NCBI GenBank assembly: GCA_963714975.1
Contig: CAVQQD010000002.1
Location: 512,001 to 576,000 of the forward strand
Length of the DNA: 64,000 nucleotides
From: an uncultured Gammaproteobacteria bacterium
GTDB lineage: Bacteria; Pseudomonadota; Gammaproteobacteria; JAURND01
Reading direction: 5' to 3'
The translations under genes were made by a program, and so were the position numbers. The notes under the pieces were generated by a model. That model was not told the DNA's origin. It made no database searches and saw nothing but the letters and a program-made list of their open reading frames with translations. Positions 1 through 64,000 of the stretch are shown here, piece after piece. Each line of letters opens with the position of its first letter. Within the stretch, counting starts at the first letter, position 1.

Positions 1-610
1 TCTTACCGTTGTACGGATAGCCATCGGTAGTAAAAAGGATTTTCGGTTGAATCTGCCCAAAGCGATCTACTAGGGCACTGCTGCCAAAATCAGCAGCGCA
101 ACAAGACCAAATAGCCCCTAGACTGAGGGTGGCTAACATGGCAATAAGCGTTTCAGGGATGTTAGGCATTACGCCTACCACTCGGTCCTGTGGTGAAACT
201 CCGGCCCTTTGTAGTGCTGTGGCTAATTGTACCACCGCTGTGTAAAGTTCAGCGTAGCTCAATACACGACGTTGCCCTTGTTCATTGCGAAAAATGATGG
301 CTGTTTTCTCATCGCGAAAACGTAATAAATTTTCCGCAAAATTAAGCCGTGCGCCTAGAAACCATTGCGCTCCCGGCATTTTGTTCCCGTTAACGAGCAC
401 TTCAGTCCACGGCTGTGTTGCCTGAACACCACAGAAGCGCCAAATCGCGGGCCAAAAATATTCTGGATAATTAATCGACCATTGGTAGAGGGCGGCGTAA
501 TCCGTGCAGTTCACTCCATATTCGTGCTGAACAAAGCGCATAAATGCATACATCTGTGAATTTGCACTCGACGCAGCAGAAGGGCGCCAAACAGGCGCTA
601 ATGAGGCCAT
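1..610 (-). CDS. Acetoacetate-CoA ligase, N-terminal part (runs off window edge)
   Basis: Manual translation from ATG at 610: MASLAPVWRPS...WFLGARLNFAENLL...MPNIPETLIAMLATLSLGAIWS; overlaps the HMG-CoA lyase stop. Confidence 0.85.
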   Translation of the reverse strand, partial: MASLAPVWRPSAASSANSQMYAFMRFVQHEYGVNCTDYAALYQWSINYPEYFWPAIWRFCGVQATQPWTEVLVNGNKMPGAQWFLGARLNFAENLLRFRDEKTAIIFRNEQGQRRVLSYAELYTAVVQLATALQRAGVSPQDRVVGVMPNIPETLIAMLATLSLGAIWSCCAADFGSSALVDRFGQIQPKILFTTDGYPYNGK

Positions 611-1500
611 TGGTGTGCCAAAGCTACTTTAGAGCGAGAAGGTCGGCCAAGGTATTGGCTAATAAAGTGTCCTGTGTCGCAAAGTTTGTTTAGATCTACC
701 CCAGTGGTAATATCCAAACCATTGAGCAGATAAAGCACATCTTCACTCGCCACATTACCCGAAGCGCCTGGCGCATAAGGGCAACCACCTAGGCCGGCGA
801 CAGAACTATCGATCACGGCAATCCCTTGCTCTAAAGCCGCATAAATATTTGCCAATGCTTGGCCATAAGTATCATGAAAATGCACGGCAATTTGGCTGAT
901 AGGGATTTCTTTGGCAATTGCTTGAATAAGTGTCACCGCTTTACCCGGAGTACCCACGCCAATTGTGTCTCCAACGGAAATTTCAATGCAGCCCAAGGTA
1001 AATAATTTTTTTGCGACAGCGACGACGGCTTGAGGATTCACTGCTCCTTCATAGGGGCAGCCTAAGGCACAGGATACATAACCTCGCACGCGAATATTAT
1101 GTTCCTTGGCCAAATTAATCACCGCAGCGTAACGATCGAGGCTTTCGCTAATAGAGCAGTGAATATTTCGTTGCGAAAATGTTTCAGTAGCAGCAGCAAA
1201 GACTGCAATCTCTCGTACTCCCGCAGCTAGCGCATTTTTCAAGCCTTGTAGATTGGGCACCAACACTGGATAACTAATGGACGGATCTTTAGGTAGCTGT
1301 GGAAATAATTCGGCTGAATCTGCAAGCTGTGGAATAGCTTTGGATGATACAAAACTGGTGGCTTCAATAGTTTTTAACCCAGTGCTAGTTAAGCGCTGAA
1401 TCAATTCTAGCTTGATGTTAGTCGGAATAAAGCCAGCCTCATGTTGCAAGCCATCGCGAGGGCCGACTTCCACCATCTTCACTTGATTGGGTAATGCCAT
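598..1500 (-). CDS. Hydroxymethylglutaryl-CoA lyase
   Basis: EVGPRDGLQ, HFHDTYGQALAN and GLGGCPYAPGASGN motifs. Confidence 0.93.
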   Translation of the reverse strand: MALPNQVKMVEVGPRDGLQHEAGFIPTNIKLELIQRLTSTGLKTIEATSFVSSKAIPQLADSAELFPQLPKDPSISYPVLVPNLQGLKNALAAGVREIAVFAAATETFSQRNIHCSISESLDRYAAVINLAKEHNIRVRGYVSCALGCPYEGAVNPQAVVAVAKKLFTLGCIEISVGDTIGVGTPGKAVTLIQAIAKEIPISQIAVHFHDTYGQALANIYAALEQGIAVIDSSVAGLGGCPYAPGASGNVASEDVLYLLNGLDITTGVDLNKLCDTGHFISQYLGRPSRSKVALAHQWPH

Positions 1501-1550
1501 TGAAACTCCCTGAAATACCATCCAGCCCAGATGGGCGCTCCTAAAACCCA

Positions 1551-2129
1551 GTGGATGCTGTCCGCCTGGAGAACCCTAAGCTTACCTTGGAGCCTTTGCA
1601 AGGTATCATTGTGATCGACCAGATTCAATATATACCTGACATTTTTAAATTAATTCGGGTATTGGTGGATAAAAAAACTTTACAACAACAATATTTGATT
1701 TTAGGAAGTGCTTCTCGAGAGCTGCTCAAACAATCTGCAGAAAGCCTGGCGGGTCGAATCAGTTACCTAGAATTAACCCCTTTCTCCTATTCTGAAGCCA
1801 AAGACTTAGCGGCACTATGGTTGCGAGGTGGTTTTCCTAAGTCTTATTTAGCAGATACATTAGAGGATAGCTATGAATGGCGTGAATCTTATATCACAAC
1901 GTATTTAGAGCATGATTTGCCTGCGCTAGGGATTCAGATTGCCTCACAGTCATTGCGGCGTTTTTGGCAAATGCTCGCTCATTATCACGGGAATGTATTG
2001 AATGCTTCAGAATTAGGGCGTTCATTTGGAAGTGCTGATACTACTATTCGTCGCTATCTTGATATTTTGTCTGGAACTTTCATGATGCGCCAATTGCAAC
2101 CGTGGCAGGTGAGGGCACCGCTTGCGTAG
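1551..2129 (+). pseudogene. Truncated AAA_14/DUF4143 ATPase
   Basis: ILGSAS, SLAGRI and RGGFP motifs; Walker A missing; breaks off at LQPW where the IS605-like fragment begins. Confidence 0.8.
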
Positions 2130-2249
2130 CTTGTGGAGAGAAGACGCAGTCAGGTCGCTCGAGGAAGCAAGAACCCACTGAAGCGAGTTGCGCACAGGTT
2201 GCGTAACCGCAGTAGGAATCCTCGCCCTTCAGGGCGAGGCAGATGTCAA
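2110..2249 (+). mobile_element. IS200/IS605-family right end (tnpB 3' tail / omega-RNA scaffold), orphan
   Basis: Encodes TnpB-like tail [20 protein letters not shown]; ends GGAATCCTCGCCCTTCAGGGCGAGGCAGATGTCAA (subterminal hairpin plus TCAA). Confidence 0.8.
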
Positions 2250-2369
2250 TTTCTGAATTAGTAATACCAGAAAACCCTTTGCCATCGTTACAAAGTATGA
2301 ATTCCTGATTTTTTCTTGCTAGCTATACCATAAAATACTATTATGTAATACAGAATTGGGAGGTTATTT

Positions 2370-2609
2370 ATGCATAGAAATACAAGTGTTACTTTGGGGG
2401 GGCATTTTGAGCAATTTATTGATGCTCAAGTGAGGGATGGGCGATACCATTCAACTAGCGAGGTTATTAGGGCTGGGCTCCGTTTGCTCGAAGAAAGAGA
2501 AAATAAGGTGGCCGCCTTGCGGTCGGCATTAATTGCTGGCGAGAAAAGTGGATTTGTTGATTATTCCTTACAAGATATCATTGCAGGGTTAGATGAAGAG
2601 ATAAAATAA
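2370..2609 (+). CDS. parD: ParD-family antitoxin
   Basis: NTSVTLGGHFEQFI...GRYHSTSEVIRAGLRLLEERE ribbon-helix-helix signature. Confidence 0.9.
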   Translation: MHRNTSVTLGGHFEQFIDAQVRDGRYHSTSEVIRAGLRLLEERENKVAALRSALIAGEKSGFVDYSLQDIIAGLDEEIK

Positions 2610-2610
2610 A

Positions 2611-2901
2611 TTGCTTAAATTACGTGTTAGCACACTTGCGCGCGAGGATTTAAAAAATATCGGGCGTTATACTCTGAAACATTGGGGCGCAGTACAAAGG
2701 AATCAATATTTATCACAGCTAACTGTTTGTTTTGAGAAATTGTTGACTACGCCACATATGGGTTCGAGTTGTGGTGCTATTAGGAAAGGATATCACCGAT
2801 TTCGCGTAGGGGAGCATGTTATTTTCTACTGTGTCAATGAGTTGACTCTTGATATTGTTCGGGTTTTGCACAAAAGCATGGATGTGGAAAATCATCTTTA
2901 A
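2611..2901 (+). CDS. parE: ParE/RelE-family toxin
   Basis: AREDLKNIGRYT...HVIFY...IVRVLHKSMD; directly follows parD. Confidence 0.9.
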   Translation: MLKLRVSTLAREDLKNIGRYTLKHWGAVQRNQYLSQLTVCFEKLLTTPHMGSSCGAIRKGYHRFRVGEHVIFYCVNELTLDIVRVLHKSMDVENHL

Positions 2902-2952
2902 ACCATGAAATGTATGTTATTATCTCATTTTCCAGAGAAATAGGCTTTTTTG

Positions 2953-5498
2953 ATGACAATGAATGCTAAAGAAATTATTCGCGTTTCGCTCGAACAAGAA
3001 ATGAAACAGTCCTATCTGGATTATGCGATGAGCGTTATCGTTGGCCGTGCGTTTCCTGATGTGCGAGATGGTTTAAAACCAGTGCATCGTCGCGTTTTAT
3101 TTGCCATGCAGGAATTGGGTAATGATTGGAATAAACCCTATAAAAAATCTGCTCGTATTGTCGGTGATGTGATCGGTAAATACCATCCTCATGGTGATAC
3201 CGCGGTATATGACACCATCGTGCGTATGGCACAGCCATTTTCCATGCGTTATTTATTGGTAGATGGTCAAGGAAATTTTGGTTCAGTCGATGGCGATGCC
3301 CCTGCTGCCATGCGTTATACCGAAATTCGCATGTCGCGTTTTGCCCATACATTATTGGCTGATTTAGAAAAAGAAACCGTTGATTTTGCACCCAATTATG
3401 ATGGTCAGAACGAAATTGCCCAGTGTTATTACCGACACGCGTTCCTAATTTATTAGTCAATGGTTCTTCGGGTATTGCGGTGGGTATGGCAACCAATATT
3501 CCGCCGCATAATTTAAACGAAGTCATTGATGCTTGTATTGCCTTGATGGATAATCCAGAAATTCCGTTAGATGACATTAATGGAATATGTTCCTGGCCCT
3601 GATTTTCCAACAGCTGGCATTATTAATGGTCGAGCAGGTATTTTACAAGCCTATCAAACAGGGCGTGGGCGTATTTATGTGCGCGCTAAAACCGAAATCG
3701 AAGACACGATAAAGTACAGGAAAAACAAGCGATCATAGTGCACTGAACTACCCTTATCAAGTGAATAAAGCGACGATTGATTGAACGAATTGCCGAACTG
3801 GTGAAAGAAAAGAAAATTGAGGGCATTACCGCGATGCGTGATGAATCAGATAGAGAGGGTATGCGCATTGTCATTGAATTACGTCGTGATGAAAATGCCG
3901 GAAGTGATATTAAATAATTTATTTGTGCAGACCCAATTACAAGTGGTTTTTGGTATTAATATAGTGGCATTAGATCGATGGCCGACCGCAGCGTGATTAA
4001 ATCTTAAAGCAATTATTTGAAGCTTTATTCAGCATCGTCGCGAGGTGGTGACACGGCGCACGCATTTTTGAATTACGAAAAGCCCGTGAACGTGCGCATA
4101 TTTTAGAAGGGTTAGGTGTTGCGTTGGCCAATATCGATCGAAATGATTGCTTTAATCAAAGCAGCTGCCTGATCCTGCTAAAGCTAAACAACAATTATTA
4201 GCGAAGACTGGCCTGCCGGCTTGGTGCTAGCAATTGCTGAATCGATCCTGACAGCGAAATGTTCAAGTCCGGAAGGATTGAGCCTGAATATGGCTTATCT
4301 GAGCAGGGTTATCGTTTATCTCCTGAGCAAGCACAAGCGATTTTGGATTTTCGCTTACATCGTTTCACGGCTTTGAACAAGATAAAATTTTCAATGAATA
4401 CCATGAATTATTAACGATAATCAAAGATTTATTCGAAATATTGACTAATCCTGATCGTTTATTACAAGTGATTCGGAACGAATTGCTCGAAATTAAGGAA
4501 CAATTTGGTGATGCAAGACGTACTCAAATTCGTTGAAAGGTGATGAAGATTTTACTGCTGAAGATTTAATTCCACATGAAGAAATGGTTGTCACGGTTTC
4601 ACATGAAGGCTATGCCAAAACACAACTTTTGGATGATTATCAAGCACAACATCGCGGCGGCAAAGGCAAATCGGCTACCACGATGAAAGAGGAAGATTTT
4701 GTTCAACAATTACAGATAGTGAATACTCATGATACCTTATTGTGTTTTTCTAATTATGGCAAAGTGTATTGGTTGAAAGCGTATATACTACCAGCAGGCC
4801 AGCCGATTAGCCCGTGGTCGACCCTTTGGTTAATTTATTACCTCTGGCCGAAAGATGAACGTATTAGCGCAATGTTAGGGTTGCGCCTGTATGCGGAAAA
4901 TCAGTTTGTTGTTATGGCCACTGCCGCTGGGACTATTAAAAAAGTGCCGTTGAGTAATTTTTCCCGTCCACGCGCCGATGGTATTATTGCTATCCTATTA
5001 GATGAAGGCGATCAGTTGGTGGGGGTTGATATTACCAATGGAGAAAGTGAAGTCCTGTTGTTTAGTGATGTAGGAAAGGTCATACGTTTCCACGAATCCC
5101 ATTTGAGACCAATGGGACGTAAAACTCGTGGAGTGCGTGGCATTCGCTTACAGGAGAAGCAACGGATGATTGCTATGATCATTGCCAAGGCAAAGGGTAG
5201 TATTTTAACTGCGACTGCGAATGGTTTTGGTAAGCGTACCCCGATTGAAGAATATCGGCAGACGGCAAGGGGTGTGCAAGGGGTGATTTCCATTCGAGTG
5301 AATGAACGAAATGGCAAAGTGATTGGTGCGTTAGAAGTTTTTGAGGGTGATGAGCTGATGTTAATCAGCGATCAAGCACGCTTGATACGCACTCGGGTGG
5401 ATGAGCTCAGGGAAATAGGTCGTAATGCTCAGGGAGTTAAATTGATTCATCTCAATGAAGGTGAACATCTGGTTGGTTTACAAAGAATAGTTGAGTAA
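2953..5498 (+). CDS. gyrA: DNA gyrase subunit A (multiple apparent frameshifts about 3410-4860)
   Basis: [20 protein letters not shown] and AAMRYTE motifs; GyrA-box QHRGGKG; C-terminal beta-pinwheel repeats. Confidence 0.92.
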
Positions 5499-5512
5499 GG
5501 GGGGATTCTTTT

Positions 5513-6600
5513 ATGACACGTGTTTATAATTTTTATCCAGGTCCGGCAACATTACCAGAAGAAGTGCTGCTGCAAGTGCAAGAAGAATTGCTTAATTGGC
5601 AAGGGCTCGGATTGTCCGAGATGGAAATCAGCCATCATGCGCCAGAATTTGTGCGTATGACCGAGACAGTTGAAGCCGATTTGCGTGAATTGATGGCAAT
5701 TCCGGCACACTATAAAGTGCTGTTTGTCCCTGGTGGCGGTAGAGGGCAGTTTGCTATGGTGCCCTTAAATTTACTCGGGGAGAAGATCCACAGCGGATTA
5801 TATAGAAACGGGAATTTGGTCTAACATGGCAATTGCAGAAGCAGGACGTTATTGCCAGGTAAATGTGGCGGCGAACAGTGCAGCACAACAATATTCTACC
5901 ATTCCACCTGTTTCAGAATGGCGTTGTAATCCTAATGCGGCTTATTTGCATTACACCGATAATGAAACAGTCAATGGGGTGGAATTTGCCAGCATTCCTG
6001 AAGTGGCTGTTCCCCTCATTATCGGATATATCTTCAGGTTTGGCCACTCGAGTCATAGAGGTAGAAGAATTTGGCGTGGTATGTGCGGCAGCGAAAAAAA
6101 TCTGTCGGTCCCGCAGAGTGACAGTAGTGATAGTTCGCGAGGATTTATTTAGATGGGCTTTGTCATTACTCCCAGTATGTTTACATTACAAGGCTGATGC
6201 CGATGCCAGATCTATTTATAATACTCCCTCCACTTTCCCGTGGTACGTGTTAGGGTTGGTATTGCAATGGTTAAAGCGACAAGGCGGAGTTGCTGCGATC
6301 GAAGCCATCAATCGCCGTAAAGCTTTGATAAATTATATCGATTGATGCGATCACTCCGATTTCTATCGAAATAGTATTGAACCTCGTTATCGCTCACGAA
6401 TGAATGTCGTTTTCGTTTAGCCAATGAAAGTTTAATCGAGCGGATTTTACAAGAATCGAGCCACGAGCAGGTTTAGTCGGTCTAAAAGGACATAGGAAGG
6501 TAGGTGGTATGCGCCGGCAGTTCTTTATCGCCATGCCGAAAGCTGGTGTTGATGCTCTGAGTCCTCTTCTATGACTGATTTCGAGCAGCGTTGCGGCTCA
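5513..6600 (+). CDS. serC: Phosphoserine aminotransferase (frameshifted; end approximate)
   Basis: [25 protein letters not shown] and YNTP motifs across several frames; gyrA-serC synteny. Confidence 0.85.
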
Positions 6601-6659
6601 AGTATCGCCGTCGTAAATCCCTTCTCCCCTTGGGGAGGTTGCTGACTGTTGTCTATTGA

Positions 6660-6874
6660 AATTCCTTAATGCAAATAGAAAAAGACGAGATTCGTAAAGT
6701 TAACAAACCCACTGACGAGTAAGAATATAGCTTCCTATTTGATCAATCTGACCATGATGTTGCATTCCATTTAATACCCACAGCGACCGCCAATTCAACG
6801 AAACTCCCACAACATAAAACAAGCCCGATGCATCCAGCACGGTGTACATTTTTTTCAGTGTTTGTGGTTGACAT
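6660..6874 (-). pseudogene. Degenerate tandem paralog of the 93-aa membrane protein
   Basis: MSTTNTEKNVHRAG...GIKWNAT matches the neighbouring ORF; QIGSY resumes after a stop/frameshift. Confidence 0.6.
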
Positions 6875-6881
6875 ATAGCAC

Positions 6882-7163
6882 CTATATCGACACCAGGCAG
6901 CTTTTGGGAGTGTCAGGATTTTGGGCATCAGCAGCGGGATATCGTCTGTTAAAATAAATGAGTGCACCTGCCAAAAGAAAAACCCCTATACCCGCAGCAG
7001 CTACTGCTGAGTCTAGGAAATAACTTCCTATCTGATCCATTTGGCTATGGGGCGTTGCATTCCATTTAATGCCCATACCAGTCATGGCTACAACTATACT
7101 TGCACCATACAATCCAAGCCCAACGACTCCAGCGCGAACTATATTTTTTTCAGTGTTTGACAT
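6882..7163 (-). CDS. Small hypothetical protein with two hydrophobic segments
   Basis: 93-aa ORF; AGGA upstream of ATG; has a tandem paralog. Confidence 0.6.
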   Translation of the reverse strand: MSNTEKNIVRAGVVGLGLYGASIVVAMTGMGIKWNATPHSQMDQIGSYFLDSAVAAAGIGVFLLAGALIYFNRRYPAADAQNPDTPKSCLVSI

Positions 7164-7257
7164 AAGATCTTCCTATAGTAAAAATTTATAAGGATTATGG
7201 CAAATGCAAAGATAATTTTCAATAAATTTTATTAAAAACTAATTCGCTCAACTTCTT

Positions 7258-7421
7258 CCCTTCTCTCCCTGGAAAGAAGGTGGCCGTAGGCCGGATGAGG
7301 GTGTTTTTTCTAGCTTTAAGCTATTTCAAACACCCTCACCCGCCTTCGGCATCCTCTCCCGCAAGCGGGAGAGGGGATTAAGTGCGGCCCCCTCGGCACC
7401 TTCTTCCACAAGCAGGGGAGA
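7258..7421. repeat. Family A palindromic element cluster (inverted pair plus partial third copy)
   Basis: ...GAAGGTGGCCGTAGGCCGGATGAGGG / CCCTCACCCGCCTTCGGCATCCTCTCCCGCAAGCGGGAGAGGG; overlaps the MFS gene 3' end. Confidence 0.85.
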
Positions 7422-8620
7422 AAATTGAATCTTTTTCTGCAGTGGTAAATACCCACCAAACTCATCGCAATTACCCCAAGCCCCATCAGTAATAAATAGA
7501 GATTCACCTGGTTAAAATGGATCATAGAACTTAATACCAGCGGTAACCCTCCGATAATGACGGCGGTGGAAAAATTAACACTAATAGTATAAATACTATT
7601 CCGATAGGCTTCAGGAGATGCGCGTACGATTAATTGTGGAATCGCGATAAATACTAAACCTGATAAAGCGGCTTGGCTGTAATAAAAAATTAAAATCCAT
7701 TGTGGTGTACCGGCAATGAATAATATGCCCATTAGGATATGTAATGTGACAATCATGGTTATGATTAGAGGAATTTGCCAGTTTTTAAATCCAGATTTAA
7801 AGAACAATCGTCCTGATAGAAAACAGCTAAGACTGGCAATAATGCCGCAGATTAATCCGGTATGCGGGCTGTTAATTTGATATTTTTCTAAAATGCTAGT
7901 GCTGGTCATCATATAAAGCCAGTTAATGTTCACCAGGCAATTCGCAAAACATCCAAATAAAACCGGTTTTAGATGGTTCGAAAATAAATCATAAATACTC
8001 ACTTGATGCCTGCGCTCTGGAAATTGAATGGTGCGGCGGATTAAATACACGGCCAAACCAAAAATTCCGCCAAAAATAAACGGCAAGCGCCAGTAAAAAG
8101 ACATCGAACCGGTACTTTTGACCAATAAGACAATTAAGCAAGCGATGACAAAACCGCCAAAAAGGAAGGTATAAAGTACGCTGTGGTTTTTATAGCGTTG
8201 TTCTGGCTTGGATTGTTCAAAGAGCAGCACAATCGCTGAGCTGAGCTCACCACTGATCGACACGCCTTGCAGCATTCTCAAGGCTAACAGTAAGATGGGG
8301 GCCGCCATACCAATTTGGTCATAAGTGGGTAAGAAGCCAATCAACATCGTCACGACCGCCATAAACAACATGGAATTACGAAACACCCAAGACTTTCCTG
8401 ATTTATCTCCTAAAATTCCCCACAGCACACCACTGATGGGGCGGATGATAAATATAATGGAAAAACTCAGTGTGGCGAGAAATTCCTGGTGCGCGCTAAA
8501 TTTTAAAAAATTCCTGGCGATTTCCGGCATTAAAAAGGCGAATAAATAACTATCGTAGACTTCTAAAAAAGTGCCAGCGCAAATAATGAAAATGTGTTTT
8601 AAGGAAAAATTTTGGGACAT
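7316..8620 (-). CDS. MFS transporter (ProP/MHS-like); C-terminus derived from family A repeats
   Basis: GTFLEVYD, RPISG..WG.LGDK.G and LRMLQGVSISGE motifs; about 12 hydrophobic segments. Confidence 0.88.
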   Translation of the reverse strand: MSQNFSLKHIFIICAGTFLEVYDSYLFAFLMPEIARNFLKFSAHQEFLATLSFSIIFIIRPISGVLWGILGDKSGKSWVFRNSMLFMAVVTMLIGFLPTYDQIGMAAPILLLALRMLQGVSISGELSSAIVLLFEQSKPEQRYKNHSVLYTFLFGGFVIACLIVLLVKSTGSMSFYWRLPFIFGGIFGLAVYLIRRTIQFPERRHQVSIYDLFSNHLKPVLFGCFANCLVNINWLYMMTSTSILEKYQINSPHTGLICGIIASLSCFLSGRLFFKSGFKNWQIPLIITMIVTLHILMGILFIAGTPQWILIFYYSQAALSGLVFIAIPQLIVRASPEAYRNSIYTISVNFSTAVIIGGLPLVLSSMIHFNQVNLYLLLMGLGVIAMSLVGIYHCRKRFNFLPCLWKKVPRGPHLIPSPACGRGCRRRVRVFEIA

Positions 8621-8625
8621 GGTGG

Positions 8626-9850
8626 TTAGTCATCTGGCTTAATTTTCTTTTTTCGTGCTGAAGCATGACGTTCACGCAATTCAATGTCAATGTACTTGTC
8701 GGTAATAGCGCTAGAGCTGTGCCCAGCGTCATCACGCACGTGCTCACGTGGGCGGTGCTTCACATCATCTGAAATCCCGGTATGTCTTAGCCAATGCACC
8801 GTGGCTGCTTTTAATTGTTCAGCTTCTTCAATAAATTGATCTTTCTGTAGGCGCAAAATTGCTTGATCAAAGCAATGTTGAACAATAATGCGAATTTGTC
8901 GTGTGCTGCTGATAGCACCGCGGCCGCGATTTTTTTTCAGTAATGGGGTGGTTTCCCCTGGATAGGGCAGGGGGGTAAATTTAAATATTGGCGATACTGC
9001 TTTAATGCCGCCAGCATATCATCACTGACACTGATGATGCGTTGTTTATTGCCTTTGCCTACTGTAGTAAACCACCAGTGACCATCTTGATCGTGGTGAA
9101 AATGCCCCATTTGGGGTTCCCAACGTTTTGACACCGCCAATTCTGAGATCCGCAGATACATACTATATAACGCTTTGATTATGAATAAACTGCGTTCGTG
9201 GATCTCGGGCTCTGCCTGTGCCATGAGTTCTGTGGTTTCAATGACGTAGGCCCATTGGGTCTCGCTTAGACGGCGGATGATCGGTTTACTTTGATATTTA
9301 CGTAGAAATTTACTTTTTTGCCGAATTTGCGTGACCGGGTTGACCTCGACATAGTTCTCTTGCAGTAGATAATTAAAAAAACTGCCGCTAATTGCAAATA
9401 GTGCCTGTAATGCCTGTTGCGAGGGGGTATATTTCGAGGGCTCTGGTTGTTCACCATGGCTATGTGCGATCTTAGTTACCGTCGCGATAAAAGGTCGCCA
9501 TTGCGGATTAGCGATCCGTTCGCCCAGATGTTGAGAAAGCGCGGCGCTTGTTTAACGCCAATCCAGGCATTTGGTGGTCTTTGACAGAATTCCACCCATT
9601 GTTCAATATCCGTCCGTTTAATAGCGGGTAGATTTTTGTTAGCCACTCTCCAAGTCCATTGCAGAAGACGCTCGATTTCACGCCGATAAGCATTAAAAGT
9701 AGCCTCACTGCCTCGATACATGCGTAAAAATTGGCAAGCATGGAAATAATCTTTTTGCTGTTCTGCCTGCAGGGTAAGTCGTGAGGCATGGTTATCCAGA
9801 TAATCAAGCTTGTCAAATAAGGGCTGAGGAGGCTGTTTTAGGTATTCCAT
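8626..9850 (-). CDS. Tyrosine recombinase / integrase (frameshifted)
   Basis: LRISE, GKGNK, HWLRH, AGH and TDKY catalytic motifs distributed over ORFs at 8626, 8937 and 9476. Confidence 0.8.
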
Positions 9851-9991
9851 AAGAGCTCATTGTAATCATTAGGCTAAAAAAAGAAACAGCCTTTTCTGGA
9901 TTATCTTGCCTTATTGCTAATAATCCTAAAAACGGCAGTTATACTAAGTTTGACGCAATCTAAATAATATTGAAATAGGAGGGGTACGTTC

Positions 9992-10519
9992 ATGAAAAAT
10001 ACCAGCTTAAAAATCTCTGCACTAACAGTTTCACTGTTAGGTTTTATGAGTTTTGCTTATGCAAATGACCTCAATGTGAATTTTGATTCTGTTGCTTCAG
10101 GTAAAAGCACTGAGCAGCGTATTGATGCCCAGCAAAACCCAAATGCCGCCAGCACAATTCAATGTAATATTTTATCCAATGCGCCAAAAATCGCTACAGG
10201 ACAATCGACAATTTGGTTGAAATCTGATCAAGGGTCTACAAATCGTGTTGGTGCCTTAGATAAAAATAATGATACATCCGCTGAATTTACGCTTAATGCC
10301 AATTCAATTCCCGGGAGTGTTTATCTCGATACTACTCCAGATTTGGTTTTAGAAAATAATGCTGCTTCTACCTCAGTACAGTGCACAGTTAAAAATGTTG
10401 CTCCTACTGCAGCCGGCGCTTACACAACGGCCCCTGCTGCACCTGGGACTTATCCAACCGAACCTGCTGCCCCCCCAGCTGCACCCATAGCGCCTACCCA
10501 GGATAATATGGGACAGTAA
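9992..10519 (+). CDS. Secreted hypothetical protein with Pro/Ala-rich tail
   Basis: Signal peptide ending AYA; GGAGG RBS; two cysteines. Confidence 0.75.
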   Translation: MKNTSLKISALTVSLLGFMSFAYANDLNVNFDSVASGKSTEQRIDAQQNPNAASTIQCNILSNAPKIATGQSTIWLKSDQGSTNRVGALDKNNDTSAEFTLNANSIPGSVYLDTTPDLVLENNAASTSVQCTVKNVAPTAAGAYTTAPAAPGTYPTEPAAPPAAPIAPTQDNMGQ

Positions 10520-10555
10520 TCGTTGCTGCTAATCTTTTTCCTAAATTGTTTAATA

Positions 10556-10622
10556 CCCTCTCCCACAAATCCCCCCTACCCCCCTTTTTTAAAGGGGGGT
10601 AGGGGGGATTTGTGGGAGAGGG
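10556..10622. repeat. 32-bp perfect-stem palindrome: family D core inside family A arms; possible bidirectional terminator
   Basis: CCCTCTCCCACA-AATCCCCCCTACCCCCCTTT ttt AAAGGGGGGTAGGGGGGATT-TGTGGGAGAGGG between convergent genes. Confidence 0.9.
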
Positions 10623-10634
10623 CTTCCATAAAAG

Positions 10635-11624
10635 CTATAACGCAGACCTTAGGTTAGAAACTTCTAGTTGTTGAGTGGAGTTTATTTGGGACGGCGCTGT
10701 AGTTGCGACACTCAGCATCCGATCCTGCTCTTGAGTAGTACGGGCCATGGCTCTTGCTAATTCATGCTGAATGGCAGTTGCCTGAGGATCTTGCATGCGC
10801 TGTGCGGAATTATAGACAATGCTAGCAAGCCAGGCAGGAAACTCTGCATTTCCCAGGTTGCGAATGCTTATCGCCACGGTACCATTGGGGCCTGATAATG
10901 TAGCCAGGCCTTGCATGTAGTTAGTATAGCTTTGGGAATCTTTCGCCAATGCTGCTGCCTGAATAGCCATCGCATAGGTCCACATGACATTGGAAAGAGA
11001 AGCTTTAATCTCCCTCTCCCCCGAAGATGGGAGAGAGTTGAGGAGAGGGGGCTCATAGTGCCCGTGTTGATATTGGACTGCCGCTTGGAGTGCTGCTTTA
11101 TTGGCTTCATAGGCAGATTTATTATGCAATGCATAGTAAGAAAGCAGATAACCCAGGGCCCAACCAGCAAAAGCAGTATTTTCGCTATAATTTGCTTGAG
11201 TGGGAGCATACCGGGTTGAAGTGAGTGCAGGCCGCAAATCGGCTGCAATGCGGGCCGCTTCTTTTTCTTGACTGGCATGCATGGCAATTAATAATTGACG
11301 CCCTTTCATCCATAAACCAAATTCCAGACCTTCTTTGCCTTCAGCCAATAATGTTTTGAATTGCTCCGCAATTTTTGGATTCGTGTAATGCTTTGGATTA
11401 GCTAATAAAGGCATACTCATCTGGTAGGCAGTTTTAGCTTCTTGCAAATATTTTCCTGCTAATTCATTCACATTAACTGTCACTTGTTTGTGTTCTTGAA
11501 AATAACGGCTGCTCATGGGTTCCTCTGTTGTTGTTATGGATAAACTACTGATTGAATCAAGCCCCAGGAGAAATCCTGTGACCACGATCACGACTATGTG
11601 CATAATATCTCTCTTTAACTTCAT
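10635..11624 (-). CDS. Hypothetical protein (start 11624 or 11516) containing an in-frame family A insert
   Basis: Long Ala-rich ORF; PPLLNSLPSSGERE peptide. Confidence 0.65.
   Translation of the reverse strand: MKLKRDIMHIVVIVVTGFLLGLDSISSLSITTTEEPMSSRYFQEHKQVTVNVNELAGKYLQEAKTAYQMSMPLLANPKHYTNPKIAEQFKTLLAEGKEGLEFGLWMKGRQLLIAMHASQEKEAARIAADLRPALTSTRYAPTQANYSENTAFAGWALGYLLSYYALHNKSAYEANKAALQAAVQYQHGHYEPPLLNSLPSSGEREIKASLSNVMWTYAMAIQAAALAKDSQSYTNYMQGLATLSGPNGTVAISIRNLGNAEFPAWLASIVYNSAQRMQDPQATAIQHELARAMARTTQEQDRMLSVATTAPSQINSTQQLEVSNLRSAL
11011..11051. repeat. Family A element in frame within the hypothetical gene
   Basis: TCCCTCTCCCCCGAAGATGGGAGAGAGTTGAGGAGAGGGG, similar to the copy at 27043-27084. 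Confidence 0.75.
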
Positions 11625-11752
11625 CGCTATTTCGAGGTTGCTATTGTAGCACGGGGGCTTATAATGACAAGCTGCAGTGTGAGCGTGTCGAAGGGGCATC
11701 TTCTCCCAAGGGGAGAGGAAATAATGTTGATGATAATAATAGAGAGAGTGAT

Positions 11753-12559
11753 ATGAGAAGATACTTATTAGCTGGTTTGATGTTTGTCTGGTGTATTGGT
11801 TCTTTGGCAGAAGCGCCACACGGGCCGGCATGCCGTCCTGGAGAAATTACGACGGCAAATGATTACATGGCAATTCAGTGGTATCGTACTTCCGCAGAGA
11901 AAAATGCTTTATACCGCGAGATATTTTCCATGGCTGAGCAACAAGTTCGGGCAAAAAAACGCTTTTTGAAACTAGAGCCACAGCAATGGGGAGTTGTTTT
12001 TGATATTGATGATACGTTACTTGATAATAGCCTACACAGCTATGAAAATGCCTTGTACTGTGCTGGCCAACATTCTATTGGTTCAACCGCTTTCTTTGTG
12101 CGAGAAGTTTCCGTCCCGACACCGGGTGCTAAAAAAATTACCTGTGATATTCGCAAGATGGGTGGTTATGTGTCATTAGTGAGCAATCGTGATGGGAATC
12201 AGACCGATCCACGGACTGGAAAGAATTTACTCGACGCCACTGTAGAAAATTTAAAGAAAGCAGGCATTTGTTTTGATCAAGTAGTGCTGGCCAATTCAGT
12301 GAATGGGAATAAAAATCCGCGTTTCCAAGCCATTAACTCAGGCGAATATCCTGCGGATATGATTGTGACTCGCAAGCTGCCGGCGCATCGCGTCATCGCT
12401 TACTTTGGTGATAATATCCAGGACTTTCCCAATACATTTCAGCAAGAAATGAAGCAAGAAAATCCTGAAGGACAGGCTTATGCTAATTTTGGAATTTCTT
12501 ATTTTGTGTTGCCAAATCCACTTTACGGTAGTTGGCAGCATGCCACAAAAAAACCTTAA
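11753..12559 (+). CDS. HAD acid phosphatase / 5'-nucleotidase, e(P4)-like
   Basis: FDIDDTLLDNS, SNR, GDNIQDF and LPNPLYGSW motifs; signal peptide. Confidence 0.88.
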   Translation: MRRYLLAGLMFVWCIGSLAEAPHGPACRPGEITTANDYMAIQWYRTSAEKNALYREIFSMAEQQVRAKKRFLKLEPQQWGVVFDIDDTLLDNSLHSYENALYCAGQHSIGSTAFFVREVSVPTPGAKKITCDIRKMGGYVSLVSNRDGNQTDPRTGKNLLDATVENLKKAGICFDQVVLANSVNGNKNPRFQAINSGEYPADMIVTRKLPAHRVIAYFGDNIQDFPNTFQQEMKQENPEGQAYANFGISYFVLPNPLYGSWQHATKKP

Positions 12560-12568
12560 GGAGTATTT

Positions 12569-13090
12569 ATGGACACCCAGGAATTAAAAAATTTAATCCG
12601 CGAGATCCCCGATTTTCCAAAACCGGGTATCAACTTTTATGACATCACTACGCTACTTAAAGACAAGGTCGGATTACGAATGGCCATGGATGCTTTGGCT
12701 GTGCCCTATATTAAGCGACATGTCGATTGTGTCGTCGGTGTTGAAGCACGAGGTTTTATTTTTGCTTCTGCGATCGCTTATCAATTAAATGCGGGTTTTG
12801 TTCCAGCACGCAAAGCAAAAAAGCTCCCAGGTGAAGTCACACGGATGGTTTACGATTTAGAATATGGCGAAGAGATGTTAGAAATCCACAAAGATGCCAT
12901 TATTACCGGACAAAAGGTGTTAATTATTGATGACGTATTGGCGACTGGCGGCACGGCAGCTGCTACGATTGAGCTAGTAGAAATGCTTGGCGGGGAAGTA
13001 CTCGGGTTGGGGTTTCTGATGGAGCTTGGATTTTTAAATGGTCGAGATAAATTAAAAGGCTATGAAGTCTTTACCGTATTGCAGTACTAG
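12569..13090 (+). CDS. apt: Adenine phosphoribosyltransferase
   Basis: [15 protein letters not shown] and [11 protein letters not shown] motifs. Confidence 0.95.
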
Positions 13091-14470
13091 CTGTTGTTTA
13101 ATCTGCTCAAGACCTGGTTCAACCAGCAAGGGATAAGTTTCGCTAGGATGGGTAGCTTGGAAATCCGCTAATTGCTTTTGGCAGCGCTGCTGGATTTCGG
13201 GTAGGCTAGGTTTCTTATACACACACAGCCCTTGCTGGAAAATCGGTGTTAGTAAATCTTCATAATGCGTGGCAGATTGAACTAGTGGAATGTCGTCCGC
13301 ATTTAGGCCGGTAGGCAGATCGAAGAGTACATCCGCCAAATAGTTTTGATGCTGAAAATAACGGCGTACTTGCAAAATTCCTGGATAAGTTGCTTTGTTC
13401 GGTGAATCAGAGATTTTTATTTTATAATCCCAAGTGCCTGTGTCATTTGCGATGGCTGTTAGCTTATAAATCATATCCAAAGCAGGATGCTCATAGGCTG
13501 TTATTAGCCGAGTGCCTACTCCCCAACTATCAATGGGTGCGCCTTCTCCTTTTAACTTAGCAATACTGTATTCATCCAAATCGCCGCTGGCTAGGATTTT
13601 CGTTGCGGTAAATCCAGCAGCATCTAACCGTTGCCGGGCTGTGCGACTTAATTCTGCTAAATCACCTGAATCAAGGCGAATGGCTTGTAATGAGTAACCT
13701 TGGGCTTGCAATTGCTTACCGGTGTTAATGGCATTTTCAATGCCGGTAATGGTGTGGTAAGTATCAACGAGCAATGTTACCTGATCTGGAATGGCAGTAG
13801 CAAAACTGTTGAAAGCTGCAGCCTCATCTGCAAAAGCCATAATCCAGCTATGCGCCTGAGTTCCTTGCACCGGGATCCCATAAAGTTTACCAGCTAACAC
13901 ATTGGAGGTACTGTTGCATCCCCCAATATACGCAGCTCGGCTGGCGCTTAAGCCGCCGTTGGGACCTTGTGAGCGACGTAAGCCAAATTCGATTACTGTA
14001 TCTTGTTGCGCCGCTTGTCGCACGCGGCTGGCTTTAGTGGCAATTAAACTCGAAAATTGCAATAAATTAGTCAGCGCGGTTTCTAACAACTGGCATTGTA
14101 ACAGTGGCGCTTTTATTCTTAACAAAGGCTCATTAGGAAATACCGGGGTACCCTCGGGGATCACATCAATATCGCCAGTGAAGGCCAGTTGAGACAGATA
14201 GTGGAGGAATTCTTGGGTAAATAGCGGCTGGTGAGCACGATTTGTAAGTGAGCTTAGGTAATCAAGATCTGATTGGCTGAATTTCCAAGCGTGGATAAAA
14301 TCAATTACTAGTTCTAAGCCAGCACAAACGGTGTAGTTGCTGTTGAAGGGATTGTGACGAAAAAAATTTTGGAAGACGGCTTCTTGTTCGGCCTTACCCA
14401 AGCGCCAATAACCATAGGCCATAACTATTTCATATTGGTCAGTAAAGAGCGGGCTGTGGGCGGTTTCCAT
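13052..14470 (-). CDS. pncB: Nicotinate phosphoribosyltransferase
   Basis: LFTDQY, EFGLRR, GTQAHSW, LVDTY and IRLDSGD motifs. Confidence 0.92.
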
Positions 14471-14493
14471 TGGTATTCCTTTAGCAGCAGTCA

Positions 14494-14538
14494 CCCCTCA
14501 TCCGCCCTTCGGGCACCTTCTCCCACAGGGGGAGAAGG
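14494..14538. repeat. Family A element
   Basis: CCCCTCATCCGCCCTTCGGGCACCTTCTCCCACAGGGGGAGAAGG between ffh and pncB. Confidence 0.88.
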
Positions 14539-14549
14539 AATTATTCAGG

Positions 14550-15908
14550 CTATTCAGGAAGATCAGGTGGCAACATTCCCTTCATATTTTGCATCATGCG
14601 ATTCATTCCGCCACCTTTCATTTTCTTCAGCATTTTTTGTGTTTGTAAGAAATGCTTGATGAGGCGATTGACATCTTGGACTTGGGTGCCAGAGCCATTA
14701 GCAATTCGGCGTTTCCGGGAGCCATTAATTAAATCAATATAATGTCTTTCTTCCTGGGTCATGGAATTAATAATGGCTTCCATTTGCGTGACAAATTTAT
14801 CGTTCATCATATTTTTGGCCGCTTGAGGAATTTGTCCCATGCCCGGAATTTTTCCCATAATGCTGGCGATGCCTCCTAACTTGCGCATTTGCTGCAATTG
14901 TTCGCGAAAATCTTCTAGATCAAATTCCTTGCCTTTTTTAAATTTTTTCTCAAGCTTCTCTGCTTGTTTTTGATCCATCTTCCGCTGAGCTTCTTCGACC
15001 AAGGTGAGAATATCACCCATGCCTAAAATACGCGAAGCCATCCGTTCAGGATGAAAGGGCTCAAAAGCATCAATTTTTTCACCAACGCCCACAAACTTAA
15101 TCGGCTTACCGGTAATGGACTTAATGGAAAGAGCGGCGCCTCCGCGCGCATCGCCATCTGTTTTGGTGAGGATTACGCCAGTCAGGGTTAATGCATCATT
15201 AAATGCTTTGGCAGTATTCGCCGCGTCTTGGCCTGTCATACTATCAACGACAAATAAGGTTTCTGTCGGTTTAATTGCGGTATGAATTTTTTGGATTTCC
15301 GCCATCATCTCTTGATCAATATGTAAGCGGCCAGCGGTATCGATAATCACAACATCGAGCAGGTGGGTTTTAGCATATTGCACTGCGCCAGTAGCAATGG
15401 CGATGGGAGATTGGGAAGGGTTACTGGCAAAAAACTCTACGCCTATTTGCGTAGCTAAAACTTTTAACTGTTCGATGGCCGCGGGTCGATAAATATCAGC
15501 GCTGGCAATTAATACGGATTTTTCATTTCTGGTTTTTAATAAATTAGCCAATTTAGCCACAGTCGTGGTTTTACCGGAACCTTGCAGTCCCGCCATTAAG
15601 ATGACGATCGGGGCTTGGGCTTTAAGATTGAGATCGGTTAAGCTGGGTCCTAGCAGGTCAACTAAGGCGTCATTGACGACCTTGATTAGAGCATCGCCTG
15701 GCTTTATGCTGCGGATGACTTCTTTGCCAACCGCCTTACTGCGAATGGTCTCGGTAAAGGTTTTAACCACCGGCAGCGCAACATCGGCATCCAATAGCGC
15801 AGAGCGGACTTCCTTTAGGGTCTCCTGGATGTTTTCCTCAGTTAAGCGCCCTTTGCCAGTCAGGCGTTGCATGGTTTTGGTCAATTTACTCGATAATGTT
15901 TCAAACAT
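14550..15908 (-). CDS. ffh: Signal recognition particle protein
   Basis: GLQGSGKTT, DTAGR and TKTDGDARGGAALS motifs; Met-rich M domain. Confidence 0.96.
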   Translation of the reverse strand: MFETLSSKLTKTMQRLTGKGRLTEENIQETLKEVRSALLDADVALPVVKTFTETIRSKAVGKEVIRSIKPGDALIKVVNDALVDLLGPSLTDLNLKAQAPIVILMAGLQGSGKTTTVAKLANLLKTRNEKSVLIASADIYRPAAIEQLKVLATQIGVEFFASNPSQSPIAIATGAVQYAKTHLLDVVIIDTAGRLHIDQEMMAEIQKIHTAIKPTETLFVVDSMTGQDAANTAKAFNDALTLTGVILTKTDGDARGGAALSIKSITGKPIKFVGVGEKIDAFEPFHPERMASRILGMGDILTLVEEAQRKMDQKQAEKLEKKFKKGKEFDLEDFREQLQQMRKLGGIASIMGKIPGMGQIPQAAKNMMNDKFVTQMEAIINSMTQEERHYIDLINGSRKRRIANGSGTQVQDVNRLIKHFLQTQKMLKKMKGGGMNRMMQNMKGMLPPDLPE

Positions 15909-16004
15909 ACAAATAATGAATCCTGTCTGGTATACTTTTGTAACGATTAGTGGAACCGCGCCAAGTATACCCCTAACTCCACTCAGGAAAAAGGCCCAAA
16001 TAAC

Positions 16005-16439
16005 ATGCAAAATGTGCTAACAGCTTTAGGCGTCAAAGAGCTTATTCATGTTTTATCTGCAATGGCCGCTTTTAGCGTTATCTGTCTTGGCACTCTGCAA
16101 GCCATATTTGTTGCGATTCAAGAACATTTGCTGCGTTATAATTATGCGGGTACGGTGATCAAAAAATTGCCTCCGTTAGAGAGGATGGAGACAATCCTAT
16201 TTCAACTCATTTGGCTAGGATTTATTCTGCTAAGTTTGGTTCTAATTAGCAGCTTATTCTTTTTCTATCCAGTTTTTTCCCCTTTCTTGTTAGAAAAAAC
16301 CTTATTAGCAAGTTTTGCTTGGATGATTTATGCTATTTTGTTATTAGGTCGTTATTTCGTTGGTTGGCGAGGTCGGAAGATTATTTATTACACATTATGT
16401 GGGTTTGCCTTATTGGTTATTGTTTATTTTTGTCAGTAG
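16005..16439 (+). CDS. Cytochrome c assembly (CcsA/YpjD-like) membrane protein, short form
   Basis: LPPLERME and GWRG motifs; divergent from ffh as for ypjD. Confidence 0.75.
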   Translation: MQNVLTALGVKELIHVLSAMAAFSVICLGTLQAIFVAIQEHLLRYNYAGTVIKKLPPLERMETILFQLIWLGFILLSLVLISSLFFFYPVFSPFLLEKTLLASFAWMIYAILLLGRYFVGWRGRKIIYYTLCGFALLVIVYFCQ

Positions 16440-16474
16440 TTTTGTTTAGACTGTAGAAATGGGAGCTTTTATAC

Positions 16475-17734
16475 ATGTATTTGCTGTTCCTCGGTTTGGG
16501 TTTCTTAATTTCCGTCTCTAGTTTTTTTTCAGGATCAGAAACAGCCATGATGGCAATTAATCGTTATCGCTTACGGCACTTAGTCAGTAAGCAGCATCCT
16601 GCAGCCATGCGCGTCAGTCGTTTACTGGAACGACCTGATCGATTGCTGGGAGTCGTGTTGATCGGTAATACTTTCACCAATATGCTTATTTCTGCGGTAG
16701 CCAGCTTAGTAGCCATTCATTTGTTCGGACCAGTTGCTGTTATTCCTGCTTCCATTGCGATGGCGCTGATCGTACTTATTTTTGCCGAGGTGGTTCCTAA
16801 AACCTTAGCTGCACTACGCCCGGAAAGTTTTGCGTTCCCTGCTTCAGGACTACTTGCAATATTATTAACTGTGTTATACCCCCTGGTTTGGTGTGCTAAT
16901 GCAATTTCCAATGGATTCTTGCGTTTATTCAATGTGAATATAAAATTGTACGGGAAGGTGCTGGACCATTTAACTGGGGAAGAAGTGCGCACGATTGTGC
17001 ATGAAGCAACCCACCAATTGACTACGGGTTCCAAGCATATGATGTTAGGAGTTCTAGATTTAAGTGCTATTACGGTGGATGATGTTTCAGTGCCGCGCAA
17101 TGATATTGTCGGGATTGACCTTGAGGATTCTTGGCCGGTGATATTAGAACAACTAGCCGCTTCAGAACATACGCGATTACCGGTATTTAACAGCAATATC
17201 GATCAAGTCCAGGGAGTTTTGCATGTTCGTAAGGCTTTAAATTTAGCGACGCAAGGGCAATTGAGCAAAACAACATTAATGAACAATTTGGAAGATGTTT
17301 ATTTTATTCCCGAAGGAACCCCCCTGAATGTGCAATTATTAAATTTTCGGCAAGCAAAACGTCGCATCGGCTTGGTGGTTGATGAATATGGAGATATTCA
17401 GGGACTGATTACTTTAGACGATATACTTGAGGAGATTGTTGGAGAATATACGACTAATTTAGCGGCATCTTATAAAAATATCCAACGGCAACCGGATGGG
17501 AGTTATTTGATTGATGGTGGAGCAAGCATCCGAGAGCTCAATCGGCGTTTTCAGTGGGGGCTACCCACCAGCGGTCCCAAAACCTTAAGTGGGCTGATTG
17601 TTGAATATCTGGAAATGATTCCTACTGCTGGAGTGGGCTTGCGCATCAGCGGTTATCCGATAGAAGTTTTAGAAATGGAAGAAAATACCATTAAGGTGGT
17701 GAGGATTTGGCCAGAACGGCGCCGTTATGAATAA
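16475..17734 (+). CDS. HlyC/CorC (CNNM-CBS) family transporter
   Basis: FFSGSETA, AEVVPK, VDEYGD and CorC-domain motifs. Confidence 0.9.
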   Translation: MYLLFLGLGFLISVSSFFSGSETAMMAINRYRLRHLVSKQHPAAMRVSRLLERPDRLLGVVLIGNTFTNMLISAVASLVAIHLFGPVAVIPASIAMALIVLIFAEVVPKTLAALRPESFAFPASGLLAILLTVLYPLVWCANAISNGFLRLFNVNIKLYGKVLDHLTGEEVRTIVHEATHQLTTGSKHMMLGVLDLSAITVDDVSVPRNDIVGIDLEDSWPVILEQLAASEHTRLPVFNSNIDQVQGVLHVRKALNLATQGQLSKTTLMNNLEDVYFIPEGTPLNVQLLNFRQAKRRIGLVVDEYGDIQGLITLDDILEEIVGEYTTNLAASYKNIQRQPDGSYLIDGGASIRELNRRFQWGLPTSGPKTLSGLIVEYLEMIPTAGVGLRISGYPIEVLEMEENTIKVVRIWPERRRYE

Positions 17735-18185
17735 TTTGTTCGAGCTGTTACTCGTTTTATTTATTGTCAGTATTTTACTGATGGCTGCTGTACCTTCCGG
17801 ACGGAAATTTTTAGTAGAAAAAACTACGGCTACCGCGATTAATTCTTTAGTGGCTGGTTTAAATTTTGCTCGTAGTGAGGCCATTCACCGTAGTGAAAAA
17901 CTGCTATTTTGTAAGAGTTCTAATCACAAAACTTGTGGTGGAAATTGGGCCGATGGGCAGCTGGTCGTGAACCACTCAGGAGTAGTTTTGAAAGTGTTAC
18001 CAGCAATCCCCAAAGCTGCGCATTTAGCGTGGAATAGTAGCGGCGGTAAAGACGATTTTCTGGAGTGGTTGCCTACAGGCTATACCAATGGTCAACGTGG
18101 CACTTTTTACTATACTGCGCCTGGAAGTCAAGCCAATTCACAGGCGATCGTAGTTTTAAACACCGGGAGAATTAGTGTGCAATGA
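17727..18185 (+). CDS. FimT/GspH-like minor pilin
   Basis: LFELLLVL hydrophobic helix; ARSEAI; terminal GR motif. Confidence 0.78.
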   Translation: MNNLFELLLVLFIVSILLMAAVPSGRKFLVEKTTATAINSLVAGLNFARSEAIHRSEKLLFCKSSNHKTCGGNWADGQLVVNHSGVVLKVLPAIPKAAHLAWNSSGGKDDFLEWLPTGYTNGQRGTFYYTAPGSQANSQAIVVLNTGRISVQ

Positions 18186-19335
18186 ATTCTAGGAGAGGGG
18201 AGGTGCTGTCCAGAGCATTTTTAATCTCATCCATCATCCCATAAAAATCTGGGTTGTAGTTTAAGCGTTGAATTACATGATGAAGTAAATTGGTCGGCTG
18301 CAGTGATCCAAGATAAATGTCGCCTAATTTGGGCGGTACGGAATGGGGATAATGGATGAATTCTTGATAATCTCCTTGTCTGCCATAATGAGGATTCTCG
18401 GGAGAATTGGGGATGCTTGTATGAGCAAAATCTAAGATTTTTTCTTCGGGAAAATAACTGCTGCGCTCAATGATACGTGGATCTGGCAGATGGAGTGGTT
18501 TTTTTGTATAAACTAGTAAACGATTTTGCGGGTTTTGATAGTGGCTAAAAAAATCATAAACAGCCTTGGTGACAATGACTTCATCCTCATGACTGAGAGC
18601 GATAAATAGTTGGGGTAGCTGAGGATTTAATGCCAGTAATCGGCGAGTTCTTTGGATTAATCGATAGCATTGATAACCCGCATTAAAGCAAAAGGACTCA
18701 TATTTAGCATAATTTTTGAGTGGTGATCGTTTGTACCATTTAAGTGCATTAAAAGCCCAATCAATTAAGTGGAACCAAACGCTTAAACGAATGATTCCCT
18801 CTCCATAGAATTTTAAGGCGGGAGCAAATAGGATTAAGCCTTGGATATGGCTATTATTGATAGCTTGGTCGAGGGCCAAAATTGCCCCTGTTGAATGTCC
18901 CCCTATATAGACCTGATCTACAACTTTCGTCAATTCTTTGATCCCATAGTGGGCTGCCTTAATCCATTCTTGATAACGAATATTAAGTAAATCGCCAGGT
19001 ACGGTACCATGACCTGGAAGCAATAGCCCATACACTAAAAAGCCTTGCTCTTGCAATTGACGACCTACATCGCGCATACCAAAGGGAGAATCATAAAGAC
19101 CATGAATTAATAAAATGCCACGACGTATTGAAGATGATTTTGTGGGCTCAAAGATAAAGGGGCTATTTGCTGCTATGATATGCTCCTGGTGAATATTTTC
19201 ATGCGATGATAAATCCAGGCGAGCTTGGCGGATCATTTTTTGAGTTTCCGCGATATAGGAAGAAAAAGATAATCCTTCACCAATAAATTGGTTATTTAGG
19301 CCTGAGGGTTTTAGTAATCGCGGATCATAGTACAT
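18172..19335 (-). CDS. Alpha/beta hydrolase (carboxylesterase-like)
   Basis: LIHGLYDSP, LLPGHG and GHSTG nucleophile motifs. Confidence 0.85.
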   Translation of the reverse strand: MYYDPRLLKPSGLNNQFIGEGLSFSSYIAETQKMIRQARLDLSSHENIHQEHIIAANSPFIFEPTKSSSIRRGILLIHGLYDSPFGMRDVGRQLQEQGFLVYGLLLPGHGTVPGDLLNIRYQEWIKAAHYGIKELTKVVDQVYIGGHSTGAILALDQAINNSHIQGLILFAPALKFYGEGIIRLSVWFHLIDWAFNALKWYKRSPLKNYAKYESFCFNAGYQCYRLIQRTRRLLALNPQLPQLFIALSHEDEVIVTKAVYDFFSHYQNPQNRLLVYTKKPLHLPDPRIIERSSYFPEEKILDFAHTSIPNSPENPHYGRQGDYQEFIHYPHSVPPKLGDIYLGSLQPTNLLHHVIQRLNYNPDFYGMMDEIKNALDSTSPLLEFIAH

Positions 19336-19439
19336 GCGGCTATCATAGCAAAAATTAACTAGCAATTCCCACTGCTTCAGAGCTACAGGACCTGATAACC
19401 TTGAAGTGATATAGTACTTCACAGCCTGGAGAGTTTGAA

Positions 19440-20849
19440 ATGGTGTTTAATCGTGATTATTTGTCCCAGATATTGCAGCAATTAAATTTACCACCTCAGA
19501 TTATGGTTGCTTATAGCGGCGGCTTAGATTCCCACGCGCTGTTATATGCCCTAGTTGAGTTACGCAACTTAAATCCAGGACTTTCCTTGCGGGCAGTGCA
19601 TATCGATCATGGCCTTAGTGCGCGTTCCGTCGAATGGAGTGCGCATTGTGTTAGGGTATGTCAACAATTAGCAATCGAATGTATCATCAAGAAAATCCAA
19701 GTTATAGCCGCCGAGGATAGTTTGGAAGAAGTGGCGCGAAATTTAAGATATGCCGCTTTCGCTGAAATAATGATGCCCGGCGAATGTCTGGTGACGGCAC
19801 ACACCGTGGATGATCAAGCCGAAACCGTCTTGCTGCAATTATTGCGAGGAGCAGGCATTCCAGGTTTGGCAGCAATGCCCGTGGTTAAACCATTGGGACC
19901 GGGTAAATTAGCTCGCCCGCTATTATCCATAAGTCGAGCAGCATTACATACTTTTGCGTGCGAAAAGCAATTACGTTGGATTGAAGATGAAAGTAACTTA
20001 AATACTAATTTTGATCGCAATTTTATTCGCCATCAGGTCTTGCCGATACTACGAAAGCGTTGGCCCAGTACGGCTAAAGTAATCGCCCGAACCGCGCGCC
20101 ATTGTGCAGAAGCCAATGATTTACTAGCCGAACTTGCCACATCTGCAATTCCCGCTGAAGCCCTGTTCCCCGACGGGTCCTGCCGCGCGGGCAACCCGCC
20201 GTGCTCGCACACTGCGCGCGGCGTTGTTGCCCCACGCGTCACCCGTCGGCCAAAGTACTATAGAGCGGAAATTGCTGATTCCATACTGGGCGGAAGGAGG
20301 GGAAATTTCGCGTTAACCATCTCATGCTTACAATCATTTGATCCTAGTCAGCAAAAAAATGTATTGCGGGTGTGGCTGCGATCTCAGCAGTTTCGGGTGC
20401 CAAGTGAGGTGAAATTACATCAATTACAACAAGACTTTTTACACTCCAAAGCGAGTGCAACGCCCTATATGCAATGGGCGGGAGTAGAGGTGCGACGTTT
20501 TAAGGATAATTTATACGCCATGCCACCCTTGTCCGCTCATGATCCCGGAATAATCCTAACTTGGGATTTGCACCAGCCCCTGGCTTTACCCTCAGGTATC
20601 GGCGTTTTGCAACCGCACATGCTGGCAGCAGAAGGTGTCGATCTCTCAAATGGTTCTTTAGTGACGATCCGTTTTCGGCAGGGGGGCGAACGGTTTAAGC
20701 CAGCAGGCCGTTTTGGGTCTCATCCTTTAAAAAAACTTTTTCAAGAATGGCAAGTACCGCCTTGGCTGCGTGATCGTATACCGCTCATTTATTTGGAAGG
20801 ACATTTGGTCGCCGTGATTTGGCGGCCTTTTATTAGGGATGTGGAGTAA
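19440..20849 (+). CDS. tilS: tRNA(Ile)-lysidine synthetase with an in-frame repeat insert of about 44 aa
   Basis: AYSGGLDS, AHTVDDQAET, RPLL and VPPWLRDRIPL motifs. Confidence 0.93.
   Translation: MVFNRDYLSQILQQLNLPPQIMVAYSGGLDSHALLYALVELRNLNPGLSLRAVHIDHGLSARSVEWSAHCVRVCQQLAIECIIKKIQVIAAEDSLEEVARNLRYAAFAEIMMPGECLVTAHTVDDQAETVLLQLLRGAGIPGLAAMPVVKPLGPGKLARPLLSISRAALHTFACEKQLRWIEDESNLNTNFDRNFIRHQVLPILRKRWPSTAKVIARTARHCAEANDLLAELATSAIPAEALFPDGSCRAGNPPCSHTARGVVAPRVTRRPKYYRAEIADSILGGRRGNFALTISCLQSFDPSQQKNVLRVWLRSQQFRVPSEVKLHQLQQDFLHSKASATPYMQWAGVEVRRFKDNLYAMPPLSAHDPGIILTWDLHQPLALPSGIGVLQPHMLAAEGVDLSNGSLVTIRFRQGGERFKPAGRFGSHPLKKLFQEWQVPPWLRDRIPLIYLEGHLVAVIWRPFIRDVE
20145..20275. repeat. Family E element (GCAATT...AATTGC ends) in frame in tilS
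   Basis: GC-rich island; shares GTTGCCCCACGCGTCACCCGTCGG and a second block with the nlpD insert. Confidence 0.85.
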
Positions 20850-21126
20850 TGGCTAAGATAGTGATTGCTTTTTTATTAGGTCCATAATACCAAAAAATGC
20901 GATAAGCTGCCGGAGTGTTATTTTCAGCATAAGCTTCAAAAATTTCTTCCCCATGAGGTCCCTGCAGGGAAGAGAATTTATGAGTATTAAGACTTGAGTG
21001 TTTAGGGTTTGTTTCTAAGTAGCCTAAGGCTTTACGGACAGCTTTAAAGCGTTTTGATAACGCAGCACTTTGTTCAAGTTCATCTAAATCATGACTGGCT
21101 TGGGTACTAAATAATAGTTTGAACAT
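20833..21126 (-). CDS. RelE/ParE-fold toxin (putative)
   Basis: 97 aa; NPKHSSLNTH and YRIFWYYG motifs; downstream of an AbrB-like gene. Confidence 0.7.
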   Translation of the reverse strand: MFKLLFSTQASHDLDELEQSAALSKRFKAVRKALGYLETNPKHSSLNTHKFSSLQGPHGEEIFEAYAENNTPAAYRIFWYYGPNKKAITILAITPHP

Positions 21127-21144
21127 TTCAATTGTAATTGTTAG

Positions 21145-21417
21145 TTAGTCGATATCATCCTCATCGACATATTTTGCAAAGCTGCCTTTTTCGTGGACTT
21201 GCTGTGAAGCAGCATCTTTTATTCCTTGTGCCACTTTTTTCAAAGCAGCTTTATTATCAAATAACCATTTTTCGCGTGCTGGGATTTCGGTATAAGGCTC
21301 TAAAATAATTCGGTCATCTTTATCTTTTTTGATTAAAAATCCACTCACACCCTCTGCCCATCGACCTAGGGTAATTCTGCCTTTGGAATCTGGTCTTACC
21401 ATTTTTACACATTTCAT
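21145..21417 (-). CDS. AbrB/MazE-like antitoxin (putative)
   Basis: Start MKCVK after GAGGTGAG RBS; PDSKGRITLG swapped-hairpin motif. Confidence 0.7.
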   Translation of the reverse strand: MKCVKMVRPDSKGRITLGRWAEGVSGFLIKKDKDDRIILEPYTEIPAREKWLFDNKAALKKVAQGIKDAASQQVHEKGSFAKYVDEDDID

Positions 21418-21522
21418 TTCACTCACCTCACAAAAAAGAATAGCCCTATGTGGGATATAATTCAAGTGGGAAATAAGAAAATGTCGGAACTCAGTGAAAA
21501 TGTCCCCATAAAAACTCAATAG

Positions 21523-21555
21523 AAATCCCCCTTTGAAAAAGGGGGGGTAGGGATT
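21523..21555. repeat. Family D element
   Basis: AATCCCCCTTTGAAAAAGGGGGGGTAGGGATT. Confidence 0.8.
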
Positions 21556-21569
21556 AAAGAGGTTGACAA

Positions 21570-21975
21570 CTACACAGCCAACGAACGGCGGCCGTTCTTG
21601 ATTCTCAAAAAAGTAACCTGTTGGTGGCTGCGACAAAACTAATCTATTTAGTATTTGTTCGCATAATTCATATAGTACGGGTTTGTGCAGAAATCCGCCT
21701 AATTCTAGGTTTCGCGCTTCAGTTTTTAGTTTTTCATCCCCATGCGCGGTGGCGATGAGAATTGGTGTTTGGCTATATAGGGCCTGGGCTGTGCCGAAAC
21801 TGGCGAGCAACTTCCATCCCATTTAAGTCGGGCAGACCCAGGTCACAGATGATTAACAGGTAGGGGTTATGCAGCTTCTCCAATGCGACTAGCCCACAAT
21901 TGGCTATATCCACATGACAACCAAGCTGTTTAAAGGAGCCGCTGATGGCGCGGGTGGCCATTGGTTCGTCATCTC
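21570..21975 (-). pseudogene. Response regulator receiver domain, frameshifted, N-terminus lost
   Basis: DDEP...IICDLGLPDLNG in one frame; PILIATAH...FLHKP in another. Confidence 0.7.
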
Positions 21976-22354
21976 TGAAGGATGAAGACATTAATAATTT
22001 GATGGATGCTACTTTTAGAGATGGTTCTACTATAAGAAGCACGTGGTAGTAATTAAATGAAATAGTGTTTCTTTGTTATCTTTTATTTGTTTCACATACC
22101 TCACCTCACAAAGAAGAATGGCCTAATGTGGGATGTAATTCAAGTGAGAAACAAGAAAAACATATGTTGAAATGATTAATTGCCTTTCTTTATTGAGTGT
22201 GATAAGTTTTCTAAGATTTTTAACAAAAAATATTGTAACTATTCACCACAATTTTGGTTGCAATACTCCTTCTCCCCTTGTGGGAGAAAGAGTTCGCCCC
22301 ATATCATGCTGAATGGTTACAAAATATTTTTAACTACATATATAGAGGTGATTT

Positions 22355-22837
22355 ATGGCGGAGATCAGCATTGAAAGCAAAAGACCTGCGCAGCCAGGGT
22401 TTTTTGAAAGATTAATTTTACCTCCAGCACGATTAAATAAAGAGGATGAGATTATTAAAGGCTTTACTCTTGAGGGAAAAGAAAAAGAAAAAGAAAAAGA
22501 ACAACTGATAAATTGGGTAAATAATAGCAAGTTTTGGCTCTGGGAAGGTAGGCTTGGAGCTATATTGTTTGGTGTGCTAGATACGACCCTCATTAGTATG
22601 CATTTTGGTTATGGGCAGAAGGCTAGCCCAAGTGATGTAGGCCTATATTTTATCGGATTGCTATCCGCGGTGTTTTTATATTTCGTTGTTAAGGGTGTCG
22701 TGGGTTATTGCTGTAAATTACAGGGCATCGCGGACTTGACTGAGAGCTTACAACAAAAGAACTGGGGGGAGGATGAGATTAATAAGGTGATAGATGGTAC
22801 TTTTGGAAATGATGCTACTATAAGAAGTACGCGGTAG
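22355..22837 (+). CDS. Hypothetical two-TM protein
   Basis: GAGGTG RBS; two hydrophobic helices followed by CC. Confidence 0.65.
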   Translation: MAEISIESKRPAQPGFFERLILPPARLNKEDEIIKGFTLEGKEKEKEKEQLINWVNNSKFWLWEGRLGAILFGVLDTTLISMHFGYGQKASPSDVGLYFIGLLSAVFLYFVVKGVVGYCCKLQGIADLTESLQQKNWGEDEINKVIDGTFGNDATIRSTR

Positions 22838-22908
22838 TAAGCAATCCATACCTCGGTTTGTAGATCAACTAGGTCCTCGTTTTTTCGTAACCATCCACCA
22901 CGATTTTG

Positions 22909-23053
22909 CCTCTCCCCTTGTGGGAGAGGCCGCCGCGCCGTAAGGCGCGCGGGTGAGGGGTAGGCAGCATTTAGCTAATAAAATGCTTCTTGCTGATTTC
23001 AAGGTTACCCCTCATCCGCCCTTTCGGGCACCTTCTCCCACAAGGGGAGAAGG
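22909..23053. repeat. Family A inverted doublet (REPIN-like)
   Basis: CCTCTCCCCTTGTGGGAGAGG...GGGTGAGGGG, spacer, CCCCTCATCC...CCTTCTCCCACAAGGGGAGAAGG. Confidence 0.9.
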
Positions 23054-23102
23054 ATCAATAGACTGGGTCTGCTCTTGTTGTTAAAATGCCAGCTGTTCCT
23101 GA

Positions 23103-24938
<1,836 letters not shown>

Positions 24939-24942
24939 TTTC

Positions 24943-25761
24943 GTGAAAATCGGTCCCTATCAGGTAGGTATCCAACATCCCTTTTTTTTAATTGCGGGTC
25001 CTTGTGTCATTGAAAGCGAGCAGCTCGCTTTAGATACGGCGGCAGAATTGCAAGCAGTAACCCAAAGTTTGAATATTCCTTTTATTTATAAGTCTTCTTT
25101 TGATAAGGCAAATCGTACCTCAAATAAAAGTTTTCGTGGTTTGGGATTTGAAAAAGGCTTGCAAATCCTAGAAAAAGTGAAAAATAGCTTAGGGGTTTTG
25201 GTGCTAACCGATGTACACGAGGATACGCCTTTGCAGGAAGTGGCGCAGGTGGTGGATGTGTTACAGACCCCAGCCTTTTTATGTCGGCAAACTAATTTTA
25301 TTCAAAAAGTAGCTGCTTGCGGCAAGCCCATGAATATCAAAAAGGGACAATTTTTGGCGCCGGGGGACATGTCCCATGTGGTTGAAAAAGCCCAGGCGAT
25401 GGGGAATCAACAAATAATGGTTTGTGAACGTGGGGTGTCATTTGGGTATAACAATTTAGTTGCGGATATGCGTTCTTTAATGATCATGCGCCAGTGTGGT
25501 GTTCCTGTGGTGTTTGATGCTACCCATTCAGTGCAACTTCCAGGAGGAGCAGGAGGTAAATCCGGTGGGCAGCGCGAATTTATCCCTGCCTTAGCACGAG
25601 CTGCTATGGCGGTTGGGATTGCAGGGATATTTATGGAAACTCATCCCGACCCGGATAAAGCTTTAAGTGATGGCCCTAATTCATGGCCCTTAAATAAAAT
25701 GCCTGCATTATTGAAAACATTGCAAGCTATTGATCAGATAGTTAAGGCGAAAGAAGGATAA
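24943..25761 (+). CDS. kdsA: KDO-8-phosphate synthase
   Basis: [21 protein letters not shown] and DATHSVQ motifs. Confidence 0.95.
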
Positions 25762-27042
<1,281 letters not shown>

Positions 27043-27084
27043 TCCCCTTTCCCCCGAAGGTGGGAGAGGGTTAGGGAGAGGGGG
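27043..27084. repeat. Family A element just upstream of ftsB
   Basis: TCCCCTTTCCCCCGAAGGTGGGAGAGGGTTAGGGAGAGGGGG. Confidence 0.8.
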
Positions 27085-27085
27085 A

Positions 27086-27364
27086 GTGAAACCAGCAACG
27101 ATCTTTCTAGTTTCGTTAGTAATTTTACTTGCTGTATTGCAATATAAACTTTGGGTCTCTCCCGAGGGGGTCCCCCAATTTTGGAAATTAAAACATAGCA
27201 TTCAGCAAGTACATAAAGAAAATGCAGTTCTCCAAGAAAGAAATGCTTGGGTAGTGAGGGAGGTCAAGGAATTAAAGCATGGTATGGACGGAGTTGAAGA
27301 ACGCGCTCGTGATGATTTTGGTTTAACTAAACAAGGGGAAGTTTTTTATCAGATTGTTGAATAA
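27086..27364 (+). CDS. ftsB: Cell division protein FtsB
   Basis: TM plus LQYKLW, coiled coil, EERARDDFGL..GEVFY; eno-ftsB-ispD synteny; likely GTG start. Confidence 0.88.
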   Translation: MKPATIFLVSLVILLAVLQYKLWVSPEGVPQFWKLKHSIQQVHKENAVLQERNAWVVREVKELKHGMDGVEERARDDFGLTKQGEVFYQIVE

Positions 27365-28103
27365 TTCCTTGGCCCCCCTCACCCTAACCCTCTCCCACGA
27401 GGGGAGAGGGGATTTTATAAAATACTGGGCTATTATTCCTGCTGCAGGTCTTGGTAGACGGTTTGGTTCTGACACGCCGAAACAATACCTAATGCTCAAG
27501 GATAAAACTATCTTAGAACATACCCTCAATGTTCTCTTATCCTATCCTTTGTTTCAAAAAATAGTCGTTGTGCTAGCTTCAGCAGATCCTTATTGGTCAA
27601 CATTAACATTACCCAGTCGCACTAAAGAGCGGATTATCTGCGTTACTGGGGGCCAAGAGCGTTACATTTCGGTATATCAAGGTCTGGAAGTCCTTGATAA
27701 AATAGCCGCTCCTGAGGATTGGGTACTGGTGCATGATGCGGTGCGCCCTTGTCTTAACCATGCTGATTTAGATCGGCTTATCCAGGCATTAAAAGATCAT
27801 CCCGTAGGAGGGCTACTTGGCATTCCAGCGCAGGACAGTTTAAAAGCAGTTGATCCACAGCAGAATGTGCAGCACACCGTAGATCGATCCAACATTTGGC
27901 AAGCGCAATCACCACAAATGTTTCGGTTCAATAAATTAAAGCAAGCTTTGGAAAAAGTGATTCGAGAACAACAGTCAGTGACTGATGATGCGGGGGCCAT
28001 TCAGCTATTAGGCGAATCACCCCTGATGGTTGAAGGTAGTCGAGAGAACATAAAAATAACACGTCCCGAAGATTTGTTACTGGCAGAGAAGTTTATGCTA
28101 TAA
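27354..28103 (+). CDS. ispD: 2-C-methyl-D-erythritol 4-phosphate cytidylyltransferase (start uncertain)
   Basis: IPAAGLGRRF, PKQY, VHDAVRP and NIKITRPED motifs. Confidence 0.92.
   Translation: MLNNSLAPLTLTLSHEGRGDFIKYWAIIPAAGLGRRFGSDTPKQYLMLKDKTILEHTLNVLLSYPLFQKIVVVLASADPYWSTLTLPSRTKERIICVTGGQERYISVYQGLEVLDKIAAPEDWVLVHDAVRPCLNHADLDRLIQALKDHPVGGLLGIPAQDSLKAVDPQQNVQHTVDRSNIWQAQSPQMFRFNKLKQALEKVIREQQSVTDDAGAIQLLGESPLMVEGSRENIKITRPEDLLLAEKFML
27373..27411. repeat. Family A element at the ispD 5' end
   Basis: CCCCCCTCACCCTAACCCTCTCCCACGAGGGGAGAGGGG. Confidence 0.85.
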
Positions 28104-28245
28104 ATCCCCTCTCCCGCTTGCGAGAGCGGGTGCTGAAGGGGAACGTCGTCCCGGCATGGATGCCGGGATCCAGGGCATAAGGACATGAAACTTTAACGTC
28201 CTTGTTAACTGGATCCCGGCATCCTGCCGGGACGACGGTTGGGGG
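28104..28245. repeat. Family C element (28144-28237) flanked by family A remnants
   Basis: CGTCGTCCCGGCATGGATGCCGGGATCCAG...CTGGATCCCGGCATCCTGCCGGGACGACG. Confidence 0.9.
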
Positions 28246-28251
28246 AACATT

Positions 28252-28761
28252 ATGCGCATTGGCCATGGTTTTGATATTCATTGCTTCGAGCCAGAAAAAC
28301 CTCTGATGTTAGGTGGCGTTCATATTCCTTTCCCGCAAGGGATGAAAGCCCATTCCGATGGTGATGTTCTCTTACATGCCCTCTGCGATGCTTTGTTGGG
28401 TGCCTTAGCTTTGGGCGATATTGGCCAACATTTTCCCGATACTGACCCTGAGTTTCGTTTGGCGGATAGCCGTCAGCTTTTGAGAAATGTGCTAGTATTG
28501 ATAGAGAGTCATGGTTATGTTGTTGAAAATATAGATGCGACAGTGATTGCCCAAGTCCCAAAACTCTCGCCTTATATTGAGCCAATGCGAGTCAATATAG
28601 CCCATGATTTAACAATTGACACGCAGTGTGTCAGCATTAAGGCAACTACGATGGAAAAACTGGGTCCGATTGGAGCAGGTCAAGCCATTGCAGTGCACGC
28701 CGTTGTTTTGTTAAAACGTAAGACAGAGGGTGTGCCAAAGAATGAACATACTCGTTTGTAA
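28252..28761 (+). CDS. ispF: MECDP synthase
   Basis: MRIGHGFDIH, HSDGDVLLHA and KATT motifs. Confidence 0.96.
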   Translation: MRIGHGFDIHCFEPEKPLMLGGVHIPFPQGMKAHSDGDVLLHALCDALLGALALGDIGQHFPDTDPEFRLADSRQLLRNVLVLIESHGYVVENIDATVIAQVPKLSPYIEPMRVNIAHDLTIDTQCVSIKATTMEKLGPIGAGQAIAVHAVVLLKRKTEGVPKNEHTRL

Positions 28762-29512
28762 TGATGATGGAGTCTATGCAGAGGGAATGCGCTTATTAGC
28801 AAATTCTCTGCGTAAAATTGGCAAAGTGACCATTATTGCGCCAGATCGTAATCGTAGTGGTGCTAGCAACTCCTTAACTCTTGACCATCCCGTGCGGGTA
28901 AAAGCCTTGGAAGAAAACGTTATCAGTGTTGAAGGCACTCCCACCGACTGCGTGCATTTGGCGCTAACTGGCTTATTAAAAGAACCGCAAGATATCGTTG
29001 TTTCAGGTGTCAATGAGGGTTCGAATTTAGGTGACGACGTGTTGTATTCAGGCACCGTAGCGGCTGCTATTGAGGGACGCTTTTTAGGATTACCGGCAAT
29101 CGCAATTTCCCTGGGCGCCCAAGGAGGTGTGAATGCCTTGACTTCCTTGTATTATGAAACTGCTTGTCATGTGGCTTCTCGTCTAGTGCAGCATCTCAAT
29201 GCCGATCCCTTACCAGCTACTACCATTCTGAATATCAATGTGCCTAATGTGCCATTACAAGAATTAGTTGGGTATCAGGTGACTCGCTTAGGGACGCGCC
29301 ATCAGGCCGAACCGACTATCCGTCAGCTAGATCCTCGAGGGCGTCCGGTGTATTGGGTCGGCCCCCCAGGTTTAGAGCAAGATGCAGGGCCAGGAACTGA
29401 TTTTCATGCTATTCACTCCCGATGTGTATCAATCACGCCTTTGCAGGTTGATTTCACTCACTATCAAGTGTTCGATCAACTCGTTAAATGGATCGATGGA
29501 CTAAAAGAATAA
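28742..29512 (+). CDS. surE: 5'/3'-nucleotidase SurE
   Basis: NDDG, SGASNS, GTPTDCV and YSGTVAAA motifs. Confidence 0.95.
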   Translation: MNILVCNDDGVYAEGMRLLANSLRKIGKVTIIAPDRNRSGASNSLTLDHPVRVKALEENVISVEGTPTDCVHLALTGLLKEPQDIVVSGVNEGSNLGDDVLYSGTVAAAIEGRFLGLPAIAISLGAQGGVNALTSLYYETACHVASRLVQHLNADPLPATTILNINVPNVPLQELVGYQVTRLGTRHQAEPTIRQLDPRGRPVYWVGPPGLEQDAGPGTDFHAIHSRCVSITPLQVDFTHYQVFDQLVKWIDGLKE

Positions 29513-29534
29513 TCTATGTAAATATGCCGCATAA

Positions 29535-29617
29535 AATCCCTCTGCTAATAAACCTCGGCATTGTTCCTTCTCCCCTTGTGGGAGAAGGTGGCCGCAGGCC
29601 GGATGAGGGGAGAGGGG
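29535..29617. repeat. Composite family A element
   Basis: 45-bp core 29566-29610 is the exact reverse complement of 59601-59645; flanks are also similar. Confidence 0.9.
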
Positions 29618-29621
29618 TAAT

Positions 29622-30206
29622 ATGCGTCTTTTTTCTAAATTATATAATCTGGTGATGAGTTGGTCTCAAAATCGTCATGCCCCTTATTACTTAGGTGCGG
29701 TCAGTTTTATTGAGTCTTCCCTATTTCCTATTCCCCCTGATGTCATGTTAGCGCCGATGGTGATGGCCAAACCTGAGTCTGCTTGGCGCTATGCAGCATT
29801 GACAACTATCGCTTCGGTGTTGGGGGCGTTGTTTGGCTATGTATTAGGCATGTTTTTTTTCCATTGGATCATGCCTTATTTTGAGCATTTGGGTTATCTC
29901 TCTGCCTACCAGCATGTGCAAACATGGTTTGCCGAATGGGGGGGCTGGGTTTTACTCGTGGTGGGTTTTACGCCCATTCCGTTTAAACTATTTACCATTG
30001 GCGCGGGAGCTCTGCATATGAGCTTGCTACCTTTTACTGTAGGGGTCTTTGTGGGAAGGGGTATGCGTTTTTATTTGGTATCTGGGTTTATGAAGTGGGG
30101 TGGAGCTAGCATGGATGCATTACTGCGACGCAGTGTTGATTGGATTGGCTGGAGTGTAGTTGGTCTGATTATCGCAGGATATAGCATTTATGCCCTTTGG
30201 AAATAA
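29622..30206 (+). CDS. YqaA / DedA (VTT) family membrane protein
   Basis: SFIESSLFPIPPD and FTPIPFK motifs. Confidence 0.88.
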   Translation: MRLFSKLYNLVMSWSQNRHAPYYLGAVSFIESSLFPIPPDVMLAPMVMAKPESAWRYAALTTIASVLGALFGYVLGMFFFHWIMPYFEHLGYLSAYQHVQTWFAEWGGWVLLVVGFTPIPFKLFTIGAGALHMSLLPFTVGVFVGRGMRFYLVSGFMKWGGASMDALLRRSVDWIGWSVVGLIIAGYSIYALWK

Positions 30207-30984
30207 ATTTAAAGCGGGAATTGCGGTTCTAATCCTAAGTTTATTGACACCGGCCTGCACGCTAACTCCCACGGAGGAGGCGCCGATCATTGATGGCTGG
30301 CAACAGCCGGCATTCAGTGGGGATTATCGAGTGCAGCCTGGGGACACTATTTATTCCATTGCTTGGTCTTTTGGGATGGATTATCGTGCTATTGCTAAGT
30401 TCAATCAGCTCACTGAGCCTTACCACTTACATCCTGGACAGTGGTTGTATATGGCTTCTCGTCCCGCAATTTCTGCTGCAGCTCTGATCCCCGAGGGTGT
30501 TGCCCCACGCGTCACCCGTCGGAGCACGGTGGGGTGCCGCAGCGGCAGGACCCGTCGGGCATCAGGGCTGCAGCGGGAATTGCTGAAGGATCCAGTGCAC
30601 AGAGATGTGAAAGCGTCGTCCTGGCAATGGCCAACGGTTGGTAAAGTGGTACGTGGTTATTCACCTGCCTTTGGCGGCAATCGTGGTTTGGATATTAAGG
30701 GTAAGTTTAATCAACCGGTGTTAGCCGCTGCGGCAGGTAAAGTCGTTTATACCGGGTCAAGTATGCCGGGTTATGGTAATTTAATTATCATTAAGCATAA
30801 TGATAATGATTTGAGCGCTTATGCGTTTAATAAGACCCTGATGGTGACGGAAGGCCAGATAGTGAAGACGGGTCAGACGATCGCGATGATGGGGAAAAAT
30901 GAGCGTGGTGAAACCATGTTGCATTTTGAAATTCGTCGAAGTGGCAAGCCTGTAGATCCTAGGAGATACTTAAAGAATGATTGA
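30190..30984 (+). CDS. nlpD: LysM + M23 lipoprotein NlpD; linker made of repeat elements
   Basis: Lipobox-like TPAC; LysM YRVQPGDT; WQWP...GYGNLIIIKH...LHFEIR. Confidence 0.88.
   Translation: MPFGNKFKAGIAVLILSLLTPACTLTPTEEAPIIDGWQQPAFSGDYRVQPGDTIYSIAWSFGMDYRAIAKFNQLTEPYHLHPGQWLYMASRPAISAAALIPEGVAPRVTRRSTVGCRSGRTRRASGLQRELLKDPVHRDVKASSWQWPTVGKVVRGYSPAFGGNRGLDIKGKFNQPVLAAAAGKVVYTGSSMPGYGNLIIIKHNDNDLSAYAFNKTLMVTEGQIVKTGQTIAMMGKNERGETMLHFEIRRSGKPVDPRRYLKND
30459..30627. repeat. Family E element (30466-30583) within family C fragments, in frame in nlpD
   Basis: TCGTCCC[GCAATT...AATTGC]TGAAGGATCCAGTGCACAGAGATGTGAAAG-CGTCGTCCTGGCA. Confidence 0.8.
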
Positions 30985-32905
30985 GCGCATCCAACGATTA
31001 GATACTTTATTAGCAAACCAAATTGCTGCCGGAGAAGTGGTGAGCCGTCCTGCCTCTGCGTTGAAAGAGTTAGTTGAAAATAGCTTGGATGCGGGGGCAA
31101 CGCAGATTGAAGTGACGTTAGAAAAAGGCGGTATTCAATTAATTCGCGTCCGGGATAATGGTCGGGGGATTCATAAAGAAGATTTACCGTTGGCTTTAAG
31201 CCGACACGCCACCAGTAAAATTTCCACGCTGGAAGAGTTAGAATGCATCCAATCCTTAGGTTTTCGTGGAGAAGCTTTGGCGAGCATTGCTTCGGTATCA
31301 CGTTTGGTTTTAACTTCGCGCCAAGCCAATGAAACTTTGGCCTGGCAAATTAAAGCGGAAGGTCGGACGGCAGAAATTGAATTTAATCCGGTATCTCATC
31401 CCATGGGCAGCACTATTGAAGTGCGCGATTTATTTTTTAATACACCAGCGCGGCGAAAATTTTTACGCTCAGAAAAAACCGAATATTCCCACTGTGAGGA
31501 ATTGATTAATCGCATTGCATTAGCTTCTTTTCATGTTGCTTTTGTGCTGAAACATAATCAAAAAACTATTTTGCAATTGCCTCCCGCTATTTCTCAAGCA
31601 GAACAAGAGCAACGCGTGGGCAAATTGTGCGGAAATTTTTTTATCGAACAAGCCAAGGCTATACAGATTGGAAACCATTCACCCGTCGTCCCGCTCCCGC
31701 GACTTGATCGCGGGATTGTCCGCGGGATCCAGGATCCAGAAAGCAGGGATGCAGGATTTTCATTAGCGGGTTGGTTGGGCTTGCCGATTATTTCGCGCGC
31801 GCAGGCTGATTTGCAATATTTCTATGTCAATGGGCGCATGGTCCGTGATAAGTTAATTACTCACGCCATTAAACAAGCGTACCACGATGTAATGTATGGT
31901 CATCGCTATCCCGCCTATGTGTTATTTCTTAGTTTGGATCCAACTTTGGTTGATGTTAATGTGCACCCCACAAAATCCGAGGTGCGGTTTCGTGACAGTC
32001 GCTTTATTTATGATTTTTTATTTAGTCGCATCCATGAATCTTTGGCGCAAAAAGAGCAAGTCACCGCTGGAATTTCTGCTATAGCCGATTCAATATTCGC
32101 GCCAGAACCATGGGGGATGCAGCATCAATTGCAGATTAGTGAAGCAAAAGCAGACTACTTAGCGTACCAGGAAATCCCCCCTACCCCTCTTTTTCAAAGG
32201 GGGGGCGATAAAATTCCCCCCTTTTTCGAGGATGGGGATCAAGAAATTCCCCCCTTTGAAAAAGGGGGGGTAGAGGGGATTTCCTGCAGTTTAGCTCCCA
32301 GCCCCGTGCGGGAACGACTTGAGGGAGCTCTAGGCTATGCTCTTGGCCAATTACATGGCATCTTCATCCTAGCCGAAAATCAACAAGGCTTAGTGATTGT
32401 CGACATGCACGCCGCTCACGAACGTATTTTGTATGAAGAATTAAAGCTAGCTCATCAGCGCGAGAAAATTGTGCGCCAAACCTTGTTAATTCCACTGACT
32501 TTATCATTGACGACGCGAGAGGCGGACTATGTGCAAGAACAACAAGCTTTGTTTGCTGAGCTTGGGTTTGAACTCGAGCGAATTAGCCCAACGAGTTGTA
32601 TTATTCGCCAGGTTCCTGTGTTATTGAAACAGGTGGATGTTTTGCAGTTAATCCGTGATGTGATAGCAGATTTTCTAACTCTGGAGAAAAGCCAGCGCAT
32701 CGAACAACAATTCCATAAAGTTTTGGCGACTATTGCCTGCCACAGCTCGGCACGGGCTCATCGCCGTCTTACCCTCCCGGAAATGAATGCACTGTTGCGG
32801 CAACTGGAACAGACCGACCGCAGCGGTCAGTGCAATCATGGCCGTCCTACGATCAGGCAGTTTTCCCTGGAAGAATTGGATAAGTTATTTTTAAGGGGAA
32901 GATAA
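30977..32905 (+). CDS. mutL: DNA mismatch repair protein MutL with in-frame repeat inserts
   Basis: NQIAAGEV, GFRGEALASI, DVNVHPTK, DMHAAHER and CNHGRP motifs. Confidence 0.96.
   Translation: MIERIQRLDTLLANQIAAGEVVSRPASALKELVENSLDAGATQIEVTLEKGGIQLIRVRDNGRGIHKEDLPLALSRHATSKISTLEELECIQSLGFRGEALASIASVSRLVLTSRQANETLAWQIKAEGRTAEIEFNPVSHPMGSTIEVRDLFFNTPARRKFLRSEKTEYSHCEELINRIALASFHVAFVLKHNQKTILQLPPAISQAEQEQRVGKLCGNFFIEQAKAIQIGNHSPVVPLPRLDRGIVRGIQDPESRDAGFSLAGWLGLPIISRAQADLQYFYVNGRMVRDKLITHAIKQAYHDVMYGHRYPAYVLFLSLDPTLVDVNVHPTKSEVRFRDSRFIYDFLFSRIHESLAQKEQVTAGISAIADSIFAPEPWGMQHQLQISEAKADYLAYQEIPPTPLFQRGGDKIPPFFEDGDQEIPPFEKGGVEGISCSLAPSPVRERLEGALGYALGQLHGIFILAENQQGLVIVDMHAAHERILYEELKLAHQREKIVRQTLLIPLTLSLTTREADYVQEQQALFAELGFELERISPTSCIIRQVPVLLKQVDVLQLIRDVIADFLTLEKSQRIEQQFHKVLATIACHSSARAHRRLTLPEMNALLRQLEQTDRSGQCNHGRPTIRQFSLEELDKLFLRGR
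31684..31756. repeat. Family C (self-nested) in frame in mutL
   Basis: CGTCGTCCCGC-TCCCGCGACTTGATCGCGGGA-TTGTCCGCGGGATCCAG; peptide VVPLPRLDRGIVRGIQ. Confidence 0.82.
32168..32286. repeat. Family D triple hairpin in frame in the mutL linker
   Basis: CAGGAAATCCCCCCTACCCC...GGGGTAGAGGGGATTTCCTG; peptide EIPPTPLFQRGG...IPPFEKGGVEGIS. Confidence 0.88.
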
Positions 32906-32920
32906 CACGAGCGCGTTTGA

Positions 32921-34090
32921 TCACTGGATTAAACTAAAAATTTTTGCAATATTTTTAAAATTTACCAGATGAAAATCCTCAATTTGCTGTTCGTATTCTC
33001 CGGTATAAATTAAAAAACCAGTAGGGCAGCGGTCATTGACTAATTTTTTAAAAAACCGCAGATTTTTTAATAACGCGGGATGAAAAGTTTGGGTAGATTT
33101 AATTTCAATGGGTATTAGTTGATGACCGACTTTTAATATGGCGTCTACTTCGTTGTGATGGTTGTCTCGATAATAATAAATTTCTGGTTCCATCGCATGA
33201 TTCAAGCGAAATTTGATCAATTCTAAGATGGCTAAATTTTCAAATAACGGACCACGCAGCGGGTCACGATCCAGTTGCTCGGGTGTTTGAATACCTAATA
33301 AATAGCTGGCTAAGCCTACATCGGTGCAATAAATTTTTGGGGACTTAATTATTCGTTTACCAAAATTTTCAAAATAGGGCTGAATTCTAACCATGAGATA
33401 AGAAGCTTCTAGTACAGATAACCAATTTTGGATTGTTTTATGGGCTACGCCTACATCATTGCCCAAGCTTTCCAGATTTAAAATACTGCCAATTCGTCCG
33501 GCGCATAAGCGCATAAACCGCTGAAATTGCGTTAAATCTTTTACATTAATAATTTGTCGGACATCTCGTTCCACATAAGTTCGTACATAATTTCGATAAG
33601 CGAAGCTGGGCTCAAGATCTGAGGCATAAATACGGGGGAAAAAACCTTTAATTAACAGTTCTGGAAAGGAAAGGGATTGAATTGGTTTTTGTATCTCATC
33701 TAAGCTAAGTGGCAGTAAGTCGAATAAGGCAGCACGGCCTGCCAGTGATTGACTGATCGCTTCTTGCAAAATCAATTGATGGCTGCCCGTTAAAATGAAC
33801 ATGCCTGCTTTTTGCTTTTGATCGACAATGGATTGGATATAAGAGAGTAAAGTAGGAACCCGTTGAATCTCATCCAGAATTGCACCTTCTGGGATACTAG
33901 CAAGAAAATGTCGAGGGTCAGCTGCAATTAAAGCCCGAGTGTCAGGCTCTTCTAAATTGAAGTAGGGCTTATGGGGAAATAAATACCTTACCAGGGTAGT
34001 TTTACCCGATTGCCGAGGTCCCATTAATACAATCGCAGGGTATTGCTGAAATGCTTTTTGGACTGCGTCTTCAATTGTTCGCTTAAACAT
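32921..34090 (-). CDS. AAA_14 ATPase with DUF4143 domain
   Basis: GPRQSGKTT, DEIQ, SLAGR, KSPKIY and EVD...PIEIK motifs. Confidence 0.9.
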   Translation of the reverse strand: MFKRTIEDAVQKAFQQYPAIVLMGPRQSGKTTLVRYLFPHKPYFNLEEPDTRALIAADPRHFLASIPEGAILDEIQRVPTLLSYIQSIVDQKQKAGMFILTGSHQLILQEAISQSLAGRAALFDLLPLSLDEIQKPIQSLSFPELLIKGFFPRIYASDLEPSFAYRNYVRTYVERDVRQIINVKDLTQFQRFMRLCAGRIGSILNLESLGNDVGVAHKTIQNWLSVLEASYLMVRIQPYFENFGKRIIKSPKIYCTDVGLASYLLGIQTPEQLDRDPLRGPLFENLAILELIKFRLNHAMEPEIYYYRDNHHNEVDAILKVGHQLIPIEIKSTQTFHPALLKNLRFFKKLVNDRCPTGFLIYTGEYEQQIEDFHLVNFKNIAKIFSLIQ

Positions 34091-34246
34091 TACCACTCCG
34101 TACAAAATTAGAACTCAAGTGCTAAAATTGTACAGATTGGGTTGGGAAATACAACTTTTTAGTGATGTTACACACAAACTCCCTTGGTTAATACTCTAAT
34201 TTATGGTAAATTTTATAAAATTTATTTATTAATGAGGAATTTAGGC

Positions 34247-35380
34247 ATGAGCGAAGATAAAGAGACTAAAGAAAATAAAGAAACCAGGGTTGAGCCAGAG
34301 GGTGGAGAATTACTGAACCAGTTGAGTAATTTGGATTCAGTCACGCAGGGGGTGCTTTTCGAACAAATGGGCCAATATTTAACTCCCAATGATCAGAAAG
34401 AGTTAAGTGAGGTCAATCATAACTTTCATGACAATCATCCTTTCCTGCCAACTACGTATGAACAGCTAGGGCTAAGCGATTCTGAAATTAAAATTCCTTC
34501 ACATGAACGTTCCAATATTCATCAAATTCTCACTGCCTACTTTAAACACTGCAATTTCGGAACTGAACCACGACCTGATCAAATAGCTGAGCTTTTAAAA
34601 GATGAAAACTTAGGTGGCAAGTTGGCTGTTTTTTGTAGTAAAAATTGGAAAATGGCCCATCTGGTTTGCAAAACTCCCTATTTATGGAAAAAATTACCCC
34701 CCAAAGAGCGAGAAGAATTGCAGCAAGCTATTACTTGGCAAAGTAGTTTAGCTGGCGGTCTAGGCGCTGCAGGCTTAGGTTTGTTAGGTGTGGGTATTTC
34801 AGGGGCTATGATTTTTGGGTTCGAACAATTCTGGGAAAGAGTTGCTTTACCTGGGCTAAGTGCTCAGGTTAATGGCAAACTTCTTAATGATCCTCAATTG
34901 TTACAAGATGTTGCTTGGGTTTTGGCTCTTGTTGTTGTGTTTTTTATATCCACGATCATGCAAGCTTCTGAGAAACCAGAAACAGGTAAACAGGGGGCGC
35001 CAGCTGGGCCTACTATAGCCCCCATACCTTTTGCCTGGTTTACCTATTTATATGATTGCTTTTGCTTTGGTTGGAAGCATGGCCATAAAGTTCTTAATGC
35101 GACAAATGCAGATAAACTCGTTAGCTATGGGATGTTTGCGCCTAGTCAAGGGGATGGGTTTGCTGCTCGAATGTTGCCAATTTGTATGTTGGCGCAGAAG
35201 TATCAACAAAATATGGAAGCCAAACCAGAAGCAATGCTACCTGCAGCTTCCTTTTGGTCATCGGCGCCTACGCCACCGGTTGACGACCGGGGGGAGGGAA
35301 TTGAATTTGCTTTTAGAGATCCTAATAGGGATGCTAACGGGGGCGAACAGGCTCCTTTGCTTGTCCCTTGTCAATCTTGA
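34247..35380 (+). CDS. Hypothetical membrane protein with F-box-like N-terminal motif (candidate effector)
   Basis: LSNL...LFEQMGQYLTPNDQKELSEVNHNF; two TM segments. Confidence 0.6.
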   Translation: MSEDKETKENKETRVEPEGGELLNQLSNLDSVTQGVLFEQMGQYLTPNDQKELSEVNHNFHDNHPFLPTTYEQLGLSDSEIKIPSHERSNIHQILTAYFKHCNFGTEPRPDQIAELLKDENLGGKLAVFCSKNWKMAHLVCKTPYLWKKLPPKEREELQQAITWQSSLAGGLGAAGLGLLGVGISGAMIFGFEQFWERVALPGLSAQVNGKLLNDPQLLQDVAWVLALVVVFFISTIMQASEKPETGKQGAPAGPTIAPIPFAWFTYLYDCFCFGWKHGHKVLNATNADKLVSYGMFAPSQGDGFAARMLPICMLAQKYQQNMEAKPEAMLPAASFWSSAPTPPVDDRGEGIEFAFRDPNRDANGGEQAPLLVPCQS

Positions 35381-35613
35381 GCTCAGGGGAAGAGGGGACT
35401 TAAAAAATTGATTGAAAATGCACTTGCGTAAACGTTAAGACACTACCGATGCTCACACCTTGTTCTACGACTTCTTCGCGTAAGCTTACAATTTGTTCTC
35501 CCAGTTTTTTAATAGCATCGTTGACAGCGCTGATTAAATTGCTCACGAGGGTTGAGAATCAATTTTCCTGGAAAATTGTTGACAGTGTTTAAAAAATTCT
35601 GCATCCTGGAGCC

Positions 35614-36792
35614 ATGCTTATTCATCGCCTATTAGAAAATGCTCTGCTTAAATATCTGGGAAAAGGTAAGAGCATTTTATTGTTGGGGCCGCGACAAACT
35701 GGCAAAACCACTCTAATTAATCAATTATCTTTCACTCGTCTGATTTCTCTAGCCAATCCTCAAGAACGCTTGCGCTATGAAAAGCAGCCTGAGCTGTTAA
35801 CCGCGGAAATGGAAGCTCTTGCGGCAGCAAGTGCAGGTCAGCGTCCTTTAATTGTCGTTGATGAGATACAAAAAATTCCGTTTCTGCTGGATGCTATTCA
35901 AGATTTAATTGATAGAAAGATAGCGCAATTTGTTTTGACAGGTTCATCAGCAAGAAAGTTGCGTAAAGGCACGCAGGTTAATTTATTACCTGGACGCGTT
36001 ATTCCGTTACGCTTAGATCCTTTATTACAAAGTGAAATACCAACGGAATTGTGTGAACTCAATCATTTGATTTTAGATGGTTGTTTGCCGGAAATTGTGC
36101 TGGAAAAGGATGCGCAGATGCGCGAGACTTTGCTTGATGCTTATGTCACTATTTATCTCGAGGAAGAAATTCGTGCTGAGGCTCGTGTGCGAGAATTAGG
36201 CCTTTTTGCTCGCTTTCTTGAACTTGCGGCATCTGAATCAGGTAAAATTGTTAATCTCAGTAAATTATCGCAAGAAATTGGCGTCTCACATTCAACCATT
36301 GCAGGGTATTATCAAATACTTGAAGATTGTTTAATCGTAGAACGCATTGAGCCTATCACCACGAGTAAAGTTCGCAAAAAATTATCCCGATCTCAAAAAT
36401 ATTTATTCTATGATTTGGGGGTCAGGCGGGTTGCTGCTCGTGAAGGGAGGCGCTTATCTCGCGATCAATTAGGACATTTGTTTGAACAATATGTCGGATT
36501 AGAGCTAATTAAGTTATTACGCTTATCATATCCTCGTTTTGTTCTCAAATATTGGCGCGATCCTGGTGGACCTGAAGTGGATTGGGTCGTTGAGACGGAT
36601 TCGGGGTATATTCCTATTGAAATTAAGTCTACCACTGCACCTGGAGTTCAAGATGCCAAGTATCTGCAGATTTTTTTAAATGAATACCCGCAAGCTAAAC
36701 AAGCTTATATTATTTGCCAAAGCCCACATCCGATGAAAATTGCGAGCAATATAACAGCTTTACCCTGGCAACGCCTCGCGGAGATTTTTTGA
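35614..36792 (+). CDS. AAA_14 ATPase with DUF4143 domain
   Basis: GPRQTGKTT, DEIQK, TGSSARKL and EVD...PIEIK motifs. Confidence 0.9.
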   Translation: MLIHRLLENALLKYLGKGKSILLLGPRQTGKTTLINQLSFTRLISLANPQERLRYEKQPELLTAEMEALAAASAGQRPLIVVDEIQKIPFLLDAIQDLIDRKIAQFVLTGSSARKLRKGTQVNLLPGRVIPLRLDPLLQSEIPTELCELNHLILDGCLPEIVLEKDAQMRETLLDAYVTIYLEEEIRAEARVRELGLFARFLELAASESGKIVNLSKLSQEIGVSHSTIAGYYQILEDCLIVERIEPITTSKVRKKLSRSQKYLFYDLGVRRVAAREGRRLSRDQLGHLFEQYVGLELIKLLRLSYPRFVLKYWRDPGGPEVDWVVETDSGYIPIEIKSTTAPGVQDAKYLQIFLNEYPQAKQAYIICQSPHPMKIASNITALPWQRLAEIF

Positions 36793-36796
36793 ATGG

Positions 36797-36868
36797 ATCC
36801 TGACCATTCTGACACCAATTCCGTTTTGGTCATGACTAAAACGGAATTGGTGTCAGAATGGTCAGGAT
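36797..36868. repeat. 72-bp near-perfect palindrome
   Basis: 31-bp perfect arms ATCCTGACCATTCTGACACCAATTCCGTTTT around G-GTCATGAC-T. Confidence 0.92.
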
Positions 36869-36879
36869 GATATTATCAT

Positions 36880-36906
36880 TTGAAACTCTGAGCAGGATCC
36901 CCATAT
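36880..36906 (+). promoter_or_regulatory. Sigma-32 (RpoH) heat-shock promoter of clpB
   Basis: TTGAAA-13 nt-CCCCATAT, about 40 nt upstream of the clpB ATG. Confidence 0.8.
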
Positions 36907-36945
36907 TATGGTTAATGAACTTAACTCTTGAAATCGGAGGAAATA

Positions 36946-39538
36946 ATGCCACGACTAGATAAATTCACCACCTCATTTCAAAATGCCATCATGGATGCCA
37001 AATCCATGGCGTTAGGCTTAGATAACCAAGTGATCGAACCCTTGCATCTAATGAAAGCTTTACTCGAGCAAGAGGCAGGAACAGTGCCGGCTTTGTTAGA
37101 ACAAGCAGGGGTCAATCTTAATCAATTCCAAGCAAAGCTACAGCAAGCATTAGATCGTGTACCCAAAGTGGAGGGAGCTGGCGGTGAATTAATGATTTCT
37201 CATGAATTAGATCGCTTGCTGAATGTGATGGATAAATTAGCGCGAGAGCGAAATGATGCTTTTATTGCTTCTGAACTTTTTGTAGTCGCTGCTCTCAAGG
37301 ATCGAGGTGAATTAGGGCGAATTCTGCGAGAATCAGGCGCCAATGAAGCAGCGTTATTAAGCGCCATTGATAAAATTCGAGGAGGAGAGCGAGTGGAAAA
37401 TCCAGAATCTGAAGGTCAACGTCAAGCCTTGGAAAAATATACGATTGATTTAACTGCCATGGCGAGAAAGGGTAAATTAGATCCAGTCATTGGTCGTGAT
37501 GCGGTGATTATGCGCGTGATTCAAGTGTTGCAACGTCGCACTAAAAATAATCCCGTGTTGATTGGCGAACCTGGGGTGGGTAAAACAGCTATTGTGGAAG
37601 GATTGGCGCAGCGTATTGTCAATGGTGAAGTTCCTGAGGCGATGAAAAATAAACGCATTTTGGCCTTAGACATGGGTGCATTAATTGCCGGGGCGAAATT
37701 TCGTGGTGAATTTGAAGAACGTTTAAAAGCGGTGTTAAAAGATTTAGCCAAACAAGAAGGCCAAATTATTTTATTTATTGATGAATTGCATACGATGGTG
37801 GGGGCGGGAAAAGCAGAAGGTGCCATGGATGCAGGTAATATGTTAAAACCTGCTTTAGCACGAGGTGAATTGCATTGTGTTGGCGCGACCACATTAGATG
37901 AATATCGCAAATATATTGAAAAAGATGCAGCGTTAGAACGTCGTTTTCAAAAAGTATTAGTGGATGAACCCAGCGTTGAGGATACCATTGCTATTTTGCG
38001 TGGCTTAAAAGAACGTTATGAAGTGCATCATGGCGTAGAAATTACTGATCCTGCCATTGTCGCTGCGGCCACCTTATCGCATCGTTATATTACTGATCGA
38101 AATTTGCCTGATAAAGCCATTGATTTAATGGATGAAGCAGCCAGTCAAATTCGCATGGAAATTGATTCCAAACCGGAAGAAATGGATCGATTAGAACGAC
38201 GCTTAATTCAATTAAAAATTGAACGCGAGGCTTTGAAAAAAGAAAAAGATGAAGCCACTAAAAAACGCTTAGAACGATTTAGAAACAGAAATTCAAGCAA
38301 ATTAGAAAAAGAATATGCGGATTTAGAAGAAGATTTGGAAAGCAGAAAAAGCCAGCTTGCAAGGCACGCAGCAAATTAAAGAAGCACTGGAACAAGCGCA
38401 GTGTAGAATTAGAAGCTGCACGTCGTGCCGGTGATTTAGCGCGCATGTCGGAATTACAATATGGCCGTATTCCTGAGTTAGAAAAACAATTAGCGAAGCT
38501 GCCAATTCAGCAGAAAGAAAGGCAACATAAATTATTACGTAATAAAGTGACTGAAGAAGAAATTGCTGAAGTTGTTTCAAAATGGACGCATATTCCTGTA
38601 GCAAAAATGATGGAAGGTGAGCGAGAAAAATTATTGCATATGGAAGAAGCGTTGCATAAACGTGTTGATTGGTCAAGATGAAGCGATTAAAGTCGTTTCT
38701 AATGCGATTCGCCGTTCGCGCGCTGGGTTGTCTGATCCTAATCGACCCATTGGTTCTTTTTTATTTTTGGGCCCCACCGGTGTTGGTAAAACTGAATTAT
38801 GTAAGGCCTTAGCTGGATTTTTATTTGATACTGAAGAGGCGATGGTGCGTATTGATATGTCTGAATTTATGGAAAAACATTCGGTGGCGCGATTAATTGG
38901 CGCGCCTCCTGGTTATGTAGGTTATGAAGAAGGTGGTTATTTAACCGAAGCAGTGCGTCGTCAGACCTTATTCGTGTGATTTTGTTAGATGAAATTGAAA
39001 AAGCACATACGGATGTATTTAATATTTTATTGCAAGTGTTAGATGATGGTCGTTTAACCGATGGTCAAGGGCGCACAGTTGATTTTCGTAATACGGTGAT
39101 GGTCATGACTTCAAATTTAGGTTCGCATTTGATTCAAGAATTGTAGCTGACGAAAGTTATACAGTAATGAAAAAAGCCGTGATGGAAATTGTTAGCAAAC
39201 ATTTTCGTCCTGAATTTATTAATCGAATTGATGAAATGGTGGTATTTCATCCCTTGGATAAAGAGCAGATTACCAGGATTGCTGCGTTGCAAATGGAGCA
39301 AGTGCGAAAACGCCTGCAGGAAAAAGAATTACAATTACAGCTTGATGAGCCTATTTTAGATTTCTTAGCTGATGCGGGCTATGATCCTGTTTATGGCGCC
39401 AGACCATTGAAACGTGCCATCCAGCAATATCTAGAAAATCCTTTGGCGCAGGATATTTTGTCCGGAAAATTTTTGCCAGGGGACACTATCGTGGTGAGTA
39501 TGCGTGATCGTGGTGGGTTAAGGTTTGAGAAGGGATAA
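36946..39538 (+). CDS. clpB: Chaperone ClpB (apparent frameshifts about 38270-39170)
   Basis: [40 protein letters not shown] and GARPLKR motifs. Confidence 0.94.
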
Positions 39539-39545
39539 GTCCCGA

Positions 39546-40379
39546 TCAAGAAGGAGTACCAGGAATACTTGTCACATGTTGTTCTGGTGGAGATGGTTTG
39601 TCACGTGAGCTATCTTTGGCGACGACAGATGGTGGGCTTTGGCGATGCTTAAATAAATCGGTTAGGTTGTTTATTTTCTGTAGTGCGGGTACAGAAATTT
39701 CCAGGTCAGGCAGGCCTGAGTATTTTATCTCGAGTTTTTTTGGTGATAAATTTTGGGATGCTTCATACTCACGCAGGAGTCTGATCTTTGATTTCTCAAA
39801 TAACACAGCATCAATCTCTGGAATAAAAGGGACCAGGCCGATTAAATTGAGGCTGTCTTCTATTTGCGTCAGGTGTTTAACGATGAGTTTAAATTGTTCT
39901 GGGGTAAATGCTCGGCGAAATTCTGCAACCGCTTTAAAGATTATAAGTCCATAGGAAAGCCAGTCTATATTGTTTTGTGTTTTTCTTTGGTGCATATTTA
40001 TTTTTTTTAAATATTTAGCGCAGAAATAAAAATAATCTGGGTCATGTTGTAATTTTTCACATTTTTTTGTCAAATCATCCAGGAAATGAGATTGTCTATT
40101 TAGAAAATTCTGCCAAGATTCGTTTTGGTTCATCCGATAGGGCTTACTATCAAAGAAAGCAGCTATTTGCTCGAGTTTTTCGTGAAGAGCTTGGAATTGC
40201 TGTAGAGAAAGTGAAGGTGTTAGATCAAAATAGTCAATACCATACTGTTTAAATAAATTACGCAGCTGTCGGGCACTGAAAACATTGGAGATTAGCACTT
40301 TCTCGGTGATATAGGCAATTAACGTACTGTATTTTTCTTTACTTGGTTTATCGGATTCCAGCTCGCTCGCGAGCTTCAC
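39546..40379 (-). CDS. Hypothetical helical protein (may be one frameshifted gene with 40348-40581)
   Basis: 277-aa ORF with Pro/Ser-rich tail; no recognised motif. Confidence 0.55.
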   Translation of the reverse strand: MKLASELESDKPSKEKYSTLIAYITEKVLISNVFSARQLRNLFKQYGIDYFDLTPSLSLQQFQALHEKLEQIAAFFDSKPYRMNQNESWQNFLNRQSHFLDDLTKKCEKLQHDPDYFYFCAKYLKKINMHQRKTQNNIDWLSYGLIIFKAVAEFRRAFTPEQFKLIVKHLTQIEDSLNLIGLVPFIPEIDAVLFEKSKIRLLREYEASQNLSPKKLEIKYSGLPDLEISVPALQKINNLTDLFKHRQSPPSVVAKDSSRDKPSPPEQHVTSIPGTPS

Positions 40380-40581
40380 AGAGTGCTCTTAAGTAATGAA
40401 AAACGATATAAGTTTCAGACCGATGTTTTTCACTATCATGAGCTAAGGGTTTTGTCAGATTATCAATCCATAATTGGGCTTCATTTAAAGAATAGTTTAA
40501 AGCATTTGCAAAAAAAATAGATTTTGGTTGAAAATCATGAGGATTGATGGTTGGCAAATGGGGAGGTTTTCGTTGTTCCAT
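40348..40581 (-). CDS. Hypothetical protein (likely N-terminal part of the adjacent ORF)
   Basis: AGGAG RBS before MEQRKPP; overlaps the next ORF. Confidence 0.45.
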   Translation of the reverse strand: MEQRKPPHLPTINPHDFQPKSIFFANALNYSLNEAQLWIDNLTKPLAHDSEKHRSETYIVFHYLRALCEARERAGIR

Positions 40582-40601
40582 AGCAATCTCCTGGGTTTCA
40601 A

Positions 40602-40695
40602 GTGTCATCCCGAGCGCAGCGAGGGATCTGTTGTTCATGCCACATTCATGAGAATCCCTCGCTTCGCTCGGGATGACACCGCTCGGGATGACACC
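40602..40695. repeat. Family B element with a 15-bp terminal duplication
   Basis: GTGTCATCCCGAGCGCAGCGAGGGATC...ATCCCTCGCTTC(GCTCGGGATGACACC)x2. Confidence 0.9.
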
Positions 40696-42377
40696 TAAGG
40701 GAATTTTCTTAAACTAACATACTTAGGTTCCCAAATTTGCTCGTTGATACAGGTTGCGACATCCGCATAAGTGAGGGTAGCCACGCCGTCTTTTTGGGCT
40801 TGCAATGCAACACAAATGGCAATTTCACGAGCAATTTTTTGTGCATTTTTAAGCGGTGGTAATACCGACCCATGCCTATCTTGATGGATAGGCGCACACC
40901 GATTCAGCGCTAGGCACGCTTCCCACAGCATGTTATCAGTAACCTCCTTGGCTTTGACGGTAATGACGCCTAACCCAATTCCTGGAAATATTAACGCATT
41001 ATTGCATTGAGCAATAGGCCAATCTTGATTTTGGTAATGAACAGGTGGGAAAGGGCTGCCAGTGGCAATGAGAGCTTTACCTTGGGTCCAGTGAAATAAA
41101 TCTTCTGGCGTGGCCTCAACTTTTTCTGTGGGATTTGAGAGCGGAAGAATAATTGGTGTTGCAGTGTGTGCTGCCATGGCTTGTACCACTTCTTTCGTAA
41201 AAGCACCACTTTGCGCAGAACAACCAATCAGAATGGTTGGTTTGATATGGGTTACGACATCATATAATTGTGGCGAAGGCAGCCAATCCACTAGTTCATC
41301 GGCGGGGCGAGCAAAGGGGACTTGGGCTGGAGTTAAATCAGTAATGGTATCTACGAGTAAACCGGGTTTATCAATCAACCAAAAGCGTCGGCGGGCTTCG
41401 CTGTAACTTAGGCCCATCCGCACCATGGCAGCGGTGATTTGATTAGCGACCCCAGTTCCGGCACTACCGCTGCCGAAAATGACAATGCGTTGCTCGATTA
41501 AAGAAGAATCCGTACTTTTAATCGCGGCCAATAACGCTGCCAAGGTGGTCGCTCCTGTGCCTTGGATATCGTCATTAAATGAACAAATATCTTGTTGGTA
41601 ACGGTGTAAGATGCGATTGGCATTATCCCGACCAAAATCTTCCCAGTGAAGAAAAACTTGCGGTAAGTTTTCTTTGACTGCCTGCACGAAAAGCTCGATA
41701 AACTCATCATAAGCTCGGCCGCTAATGCGCGGATGGCGTAAACCAAGATAGAATGGGTCATTGAGTAGATCTTCATTATCAGTGCCAAGGTCTAATAGAA
41801 TTGGCAAAGTTCTTAAGGGATTAATTCCGCCGCAAATCGTGTAAACCATTAGTTTCGCCACTGGAATTAACATCGCACCAACCCCTTGGTCGCCAATGCC
41901 TAAAACCCCGCCGCCATCGCTGACTACAATCAAATCCACTTCAGGATTACTGCGGTTCATTAAAATTTCTGGGATACGAAAACGGTCTGCATAGGAAATA
42001 TATAAACCACGAGCTTGCTGAAATTCACGGCTAAATTTTTTAATTGCCGTGCTGACAGTTGGAGTGTAGACGATGGGAATCATCTCTTCTTCATGATGTT
42101 GCATCAACTTGTAAAATAACACTTGATTATAATCATGGAGCTTGTTGAGAAAGATATTTTTTTGCAGTGGTGTGGTATAAGTTTGATATTGCAAATAAGC
42201 ACGTTGTACTTGTTGCTCTAAAGTTTCTATTTGTGCCGGTAATTTTCCAGTAAGATTAAACAGACTGCGCTCTTCTTCGGTAAAAGCGGTCCCTTTGTTT
42301 AGTTGTGGTGTGGTCAATAAAGGCTTGCCACTGAGAGAGGTTTCAATCCAATTTTTTTTAATTTTAAAATTCAGCAT
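40695..42377 (-). CDS. maeA: NAD-dependent malic enzyme
   Basis: NKGTAFT, VYTPTV, LGIGDQG, FNDDIQGT and PLSNPT motifs. Confidence 0.93.
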   Translation of the reverse strand: MLNFKIKKNWIETSLSGKPLLTTPQLNKGTAFTEEERSLFNLTGKLPAQIETLEQQVQRAYLQYQTYTTPLQKNIFLNKLHDYNQVLFYKLMQHHEEEMIPIVYTPTVSTAIKKFSREFQQARGLYISYADRFRIPEILMNRSNPEVDLIVVSDGGGVLGIGDQGVGAMLIPVAKLMVYTICGGINPLRTLPILLDLGTDNEDLLNDPFYLGLRHPRISGRAYDEFIELFVQAVKENLPQVFLHWEDFGRDNANRILHRYQQDICSFNDDIQGTGATTLAALLAAIKSTDSSLIEQRIVIFGSGSAGTGVANQITAAMVRMGLSYSEARRRFWLIDKPGLLVDTITDLTPAQVPFARPADELVDWLPSPQLYDVVTHIKPTILIGCSAQSGAFTKEVVQAMAAHTATPIILPLSNPTEKVEATPEDLFHWTQGKALIATGSPFPPVHYQNQDWPIAQCNNALIFPGIGLGVITVKAKEVTDNMLWEACLALNRCAPIHQDRHGSVLPPLKNAQKIAREIAICVALQAQKDGVATLTYADVATCINEQIWEPKYVSLRKFP

Positions 42378-42410
42378 TATTATTTTTCACTAGTATCAGA
42401 TTTTTGCCAG

Positions 42411-42686
42411 GTGTCATCCCGACTCCAGGGTTGTCATCCCGAACGAAGTGAGGGATCCCTCGCTGCGCTCGGGATGACACCCTGGAGTCGGGATGACACC
42501 CTGGAGTCGGGATGACACCCTGGAGTCGGGATGACACCCTGGAGTCGGGATGACACCCTGGAGTCGGGATGACACCCTGGAGTCGGGATGACACCCTGGA
42601 GTCGGGATGACACCCTGGAGTCGGGATGACACCCTGGAGTCGGGATGACACCCTGGAGTCGGGATGACACCCTGGAGTCGGGATGA
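42411..42686. repeat. Family B palindrome with 11 x 19-bp tandem array of its terminus
   Basis: GGGATGACACCCTGGAGTC x11 at 42471-42679; one inverted unit on the left arm. Confidence 0.96.
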
Positions 42687-42697
42687 TGCCCCGAGAG

Positions 42698-45026
<2,329 letters not shown>

Positions 45027-45031
45027 TCAAG

Positions 45032-45124
45032 CGTCGTCCTGGCATGGATACCAGGATCCAGATCATAGGGACGTGAAACTTTGCATCCTGCAGACTGGAT
45101 CCCTGCTGCCATGCAGGGACGACG
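45032..45124. repeat. Family C element in the divergent intergenic region
   Basis: CGTCGTCCTGGCATGGATACCAGGATCCAG...CTGGATCCCTGCTGCCATGCAGGGACGACG. Confidence 0.88.
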
Positions 45125-45173
45125 TGCTTGCAGGGGATTTTAACATAGTCCATTGAGGTCAAGACAATAAAAT

Positions 45174-45965
45174 ATGACGATTGCCATCTGTGCTGAGGAT
45201 CTTAGTGTTGGATATAAAAATCAAGCAGTGGTTTCTGCCTTTTGTGGCCACATTGAGCAAGGTCAATTTGTCGGGGTATTTGGGGCCAATGGGGCAGGGA
45301 AAACCACATTATTACAATGTGCACTTGGCTTGCTAAAGCCCGTGGCGGGCCGACTTTTGGTTTTAGGAAAGGTCCCGCGAGTGGGAAACCGGAATATCGG
45401 TTATGTGCCGCAAGTTTTGCCTGCAATCAATGTGCCCATTACGGGGCGGAGCTTTTTATTGGCAATTCTGCAAGGCAATCAATGGGGGTTACCTATAGTA
45501 AGGGCAAAGCACCGGCAGGAAGTTGATCGGGTCGTGGAACTTGTGGGCTCGGAACATTATATTAATCGGCCCTTCATGCAACTTTCAGGCGGCGAGAAGC
45601 GCCGCTTATTATTGGCTCAAGCTTTGTTGAATAAACCGAAAATTTTGTTGCTCGATGAACCCTTGGCAAATTTAGACCCACATTATCAATATGTGCTTAT
45701 TGATTTGTTGAAAAGAATCCACCGAGAGTTAGGTATCACGGTTTTACTGACTGCTCACGATGTCAATCCCTTGCTCGAGGTGATGACGCAGGTGCTGTAT
45801 TTAGCGCGAGGTAATGCGGCAATGGGGAGAGTCGAGGAGGTGATCACCAGCCAAGCCTTATCTTCTCTTTATGGTTCCCCAATAGAGGTAATTCGGCTTA
45901 AAGGTCGGATTCTTGTGATCCACAGTGCTACAGGACAACATGAAGATGCTGCATGTCATCATTGA
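45174..45965 (+). CDS. Zn/Mn ABC transporter ATP-binding protein
   Basis: GANGAGKTT, IGYVPQ, LSGGE and LLLDEP motifs. Confidence 0.88.
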   Translation: MTIAICAEDLSVGYKNQAVVSAFCGHIEQGQFVGVFGANGAGKTTLLQCALGLLKPVAGRLLVLGKVPRVGNRNIGYVPQVLPAINVPITGRSFLLAILQGNQWGLPIVRAKHRQEVDRVVELVGSEHYINRPFMQLSGGEKRRLLLAQALLNKPKILLLDEPLANLDPHYQYVLIDLLKRIHRELGITVLLTAHDVNPLLEVMTQVLYLARGNAAMGRVEEVITSQALSSLYGSPIEVIRLKGRILVIHSATGQHEDAACHH

Positions 45966-46779
45966 TTTCTTTACTCTGCCATTTCAATACGATTTTATGC
46001 GCAATGCATTTTGGGCTGGCAGCATGGCTGCGATCGTAGCAAGCTTAGTGGGTTTTTTTGTGGTGGTGCGACAAATTGGTTTTGCGGCCCATGCTTTAGG
46101 ACATATCAGCTTTGCCGGCGCTTGTGGGGCGATTCTGTTGGGTTGGTTGCCCATTATTGGCCAGCTGGTTGTTACTTTAGGCGCAGGCATTATTATGGGC
46201 AGTATGGGTCGACGTTTGAACGAAAAGGATACCATTATCGGGGTGACATTAGCATTGGCTTTGGGAGTGGGTGTGTTGTTGCTACATTTTTTTCGTTCCT
46301 ATAGCGGTCAGGCCAATAGTATTTTATTTGGTGATTTATTGGGCGTATCCACTTCCGCTTTGCGTTGGATGGCTTCTTTGATGCTATTAGCGATTTTGGG
46401 TTTGGGGTTGCTAGCGCGCAGGCTGTGGTTTGCAAGTTTAGTGCCGACATTAGCTCAGGCGAAAAGTATTTCATTAACCTGGATTTCACTACTATTTTTT
46501 TCTATCATGGCGCTAGCAATTACTTTAGCTAGTCAGGTTGTTGGAATTTTATTAGTATTTACCCTAATTGTGGGCCCTCCTGCCATTGCCTTGCAGTGGT
46601 CGAAAAATTTTTGGAGTGCCATGGGCGTATGTTGTGCTACCGGAGTTTTAATCGTATGGCTAGCGGTTTATTTATCTTATTATACTGACTGGCCAGTTAG
46701 CTTTTGGATTAGTACAGCTGTATTCGTGCTTTATGTGATAGGGGTACTTTTGCGAGGCCAGGTAGTTTCTGAAGCGTAA
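45940..46779 (+). CDS. Zn/Mn ABC transporter permease
   Basis: FAAHALGH, ILFGDLLG and VGILLV motifs. Confidence 0.88.
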   Translation: MKMLHVIIDFFTLPFQYDFMRNAFWAGSMAAIVASLVGFFVVVRQIGFAAHALGHISFAGACGAILLGWLPIIGQLVVTLGAGIIMGSMGRRLNEKDTIIGVTLALALGVGVLLLHFFRSYSGQANSILFGDLLGVSTSALRWMASLMLLAILGLGLLARRLWFASLVPTLAQAKSISLTWISLLFFSIMALAITLASQVVGILLVFTLIVGPPAIALQWSKNFWSAMGVCCATGVLIVWLAVYLSYYTDWPVSFWISTAVFVLYVIGVLLRGQVVSEA

Positions 46780-46781
46780 CT

Positions 46782-46844
46782 AAATCCCCTCCCCCCATAA
46801 GCTTTTGCATTATTCCTTCTCCCCTGGTGGGAGAAGGAATAATG
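46782..46844. repeat. Family A-derived hairpin; possible terminator
   Basis: CATTATTCCTTCTCCC-ctggt-GGGAGAAGGAATAATG. Confidence 0.7.
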
Positions 46845-46869
46845 TCAAAGGGTGTATCAGGAGTAATAT

Positions 46870-47900
46870 ATGAAAATTTTATTTTGGTTAACAGGACTAG
46901 CACTGCTAGTCTCAAGTGCTGCCTTAGCGGACACCATATTAACTGGAGCGGGTGCCACTTTCCCTTATCCACTTTACGTCAAATGGGCACAGGCCTATCA
47001 GAAGAAAATCGCTGTGCGTTTAAATTATCAACCTATTGGTTCGGGTGGCGGTATTAATCAGATACAAGCTAAAACAGTGGATTTTGGCGCTTCAGATAAG
47101 CCTTTATCGAAAGAAGAGTTAACAGCTAGTCACTTAATCCAATTTCCTACAGTGGTGGGTGGGGTGGTTCCTGTGATTAATTTGCTTGGAATCCCCAGTG
47201 GACAGCTGAAACTTTCAGGTCCAGTCTTAGCCAATATTTATTTAGGTAAAATTAAAAAATGGAATGACCCAGCCATTGTGGCTTTAAATCCACAGCTTTC
47301 CCTACCGAATAAAGGTATTGTAGTAGTCCATCGTTCTGATGGTTCAGGGACAAGCTATCTCTTTACCTACTATTTAAGTCAGGTAAGCCCAGAATGGCAA
47401 ACGCGGGTAGGTAGTAATACAGCAGTGGCTTGGCCTGTGGGAATTGGCGGGAAAGGTAATGAAGGGGTAGCTTCCTATACCCAGCGGGTCAATGGCAGTA
47501 TTGGTTATGTTGAGTATGTCTATGCGGCACAAAATAAACTGAACTATGTGCAATTGATTAATCAAGCAGGCCATGCAGTTTCTCCTTCATTAGAATCTTT
47601 TGAAGCAGCGGTAAGTCAGCTACTTGGGATTCAGAGCAGCAATTTGCTGGCAGCATTACCAATAGCCCAGGTGCAGATAGTTGGCCTATTACTGGCGCCA
47701 CATTTATCCTGATGCAAACTGAACAAGATAATCCTGAAAAAGCCAAGGCAGTATTGGCATTCTTTGCTTGGGCCTATAAAGAGGGACAAGCAATGACCAA
47801 GGAATTAGATTATGTTCCTTTAGAAGATAAGGAAATTCAGCTAATTCAAGCCTCTTGGAAGCAAAATATTAAAGACAAGGCAGGAAACCCCATTTGGTAA
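46870..47900 (+). CDS. pstS: Phosphate-binding protein (one frameshift near 47620)
   Basis: GAGATFPYP, GSGGGI, DFGASD and RSDGSGT motifs; C-terminus in ORF 47712-47900. Confidence 0.92.
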
Positions 47901-49753
47901 CTAAATTGTCACAGCAATTCCAAACCCAGCGCCGCTTCGATCAACTGTTATTGGCAGTTGCTCTTTTCTTTGCCATTGTTTTACTCGTATTAGCTGGCTG
48001 TATTGTTTTTAAATTGTATCAGGCTAGCATCCCAAGCCTCCAAGCCTTTGGTTTGAGGTTTTTGATTAGCAGCGAATGGAATCCGGTAACCGAGCAGTTT
48101 GGTGCTTTAGTCGCAATTTTAGGGACTTTAACTACAGCTTTTATTGCGCTTTTGCTAGGAATCCCGATTAGCTTTGGTATTGCTGTATTTCTTACTGAGC
48201 TAGCTCCGACTATGCTTCGTCGCCCGTTACGCATTTTAATTGAATTACTTGCTGGAATTCCCAGTATTATTTATGGCATGTGGGGACTGTTTATTTTTGC
48301 TCCCCTTTTCGCAGACACAGTCCAGCCTTGGTTAATCGAACATTTGGGTAGTAGACCCCTAATTGGCCCATTTTTCCAAGGGGTCCCAATGGGAATTGGG
48401 ATATTAACCGCTGGAATTGTACTCAGTATTATGGTGATTCCTTTTATTGCCTCGGTAATGCGTGATGTTTTTGAGATTGTACCTGATCTACTTAAAGAAT
48501 CTGCCTATGCTTTGGGCGCCACTCGTTGGGAAGTAGTGTGGAATGTGATCCTACCCTATTCTCGTATTGGTGTTGTGGGTGGAATTATTTTGGGATTAGG
48601 CCGTGCTTTGGGAGAGACAATGGCAGTCGCTTTTGTGATTGGCAATTCACATGCATTATCCGCCTCAATTTTGATGCCAGGCAGCAGCATTTCCTCAGTA
48701 TTAGCCAATGAATTTACTGAGGCCACTGGAAAAATTTATAGCTCCTCTTTAAGCGAATTAGGGTTAATTTTGTTTGCGATCACTTTAGTGGTTTTTGTGT
48801 GTGCCAAGTTATTGACGCAGAGGTTAAAAAAGATCCTCCTCTCTCATGCCTTCTCCCCTTGTGGGAGAAGGCGCCGAAGGCGGATGAGGGGAAAACCGGA
48901 AAAAAATATGACACTACTGTATATTAAACGCAGATTAGTTAATTTTATTAATCTATCCCTTGCGACCTTGGCTATGCTGATTGGCCTATTGTGGCTAAGC
49001 TGGATTTTATTTAGCCTGGTTCAAAATGGCTTACCAGGTTTCTCTTGGGCACTTTTTACCCAGATTACCCAAGCACCGGGTGGCCAAGGTGGGTTATTAA
49101 ATGCCATTATTGGCAGTTTATTAATCGTGTTTTTTGCGGTCATCATTGGTGCTCCCATCGGTTTATTAGTGGGCACTTATCTTGCCGAGTTTGGAAAATA
49201 TAGCCGATTTGCCCGCATCGTACGCTTTGTTAATGATATTTTATTGAGTGCTCCGTCGATTATTTTAGGTTTGTTTATTTATCAACTCTATGTCGTCAAT
49301 GTGCAACATTTTTCAGGCTGGGCTGGTTCTTTTGCCTTAGCATTCTTAGTGGTGCCTATTGTCGTGCGCATTACCGAAGATATGTTTCTATTAGTGCCTA
49401 GTTCATTGCGAGAAGCGGCGGCTGCTTTAGGTGCTCCGCGGTGGAAAGTAATTGCTGAAATTGTGCTACGGGTGTCGAGAACGGGGGTGATCACTGGGAT
49501 TCTATTAGCTTTAGCCAGGATTAGCGGTGAGACAGCCCCCTTGTTATTTACTGCGTTAAATAACCAATTTTTGAGCTTTAATATGAACCACCCCATGGCC
49601 AATTTACCTTCAGTAATTTTTCAGTATGCCATGAGTCCTTATGCCGATTGGCACCAATTAGCATGGGCAGGAGCATTACTCATTACCGCCTGTGTTTTGG
49701 GATTGAATATTATCGTGAGAGTTGTGTTTAAACAAAAGCCGCCAATCACTTAG
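47894..49753 (+). CDS. PstC-PstA single ORF (pstA ATG at 48908 is in frame; no pstC stop)
   Basis: PstC motifs [10 protein letters not shown] and RALGETMA, then PstA motifs APSIILG and RISGETAP. Confidence 0.88.
48849..48891. repeat. Family A element at the pstC/pstA junction
   Basis: CCTTCTCCCCTTGTGGGAGAAGGCGCCGAAGGCGGATGAGGGG. Confidence 0.9.
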
Positions 49754-49761
49754 GGGTTTGC

Positions 49762-50523
49762 ATGAAACAAGACGAAAAGATCAGGACGCGCGATTTAAAT
49801 TTTTACTATGCCAAGTTTCGTGCGCTTAAAAATATTAATGTGAGCGTCATCAAAAATCATGTGACAGCACTGATCGGCCCCTCAGGTTGCGGCAAATCGA
49901 CTTTGTTACGCACTTTTAATCGCATGTATGAGTTATATGATGAACAACACGCTTTAGGGGAAGTGTGGTTAGATCAGGAAAATATTCTAACGCCTCGCTA
50001 TGATTTAAATCGATTGCGCAGCCGAGTTGGGATGGTATTTCAAAAACCAACGCCATTTCCTATGTCGATTTTTGATAATGTCGCCTTTGGGGTAAAGTTA
50101 TATGAAAATTTAAGCCATGTGGAGTTAGCTGCCCGAGTTGAATGGGCACTTCGCAAGGCTGCCTTATGGAGAGAAGTAAAGGATATATTAAAACTAAGTG
50201 GCCTAGGACTTTCGGGTGGTCAGCAGCAACGGCTTTGTATTGCTAGAGCCATCGCGGTAAGACCTGAGGTTATTTTATTAGATGAACCAACTTCGGCATT
50301 AGACCCGCTCTCTACCGCTCGTATTGAAGAATTAATTCGGGAATTAAAAGACGATTATACTATTTGCATCGTCACGCATAATATGCACCAAGCAAAAAGA
50401 ATTTCCGATTACACCGCATTTATGTATTTAGGGCGAATGATTGAATACAATAAAACTGAAGTAATTTTTTCTAACCCAACAGAGCAAGCAACCAAAGATT
50501 TCATTTCGGGAAAAGTGGGATAA
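49762..50523 (+). CDS. pstB: Phosphate ABC transporter ATPase
   Basis: [18 protein letters not shown] and [13 protein letters not shown] motifs. Confidence 0.96.
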
Positions 50524-50528
50524 TTTTT

Positions 50529-51215
50529 ATGCAAGCAAATCTGGGCATTTTAATTGTCGAAGATGAGGAACCCATTAAGGAAATGCTTAAACGTTGTTTA
50601 GAAATGGCGGATTATCGTGTCATGGAAGCTACAGATACAACTCAAGCTGAAAAGCGAATTCAGCAAGAGATGCCGGATTTATTATTGTTAGATTGGATGC
50701 TGCCTGGCCTAAGTGGCATTGATTATGTGCAAGTGTTACGCAAGAGCGCTCTAACCGCACATTTACCTATTATTTTGTTAACAGCTCGTGCCGAAGAAGA
50801 AAGTAAGATCCGCGGCTTAGATATGGGTGCGGATGATTATGTCACTAAGCCTTTTTCACCACGAGAACTTATTACGCGCATCAAAACGGTGCTGCGACGT
50901 GGTCCTTTGGTGGAGGCAAATGCTATTTTGATGGTGCGAGGTTTAATGGTTGATACTCAGTCCTGCCAGGTGACACTGGCAGGAAGGAAATTATCGCTCA
51001 CCACCGACAATTATCAGCTGTTGCTTTTTTTTATGCAGCACCCTCGAAAAGTTATTTCTCGTGAAAGTTTATTAATGCATGTTTGGGGTGGAGATAAAGG
51101 CGCCAGTGATCGCAGTGTCGATGTTCAGATATTGCGCTTGCGCAAGATATTAGCACAGCATGGCTGTGATGATTTGATTCACACGGTAAGAGGTTTGGGA
51201 TACCAATTTCGCTGA
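50529..51215 (+). CDS. phoB: PhoB-like response regulator
   Basis: LLDWMLPG and GADDYVTKPFS motifs; OmpR winged helix; located in the pst operon. Confidence 0.85.
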   Translation: MQANLGILIVEDEEPIKEMLKRCLEMADYRVMEATDTTQAEKRIQQEMPDLLLLDWMLPGLSGIDYVQVLRKSALTAHLPIILLTARAEEESKIRGLDMGADDYVTKPFSPRELITRIKTVLRRGPLVEANAILMVRGLMVDTQSCQVTLAGRKLSLTTDNYQLLLFFMQHPRKVISRESLLMHVWGGDKGASDRSVDVQILRLRKILAQHGCDDLIHTVRGLGYQFR

Positions 51216-51964
51216 TGCCAATGAATAGTAATGAACTCGTGTTGACCTCTTTAATATTTTTAGATACCCAATTGCGTCTCTTGGAAAGTATGCGGCAAGA
51301 TTTTGTCGCGAATGTTTCTCATGAATTACGTACGCCGCTTACCGTATTTCATGGCTATTTAGAAATGCTTTTGGATCTGACAAATCAACCAGGTAATGAG
51401 CAACATCAAATCTTAGAGCAAATGTATCAACAAAGTTTACGCATGAGCCAGTTGATTGAAGATTTGTTGCTTTTGTCACGTTTGGATAGTTATGTCAGTA
51501 AAGATAAATGCAGTTCAGTTGATGTGCCTTATTTACTTAAAACCATTGCTGAAGATGCTCGAGTGCTTAGTCGAGAGCAACAGCACAAAATCGAACTCTA
51601 TATCGATGATCAATTAAAAATCCAAGGGATTGAGCGTGAATTAAGCAGTGCATTTTCCAATCTTATTATTAATGCTATTAATTATACCCCGATGGGCGGT
51701 GAAATTAAGATTCGTTGGTTTAAGCAACAGCATCAGGCCTACCTGGAAGTCATTGATACCGGTATTGGTATTGCGCCCGAACATATTCCTCGACTGACCG
51801 AGCGATTTTATCGAGTAGACAAGGCTCGTTCACGCAGCACCGGTGGTACTGGTTTAGGCTTGGCCATTGTGAAACATGTTTTGTTACGACATAAAGCCAA
51901 TTTAAAAATTGCCAGCGAGTTAGGTCAGGGCAGTAGCTTTACCTGCATTTTTCCGCTGCTCTAG
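51215..51964 (+). CDS. phoR: PhoR-like histidine kinase lacking TM and PAS regions
   Basis: DFVANVSHELRTPL and RLTERFYRVDKARSR.TGGTGLGLAIVKH motifs. Confidence 0.82.
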   Translation: MPMNSNELVLTSLIFLDTQLRLLESMRQDFVANVSHELRTPLTVFHGYLEMLLDLTNQPGNEQHQILEQMYQQSLRMSQLIEDLLLLSRLDSYVSKDKCSSVDVPYLLKTIAEDARVLSREQQHKIELYIDDQLKIQGIERELSSAFSNLIINAINYTPMGGEIKIRWFKQQHQAYLEVIDTGIGIAPEHIPRLTERFYRVDKARSRSTGGTGLGLAIVKHVLLRHKANLKIASELGQGSSFTCIFPLL

Positions 51965-52040
51965 GGAGAGGGGACTACGGTATTGTTTTTAAGCTTCATG
52001 CTATATGCTGTGAAGCCTAAAACAACCGGAGATCTTTACT

Positions 52041-52445
52041 ATGATTGAAACAATTCAAAAATTGAAACAATTAAGCTTAGAAAAAACTGCAGATTTTTCC
52101 CATTGCTTTAATATGTTTATGGACCTTGCGGCAGAGCCGCAATTTGCTCAAGCAGGGCAAGCACTGCAAAGCAATAAAGAATTTTTCCAAGCGTTACTGG
52201 CGCCAGTAACTAATTTTTTTGGCGAAACTATTACTATGACTACTTTGTTTCCAGTCAGCGTCCAGCAATATCATTTAATTCATGGCTTTGCCAATCTTTC
52301 GAATCACTATATGGTTGCCTTTTATTTTTTTGATGATATTCAATGTGGAATAGCTTGTGCTTCTAAACTAGGTGAGATACGTAGCGAATTTTTTAGAATT
52401 ACCCTGATAGAAACTAGTTCTTCGCCTTCGTCGCTGCTGCATTAA
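52041..52445 (+). CDS. Hypothetical protein
   Basis: 134-aa ORF with GGAG RBS. Confidence 0.6.
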   Translation: MIETIQKLKQLSLEKTADFSHCFNMFMDLAAEPQFAQAGQALQSNKEFFQALLAPVTNFFGETITMTTLFPVSVQQYHLIHGFANLSNHYMVAFYFFDDIQCGIACASKLGEIRSEFFRITLIETSSSPSSLLH

Positions 52446-52488
52446 AAATCCCTTCTCCCAATGGTTCCCTACCCTTTCTCGGCGAAAA

Positions 52489-52586
52489 CGTCGTCCCGCG
52501 ACTTGATCGCGGGATCCATGCCATTGAGACGCACGAAACGTTAACTTCCCTGCTCCCTGGATTCCAGCTTCCATGCTGGGACGACG
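52489..52586. repeat. Family C element
   Basis: CGTCGTCCCGCGACTTGATCGCGGGATCCA...TGGATTCCAGCTTCCATGCTGGGACGACG. Confidence 0.88.
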
Positions 52587-52701
52587 AGGCTTTGGAAATT
52601 CACCGGGAATTGCTGGACTTGCATTGCTTAAATCGCTCATCTCAACTAGAATTCCTAATCAGATAACTTTGTTTTTAATTTTTAAAAGAAGAAAATACAG
52701 T

Positions 52702-53631
52702 ATGTCAGAACAAACCGGTAATCCTATTTCACAGCATTCATCTGGCAGCGGGTTTACCGCAGAGTTCATTCCAATCTCTGAACTTCAAAAATTTCTTCCG
52801 CTATTCAATAAAGAATTAAGCGAAAAAGTTTTTTCATACCATTTAATTCCTCAACCTTTTCCAGTCCAATTCGCATTTGCTTGTGATTTTTTTAAAGCTT
52901 TTGTTAATGGAAATCCATTACCCGAATCAATACCTAATTTTTTTGAAAAGTGGTTTGATTCTGGGCGATATAAATTGGCACATGGTGATGATTCAATTTT
53001 TACATTGCAAGATGAGAAAGGGCAAAATAAATCAAGAGGGCGCCGTGTCTTTGACTTATTTATTAAATTTGATAATTGGGGAGAAAGAGGGGTAACATTT
53101 GAAAAATATTTCAAAATTACTAACGGTTTACAACAACATCTCACCGTAGTACAAGAATTATTGAATGTTCTTAAACGTTATGACCCACAAGGTTCGCAAG
53201 CAGATGAGAAATTACAAAACGTAACAGCTGCTCCCTCATTGATTACTTCTTTTCAATGGTTGTCATCTGAAAGTCTAAAAACTCCATTTTTGCCAGAGAA
53301 AAAATTTACAGGTATGGCTGGACAAACCAACATTTCTATTCCACGGAATTTACCTGAAGGTCAGTCGTTCTCAAAGTTACCTCCAAGCTCTGAACTGGAT
53401 ACAAAAACTTCATTTTTATCAAAGAAAAAATTTATAGGTATGGTTGGCTTAATCAGCCTTGGGGGCTTGATTACCACAGCTTTAATGGCCAAAGATCGAT
53501 TGATGATCGAGGTTTATATTGCAGTCGTGATATTGGAAATTTTATTAACCACTTTTTTTATAGGTTTAACTGGTAAAAAAGTGTTAGATGATTGCCGTGA
53601 AATTTCCAGTCAGAACAATAGCATGGCTTAA
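52702..53631 (+). CDS. Hypothetical protein with a C-terminal two-TM hairpin (candidate effector)
   Basis: Start MSEQTG; very AT-rich; internal KT.FL..KKF.GM.G repeat x2. Confidence 0.6.
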   Translation: MSEQTGNPISQHSSGSGFTAEFIPISELQKFLPLFNKELSEKVFSYHLIPQPFPVQFAFACDFFKAFVNGNPLPESIPNFFEKWFDSGRYKLAHGDDSIFTLQDEKGQNKSRGRRVFDLFIKFDNWGERGVTFEKYFKITNGLQQHLTVVQELLNVLKRYDPQGSQADEKLQNVTAAPSLITSFQWLSSESLKTPFLPEKKFTGMAGQTNISIPRNLPEGQSFSKLPPSSELDTKTSFLSKKKFIGMVGLISLGGLITTALMAKDRLMIEVYIAVVILEILLTTFFIGLTGKKVLDDCREISSQNNSMA

Positions 53632-53636
53632 ATCAG

Positions 53637-53677
53637 TCATGAGATCCCTCGCTTCGCTCGGGAGGACAGCTGGGATG
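53637..53677. repeat. Family B half element
   Basis: TCATGAGATCCCTCGCTTCGCTCGGGAGGAC...GGGATGA. Confidence 0.78.
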
Positions 53678-53711
53678 AATCAAGCATTTTAAAATCCTTT
53701 TGCCCTAATCA

Positions 53712-54734
53712 TCATATTTCTCCTAACAATTGAGCAATTAGTTCGGGACTGGGTAATTGGCTTTTTAACTCCTTGGGCAATTTAGTAAATACTCGATATT
53801 GAGCAACACCAATAGGTTTATTTGCATCATGCAAAGTATATTCAACAATAGTTTTGCGCTTGCTTTTGCAAAGAATAATGCCTATGGATGGGTTTTCATC
53901 TGGCAATCTTACCTGCACATCCAGGGCGCGTAGATAAAATTGCATCTTGCCAACATATTCTGGCTCAAATTCTCCTATTTTTAATTCTACCGCTACGAGT
54001 GCCTTCAGTTGACGATGATATAGCAAAATATCAATGAAAAACTCCCTGTTGTCTACTTCAAGCTTATATTGGCTGCCAACAAATGTGAAAATTCCACCCA
54101 TTTCTCTTAGGAAATGCTCTATTTTCGCCAAAAGTGCTTGTTCCAGCTCATGCTCACTGTGGGCTTCACCCAATTCCAAAAAGTCAAAAGTGTACTCATC
54201 TTTAACTGCCAATTTAGCTTGTGTTTTGATTTCTTTAGGCAGGGTGTTTTCAAAATTGTTTTGATTTAAAAGGGTTTTTTCGTAGGCTTGATTTTCAATT
54301 TGGTGGATAAGGACATTTTTTGACCAGCCAAATTTGCGAGTCATCCGTAGGTAAAACTCGCACTGCAGCTCGTCCTTACACTGATCCATAATGATGAGAT
54401 TATTAGACCAGCTAATTTCTCTCACCAGTGGTGAGAGTTTTGGGTTTTGGTGGTAAGTTTCGTAAAATGAGCGCATTCGCCATAAATTAGGGGCAGAAAA
54501 ACCTTTTATTTCAGGAAAATCTATTTTTAAATCATTAGCTAATTGTTCTACTACAGACTTCCCCCAACCTTCTATTCGCTGACGTTCAATAATCATTTTT
54601 CCAATATCCCAATAAAGTCCCACTAGTGTTTTATTAACTGTTTTTAACGCTTCATATTGTGCCTCAGCAATGCGGGTCTTGATTTCTTTCAGGAGGCTGG
54701 CATAGTTTTTTATTTTTTGGTTAGTTGATGTCAT
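53712..54734 (-). CDS. YhcG/DUF1016 PD-(D/E)xK nuclease-domain protein
   Basis: LYWDIG, GWG..VV..LA.DL, KDEY.FDFL, IDILLYHR.L, VELK and GKMQFY motifs. Confidence 0.9.
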   Translation of the reverse strand: MTSTNQKIKNYASLLKEIKTRIAEAQYEALKTVNKTLVGLYWDIGKMIIERQRIEGWGKSVVEQLANDLKIDFPEIKGFSAPNLWRMRSFYETYHQNPKLSPLVREISWSNNLIIMDQCKDELQCEFYLRMTRKFGWSKNVLIHQIENQAYEKTLLNQNNFENTLPKEIKTQAKLAVKDEYTFDFLELGEAHSEHELEQALLAKIEHFLREMGGIFTFVGSQYKLEVDNREFFIDILLYHRQLKALVAVELKIGEFEPEYVGKMQFYLRALDVQVRLPDENPSIGIILCKSKRKTIVEYTLHDANKPIGVAQYRVFTKLPKELKSQLPSPELIAQLLGEI

Positions 54735-54801
54735 TGGAATATTCAGCAGGTGAATCAAGCATTTAAAATCTTCTAGGGGACGTGCGCAAAATAACTTCAA
54801 A

Positions 54802-55308
54802 CTATTGTGCACGTTCCTTTGTTCCTACCATCACGCAGAGTGCATAACAAGGTTCAGAATTATTATTGATCCAAGTATGTTCTGGACCAACCTGTACTAG
54901 AAAATCTCCAGCATGTAAATCAATTTTATTTTTACCGACAATGCAGGTAATTGATCCAGATAAAATGAAAATATAATCCACTGAATTGGTGCTGTGTAGG
55001 TTAAATTTTGTCCAATCTGTGGGAATAGCTTGCCCAGAATTTTGCAGGTCTGCGGCTATTTGTGCTTGGGTGGGCATACAAATCTTTAAAAACCGCATCG
55101 CACCCTCTGGCAAGTGAAGATCGTAAATATTATCTAGATGTCGAGTTGCCAAGGTTTGTGGATTTTCTTCTGTATAGAAAAGGTCCTGCAAATAAAAAGA
55201 GGGAAGAGAAGGGTATGGTGCAAGAGCTGCAATTTTTTCATCGGCAAGGATGGTTGACTTTTGATTGGCATTGATGCCTGATATAACTCTGCGGGTTTTT
55301 TTTAACAT
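54802..55308 (-). CDS. Cupin domain protein
   Basis: RRVISG, LHSTNSVDY and GDFLVQ.G..H.W.N motifs. Confidence 0.8.
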   Translation of the reverse strand: MLKKTRRVISGINANQKSTILADEKIAALAPYPSLPSFYLQDLFYTEENPQTLATRHLDNIYDLHLPEGAMRFLKICMPTQAQIAADLQNSGQAIPTDWTKFNLHSTNSVDYIFILSGSITCIVGKNKIDLHAGDFLVQVGPEHTWINNNSEPCYALCVMVGTKERAQ

Positions 55309-55324
55309 TTTTTATCCTTTTTAG

Positions 55325-55385
55325 GTTAAGCCACCGCGATTTGAGGTCACAATTTGTGACCTCAAACTTTCAAATTCCTGAGGAA
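55325..55385 (-). pseudogene. ORF6N-domain gene remnant containing a 13-bp-arm palindrome
   Basis: Minus strand reads QEFESLRSQIVTSNRGG; TTTGAGGTCACAA-T-TTGTGACCTCAAA at 55340-55366. Confidence 0.6.
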
Positions 55386-55508
55386 AAAGAACTGGTAAGA
55401 AATTTTGACCGGTTTTAAAGGCTACAATGATTCGTGTGCTTCTGCTCTTACCGCGACTTGTTGGTAATTCGTTTTATTACGCCATGGCCATAATAAACAT
55501 AGTAAGTA

Positions 55509-55895
55509 TTATGCCGTCTTATTCTCTGTGTGCTTTTTCCAATGTATACCCAACATCACATTAAATTTCGTAGCTTTGGCGATAGGGCAAATAGTTCTAT
55601 GACGTTTTTCGAGCCTCACAAAACCATAAGCCGACAGTGTTTTTAATGTCCTAGACAAGTTATTGAGTTGACGTCCTGTGATCGCAGCTAATTCACTTAT
55701 AGAATCAGGTTTTTTCTCTGTAATAATTTGTAATAAGGCTTGATTTTCATCACTTAATACCTCTGCGAGTGACCTTATTGAAGTAAACCAAATTTTAGGC
55801 TCATCTGGTTTTGGTTTGTATTTACCTTGTGCAACCGCAAGCGTTCGTTCTCTGATTTCTTTTTGCGACATAAGGCCAATTCTGACAGTCTTCAT
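55509..55895 (-). CDS. HTH transcriptional regulator / antitoxin-like protein
   Basis: KIWFTSIRSLAEVLS and SISELAAITGR..NLSRTLKTL motifs. Confidence 0.78.
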   Translation of the reverse strand: MKTVRIGLMSQKEIRERTLAVAQGKYKPKPDEPKIWFTSIRSLAEVLSDENQALLQIITEKKPDSISELAAITGRQLNNLSRTLKTLSAYGFVRLEKRHRTICPIAKATKFNVMLGIHWKKHTENKTA

Positions 55896-55945
55896 TATGG
55901 TTACTCCTTTATTCCGAGTGCATTCAATCTCTCCAATCCTAGCTT

Positions 55946-55987
55946 AAAACAAGGGGTCCCCTCAACCGTAAGAACGTAGGAACCCCC
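55946..55987 (-). terminator. Possible intrinsic terminator of the 152-aa gene
   Basis: Imperfect GGGG/CCCC stem followed by TTGTTTT on the minus strand. Confidence 0.45.
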
Positions 55988-56008
55988 TCATCTCAAGTTT
56001 ATTACTTC

Positions 56009-56467
56009 TTAGAACAAACCGGTCTGTTTTTTCTGCGTGAGCAGGTCCATGAACCGGTTACATTCTTCCCAGGGTACGTCCCCATGACGATAACTCAGCG
56101 CTTTACACAGCAAGCGGCAGAATTCACCATGGTAGACGGGATATTTCACAAAGCTAAAAACATAAGCTCCGCCAGCTACGATTTCTGCAATGGCTCGTGA
56201 GAACATATGCAAATACTCCAGATGCTCCTTAAATTCTCGGTAGCGTATGAAGGTTTGCAGGCGAGACTCATAGATGCATAGCAGACGCCCATCGGTTAAG
56301 ATTGCCGTGAAACTAAGCCCCACTAACGCGGAGATTTCACGTAAATACTCTTTCTCGTTGGGATCGCATACGTCGCAGTAACGTTTGAAGCTAGAGTGGA
56401 ATATTTCAGCAAGACGATAAATGTCGTTGCTCGATAGCGGCAAAGCCGCTAAAGTAGGATTAGCCAT
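56009..56467 (-). CDS. Hypothetical protein (152 aa, Cys/His/Tyr-rich)
   Basis: AGGAGG RBS; own promoter and terminator candidates. Confidence 0.65.
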   Translation of the reverse strand: MANPTLAALPLSSNDIYRLAEIFHSSFKRYCDVCDPNEKEYLREISALVGLSFTAILTDGRLLCIYESRLQTFIRYREFKEHLEYLHMFSRAIAEIVAGGAYVFSFVKYPVYHGEFCRLLCKALSYRHGDVPWEECNRFMDLLTQKKQTGLF

Positions 56468-56633
56468 CTTGACCTCCTATAACAGGTTAATTTGGTTAGC
56501 ATCGTCATTGGGCTGCAATCCCTTTGACGGTGCGCTTACAAGATACGGAGACATTTGCTCCCCATTGGAAAACTGATGTCTCCATCTCCCGCTTCCTTGT
56601 AGTGGATTTAATACACAACAAGAAAGCGAGTTG

Positions 56634-56662
56634 ATTATCCCCTCTAAGAAAAAGCCTGTCAA
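56634..56662 (-). promoter_or_regulatory. Sigma-70 promoter
   Basis: TTGACA-17 nt-GATAAT on the minus strand. Confidence 0.7.
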
Positions 56663-56830
56663 CGCGGGTTTCAAATTTTTTAAATTAGGTGAGTTTACTG
56701 TGTCTTCGATGGGCGAATAGTATATTGTTATTCATTTCTTTCAATACTTTAGTTGTTTTGGTTGTGACAGAACTGATGCACCCAAGGTTGAACAACAGAA
56801 TTCACAAAACCGTCCATCGGAGGTTTAAGC

Positions 56831-57046
56831 ATGTCACAGATCCCACCCTGCCTCGAACAAATTTTTGACGATCTAAATAACAGTGATGAATTCAAAATTC
56901 TTCTCATTATTTTTGCTGCCTGTATAGTAGTAGCAATGGGCCTATTTCCCCTTCTGGGTTCTTGCTGCTGCGGAATTCAGGATCAAGGAGCGCCGGATAA
57001 TAACAATCCACCACTTCCACAAAACCAAATGCGTACGACGCAGTAG
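56831..57046 (+). CDS. Small single-TM protein with CCC motif
   Basis: GGAGG RBS; hydrophobic helix followed by SCCCG. Confidence 0.55.
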   Translation: MSQIPPCLEQIFDDLNNSDEFKILLIIFAACIVVAMGLFPLLGSCCCGIQDQGAPDNNNPPLPQNQMRTTQ

Positions 57047-57069
57047 CTTCAGAAGGCCAGCCTTGAGGA

Positions 57070-58151
57070 TTAACGCAACTTCAGCGAAGCGAGTCCGCAT
57101 AGCACCAGCATGAAGGTAATAATCCAAAACCGCACGATTACTCGAGGTTCAGGCCAGCCTTTGAGCTCAAAATGGTGATGAAGGGGAGCCATTTTAAAAA
57201 TACGTTTACCGGTGAGCTTAAATGAAGCGACCTGTAATATCACCGAAAGCGTTTCTATTACAAATACCCCGCCCATAATAAAGAGCACTAATTCTTGGCG
57301 AACAATTACTGCCACAATACCTAAAGCAGCGCCTAGTCCTAAAGCGCCTACATCACCCATAAATACCTGGGCAGGATAAGTGTTGAACCATAAAAAGCCT
57401 AAGCCTGCTCCGACCAGAGCGGCGCAAAAGACTGCGACTTCTCCTGCACCAGGGACATAGGGAATGGTTAAATATTTAGAAAATTCAAAATTACCACTTA
57501 AATAAGCAAAAATAGCCATAGCGCCAGCGACCATTACTGTGGGCAGAATGGCCAGCCCATCTAGGCCATCAGTCAGGTTGACGGCATTACTGGTGCCGAC
57601 AATCACAAAATAAGCCAATAAAATATACAACAAACCTAAGTTAATACTGACATTCTTGAGATAGGGAATTAACAACTGGGTTTCAGCAGGTGTTTTCGCC
57701 ATGTAGTAGAGAATAACAGCGATGGTAATACCCAATATAGATTGCCAAAGATATTTCCAGCGCGCTGGTAAACCACTGGGTGATTTCTTGCTAAGTTTTA
57801 GATAATCATCTAACCATCCAATAATGCCAAATCCCAGCATACCAAACAGGGTTAGCCAAATGTAGGGATTGGCTAAATACCCCACAACAAAATGCTGGCG
57901 CTGATAGCAATGAGGATTAGGGTGCCTCCCATAGTGGGTGTGCCGGCTTTGGAGAAATGGCTCTTCGGTCCATCGTTGCGCACCACTTGCCCGACTTGAT
58001 GATGACTGAGCGCATCAATCATTTTGGGGCCGACAATCAGAGCGATCACCAGCGCAGTGAGCGCGGCGAGAATCGAGCGAAAAGTGAGATATTGAAAAAC
58101 CCGAAAGCCTTCGTAATAGTGTTGTAAAAATTGCGTTAGCCAAAGTAACAT
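57070..58151 (-). CDS. mraY: Phospho-MurNAc-pentapeptide transferase (frameshift near 57880)
   Basis: [23 protein letters not shown] and APLHHHFE motifs. Confidence 0.94.
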
Positions 58152-58152
58152 A

Positions 58153-59566
58153 TTAAGCCTCTCCTTCTAAAGCAGCGACAATTTTCCCATTTTGCATCGA
58201 GCGCGATCCTTTAATCAATGCGGTCGTTTGAGCATTAAGTTGTAATTTCAAGGCAGCAATTAATTGCTGTTGTTCAGAAAAATGTTGGGCTTGCTGACCA
58301 AAGGCTGCTACTGCTAAGCGGCTCAACTCACCATAGGCAAATAATTGCGTAATGCCCAAACGCTGTGCTTCATAGCCAAGCAATTTTAATGAAATATTCG
58401 GGCCCATAGGAGCCTAATTCTTTCATGTCGGCAAGTACCAAAATTTTAATTCCGGGCATATGAGCTAATACTTCAATAGCTGCTTGGGCTGAGCGTGGAT
58501 TGGCATTGTAACTATCATCAATAATCCGTGCGCCATTGGTTAAGTATTTTATTTGTAAGCGTTTGTTTACCGCTTGAGTATTTTCCAAGCCCTGTTTTAT
58601 CGCAGTCAATGGTATATTCAGTGCGCAAGCGCAAGCAGCTGCTGCCAAGGCATTGGCAATATTATGTTTTCCTAGCAGAGGCAGTTGAATAAAAATGGTT
58701 CCATAGGGGGTATGTAGAGTAAATTCAGGATTTCCTTCGGGATTTATTAAGGGACTTTCTGCCCAAATAGATGCTTTTTTCTGAAGGCCAAAGTGGAGAA
58801 TTTTCTTGGTTGGCACGAGAGATTCCCAATAGGGGGCAAAGTGATCGTCAGCATTAATGATGGCAATTCCAGTCTCATCGAGTCCGCGAAAAATTTCGCC
58901 TTTTGCCTGTGCTACTCCTTCTAGAGTTTGTACTCCTTGCAAATGAGCAGGTGCTGCATTAGTAATTAGGGCAATGGTCGGATGAGCGAGCTGCGATAAA
59001 TGAGCAATTTCACCAAAATGATTCATCCCTATTTCAATCACGGCATATTGATGATCAGAATTTAATCCCAATAGGGTCAGCGGGACACCGATTTCATTAT
59101 TAAAACTTTTTTCGCTAGCCAAAACTTTGTTGGATCCCTCGCTGCGCTCGGGATGACACCCCTGCTCGGGATGACACGCCTGCTCGGGATGACCCCCCCC
59201 CTGCTGCAGAATGCTGGCGAGCATAGAGCGCACGGTAGTTTTACCACAACTACCGGTGATGCCGATCATTGGCAGCGTAAATTGTTGCCGATGAAAACGC
59301 GCAAATTGTCCCAGTGCCTGAATCGTGTCGTTGACTTGTAGCTGTGGTAGCGGGCAGGGCAGGGGGTGCTGGACCAAGGCGGCAGCGGCCTGCTGTTGTT
59401 TTGCCATGGCAATAAAATCATGGCCATCGAAATGAGGGCCTTTGATGGCGACAAATAATTCTCCAGGTTGTAAGCTGCGGGTATCCGTGCTCACACCTTG
59501 AAAACAGACATCTGCGCCTAACAGTTGGCCGCTAAGTAAATGGCTAAGACTTGAAAGTTGTATCAT
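58153..59566 (-). CDS. murF: MurF ligase (frameshifts near the 3' end; in-frame family B insert)
   Basis: [30 protein letters not shown] and IKGSR motifs. Confidence 0.92.
59132..59203. repeat. Family B arm plus three terminal units (18, 18 and 21 bp) in frame in murF
   Basis: GGATCCCTCGCTGC(GCTCGGGATGAC....)x3; peptide [23 protein letters not shown]. Confidence 0.9.
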
Positions 59567-59572
59567 TATACA

Positions 59573-59680
59573 CTCCCTCTCCCTACTGCCCTCTCAAATC
59601 CCCCTCATCCGGCCTGCGGCCACCTTCTCCCACAAGGGGAGAAGGGATGCTGCCGAGAGTTTATAGAGGAGAGGGGATTA
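59573..59680. repeat. Composite family A element at the murE/murF junction
   Basis: Core 59601-59645 identical (reverse complement) to 29566-29610. Confidence 0.9.
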
Positions 59681-61160
59681 GATATCGCAAAACTTGTTCT
59701 ACATCATTAAACGGCAATTTTTCCGCACCAATTTGTTGATAATTCTCGTGACCTTTGCCCGCCACTAAAACCACATCCCCTGCTTGCGCATGGTGGATGG
59801 CATAAGCAATAGCTCGTTGCCGATCATGTTCCACTTGGATGTCTTCAACAGCTTGCAGACCACTTAAGATATCGTCAGTAATGCGTTGCGGATCCTCAAA
59901 ACGCGGGTTATCCGTGGTAATAATCATCCGATCACTATAACGCTGGGCGATTTGCCCCATCAGTGGACGTTTCCCCGCATCTCGATTGCCGCCACAACCA
60001 AAAACGCACCACAAAGTTCCTGAGCAATGCTCACGTAAGGCGATCAATGCTTGTTCTAAAGCATCCGGAGTGTGCGAATAGTCAACGACCACTAAAGGCT
60101 GATTGATTCCGCCCAAAGCTTGCATACGGCCATTGATCGTGGACAAAGCAGACACCTGTCGCAGGATATCAGTCCAGGGCATCCCTAAAATCCCTAAGGT
60201 GGCCACTGACGCTAGTAAATTGCTTAAATTGAAGCGCCCTAATAATGGACTTTGAATCAGGCCTTGACCCCAAGGAGAACTCACTTGAGCTGAAAACCCT
60301 CTGGCATTAAGTTGAATCTCAGAGGCCGAAATAGTAGCAGTAGCAGTAGCTTTAGCATTTTGAGTAGTATAGGCATAACAGGGTAATTTAGTGGAGAATT
60401 CCTCTAATAATTGCCGACCAAAGGCGTCATCGGCATTAATGATGGCGGCTTGCAAGGGCCGCAAGAATAATTGTCGCTTGACTTGACCATAGGCTTCCAT
60501 GCTGCCGTGATAATCCAGGTGGTCGCGAGTTAAATTAGTGAATACGGCAATGTCAAATTTTACCCCAGCTACCCGATGTTGTGCCAAACTGTGCGAGGAA
60601 ACTTCCATGGCAACACATTGGGCTTTTTGCGCTTTTAATTCAGCTAAGATACGTTGCAGACTGATGGCGTCTGGTGTAGTCAAAAATCCGGGTTGGATTG
60701 CTTCAGGAAAGCCATAACCTAGGGTGCCAATCACCCCACAACGGGAATTTAATTGACTTAAGGCCGCAGCAATAAATTGGCTGCAAGAGGTTTTGCCATT
60801 GGTGCCAGTGATACCAATGGTTGTCAGATCGCAAGAAGGATCCTGATAAAAACGCGCGGCAATAGGCCCTACTTGGGCTTTTAGGTCGGGAATCGCTAAA
60901 ATGGGGATAGTCTGCTGACCAAATTTCTGCAGAGTCAGTGCAGAAGTGGCGTTATCTGCCTCTTGTAATACCGCAGCAGCTCCTTTGCTAAGGGCTTGTT
61001 GGATAAAACGCGGTCTAAATTCCATGGGTCCGGCTGCAGCAATAAATAAATCAGCGGCCTTGGTTTGGCGACTATCTGAACATAGGCCAGTGATTTCAAG
61101 TGGGAAATCACTGGGCCAAGGGGCTATGCCATCTAATAATACACTAAGTTTCTTCATCAC
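59661..61160 (-). CDS. murE: MurE ligase
   Basis: GITGTNGKTS, TTPD, MEVSSH, DYSHTPDA, DNPR and AGKGHE motifs. Confidence 0.95.
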   Translation of the reverse strand: MMKKLSVLLDGIAPWPSDFPLEITGLCSDSRQTKAADLFIAAAGPMEFRPRFIQQALSKGAAAVLQEADNATSALTLQKFGQQTIPILAIPDLKAQVGPIAARFYQDPSCDLTTIGITGTNGKTSCSQFIAAALSQLNSRCGVIGTLGYGFPEAIQPGFLTTPDAISLQRILAELKAQKAQCVAMEVSSHSLAQHRVAGVKFDIAVFTNLTRDHLDYHGSMEAYGQVKRQLFLRPLQAAIINADDAFGRQLLEEFSTKLPCYAYTTQNAKATATATISASEIQLNARGFSAQVSSPWGQGLIQSPLLGRFNLSNLLASVATLGILGMPWTDILRQVSALSTINGRMQALGGINQPLVVVDYSHTPDALEQALIALREHCSGTLWCVFGCGGNRDAGKRPLMGQIAQRYSDRMIITTDNPRFEDPQRITDDILSGLQAVEDIQVEHDRQRAIAYAIHHAQAGDVVLVAGKGHENYQQIGAEKLPFNDVEQVLRYLIPSPL

Positions 61161-62826
61161 TAGTTCCTCTCGCTGCAGCTGCTGCTAAATTATCCGGCGC
61201 AATATTTAAATATCGTAAAGCGCCTCCCATCACTTGCGCAAATAGGGGAGCTGACACTTGGGCGCCAAAATGCAAATTCCCTCTGACATCATGCAAAATA
61301 ACGGCTACGACCAATTGCGGATTGCTTAAGGGTGCAATGCCGATAAACGAGGAATTATAACGATCTTTTTGGTAACCGTTAGGCCCAGAAATATAAGCCG
61401 TTCCTGTTTTGCCGCCAATTTGATAGCCAAAAATGCGGGCTTGTAAGCCACTTCCCCCCTCAGCGACGGCTTGCAACAGAACTAACATTTGATCGGCTAA
61501 TGAACGTGTAATCACTCGTTCTCCAGCCGGCGCTTGAGTTAGTTTCACAAACGTCACGGGCTTTTTTACCCCATGGGCAGCAAGAATGGCATAGGCTTGA
61601 GTGAGTTGCAATGCTGTTGCCGATAATCCGTAGCCATAGGACATGGTGGCTAAATTAGCTGGGTATTTAATGCGTTCCTTGATTAAGCTACCACTGGCTT
61701 CTCCAGGAAAACCACTCGCAGTTCGCTCGCCAAAACCCATGCTGCTTAAGAACCGCCACAAATTTTCCGGAGGTAAGGATAAAGTGATTTTAGCAGCGCC
61801 AATATTACTGGATTTTTGTAGCACTTGGGTCAAATTAATGACGCCGTAATTTTCATGATCCCGAATCACTCGACCACTGATGGACATCCAACCCGGGTGA
61901 GTGTCGACCATAGAATTAGGCGTATATTTACCACTGGCGAGAGCGCTGGCGACGCTGAAGGCTTTCATGGTGGAACCTGGTTCAAATTGATCTGTCACCG
62001 CACGATTGCGGTAACGATTATCATGAGCGGAGCGGGCATTAGGATTGTAAGAGGGCGCATTGGCCATGGCCAAAATTTCTCCGGTATTAACATCCAGCAC
62101 CACAATCGAGCCAGATTCGGCGTTGAATTTTGGTACAGCGGTTTGTAATGCGGTATAGGCCAAATATTGAATTCGCGAGTCGATACTTAAACTAAGATCA
62201 TGTCCTTCTTGCGGCGGACGTAACACTCCAAGATCAGAGACAATTTGCCCAAGGCGATCTTTCACCACTTGTCTTTTTCCGACGACCCCTTGTAAATAGT
62301 CGTTAAAGGCCAATTCCAATCCCTCTTGCCCTTGATCATCCACGTTATTAAAACCTAGGATATGTGCAGTAACTTCACCTGAAGGGTAAAAACGCCGATA
62401 TTCCCGTTGAAAAGCGACGCCGTTAATTTTGAGTGCGGCAATTTTGTTGGCTGTTTCAGGAGGAATGCTGCGAGCAAGATAGACAAATTCACGATCTTGA
62501 TTTTTCCTGATTTTCTGTTCAATTTCTGTCGGGGTAAGCTTAAGCCAGGCGCCTAATTGTTTTAATTGGGCAGGATTGGCGTCAAAAACTCGCGGATTAG
62601 CCCATGCTGAATCCACTGGGGCACTGATGGCCAGAGGGACGCCATTTCTGTCAGTCAACATTCCACGATGTGCTGGAATATCAACCACACGTAAGACGCG
62701 GGCTTGGCTTTGTTTTAACAAAAAAGTTCGATTAATAATGCTCAGATCCAACATGCGGCCAATTAAACCGATGGCTCCCAATAACATGAGGATAATGAGC
62801 ACCAAAAATCGCCACGAGTTTTGCAT
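61144..62826 (-). CDS. ftsI: Penicillin-binding protein 3
   Basis: RG..TDRNG, EPGSTMK, SSN and KTGT motifs. Confidence 0.94.
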   Translation of the reverse strand: MQNSWRFLVLIILMLLGAIGLIGRMLDLSIINRTFLLKQSQARVLRVVDIPAHRGMLTDRNGVPLAISAPVDSAWANPRVFDANPAQLKQLGAWLKLTPTEIEQKIRKNQDREFVYLARSIPPETANKIAALKINGVAFQREYRRFYPSGEVTAHILGFNNVDDQGQEGLELAFNDYLQGVVGKRQVVKDRLGQIVSDLGVLRPPQEGHDLSLSIDSRIQYLAYTALQTAVPKFNAESGSIVVLDVNTGEILAMANAPSYNPNARSAHDNRYRNRAVTDQFEPGSTMKAFSVASALASGKYTPNSMVDTHPGWMSISGRVIRDHENYGVINLTQVLQKSSNIGAAKITLSLPPENLWRFLSSMGFGERTASGFPGEASGSLIKERIKYPANLATMSYGYGLSATALQLTQAYAILAAHGVKKPVTFVKLTQAPAGERVITRSLADQMLVLLQAVAEGGSGLQARIFGYQIGGKTGTAYISGPNGYQKDRYNSSFIGIAPLSNPQLVVAVILHDVRGNLHFGAQVSAPLFAQVMGGALRYLNIAPDNLAAAAARGTSDEET

Positions 62827-62837
62827 GGTTTTAACCT

Positions 62838-63200
62838 TCAGGCTTCATCAGCAGGAGCGTTGCTTGAGCTCTTAATGATCATAATTTTATCGTTGGCAGG
62901 TGCGCTCATTTCCAAATGTTGTTGCGCTAAATTTTGGATTCTTGCTTGCGTGGACCAGGTACTTTCTTCCAGGAGTAAATTTCCCCATTCTTGACGAATT
63001 TGGCCTTGAATAGTTTGCGCCATTTGCAATTCCATAAACAGGCGGCGATTGATATCTGTGGTGTAGACGACGGCCAAGCCCGAGAGCATGACGACAATGG
63101 CTAACAGCAAGGTTCCCATGCTGGGTTTGATGAAGAAAAGGAAATGCTGCTTTTTAAATGGTTCATTGTTTTGTGGTAAAGCTCTTACAGCAGTGTTCAT
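62838..63200 (-). CDS. ftsL: Cell division protein FtsL
   Basis: TM plus coiled coil, EWGNLLLEESTW; located between rsmH and ftsI. Confidence 0.88.
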   Translation of the reverse strand: MNTAVRALPQNNEPFKKQHFLFFIKPSMGTLLLAIVVMLSGLAVVYTTDINRRLFMELQMAQTIQGQIRQEWGNLLLEESTWSTQARIQNLAQQHLEMSAPANDKIMIIKSSSNAPADEA

Positions 63201-64000
63201 GAGAGTTTCTCCATGGTGTGTAGTTTTGCGCTCCTTGCGCGGGGGTTAGCTTGTAATTCGCTCTCGCTGGGACGAATAACGCCGTTGATACGTTTTAAAC
63301 GTCGTAGCGATTGCAGTTGAGCATGAGTTAACGGCAATTCTCGGGGCACATGCGCGGTGTTGGCGTAAATTTGAAGAAACGCCTTGATGATTTGTTCCTC
63401 CAAGGAATGAAAGCTAATCACCAATAAACGCCCGCCGATGGTTAATGCAGTCAAGCACTGCGGGAGCACTGCCGTTAATTCCTCTAGCTCGTGGTTAATA
63501 AAAATTCGAATGGCTTGGAAAGTGCGCGTTGCCGGATGTTTATTGGGTTCCCAACGTGGGTGTGCCTGCGCCACAATTTCCGCTAATTGCAAAGTGGTGG
63601 TGATCGGCGTTAGTTGGCGCGCTTGGGCAATAGCAGTGGCAATGCGCTTGGCGAAACGCTCTTCGCCATATTCTTTTAATATTTGGCGAATTTCTTGCTC
63701 GCTGGCTTGATTGAGCCAGCGAGCTGCATTCATTGTTTGTGTGGTATCCATACGCATATCTAGAGGTCCGTCTCTAAGAAAGCTAAAACCGCGGTCAGCT
63801 TCATCTATTTGTGGTGATGAAACGCCTAAATCCAGCAGGATGCCATTGACTCTACCTTCCCAGCCACGTTGGCTGATGTTTTCGCCTAAACTGACGAAAG
63901 AACCTGCTTGCATGGAGAAGCGAGGGTCATTCATTAAGCCGCTTGCTGCGCTAACAGCCTGCGGGTCTTTATCTATTGCCAATAAGCGCCCAGCTGGCCC
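63197..64000 (-). CDS. rsmH: 16S rRNA m4C1402 methyltransferase (5' end outside window)
   Basis: DLGVSSPQ, PLDMRMD, HPATRTFQAIRI and NPRARSAKL motifs. Confidence 0.95.
   Translation of the reverse strand, partial: GPAGRLLAIDKDPQAVSAASGLMNDPRFSMQAGSFVSLGENISQRGWEGRVNGILLDLGVSSPQIDEADRGFSFLRDGPLDMRMDTTQTMNAARWLNQASEQEIRQILKEYGEERFAKRIATAIAQARQLTPITTTLQLAEIVAQAHPRWEPNKHPATRTFQAIRIFINHELEELTAVLPQCLTALTIGGRLLVISFHSLEEQIIKAFLQIYANTAHVPRELPLTHAQLQSLRRLKRINGVIRPSESELQANPRARSAKLHTMEKLS

Follow-up and report, generated by a model that had tools for sequence, protein, structure and literature searches.

What are the short GC-rich hairpins that recur in an AT-rich stretch of a gammaproteobacterial genome and are translated inside its core genes, and what keeps them there? 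We addressed this question in a 64,000-nt window of contig CAVQQD010000002.1 (assembly GCA_963714975.1), where the elements studied lie within positions 7258-59680. The original prediction, made from the letters of the window, held that about 30 such hairpins form at least five families (A to E), that several of these are unrelated, and that their density points to an active system generating new peptide segments.

Repeat families in the window and in the genome

A 13-mer multiplicity map of the whole window gave 102 stretches. By our own count, 36 of those within 7258-59680 are repeat stretches, which merge into 28 sites; 34 of the 36 have a GC content of at least 50% (the genome background being 42-45%), and their multiplicity in the genome reaches up to 174. 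Family B (GTCATCCCGAGCGNAGCGAGGGATC) gave 8 matches in the window with at most 3 mismatches and none in 100 dinucleotide-preserving shuffles. The predicted hairpins are thus real, and so are the five families, each of which was recovered when nhmmer profiles seeded by the window copies were run genome-wide, as had been advised. Seven profiles detected 588 loci (A 229, A2 71, B 64, C 71, D 81, E 62 and F 10), that is, tens to hundreds of copies for several families, covering 33,058 of 2,559,048 bases (1.3%). The window holds 25 of these loci against about 15 expected at uniform density. Family A is the most abundant, with a median identity of its copies to the consensus of 93.5%. Family E is a 130-nt long hairpin with 12-nt inverted ends, the remaining families being plain hairpins; no direct repeats indicative of target-site duplication were found in the flanks of the 24 full-length E copies listed, of 68 E matches.

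What did not stand was the claim that the families are unrelated, since not all of them are. B and C have a layout known from Ssn-related motifs, in which GTC(A/G)T leads into a hairpin and the copies usually form inverted doublets, and A, A2 and D are built like the BoxC or intrastrand-triplex type, with one pyrimidine block followed by two purine blocks. Copy numbers range from about 0 to over 100 between genomes within one genus. For instance, 32 B matches and 1 A-core match were found in relative G002, against 1 B match and 221 A-core pattern matches (both strands counted, the core being palindromic) in G006 of the same genus. The copies in the window are as follows.

7258-7301 (minus) and 7333-7378 (plus): two family A copies (nhmmer); the second encodes the final residues of an MFS transporter ORF, 7316-8620, minus (ORF-tail translation)
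10554..10622: 69-nt perfect palindrome, family D core within triplex-type arms, intergenic (13-mer map, nhmmer)
11010..11053 (minus): small triplex-type hairpin, in frame within hypothetical ORF 10635-11831
14491..14542 (plus): family A copy between a pncB-like gene and ffh; profile seed
20145..20276 (plus): family E copy, in frame in TilS, interdomain linker (nhmmer, alignment)
22896..23055: family A and triplex-type copies combined in one patch, upstream of pyrG
24786..24891: triplex-type fragment and B doublet with duplicated 5' arms; PyrG C-terminal tail
27045..27082 (plus): A2 copy with its short loop, where the ftsB ORF begins
27376..27410 (minus): exact TMECO/BoxC consensus copy, just before the conserved part of IspD (profile match from ORF residue 25)
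28101..28238: triplex-type fragment and full family C doublet (28144-28237), between ispD and ispF
29564..29610 (minus): family A copy, following surE
30466..30626: family E copy and C fragment, in frame, LysM-M23 linker of NlpD
31684..31758 (plus): nested C-type hairpins, translated in frame within the N-terminal domain of MutL
32172..32282: two family D copies, in frame, disordered MutL linker
40602..40696: B doublet and additional copies of its arms, downstream of the gene for malic enzyme
42415..42700: B doublet, then a tandem array of 19-nt units from one B arm (12 overlapping 114-nt copies at 19-nt spacing in a repeat search)
45032..45124: C doublet, flanked by purB and a gene for an ABC transporter
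46812..46837 (minus): family A core hairpin before pstS
48847..48892 (minus): family A copy at the pstC/pstA junction, open in frame, so that pstC and pstA read as one 619-aa ORF
52489..52586: family C doublet with a variant loop, intergenic
53635..53668 (minus): single family B hairpin, intergenic
59132..59194 (minus): one B hairpin and two extra 5' arms, in frame in MurF
59601..59680 (plus): family A copy and triplex-type fragment, between murF and murE

Copies within proteins

In-frame copies were seen in tilS, nlpD, mutL, murF, pyrG, the MFS gene and the hypothetical gene (the MFS tail and the hypothetical ORF by translation), just as had been asserted, and the insert peptides named beforehand, VAPRVTRR included, are all present. 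In all window cases checked, the 63-160 nt of extra DNA leave the reading frame intact. Alignment to orthologues gave a divided answer. It demonstrated added sequence in three proteins: an insert of about 54 residues in TilS, at the E copy (9 of 9 relatives lack it), one of 25 residues in the N-terminal domain of MutL, approximately 234-258 (lacking in 11 of 11), and an extension of about 40-50 residues forming the C-terminal tail of PyrG (lacking in 9 of 9), but the copies in NlpD and in the MutL linker lie in linkers of variable length: the LysM-M23 linker is equal or longer in several orthologues, and that of MutL, holding two D copies, varies anyway. MurF has 366 residues over 345 profile positions, i.e. 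21 extra, and its B arm array of 63 nt corresponds to 21 codons. The MutL insert sits between strands 226-231 and 262-268, and pLDDT is below 50 for both residues 234-256 and the linker 361-448.

Throughout the genome, 71 of the 588 loci (12%) are embedded in long ORFs, defined as those with at least 60 residues on both sides of the copy, compared with 1681 of 3000 random 60-nt segments (56%). These 71 copies occupy 49 ORFs, and Pfam domains were found in 31 of the 33 ORFs scanned, among them UvrD, LigD, AcrB, PriA, GlyS, PrmA, NuoG, DnaX, CysS, PurL, DprA, ArgJ and Lhr. Some proteins carry several copies: MutL one C-type and two D, large synthetase-size ORFs three to five. Stop codons are absent from 22 of the 36 consensus frames, and translation of the embedded copies uses many different frames and either orientation, with no preference. 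The assembly contains indel errors (gyrA, present as a sole copy, is broken by about 8 frame changes, and many frameshifts occur in essential genes), so statements on the frame at single-base level are not fully safe. Palindromic repeats within MutL, TilS, MurF, DnaX, PriA and CysS provide a clean case outside Rickettsia of such elements in essential proteins, useful for studying how proteins tolerate insertions. They also carry a warning for annotation, since ORFs are lengthened, joined or decorated by the repeats; examples are the fused pstC-pstA frame and the tail of PyrG.

Nuclease genes bracketed by the repeats

A profile search detected no Y1_Tnp, DUF559 or small GIY-YIG match inside the window, as had been noted for RAYT/TnpA, GIY-YIG and DUF559 genes. 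The accompanying suggestion, that nuclease or HUH genes flanked by the families be sought, led to genes outside it, DUF559 with A2/A and GIY-YIG with B. An intact gene for a 109-aa DUF559 (Vsr-like) protein (C2:141322-141630) lies between inverted A2 arrays, and three decayed DUF559 genes adjoin family A copies. Similarly, an intact 96-aa GIY-YIG gene (C3:640954-641241) is placed between inverted B copies (C3:640680-640704, plus; 641252-641276, minus), one right after the stop codon and the other 250 nt upstream. Its product, in which GIY-YIG (E 7e-16) is the sole Pfam domain and for which NCBIfam gave no match, is a candidate Ssn-like nuclease. For families C, D and E no cognate nuclease gene was found in this assembly.

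Candidate partners missing from this genome were shown to be present in relatives, bracketed by the matching repeat type. GIY-YIG homologues have C-type hairpins on their flanks in G002 and G013, and a C-type hairpin upstream in G004; in G002 and G006 such homologues are bracketed by sequences fitting the published SRM pattern, and in G003 a 68% identical one is bracketed by B in the same layout as here. For DUF559 homologues, the bracketing repeats are A in G004 and other triplex-type variants in G002, G003, G006 and G007, with an A copy upstream of the homologue in G008. On the other hand, G011 carries 45 B-like copies, yet it gave no GIY-YIG match.

Likeness to known systems

The closest parallel to B and C is the Ssn/SRM system (Chenal et al. 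2025, PMC11893778). According to that report, SsnA cuts single-stranded DNA beside its own hairpin, ssnA genes are flanked by such hairpins, and the nuclease with its NTS repeats modulates natural transformation in Neisseria meningitidis; in Neisseria, NTS and SsnA have been shown to limit recombination of transforming DNA. The reference protein is a small single-domain GIY-YIG of about 94 aa (CDD cd10448). Our genome has a candidate counterpart of about 95 residues, with inverted hairpin repeats on both sides of its gene (family B), many genomic copies of the repeat, a conserved GTCAT-type lead-in giving the hairpin its direction, and homologues in two relatives bracketed by sequences of the published pattern. 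There are also differences. In its strict form, the published degenerate SRM pattern matches 8 sites in the genome, compared with 4-10 in shuffles, and family B never fits it; 4 of the 8 matches fall in profile-defined C loci, all with a CGTCAT lead-in. Family C otherwise requires one position of the pattern to be relaxed, and for the C-type flanks in relatives this is position 5. Of the B and C loci, about 15-20% are in frame in ORFs, against the 2% inside genes given for N. meningitidis in PMC11893778, and a C-type ssnA gene was not found in this genome.

Families A, A2 and D have the block order of the BoxC/PIT/TMECO repeats (Holder et al. 2015, PMC4666352), namely pyrimidine, loop, purine, 3-nt loop, purine, which is compatible with an intrastrand triplex. 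The TMECO consensus, as printed in that paper, reads CCCTCNCCC N3-6 GGGNGAGGG N3 GGGNGAGGG; it matches exactly at 4 sites in the genome, one of them in the window (27376-27410), and at 46 when a first loop of up to 40 nt is allowed. Most copies in this genome deviate in one of three ways: by a long first loop (A2), by altered blocks with a hairpin in the second loop (A), or by G5-6 blocks (D), A and D being variants outside the printed consensus. While the paper reports TMECO as always intergenic and unlinked to mobile elements, 40 of our 381 A, A2 and D loci lie in ORFs, and DUF559 genes are found between copies. Ssn-related and BoxC/triplex motifs, described separately before, co-occur in one genome, each bracketing a small nuclease gene.

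In behaviour, the repeats are similar to the Rickettsia palindromic elements, described in the review PMC10969869 as several palindromic families inserted in frame into unrelated housekeeping genes at fold-compatible sites; 71 copies in 49 ORFs are the counterpart here. The Rickettsia elements are about 150 bp long, compared with about 35-130 nt, they reside in another host lineage, and candidate partner nucleases are identified in the present case. QMITE1 and QMITE2 of Coxiella burnetii (PMC5896051), compared by description, are likewise repeats that overlap the 3' ends of genes, in a gammaproteobacterium whose genome is reduced, but they are 150-400 bp long, with direct repeats, and affect gene ends only. 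The REP/REPIN-RAYT systems have in common with our case a small nuclease-type gene bracketed by inverted, dispersed hairpins, often in inverted doublets. They differ in that the bracketed genes here encode GIY-YIG and DUF559 proteins instead of HUH Y1 enzymes, and the Y1 genes belong to an insertion sequence.

Origin and maintenance of the repeats

The window is probably best understood as a region of ordinary-density dispersed hairpin families linked to cognate nucleases, in which the peptide segments would be tolerated as a side effect rather than being what the repeats are for. The nucleases, acting on hairpin DNA, would spread or maintain the repeats, in analogy to the roles proposed for SsnA towards NTS and for RAYT towards REP. 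Copies would land irrespective of genes, with selection purging those that break them; the survivors within genes would be those of a length divisible by three and stop-free, which is easy for GC-rich DNA, in loops, linkers or termini. Several observations speak against this explanation. GIY-YIG and PD-(D/E)XK nucleases are not transposases, and the E flanks gave no sign of target-site duplication. The strict SRM pattern matches no more often than in shuffles, families C, D and E have no cognate nuclease gene in this assembly, and family A is the most abundant, yet the DUF559 genes adjoining it are decayed. To these are added the B-like copies of G011, which has no GIY-YIG match, and, in the survey across phyla described below, the repeat-rich genomes lacking DUF559 and the scarcity of D-type blocks beside DUF559 loci.

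Could the elements exist in order to create new peptide segments, as originally proposed? The 71 in-frame copies in 49 ORFs, many of them housekeeping, and the presence of multiple copies per protein (three in MutL, three to five in synthetase-size ORFs) fit this idea, but the share lying in ORFs is about 4.7-fold lower for copies than for random segments (the 12% and 56% given above), the copies show no preference of frame or orientation, their sites are linkers, termini or a low-confidence loop, and relatives work without these segments. A dedicated diversity system, already disfavoured, therefore appears very improbable to us. We give still less credence to the possibility that the in-gene copies are assembly artefacts. 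Such a suspicion is raised by the many frameshifts in essential genes and the broken sole copy of gyrA; however, repeats of 50-130 nt do not arise from consensus indel errors, relatives assembled independently carry the same families, and the window cases hold their frame.

A role of the repeats for the host, with the nuclease genes merely using or policing them and the in-gene copies being accidental, seems to us unlikely. Limiting recombination of transforming DNA, termination of transcripts, and nucleoid or replication signals are candidate functions, in favour of which are the effect of SsnA/NTS on transformation of N. meningitidis, as given in PMC11893778, the presence of DprA in this genome, the intergenic position of most copies and the strong conservation of cores, that of family A for example. 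Nevertheless, copy-number swings from about 0 to over 100 within a genus suit invasion and loss better than a fixed host function, and copies in 49 ORFs, together with nested copies, resemble insertion events. Mobilization in trans by a RAYT (HUH Y1 transposase), as for REP/REPIN elements, is very improbable. The genome does have three Y1_Tnp genes, one lying 2.6 kb upstream of the window, and the inverted-hairpin doublets do resemble REPINs. The analogy drawn in the original prediction led us to seek a single-copy Y1 gene with flanking repeats, and only IS200/IS605 copies were found: the three genes with their 400-nt flanks are near-identical copies of one multicopy element of the IS200/IS605 type, two of them have the same TAG stop, and repeats of families A-E are absent from the gene ends. 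Their identity as RAYT genes was consequently rejected.

DUF559 and triplex-type repeats across phyla

To our knowledge, no gene has been associated with BoxC and triplex-type repeats since they became known in the 1990s, and our literature search found no description of a link between DUF559 and BoxC. In our view, chances are about even that Vsr-like DUF559 proteins are the missing partner nucleases of these repeats, with subfamily-specific variants, forming a third nuclease-hairpin partnership beside RAYT-REP and SsnA-SRM. In this genome it would exist along with an SsnA partnership and orphan families whose nucleases were lost, copies being present in at least 49 genes. If true, this would provide a function for a large family of unknown function and a partner for a long-known orphan repeat.

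The putative DUF559-BoxC link holds across phyla. A triplex-block 9-mer occurs within 350 nt of 51 of 66 DUF559 loci, compared with 2 of 66 in the next 350 nt; D-type blocks were found beside only 1 of the 66, all of which belong to the subfamily sampled. Among 150 genomes, one per family, DUF559 (E<=1e-20) was detected in 16 of the 24 with at least 5 double-purine-block matches, 8 of these repeat-rich genomes being without it, as well as in 5 of the 21 with 1-4 matches and 5 of the 105 with none. When the unpublished genomes G046 and G148 were left out, the respective proportions were 15 of 23, 4 of 20 and 5 of 105.

Repeat families and their likeness to known elements

The original prediction had counted about 30 hairpin elements of at least five families in the window, and this estimate proved sound. 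A map of genome-recurring 13-mers revealed 36 repeat stretches within 7258-59680, all but two of them with a GC content of at least 50%, which were merged into 28 sites; genome-wide, profiles seeded with window copies (one iteration) defined seven families. The pattern first proposed for family B gave 8 matches in the window versus 0 in 100 shuffles. The genome under study (G000) is an assembly of 2.56 Mb in three contigs (C1-C3), with a GC content of 42-45%, and the window corresponds to G000:C2:512001-576000. The number of loci was 229 for A, 71 for A2, 64 for B, 71 for C, 81 for D, 62 for E and 10 for F, in total 588 loci that make up 1.3% of the genome. Of these, 25 fall in the window, versus about 15 expected; thus, repeat density there is only mildly above that of the rest of the genome. 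The most diverged families are C and E, with a median identity to consensus of 82.5% and 81%, respectively, whereas the values for A, A2, B and D are 88-95%. Known structured RNA as the identity of the repeats was not supported by Rfam at gathering thresholds (zero matches across the window) or by ARAGORN (no tRNA or tmRNA in the window). Family F, a 117-nt repeat at window 2113-2229, has 10 genome copies, none within long ORFs, and no Rfam match.

SsnA, a 94-residue GIY-YIG nuclease, is described as binding the directional NTS hairpin in single-stranded DNA and cleaving just upstream of it, and the same account reports 'Ssn-related motifs' (SRMs) flanking ssnA homologues in many phyla (PMC11893778; Chenal et al. 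2025). Families B and C, which occur mostly as inverted doublets, share with these motifs a lead-in (GTCAT or GTCGT), a stem of the form CCC...GGG and the tail ATC. The strict published SRM pattern was rejected as a genome-wide detector, as its 8 sites were no more than in shuffles; four of the eight lie within profile-defined C loci, all four with the lead-in CGTCAT. Families A, A2 and D have the pyrimidine-purine-purine block order in common with BoxC/PIT/TMECO elements, whereas their blocks or loops are altered. To the consensus as given by Holder et al. 2015 (PMC4666352), the window copy at 27376-27410 and three others in the genome fit exactly, and 46 genome copies fit if a long first loop is allowed. 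Family E forms a hairpin of 130 nt (-68 kcal/mol) whose inverted ends measure 12 nt, and its copies showed no target duplication; Coxiella QMITEs, compared by their published description, were set aside on size and structure.

Tandem copies of the B 5' arm only, with a period of 14-26 nt, precede a complete hairpin at three places in the window:

42415-42700, tandem B 5' arms
59163-59194, tandem B 5' arms
24800-24835, tandem B 5' arms

Of 260 arm clusters in the whole genome, 36 comprise 2-12 arms. The cleavage site reported for SsnA is immediately upstream of its hairpin, and one may therefore speculate that these arms are scars of repair or slippage.

Nuclease genes bracketed by repeats

Nuclease genes are bracketed by matching repeat variants, both in G000 and in other genomes. 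None of the genes sought in the window by profile searches (Y1_Tnp, DUF559 and small GIY-YIG) was found there, as had been anticipated, and the search for nuclease genes flanked by the families succeeded outside it. The sole intact DUF559 gene of G000 (109 aa; Pfam E 3e-43; E 2.6e-26 to PDB 3HRL) has inverted A2 arrays on both sides. Family B brackets the sole small GIY-YIG gene (96 aa): one copy follows the stop codon directly, and a second, inverted one is located 250 nt upstream of the gene. Copies of family A lie next to three decayed DUF559 genes that belong to another subfamily, and A, the most abundant family, has only decayed partners in this genome. The transposase genes found were as follows:

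L133:1218-1445 (a locus in G000:C3), IS66 transposase C-terminal fragment, separating the GIY-YIG gene from its upstream B copy
G000:C2:509016-509378, IS200/IS605-type copy with Y1 gene, 2.6 kb before the window
G000:C2:659197-659559, IS200/IS605-type copy with Y1 gene
G000:C1:106334-106696, IS200/IS605-type copy with Y1 gene

The last three are near-identical, and two of them share the same Tyr-to-TAG change. A RAYT reading of these Y1 genes was rejected, since they belong to IS200/IS605 copies whose ends lack the repeats, and two carry a stop codon; the suggestion of a REP/RAYT-like mobiliser acting in trans is therefore not sustained.

No nuclease gene lay between inverted pairs of C, D or E copies 150-2500 nt apart. 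In tblastn searches, the C-type GIY-YIG and D-linked DUF559 proteins of relatives had no match other than the one B-type and the one A2-type gene; G000 thus has neither a C-type GIY-YIG gene nor a further DUF559 subfamily, and therefore C, D and E look like orphan families there.

Among 20 related genomes, B-like copies were found in G002 (32), G003 (48) and G011 (45), and the A core in G003, G004, G005, G006 and G008. Within one genus, repeat contents are opposite between two genomes. GIY-YIG homologues are accompanied by B on both sides in G003, by sequences matching the published SRM pattern on both sides in G002 and G006, by flanking C-type hairpins in G002 and G013, and by an upstream C-type hairpin in G004. 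DUF559 homologues have A on both sides in G004, an A copy upstream in G008, and other triplex-type variants bracketing them in G002, G003, G006 and G007; one DUF559 gene of G006 has D-like hairpins downstream only.

The association of DUF559 with triplex-type repeats extends across phyla. The best 80 of 277 confirmed DUF559 loci (identity 48-64%) come from Proteobacteria, Nitrospirota, Chloroflexota, Cyanobacteria/Melainabacteria, Actinomycetota, Spirochaetes, Patescibacteria and others. Of these 80, 77 have usable flanks; in 27 of them the gene is bracketed by an inverted repeat that is 20 nt or longer (one being a run of N), as compared with 4/77 for mismatched flanks, and a triplex-block 9-mer occurs in at least one flank in 58. 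Among the 66 loci whose 700-nt flanks are complete, 51 have the 9-mer no more than 350 nt from DUF559, and two have it in the following 350 nt. D-type blocks were present beside only one of these 66 loci of the sampled subfamily. In a survey of 150 genomes, one per family, drawn from the class, DUF559 (E<=1e-20, several matches having internal stop codons) was detected in 16/24 genomes with at least five double-purine-block matches, 5/21 with one to four and 5/105 with none; without the unpublished genomes G046 and G148, the respective values were 15/23, 4/20 and 5/105. One paper counts DUF559 as one of the genes in whose flanks inverted repeats are enriched (odds ratio 14.3; PMC9881135). Searches of the literature on DUF559, alone or with palindromic repeats, found no statement of a DUF559-repeat link, and a search for GIY-YIG with repetitive extragenic palindromic elements found nothing.

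GIY-YIG and DUF559 nuclease folds are not those of transposases. The most likely explanation is that the nucleases would act on the hairpins and thereby drive or maintain the spread of the repeats. Alternatively, the repeats could serve a host function, as NTS does in transformation, which would be compatible with selfish spread.

Copies within genes

Under spread by nuclease action on hairpins, copies inside genes would be by-products filtered by selection. Only 71 of the 588 loci lie inside an ORF extending at least 60 residues on either side, versus 1681 of 3000 random 60-nt segments, which amounts to a strong depletion of repeat copies from genes. The 71 copies are spread over 49 ORFs and embedded in many frames and both orientations; 22 of 36 consensus reading frames are stop-free. 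A Pfam scan took 33 of the 49 ORFs, leaving out already-named window genes, four ORFs shorter than 230 residues and seven of synthetase size, and found domains in 31, including UvrD, LigD, AcrB, PriA, GlyS, PrmA, NuoG, DnaX, CysS, PurL, DprA, ArgJ and Lhr. The remaining in-gene copies are what selection would let through, and the proposal of an active system generating new peptides finds no support in such depletion and such a variety of frames and orientations.

According to NCBIfam naming, the long ORFs of the window are mostly ordinary housekeeping genes (ffh, tilS, pyrG, kdsA, eno, ftsB, ispD, ispF, surE, nlpD, mutL, clpB, purB, pstSCAB-phoBR, mraY, murF, murE and ftsI), in some of which in-frame copies survive at permissive sites. 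MutL has 25 residues between two conserved N-terminal-domain blocks that are absent from 11/11 aligned relatives, and two D copies in its length-variable linker. The insert DNA (window 31684-31758) is a C-type hairpin with a second one in its loop, and a duplicated GATCCAG comes after it; the nesting suggests that one repeat can insert into another. In an AlphaFold model built on the alignment with these 11 relatives (mean pLDDT 70), residues 234-256, which fall between strands 226-231 and 262-268, score below 50 in pLDDT, and residues 361-448 are disordered. In TilS, a family E copy adds about 54 residues at the interdomain junction, where the segment is short in 9/9 relatives. In PyrG, reading continues for about 40-50 residues across a fragment of triplex type and a B doublet; the protein ends earlier in 9/9 relatives. 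MurF, with 366 residues over 345 profile positions, contains a 63-nt B arm array. For NlpD, the E copy in the LysM-M23 linker is indeed in frame, whereas its reading as an insert is weakened by a linker of equal or greater length in several orthologues. The tail of the MFS transporter and one hypothetical ORF read through a repeat copy, and pstC and pstA form a single 619-aa ORF (window 47894-49753) because the family A copy at their junction is open in frame.

Essential single-copy genes of the assembly carry frameshifts:

window 2944-5498, 5513-6345, 36928-39538 and 57070-59566, gyrA, serC, clpB, mraY and murF, split across frames

The gyrA gene has about 8 frame changes in a stretch of 1 kb, and a second gyrA copy is absent; the splits are probably consensus indel errors of the assembly, not gene decay.

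Four ORFs of synthetase size (2300-3000 residues) contain repeats as follows, the in-frame copies being near one end in three of them:

G000:C2:14757-23861, three to five A, A2 or C copies
G000:C2:1109486-1117441, one C copy
G000:C2:1168725-1175720, three to five A, A2 or C copies
G000:C3:802975-812007, three to five A, A2 or C copies

Two pairs of direct repeats of 70-80 nt (identity 81-82%), at window 21403-22159 and 21980-22840, suggest that small ORFs were duplicated locally.

Follow-up and report, generated by a model that had tools for sequence, protein, structure and literature searches.

Do small palindromic repeats land in the hairpin tips of other repeats, and does a single mechanism put them there? 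The question arises from a 64,000-nucleotide stretch of DNA from an uncultured gammaproteobacterium (the window), in which a first-pass annotation proposed that elements of several families sit in the hairpin loops of one another, guided by structure and by one mechanism shared across families. The evidence supports a strong over-use of hairpin tips for insertion, in hosts of unrelated sequence, and this suggests that several unrelated mobile elements either prefer to land at tips or are tolerated there. The common mechanism did not survive: one guest (G) duplicates its target, another (ISx) enters the end of its host E, and REP-like guests replace tips without duplication. How REP-like repeats spread without a RAYT is an open question and palindrome mosaics are poorly understood; this genome offers a compact system, with one three-armed A frame and many alternative tip fillings. 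If tip targeting is structural, it would provide a general rule on where selfish DNA can insert while sparing the element that hosts it.

Repeat families and sites in the window

Families A1 and A2 are GC-rich palindromic repeats with three-armed forms and no end tag, B (TGTC) and C (CGTC) are tagged REPs for which doublets are known, D is a hairpin unit that, like A, lacks a GTAG, CGTC or TGTC tag, and E and G are two MITE-like elements. A, B and C are short (20-40 bp) imperfect palindromes in high copy number, as is characteristic of REPs, which often form inverted doublets, and B and C match the TGTC/CGTC-tagged type as excerpts of PMC3733652 describe it. Genome-wide, there are 221 canonical A hairpins, 34 A arm pairs with the 26-nt spacing of A2, about 51 seed matches for B and 36-63 for C. 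The A2 composite is present in 36 exact copies, and its exact pattern has no match among 300 other genomes of the same class. A PF01797 profile search of this genome, which is 93.75% complete, recovered no RAYT, only three matches of IS200/IS605 type. These three are copies of one element with identical flanks and no adjoining A-D repeats, and two of them contain an internal TAG stop.

Three of the seven sites listed for the window hold a guest at a host hairpin tip, and the other four are not loop insertions. At 10556-10622, between convergent ORFs, D does sit in the loop of an A hairpin as proposed: an outer stem of A type (9 bp plus AC/GT) surrounds a symmetric D unit, and together they form a single perfect hairpin with a 32-bp stem (no strand assigned). 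Its fold (dG -43.2 kcal/mol, z = -12.2) is equalled by none of 200 shuffles, and the D-in-A junction occurs only once in the genome. Compared with 30 relatives, the DNA of this locus gave no match to its flanks, D alone being matched; a metagenome scan with SurE placed the closest relatives at no more than 74% amino-acid identity.

The other two tip cases lie within genes. In the nlpD ORF (30459-30596, + strand), E (30466-30583) stands between the two surviving outer ends of C, TCGTCCC and GGATCCAG (30459-30465 and 30588-30595), at a junction that occurs once genome-wide. E had been thought to take the place of the C loop only; the tip is indeed replaced, but the inner stem has gone with the loop. 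In the mutL ORF (31682-31745, + strand), a C-type hairpin (31695-31715) occupies the 9-nt loop of a second C variant, which bears out the C-in-C arrangement claimed for 31684-31732, but this is a composite of several loci, with 10 matches to its left junction and 7 to its right. The 25 amino acids that it encodes are missing from a 57%-identical MutL; the NlpD linker is too variable for a presence/absence comparison of this kind. The pyrG, nlpD and mutL frames stay open right through the elements. Several composites are read in frame in housekeeping genes such as mutL and nlpD, so nesting also determines how long the inserted peptide segments are and what they contain.

The remaining listed sites have other structures. 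The C seen between A remnants at 28104-28245 is a head-to-head C doublet (28144-28237) that does split an A1 unit (28101-28246, - strand), at a junction found once; the break is not in a loop but separates the A1 mini-hairpin from the tail, with GGGGAAC on either side. In pyrG, where B was read as interrupting A at 24786, the 3' end of the ORF (24786-24891, + strand) carries an A-type tail and units of the TGTC-tagged REP B, with a B doublet. This junction, also found once, falls in a run of C and is a fusion rather than a loop insertion, because no A right arm follows B. The supposed A-in-A composites at 29535 and 59573 are both the ordinary, multi-copy A1 long form (29532-29623, - strand, family D11; 59563-59680, + strand), of which a pattern for the 3' part finds nine copies; at 29532-29623 the order is outer pyrimidine/purine arms, AT-rich hairpin, main hairpin, mini-hairpin and tail. 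The window also holds a simple A hairpin within the 3' side of an A1 mini-hairpin, flanked by the direct repeat TCGGC and absent from the earlier list (7351-7392, + strand), an un-nested E copy with terminal inverted repeats GCAATTCCCGC and GCGGAAATTGC (20145-20275, + strand), and an 'empty' three-arm A unit with a short loop (27040-27085, - strand), at the position where 36 other copies have a B-like inner hairpin.

Tip use across the genome

Genome-wide, nesting is real and concentric in at least six families, although only part of the listed cases are located in loops. The deepest nest has four levels (A>G>E>D, contig C3:55070-55385) and folds as a single hairpin, as do an A2>D>A2 nest at C3:339721-339898 and a G around a C doublet at C1:120940-121107. 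Nesting is reciprocal, with A2 in D and D in A2, and B doublets are found in the centres of A, A2 and C doublets. D is hosted in the loops of A1, the frames of A2 and the centres of E: it lies in four A-type loops at four different junctions and, counted by eye, in the centre of at least seven E copies, and it only rarely adjoins broken A arms (about three copies by eye). A 24-nt insert in the A1 mini-hairpin recurs in 12 copies with one junction. Fifty-nine three-arm units share one common frame, and their tip fillings are of at least seven kinds: 33 are B-like, with 3 variants, 4 are A3, 4 are short loops, 2 are D, 1 is a B doublet, 2 are of a 31-nt type, and there are others.

The first-pass annotation had suggested cataloguing composites and testing their breakpoints for loop enrichment. 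An automatic version (blastn all-vs-all of 468 repeat islands, chained HSPs, loops called from MFE structures) placed 151 of 319 minimal events in loops, where 118.7 were expected; with events collapsed to one per type the enrichment disappeared (60 of 184 breakpoints against 54.6 expected, P = 0.15). This catalogue is polluted by false events spanning two adjoining copies and by MFE pairing of doublet halves, and we rely on it in neither direction. Partial nhmmer matches were likewise confounded, by cross-strand matches of palindromes. Among 10 valid event types curated on the A1 model, about 7 have their breakpoints in the two loops, where 28% would be expected (P = 0.007), a small sample drawn by a procedure that needs intact host arms and so favours the detection of tip events. 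With full A2 units as queries, the A2 inner apex receives only one event. Events away from tips are found in pyrG, at 28104, and at C1:320437, C3:101543 and C3:120186, several of them with flanking direct repeats of 4-6 nt. Survivorship may form part of the tip bias, because a host stem stays whole, and can still be copied, only when the insertion is at its tip.

G allows a more direct view. Its terminal inverted repeat (at least 14 nt) is found at 51 ends in the genome, forming 12 pairs, of which three are bounded by perfect direct target duplications of 8-10 bp (CTTATAGA, CTCGTCCAG and CTCCCGTTGT) and three more by imperfect ones; G thus has both the terminal inverted repeats and the target duplication of a MITE. 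At 13 of the 51 ends by regular expression, and 18 by eye, G abuts an A left arm, its loop and 0, 3 or 5 nt of the right arm, where the background rate for the regular expression is 0.68% (P = 2.5e-17); two further ends adjoin the left arm and loop of D, and are thus at D tips. The A loops at these sites vary (ACAAG, CCAAG, CTTGT, TAGT, TCAGG and others), so the A hosts are separate copies. The 8-10 bp duplication spans half an arm plus the loop, and G, with these target duplications, is proof that elements do insert at hairpin tips. Ordinary DNA with no hairpin surrounds about half of the G elements. A search for an autonomous partner of G found none.

E behaves differently, having terminal repeats and no clear target duplication, and serves as host to an insertion sequence, ISx. 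Its transposase carries the PF01548 (E = 4.5e-19) and PF02371 (E = 1.1e-13) domains of the DEDD, IS110 family. Among nine IS110-type genes in two groups, those of group 2 are ISx, and all four copies are preceded by CAGCAATT (target CAGCAATT|CCCGC), in the left end of E and not at its tip; one of them is inside a G-armed E. ISx thus shows two marks of IS110/IS1111 insertion into a repeat, a DEDD transposase and one fixed target position. A third mark is a bridge or seek RNA pairing with the target; an Rfam search of the ISx locus gave no match.

Landing at tips and its alternatives

The best explanation as a whole, to which we give about even credence, is that tips are both favoured and tolerant, that composites are recopied, and that guests arrive by way of different enzymes. 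The tip, or dyad centre, of a resident hairpin element would be a favoured landing place for other small elements, and would also be the site where insertion is best tolerated, because the host stem is left whole there. As long as the outer stem is kept, a composite could still be copied and would for that reason found a new sub-family, giving rise to Russian-doll loci and multi-copy composites. G would use a transposase whose cuts, staggered by 8-10 bp, span half an arm and the loop, and ISx would enter the E end by IS110-type site-specific recombination. The REP-like units may follow a route without duplication, in which the host tip is replaced at mirror-image positions. Nesting as such, the preference of G for tips and its target duplications, the copying of whole composites, and the A units around a DUF559 gene (below) are observed; we infer the direction of the REP-like events (insertion as against loss), the enzyme, and the recognition of structure rather than sequence.

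That symmetrical, duplication-free replacement of the host loop by REP-like guests is also what one would expect of template switching or recombination between hairpins, without any transposition, which we regard as possible and clearly less probable. Tips would then be swapped or mirrored during replication or repair, by cassette exchange at common CCC/GGG stem bases or by quasi-palindrome correction. Leftover loop bases are mirrored at some junctions (AC..GT at 10556, CTTG..CAAG at C3:652175), nested D is symmetric where free D, judged by eye, is three-armed and asymmetric, the pyrG junction lies within its C run, and the short direct repeats beside non-tip events are those expected of slippage. 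On either side of an E copy at C3:685537-685670 there is even a perfect inverted repeat, some 22-24 bp long, the sequence of which is found nowhere else. Template switching leaves the direct duplications and terminal repeats of G unexplained, however, and at C2:79898 the guest splits the host loop cleanly, between C and AAG, with no mirroring. Perfect flanking inverted repeats of at least 12 bp accompany 23 of the 468 repeat islands, more than chance would give (5 of 3000 control intervals), and mirror-copying of flanks is rare, since only two of these 23 are of unique sequence and the other 21 are known family stems. For the same reason we rejected fold-back growth as the main route. Under that scheme palindromes grow inside-out, a hairpin folding back to prime the copying of its flank, so that the outer layers would be mirror copies of later origin instead of hosts; the E copy with mirrored unique flanks speaks for it, but the prevalence of family stems among outer layers, and duplications around G that are direct rather than inverted in all three perfect cases, make it highly improbable.

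It could also be that composites are single ancestral consensus units, merely amplified, with no recurrent insertion into loops. This reading, by which the annotation had proposed to judge its own claim, applies in part, because many composites are multi-copy and were copied as wholes: A2, exact in 36 copies here and in none of the 300 other genomes, the repeated C-in-C junctions (10 and 7), the nine A1 long forms, the 24-nt mini-hairpin insert with its single junction, and E with a central D. It fails for the independent tip insertions. The junctions at 10556 and in nlpD are unique, D enters A-type loops at four different junctions, G is found in many A copies with differing loops and duplications of its own, and nests reach three and four levels. 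As a full account, amplification therefore seems unlikely to us, and we retain landing at tips followed by recopying.

A bracketed nuclease gene and known systems

A candidate enzyme for the A family lies at C2:141307-141645, where an ORF of the DUF559 type (PD-(D/E)XK, Vsr-like) has two inverted A2 units upstream and three downstream. Eight homologue loci were examined in six related genomes, with A-family units on both sides at six, on one side at one, and D-like hairpins adjoining the remaining one; this candidate nuclease gene is bracketed by repeats in several genera, and the tip filling of the A units is specific to each genome. It is tempting to speculate, at rather long odds in our own estimation, that the nuclease mobilizes the untagged three-armed A repeats, recognizing their arms or fold and cutting the stem, with tips exchanged or filled as cassettes. 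Such a route would amount to structure-directed DNA integration and would explain concentric nests of unrelated palindromes. The arrangement recalls the REP/REPIN and RAYT system, or REPtron, in which the gene for a Y1 HUH transposase, the RAYT, is flanked by the repeats it is presumed to move. In both, a small nuclease-type gene lies between inverted copies of its presumed cargo repeat; here, however, the protein is a PD-(D/E)XK DUF559 member rather than a Y1 HUH transposase, and the A units bear no GTAG/CGTC tag. Literature searches found nothing relevant by title on DUF559 with palindromic repeats, and no paper on REPs nested or inserted in hairpin loops.

The in-frame composite in mutL resembles, by analogy, the Rickettsia palindromic elements, which are in-frame palindromic repeats in conserved genes that orthologues lack. 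Among insertion sequences, elements of the IS1397/ISKpn1 type have an IS3-family transposase and insert into the loop of a palindromic unit. REPs are specific landing sites for IS of several families, and each of these uses one fixed position in the repeat (IS1397/ISKpn1, IS621), as sections of Tobes and Pareja 2006 (PMC1525189) report. Small palindromic repeats are the landing sites in both settings; in comparison with the cases in those sections, the guests here are mostly miniature palindromic repeats rather than full IS, and nesting is reciprocal and up to four levels deep.

GTAG/CGTC REPs inside 'target palindromes' were noted in Anabaena variabilis, Thermomicrobium roseum and Halothiobacillus neapolitanus (Di Nocera, De Gregorio and Rocco 2013, PMC3733652), a point made in one paragraph and stated there as uninvestigated. 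As that paragraph presents them, those dimers have one host per species, with no multi-level nests, no target-duplicating element and no linked enzyme. A recent preprint (Na et al. 2026, 10.64898/2026.03.19.712850) gives experimental evidence that a stem-loop in the target gates an IS110 element structurally and so contributes specificity over and above base pairing; it concerns a single bridge-RNA-guided IS, and nothing in the present genome shows use of such a gate by G or the REP-like units. The nearest parallel to ISx is found in Coxiella burnetii, where IS1111 lies in the GTAG REP of QMITE2 (Wachter et al. 2018, PMC5896051). To judge from the portion of that paper on QMITE2, both are IS110/IS1111-family elements that occupy one fixed point of a gammaproteobacterial MITE; ISx differs in its own sequence and in that of its target, it is the end of the MITE that is hit, and E is itself nested in G and host to D.

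Repeat families of the genome

The genome under study (2.56 Mb, 43% GC, three contigs C1 to C3, with the window at C2:512001-576000) belongs to a deep-branching uncultured gammaproteobacterium, since no named organism has a PyrG more than 73% identical to its own. Our k-mer and seed analyses sorted its short, GC-rich palindromic repeats into several families. A1 consists of a tail, a mini-hairpin and a main hairpin (CCTTCTCCC-ACAA-GGGAGAAGG), while A2 has three arms, ordered left-TAA-left-filling-right, the filling being the sequence that occupies the hairpin tip (its loop or dyad centre). Genome-wide, 221 A arm pairs have the canonical spacing and 34 the 26-nt A2 spacing. D is a hairpin of a C run and a G run, usually with a third arm, and E is an element of about 130 nt with terminal inverted repeats. 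B carries a TGTC tag and C, usually found as head-to-head doublets, a CGTC tag; both match the TGTC/CGTC-tagged REP type as outlined by Di Nocera et al. 2013 (PMC3733652).

A2 and D are built alike: TA or TAA links two direct pyrimidine arms, and a loop and a single purine arm follow, as in the A2-type unit at 27040-27085 of the window and the D copies at 32172-32270. The stem CCCGAGC/GCGAGGG, with two adjacent G-A mismatches, is common to B and the A2 inner hairpin, and the B loop (24821-24848 and other B copies) forms the motif GCGAAGC, an unusually stable DNA mini-hairpin.

Nested, layered and amplified units

The first-pass annotation had described elements of the window as inserted in the hairpin loops of others. 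The nested arrangement is real and general, and it goes far beyond chance, with 23 of 468 islands carrying flanking inverted repeats of at least 12 bp against 5 of 3000 controls. The sites it listed comprise three tip nestings, two non-loop junctions and two ordinary multi-copy units. At 10556-10622 an A stem indeed encloses a symmetric D unit in a perfect hairpin with a 32-bp stem (z = -12.2; 0 of 200 shuffles as good), and this junction is unique in the genome. Searches for empty alleles returned none; in 30 relatives, DNA of this locus matched through D alone and its flanks had no counterpart. The mutL case was also borne out: at 31682-31745 a C-type hairpin sits inside the 9-nt loop of a second C variant, in a composite that recurs (10 and 7 junction matches), and the MutL of a metagenome-contig relative (L019; 57% identical, 642 aa) lacks exactly the 25 composite-encoded residues. 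In nlpD, the outer ends of a C unit do flank an E element, with a unique junction, but the inner stem is replaced as well as the loop. Similarly, an A1 unit at 28104-28245 is split by a C doublet, although the break falls between mini-hairpin and tail rather than in the loop. The proposed B-in-A insertion in pyrG proved to be a fusion of B units with an A tail, joined at a C run and followed by no A right arm, and A1 in its normal long form (nine pattern matches) accounts for the supposed A-in-A composites at 29535 and 59573. The hairpin at 10556-10622 lies between two convergent ORFs (ending at 10519 and 10635), and its centre carries runs of T and of A, a sequence feature with which it could serve as a putative two-way terminator.

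Across the genome, nesting is common and unites members of different families: 30 A arm pairs have a non-canonical filling, and many of the element patterns are complex. D occurs within A1 loops at four different junctions, A2 frames contain D and D loops contain A2. B doublets occupy the centres of A, A2 and C doublets, one A loop holds a C doublet, and D occupies the E centre in at least seven copies. Three loci with three or four layers each fold as a single long hairpin: A2 around D around A2 (C3:339721-339898); A around the G element, then E, then D (C3:55070-55385); and G around a C doublet (C1:120940-121107). The 59 three-arm A units have one common frame and at least seven different tip fillings, and in related genera A arms enclose quite different inner modules. 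In two genomes from other genera of the family (G002 and G003; for example, loci L076 and L077), A-type arms surround a 32-38 nt module that bears no relation to the fillings of the present genome; the pattern occurs 74 and 87 times per strand.

Amplification, and probably survivorship, account for part of this pattern. A2 is present in 36 exact copies, and its exact pattern is missing from 300 further genomes of the class; in the A1 mini-hairpin, the 24-nt filling has 12 copies with one junction, and the C-in-C and E::D composites are both multi-copy. For this part of the nesting, therefore, the composites are single units in the same form everywhere, the outcome named in advance as contrary to loop insertion. 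Much of the nesting is inherited rather than recurrent.

Insertion at hairpin tips

The direction of events is settled by G, a family that the first-pass annotation had not named and whose real insertions hit tips. G ends are inverted repeats starting CTATCCGATGCACA (51 ends, 12 pairs), with perfect direct target duplications in 3 of 12 pairs (8, 9 and 10 bp) and imperfect ones in 3 more. Thirteen of the 51 ends by regular expression, and 18 by eye, adjoin an A hairpin, always with the same layout: the entire left arm and loop plus 0, 3 or 5 nt of the right arm, as expected at the two ends from a 10-bp duplication of half an arm plus the loop. The background rate for such abutment is 0.68% (P=2.5e-17), and the A loops beside G vary between sites, so that separate A copies are involved. 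At two further ends the neighbour is the left arm and loop of D, whose hairpin is unrelated to A in sequence. Roughly half of the G elements are found in ordinary DNA without a hairpin.

Hairpin tips are genuinely favoured as insertion sites. In a curated count on the A1 model, 7 of 10 events, a small sample, fell in loops, where 28% would be expected (P=0.007); an automatic loop test, itself flawed, placed 60 of 184 breakpoints there against 54.6 expected (P=0.15). Inside-out growth, by mirror-copying of flanks, was considered as the main route and rejected: outer layers are nearly always family stems, and unique arms in only 2 of the 23 islands make such growth rare. One E copy (C3:685537-685670) lies between the arms of a perfect inverted repeat made of unique DNA, about 22-24 bp long, from which a 14-mer occurs at this locus only, once per side, as if mirror-copied.

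More than one mechanism is at work. The REP-like guests (D, B, C and A2) replace the host loop with no duplications seen, and leftover host-loop bases are often mirrored (AC..GT at 10556, CTTG..CAAG elsewhere); one guest splits its loop cleanly between C and AAG. The few non-tip events include several flanked by 4-6 nt direct repeats. An IS110-family transposase is carried by a 1.48-kb G-armed element, and nine such genes, forming two groups, are present in the genome. In one group, each of the four copies (C3:520393-521871, C2:68808, C3:402878 and C3:459880) follows CAGCAATT, a fixed point at the left end of E; the second group has five copies elsewhere. With IS110 at the E end and guests without duplications, the evidence falls short of the single structure-guided mechanism that had been suggested.

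A candidate enzyme and known systems

No RAYT was found in the genome, the three PF01797 matches being IS200/IS605-type copies. These lie at C2:509016-509378 (about 2.6-3 kb upstream of the window start), C2:659197 and C1:106334, and the transposase gene of two of the three has a TAG stop at the same codon. An intact DUF559 nuclease gene (C2:141307-141645; 113 aa; PF04480 at 1e-42), whose product has 3HRL, an 'endonuclease-like protein', as its nearest solved relative, lies outside the window amid inverted A2 units (C2:141146-141845), with two of them upstream and three downstream. The TAA linker of A2 provides the stop codon of the gene. Of eight homologue loci (L071-L078) from six related genomes, six have A-family units on both flanks and one has them on a single flank; D-like hairpins lie beside the eighth. 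The tip filling at every locus is of its own genome's type, which agrees with an enzyme that recognises the arms regardless of the tip, and we regard DUF559 as a candidate for that role. Our literature search found no publication linking DUF559 to palindromic repeats.

Parts of this picture have precedents. Fixed-point insertion in repeats is a known habit of IS110/IS1111 elements, according to the accounts in PMC1525189 and PMC5896051; the IS110-family element in E behaves in this way, and its target is the end of an element rather than a tip. That insertion sequences target REPs is well known, as PMC1525189 recounts, and nesting of REPs in palindromes received a brief mention by Di Nocera et al. 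in 2013 (PMC3733652). For one IS110 element, a gate formed by a target stem-loop was reported in 2026, in the account of Na et al. (10.64898/2026.03.19.712850).
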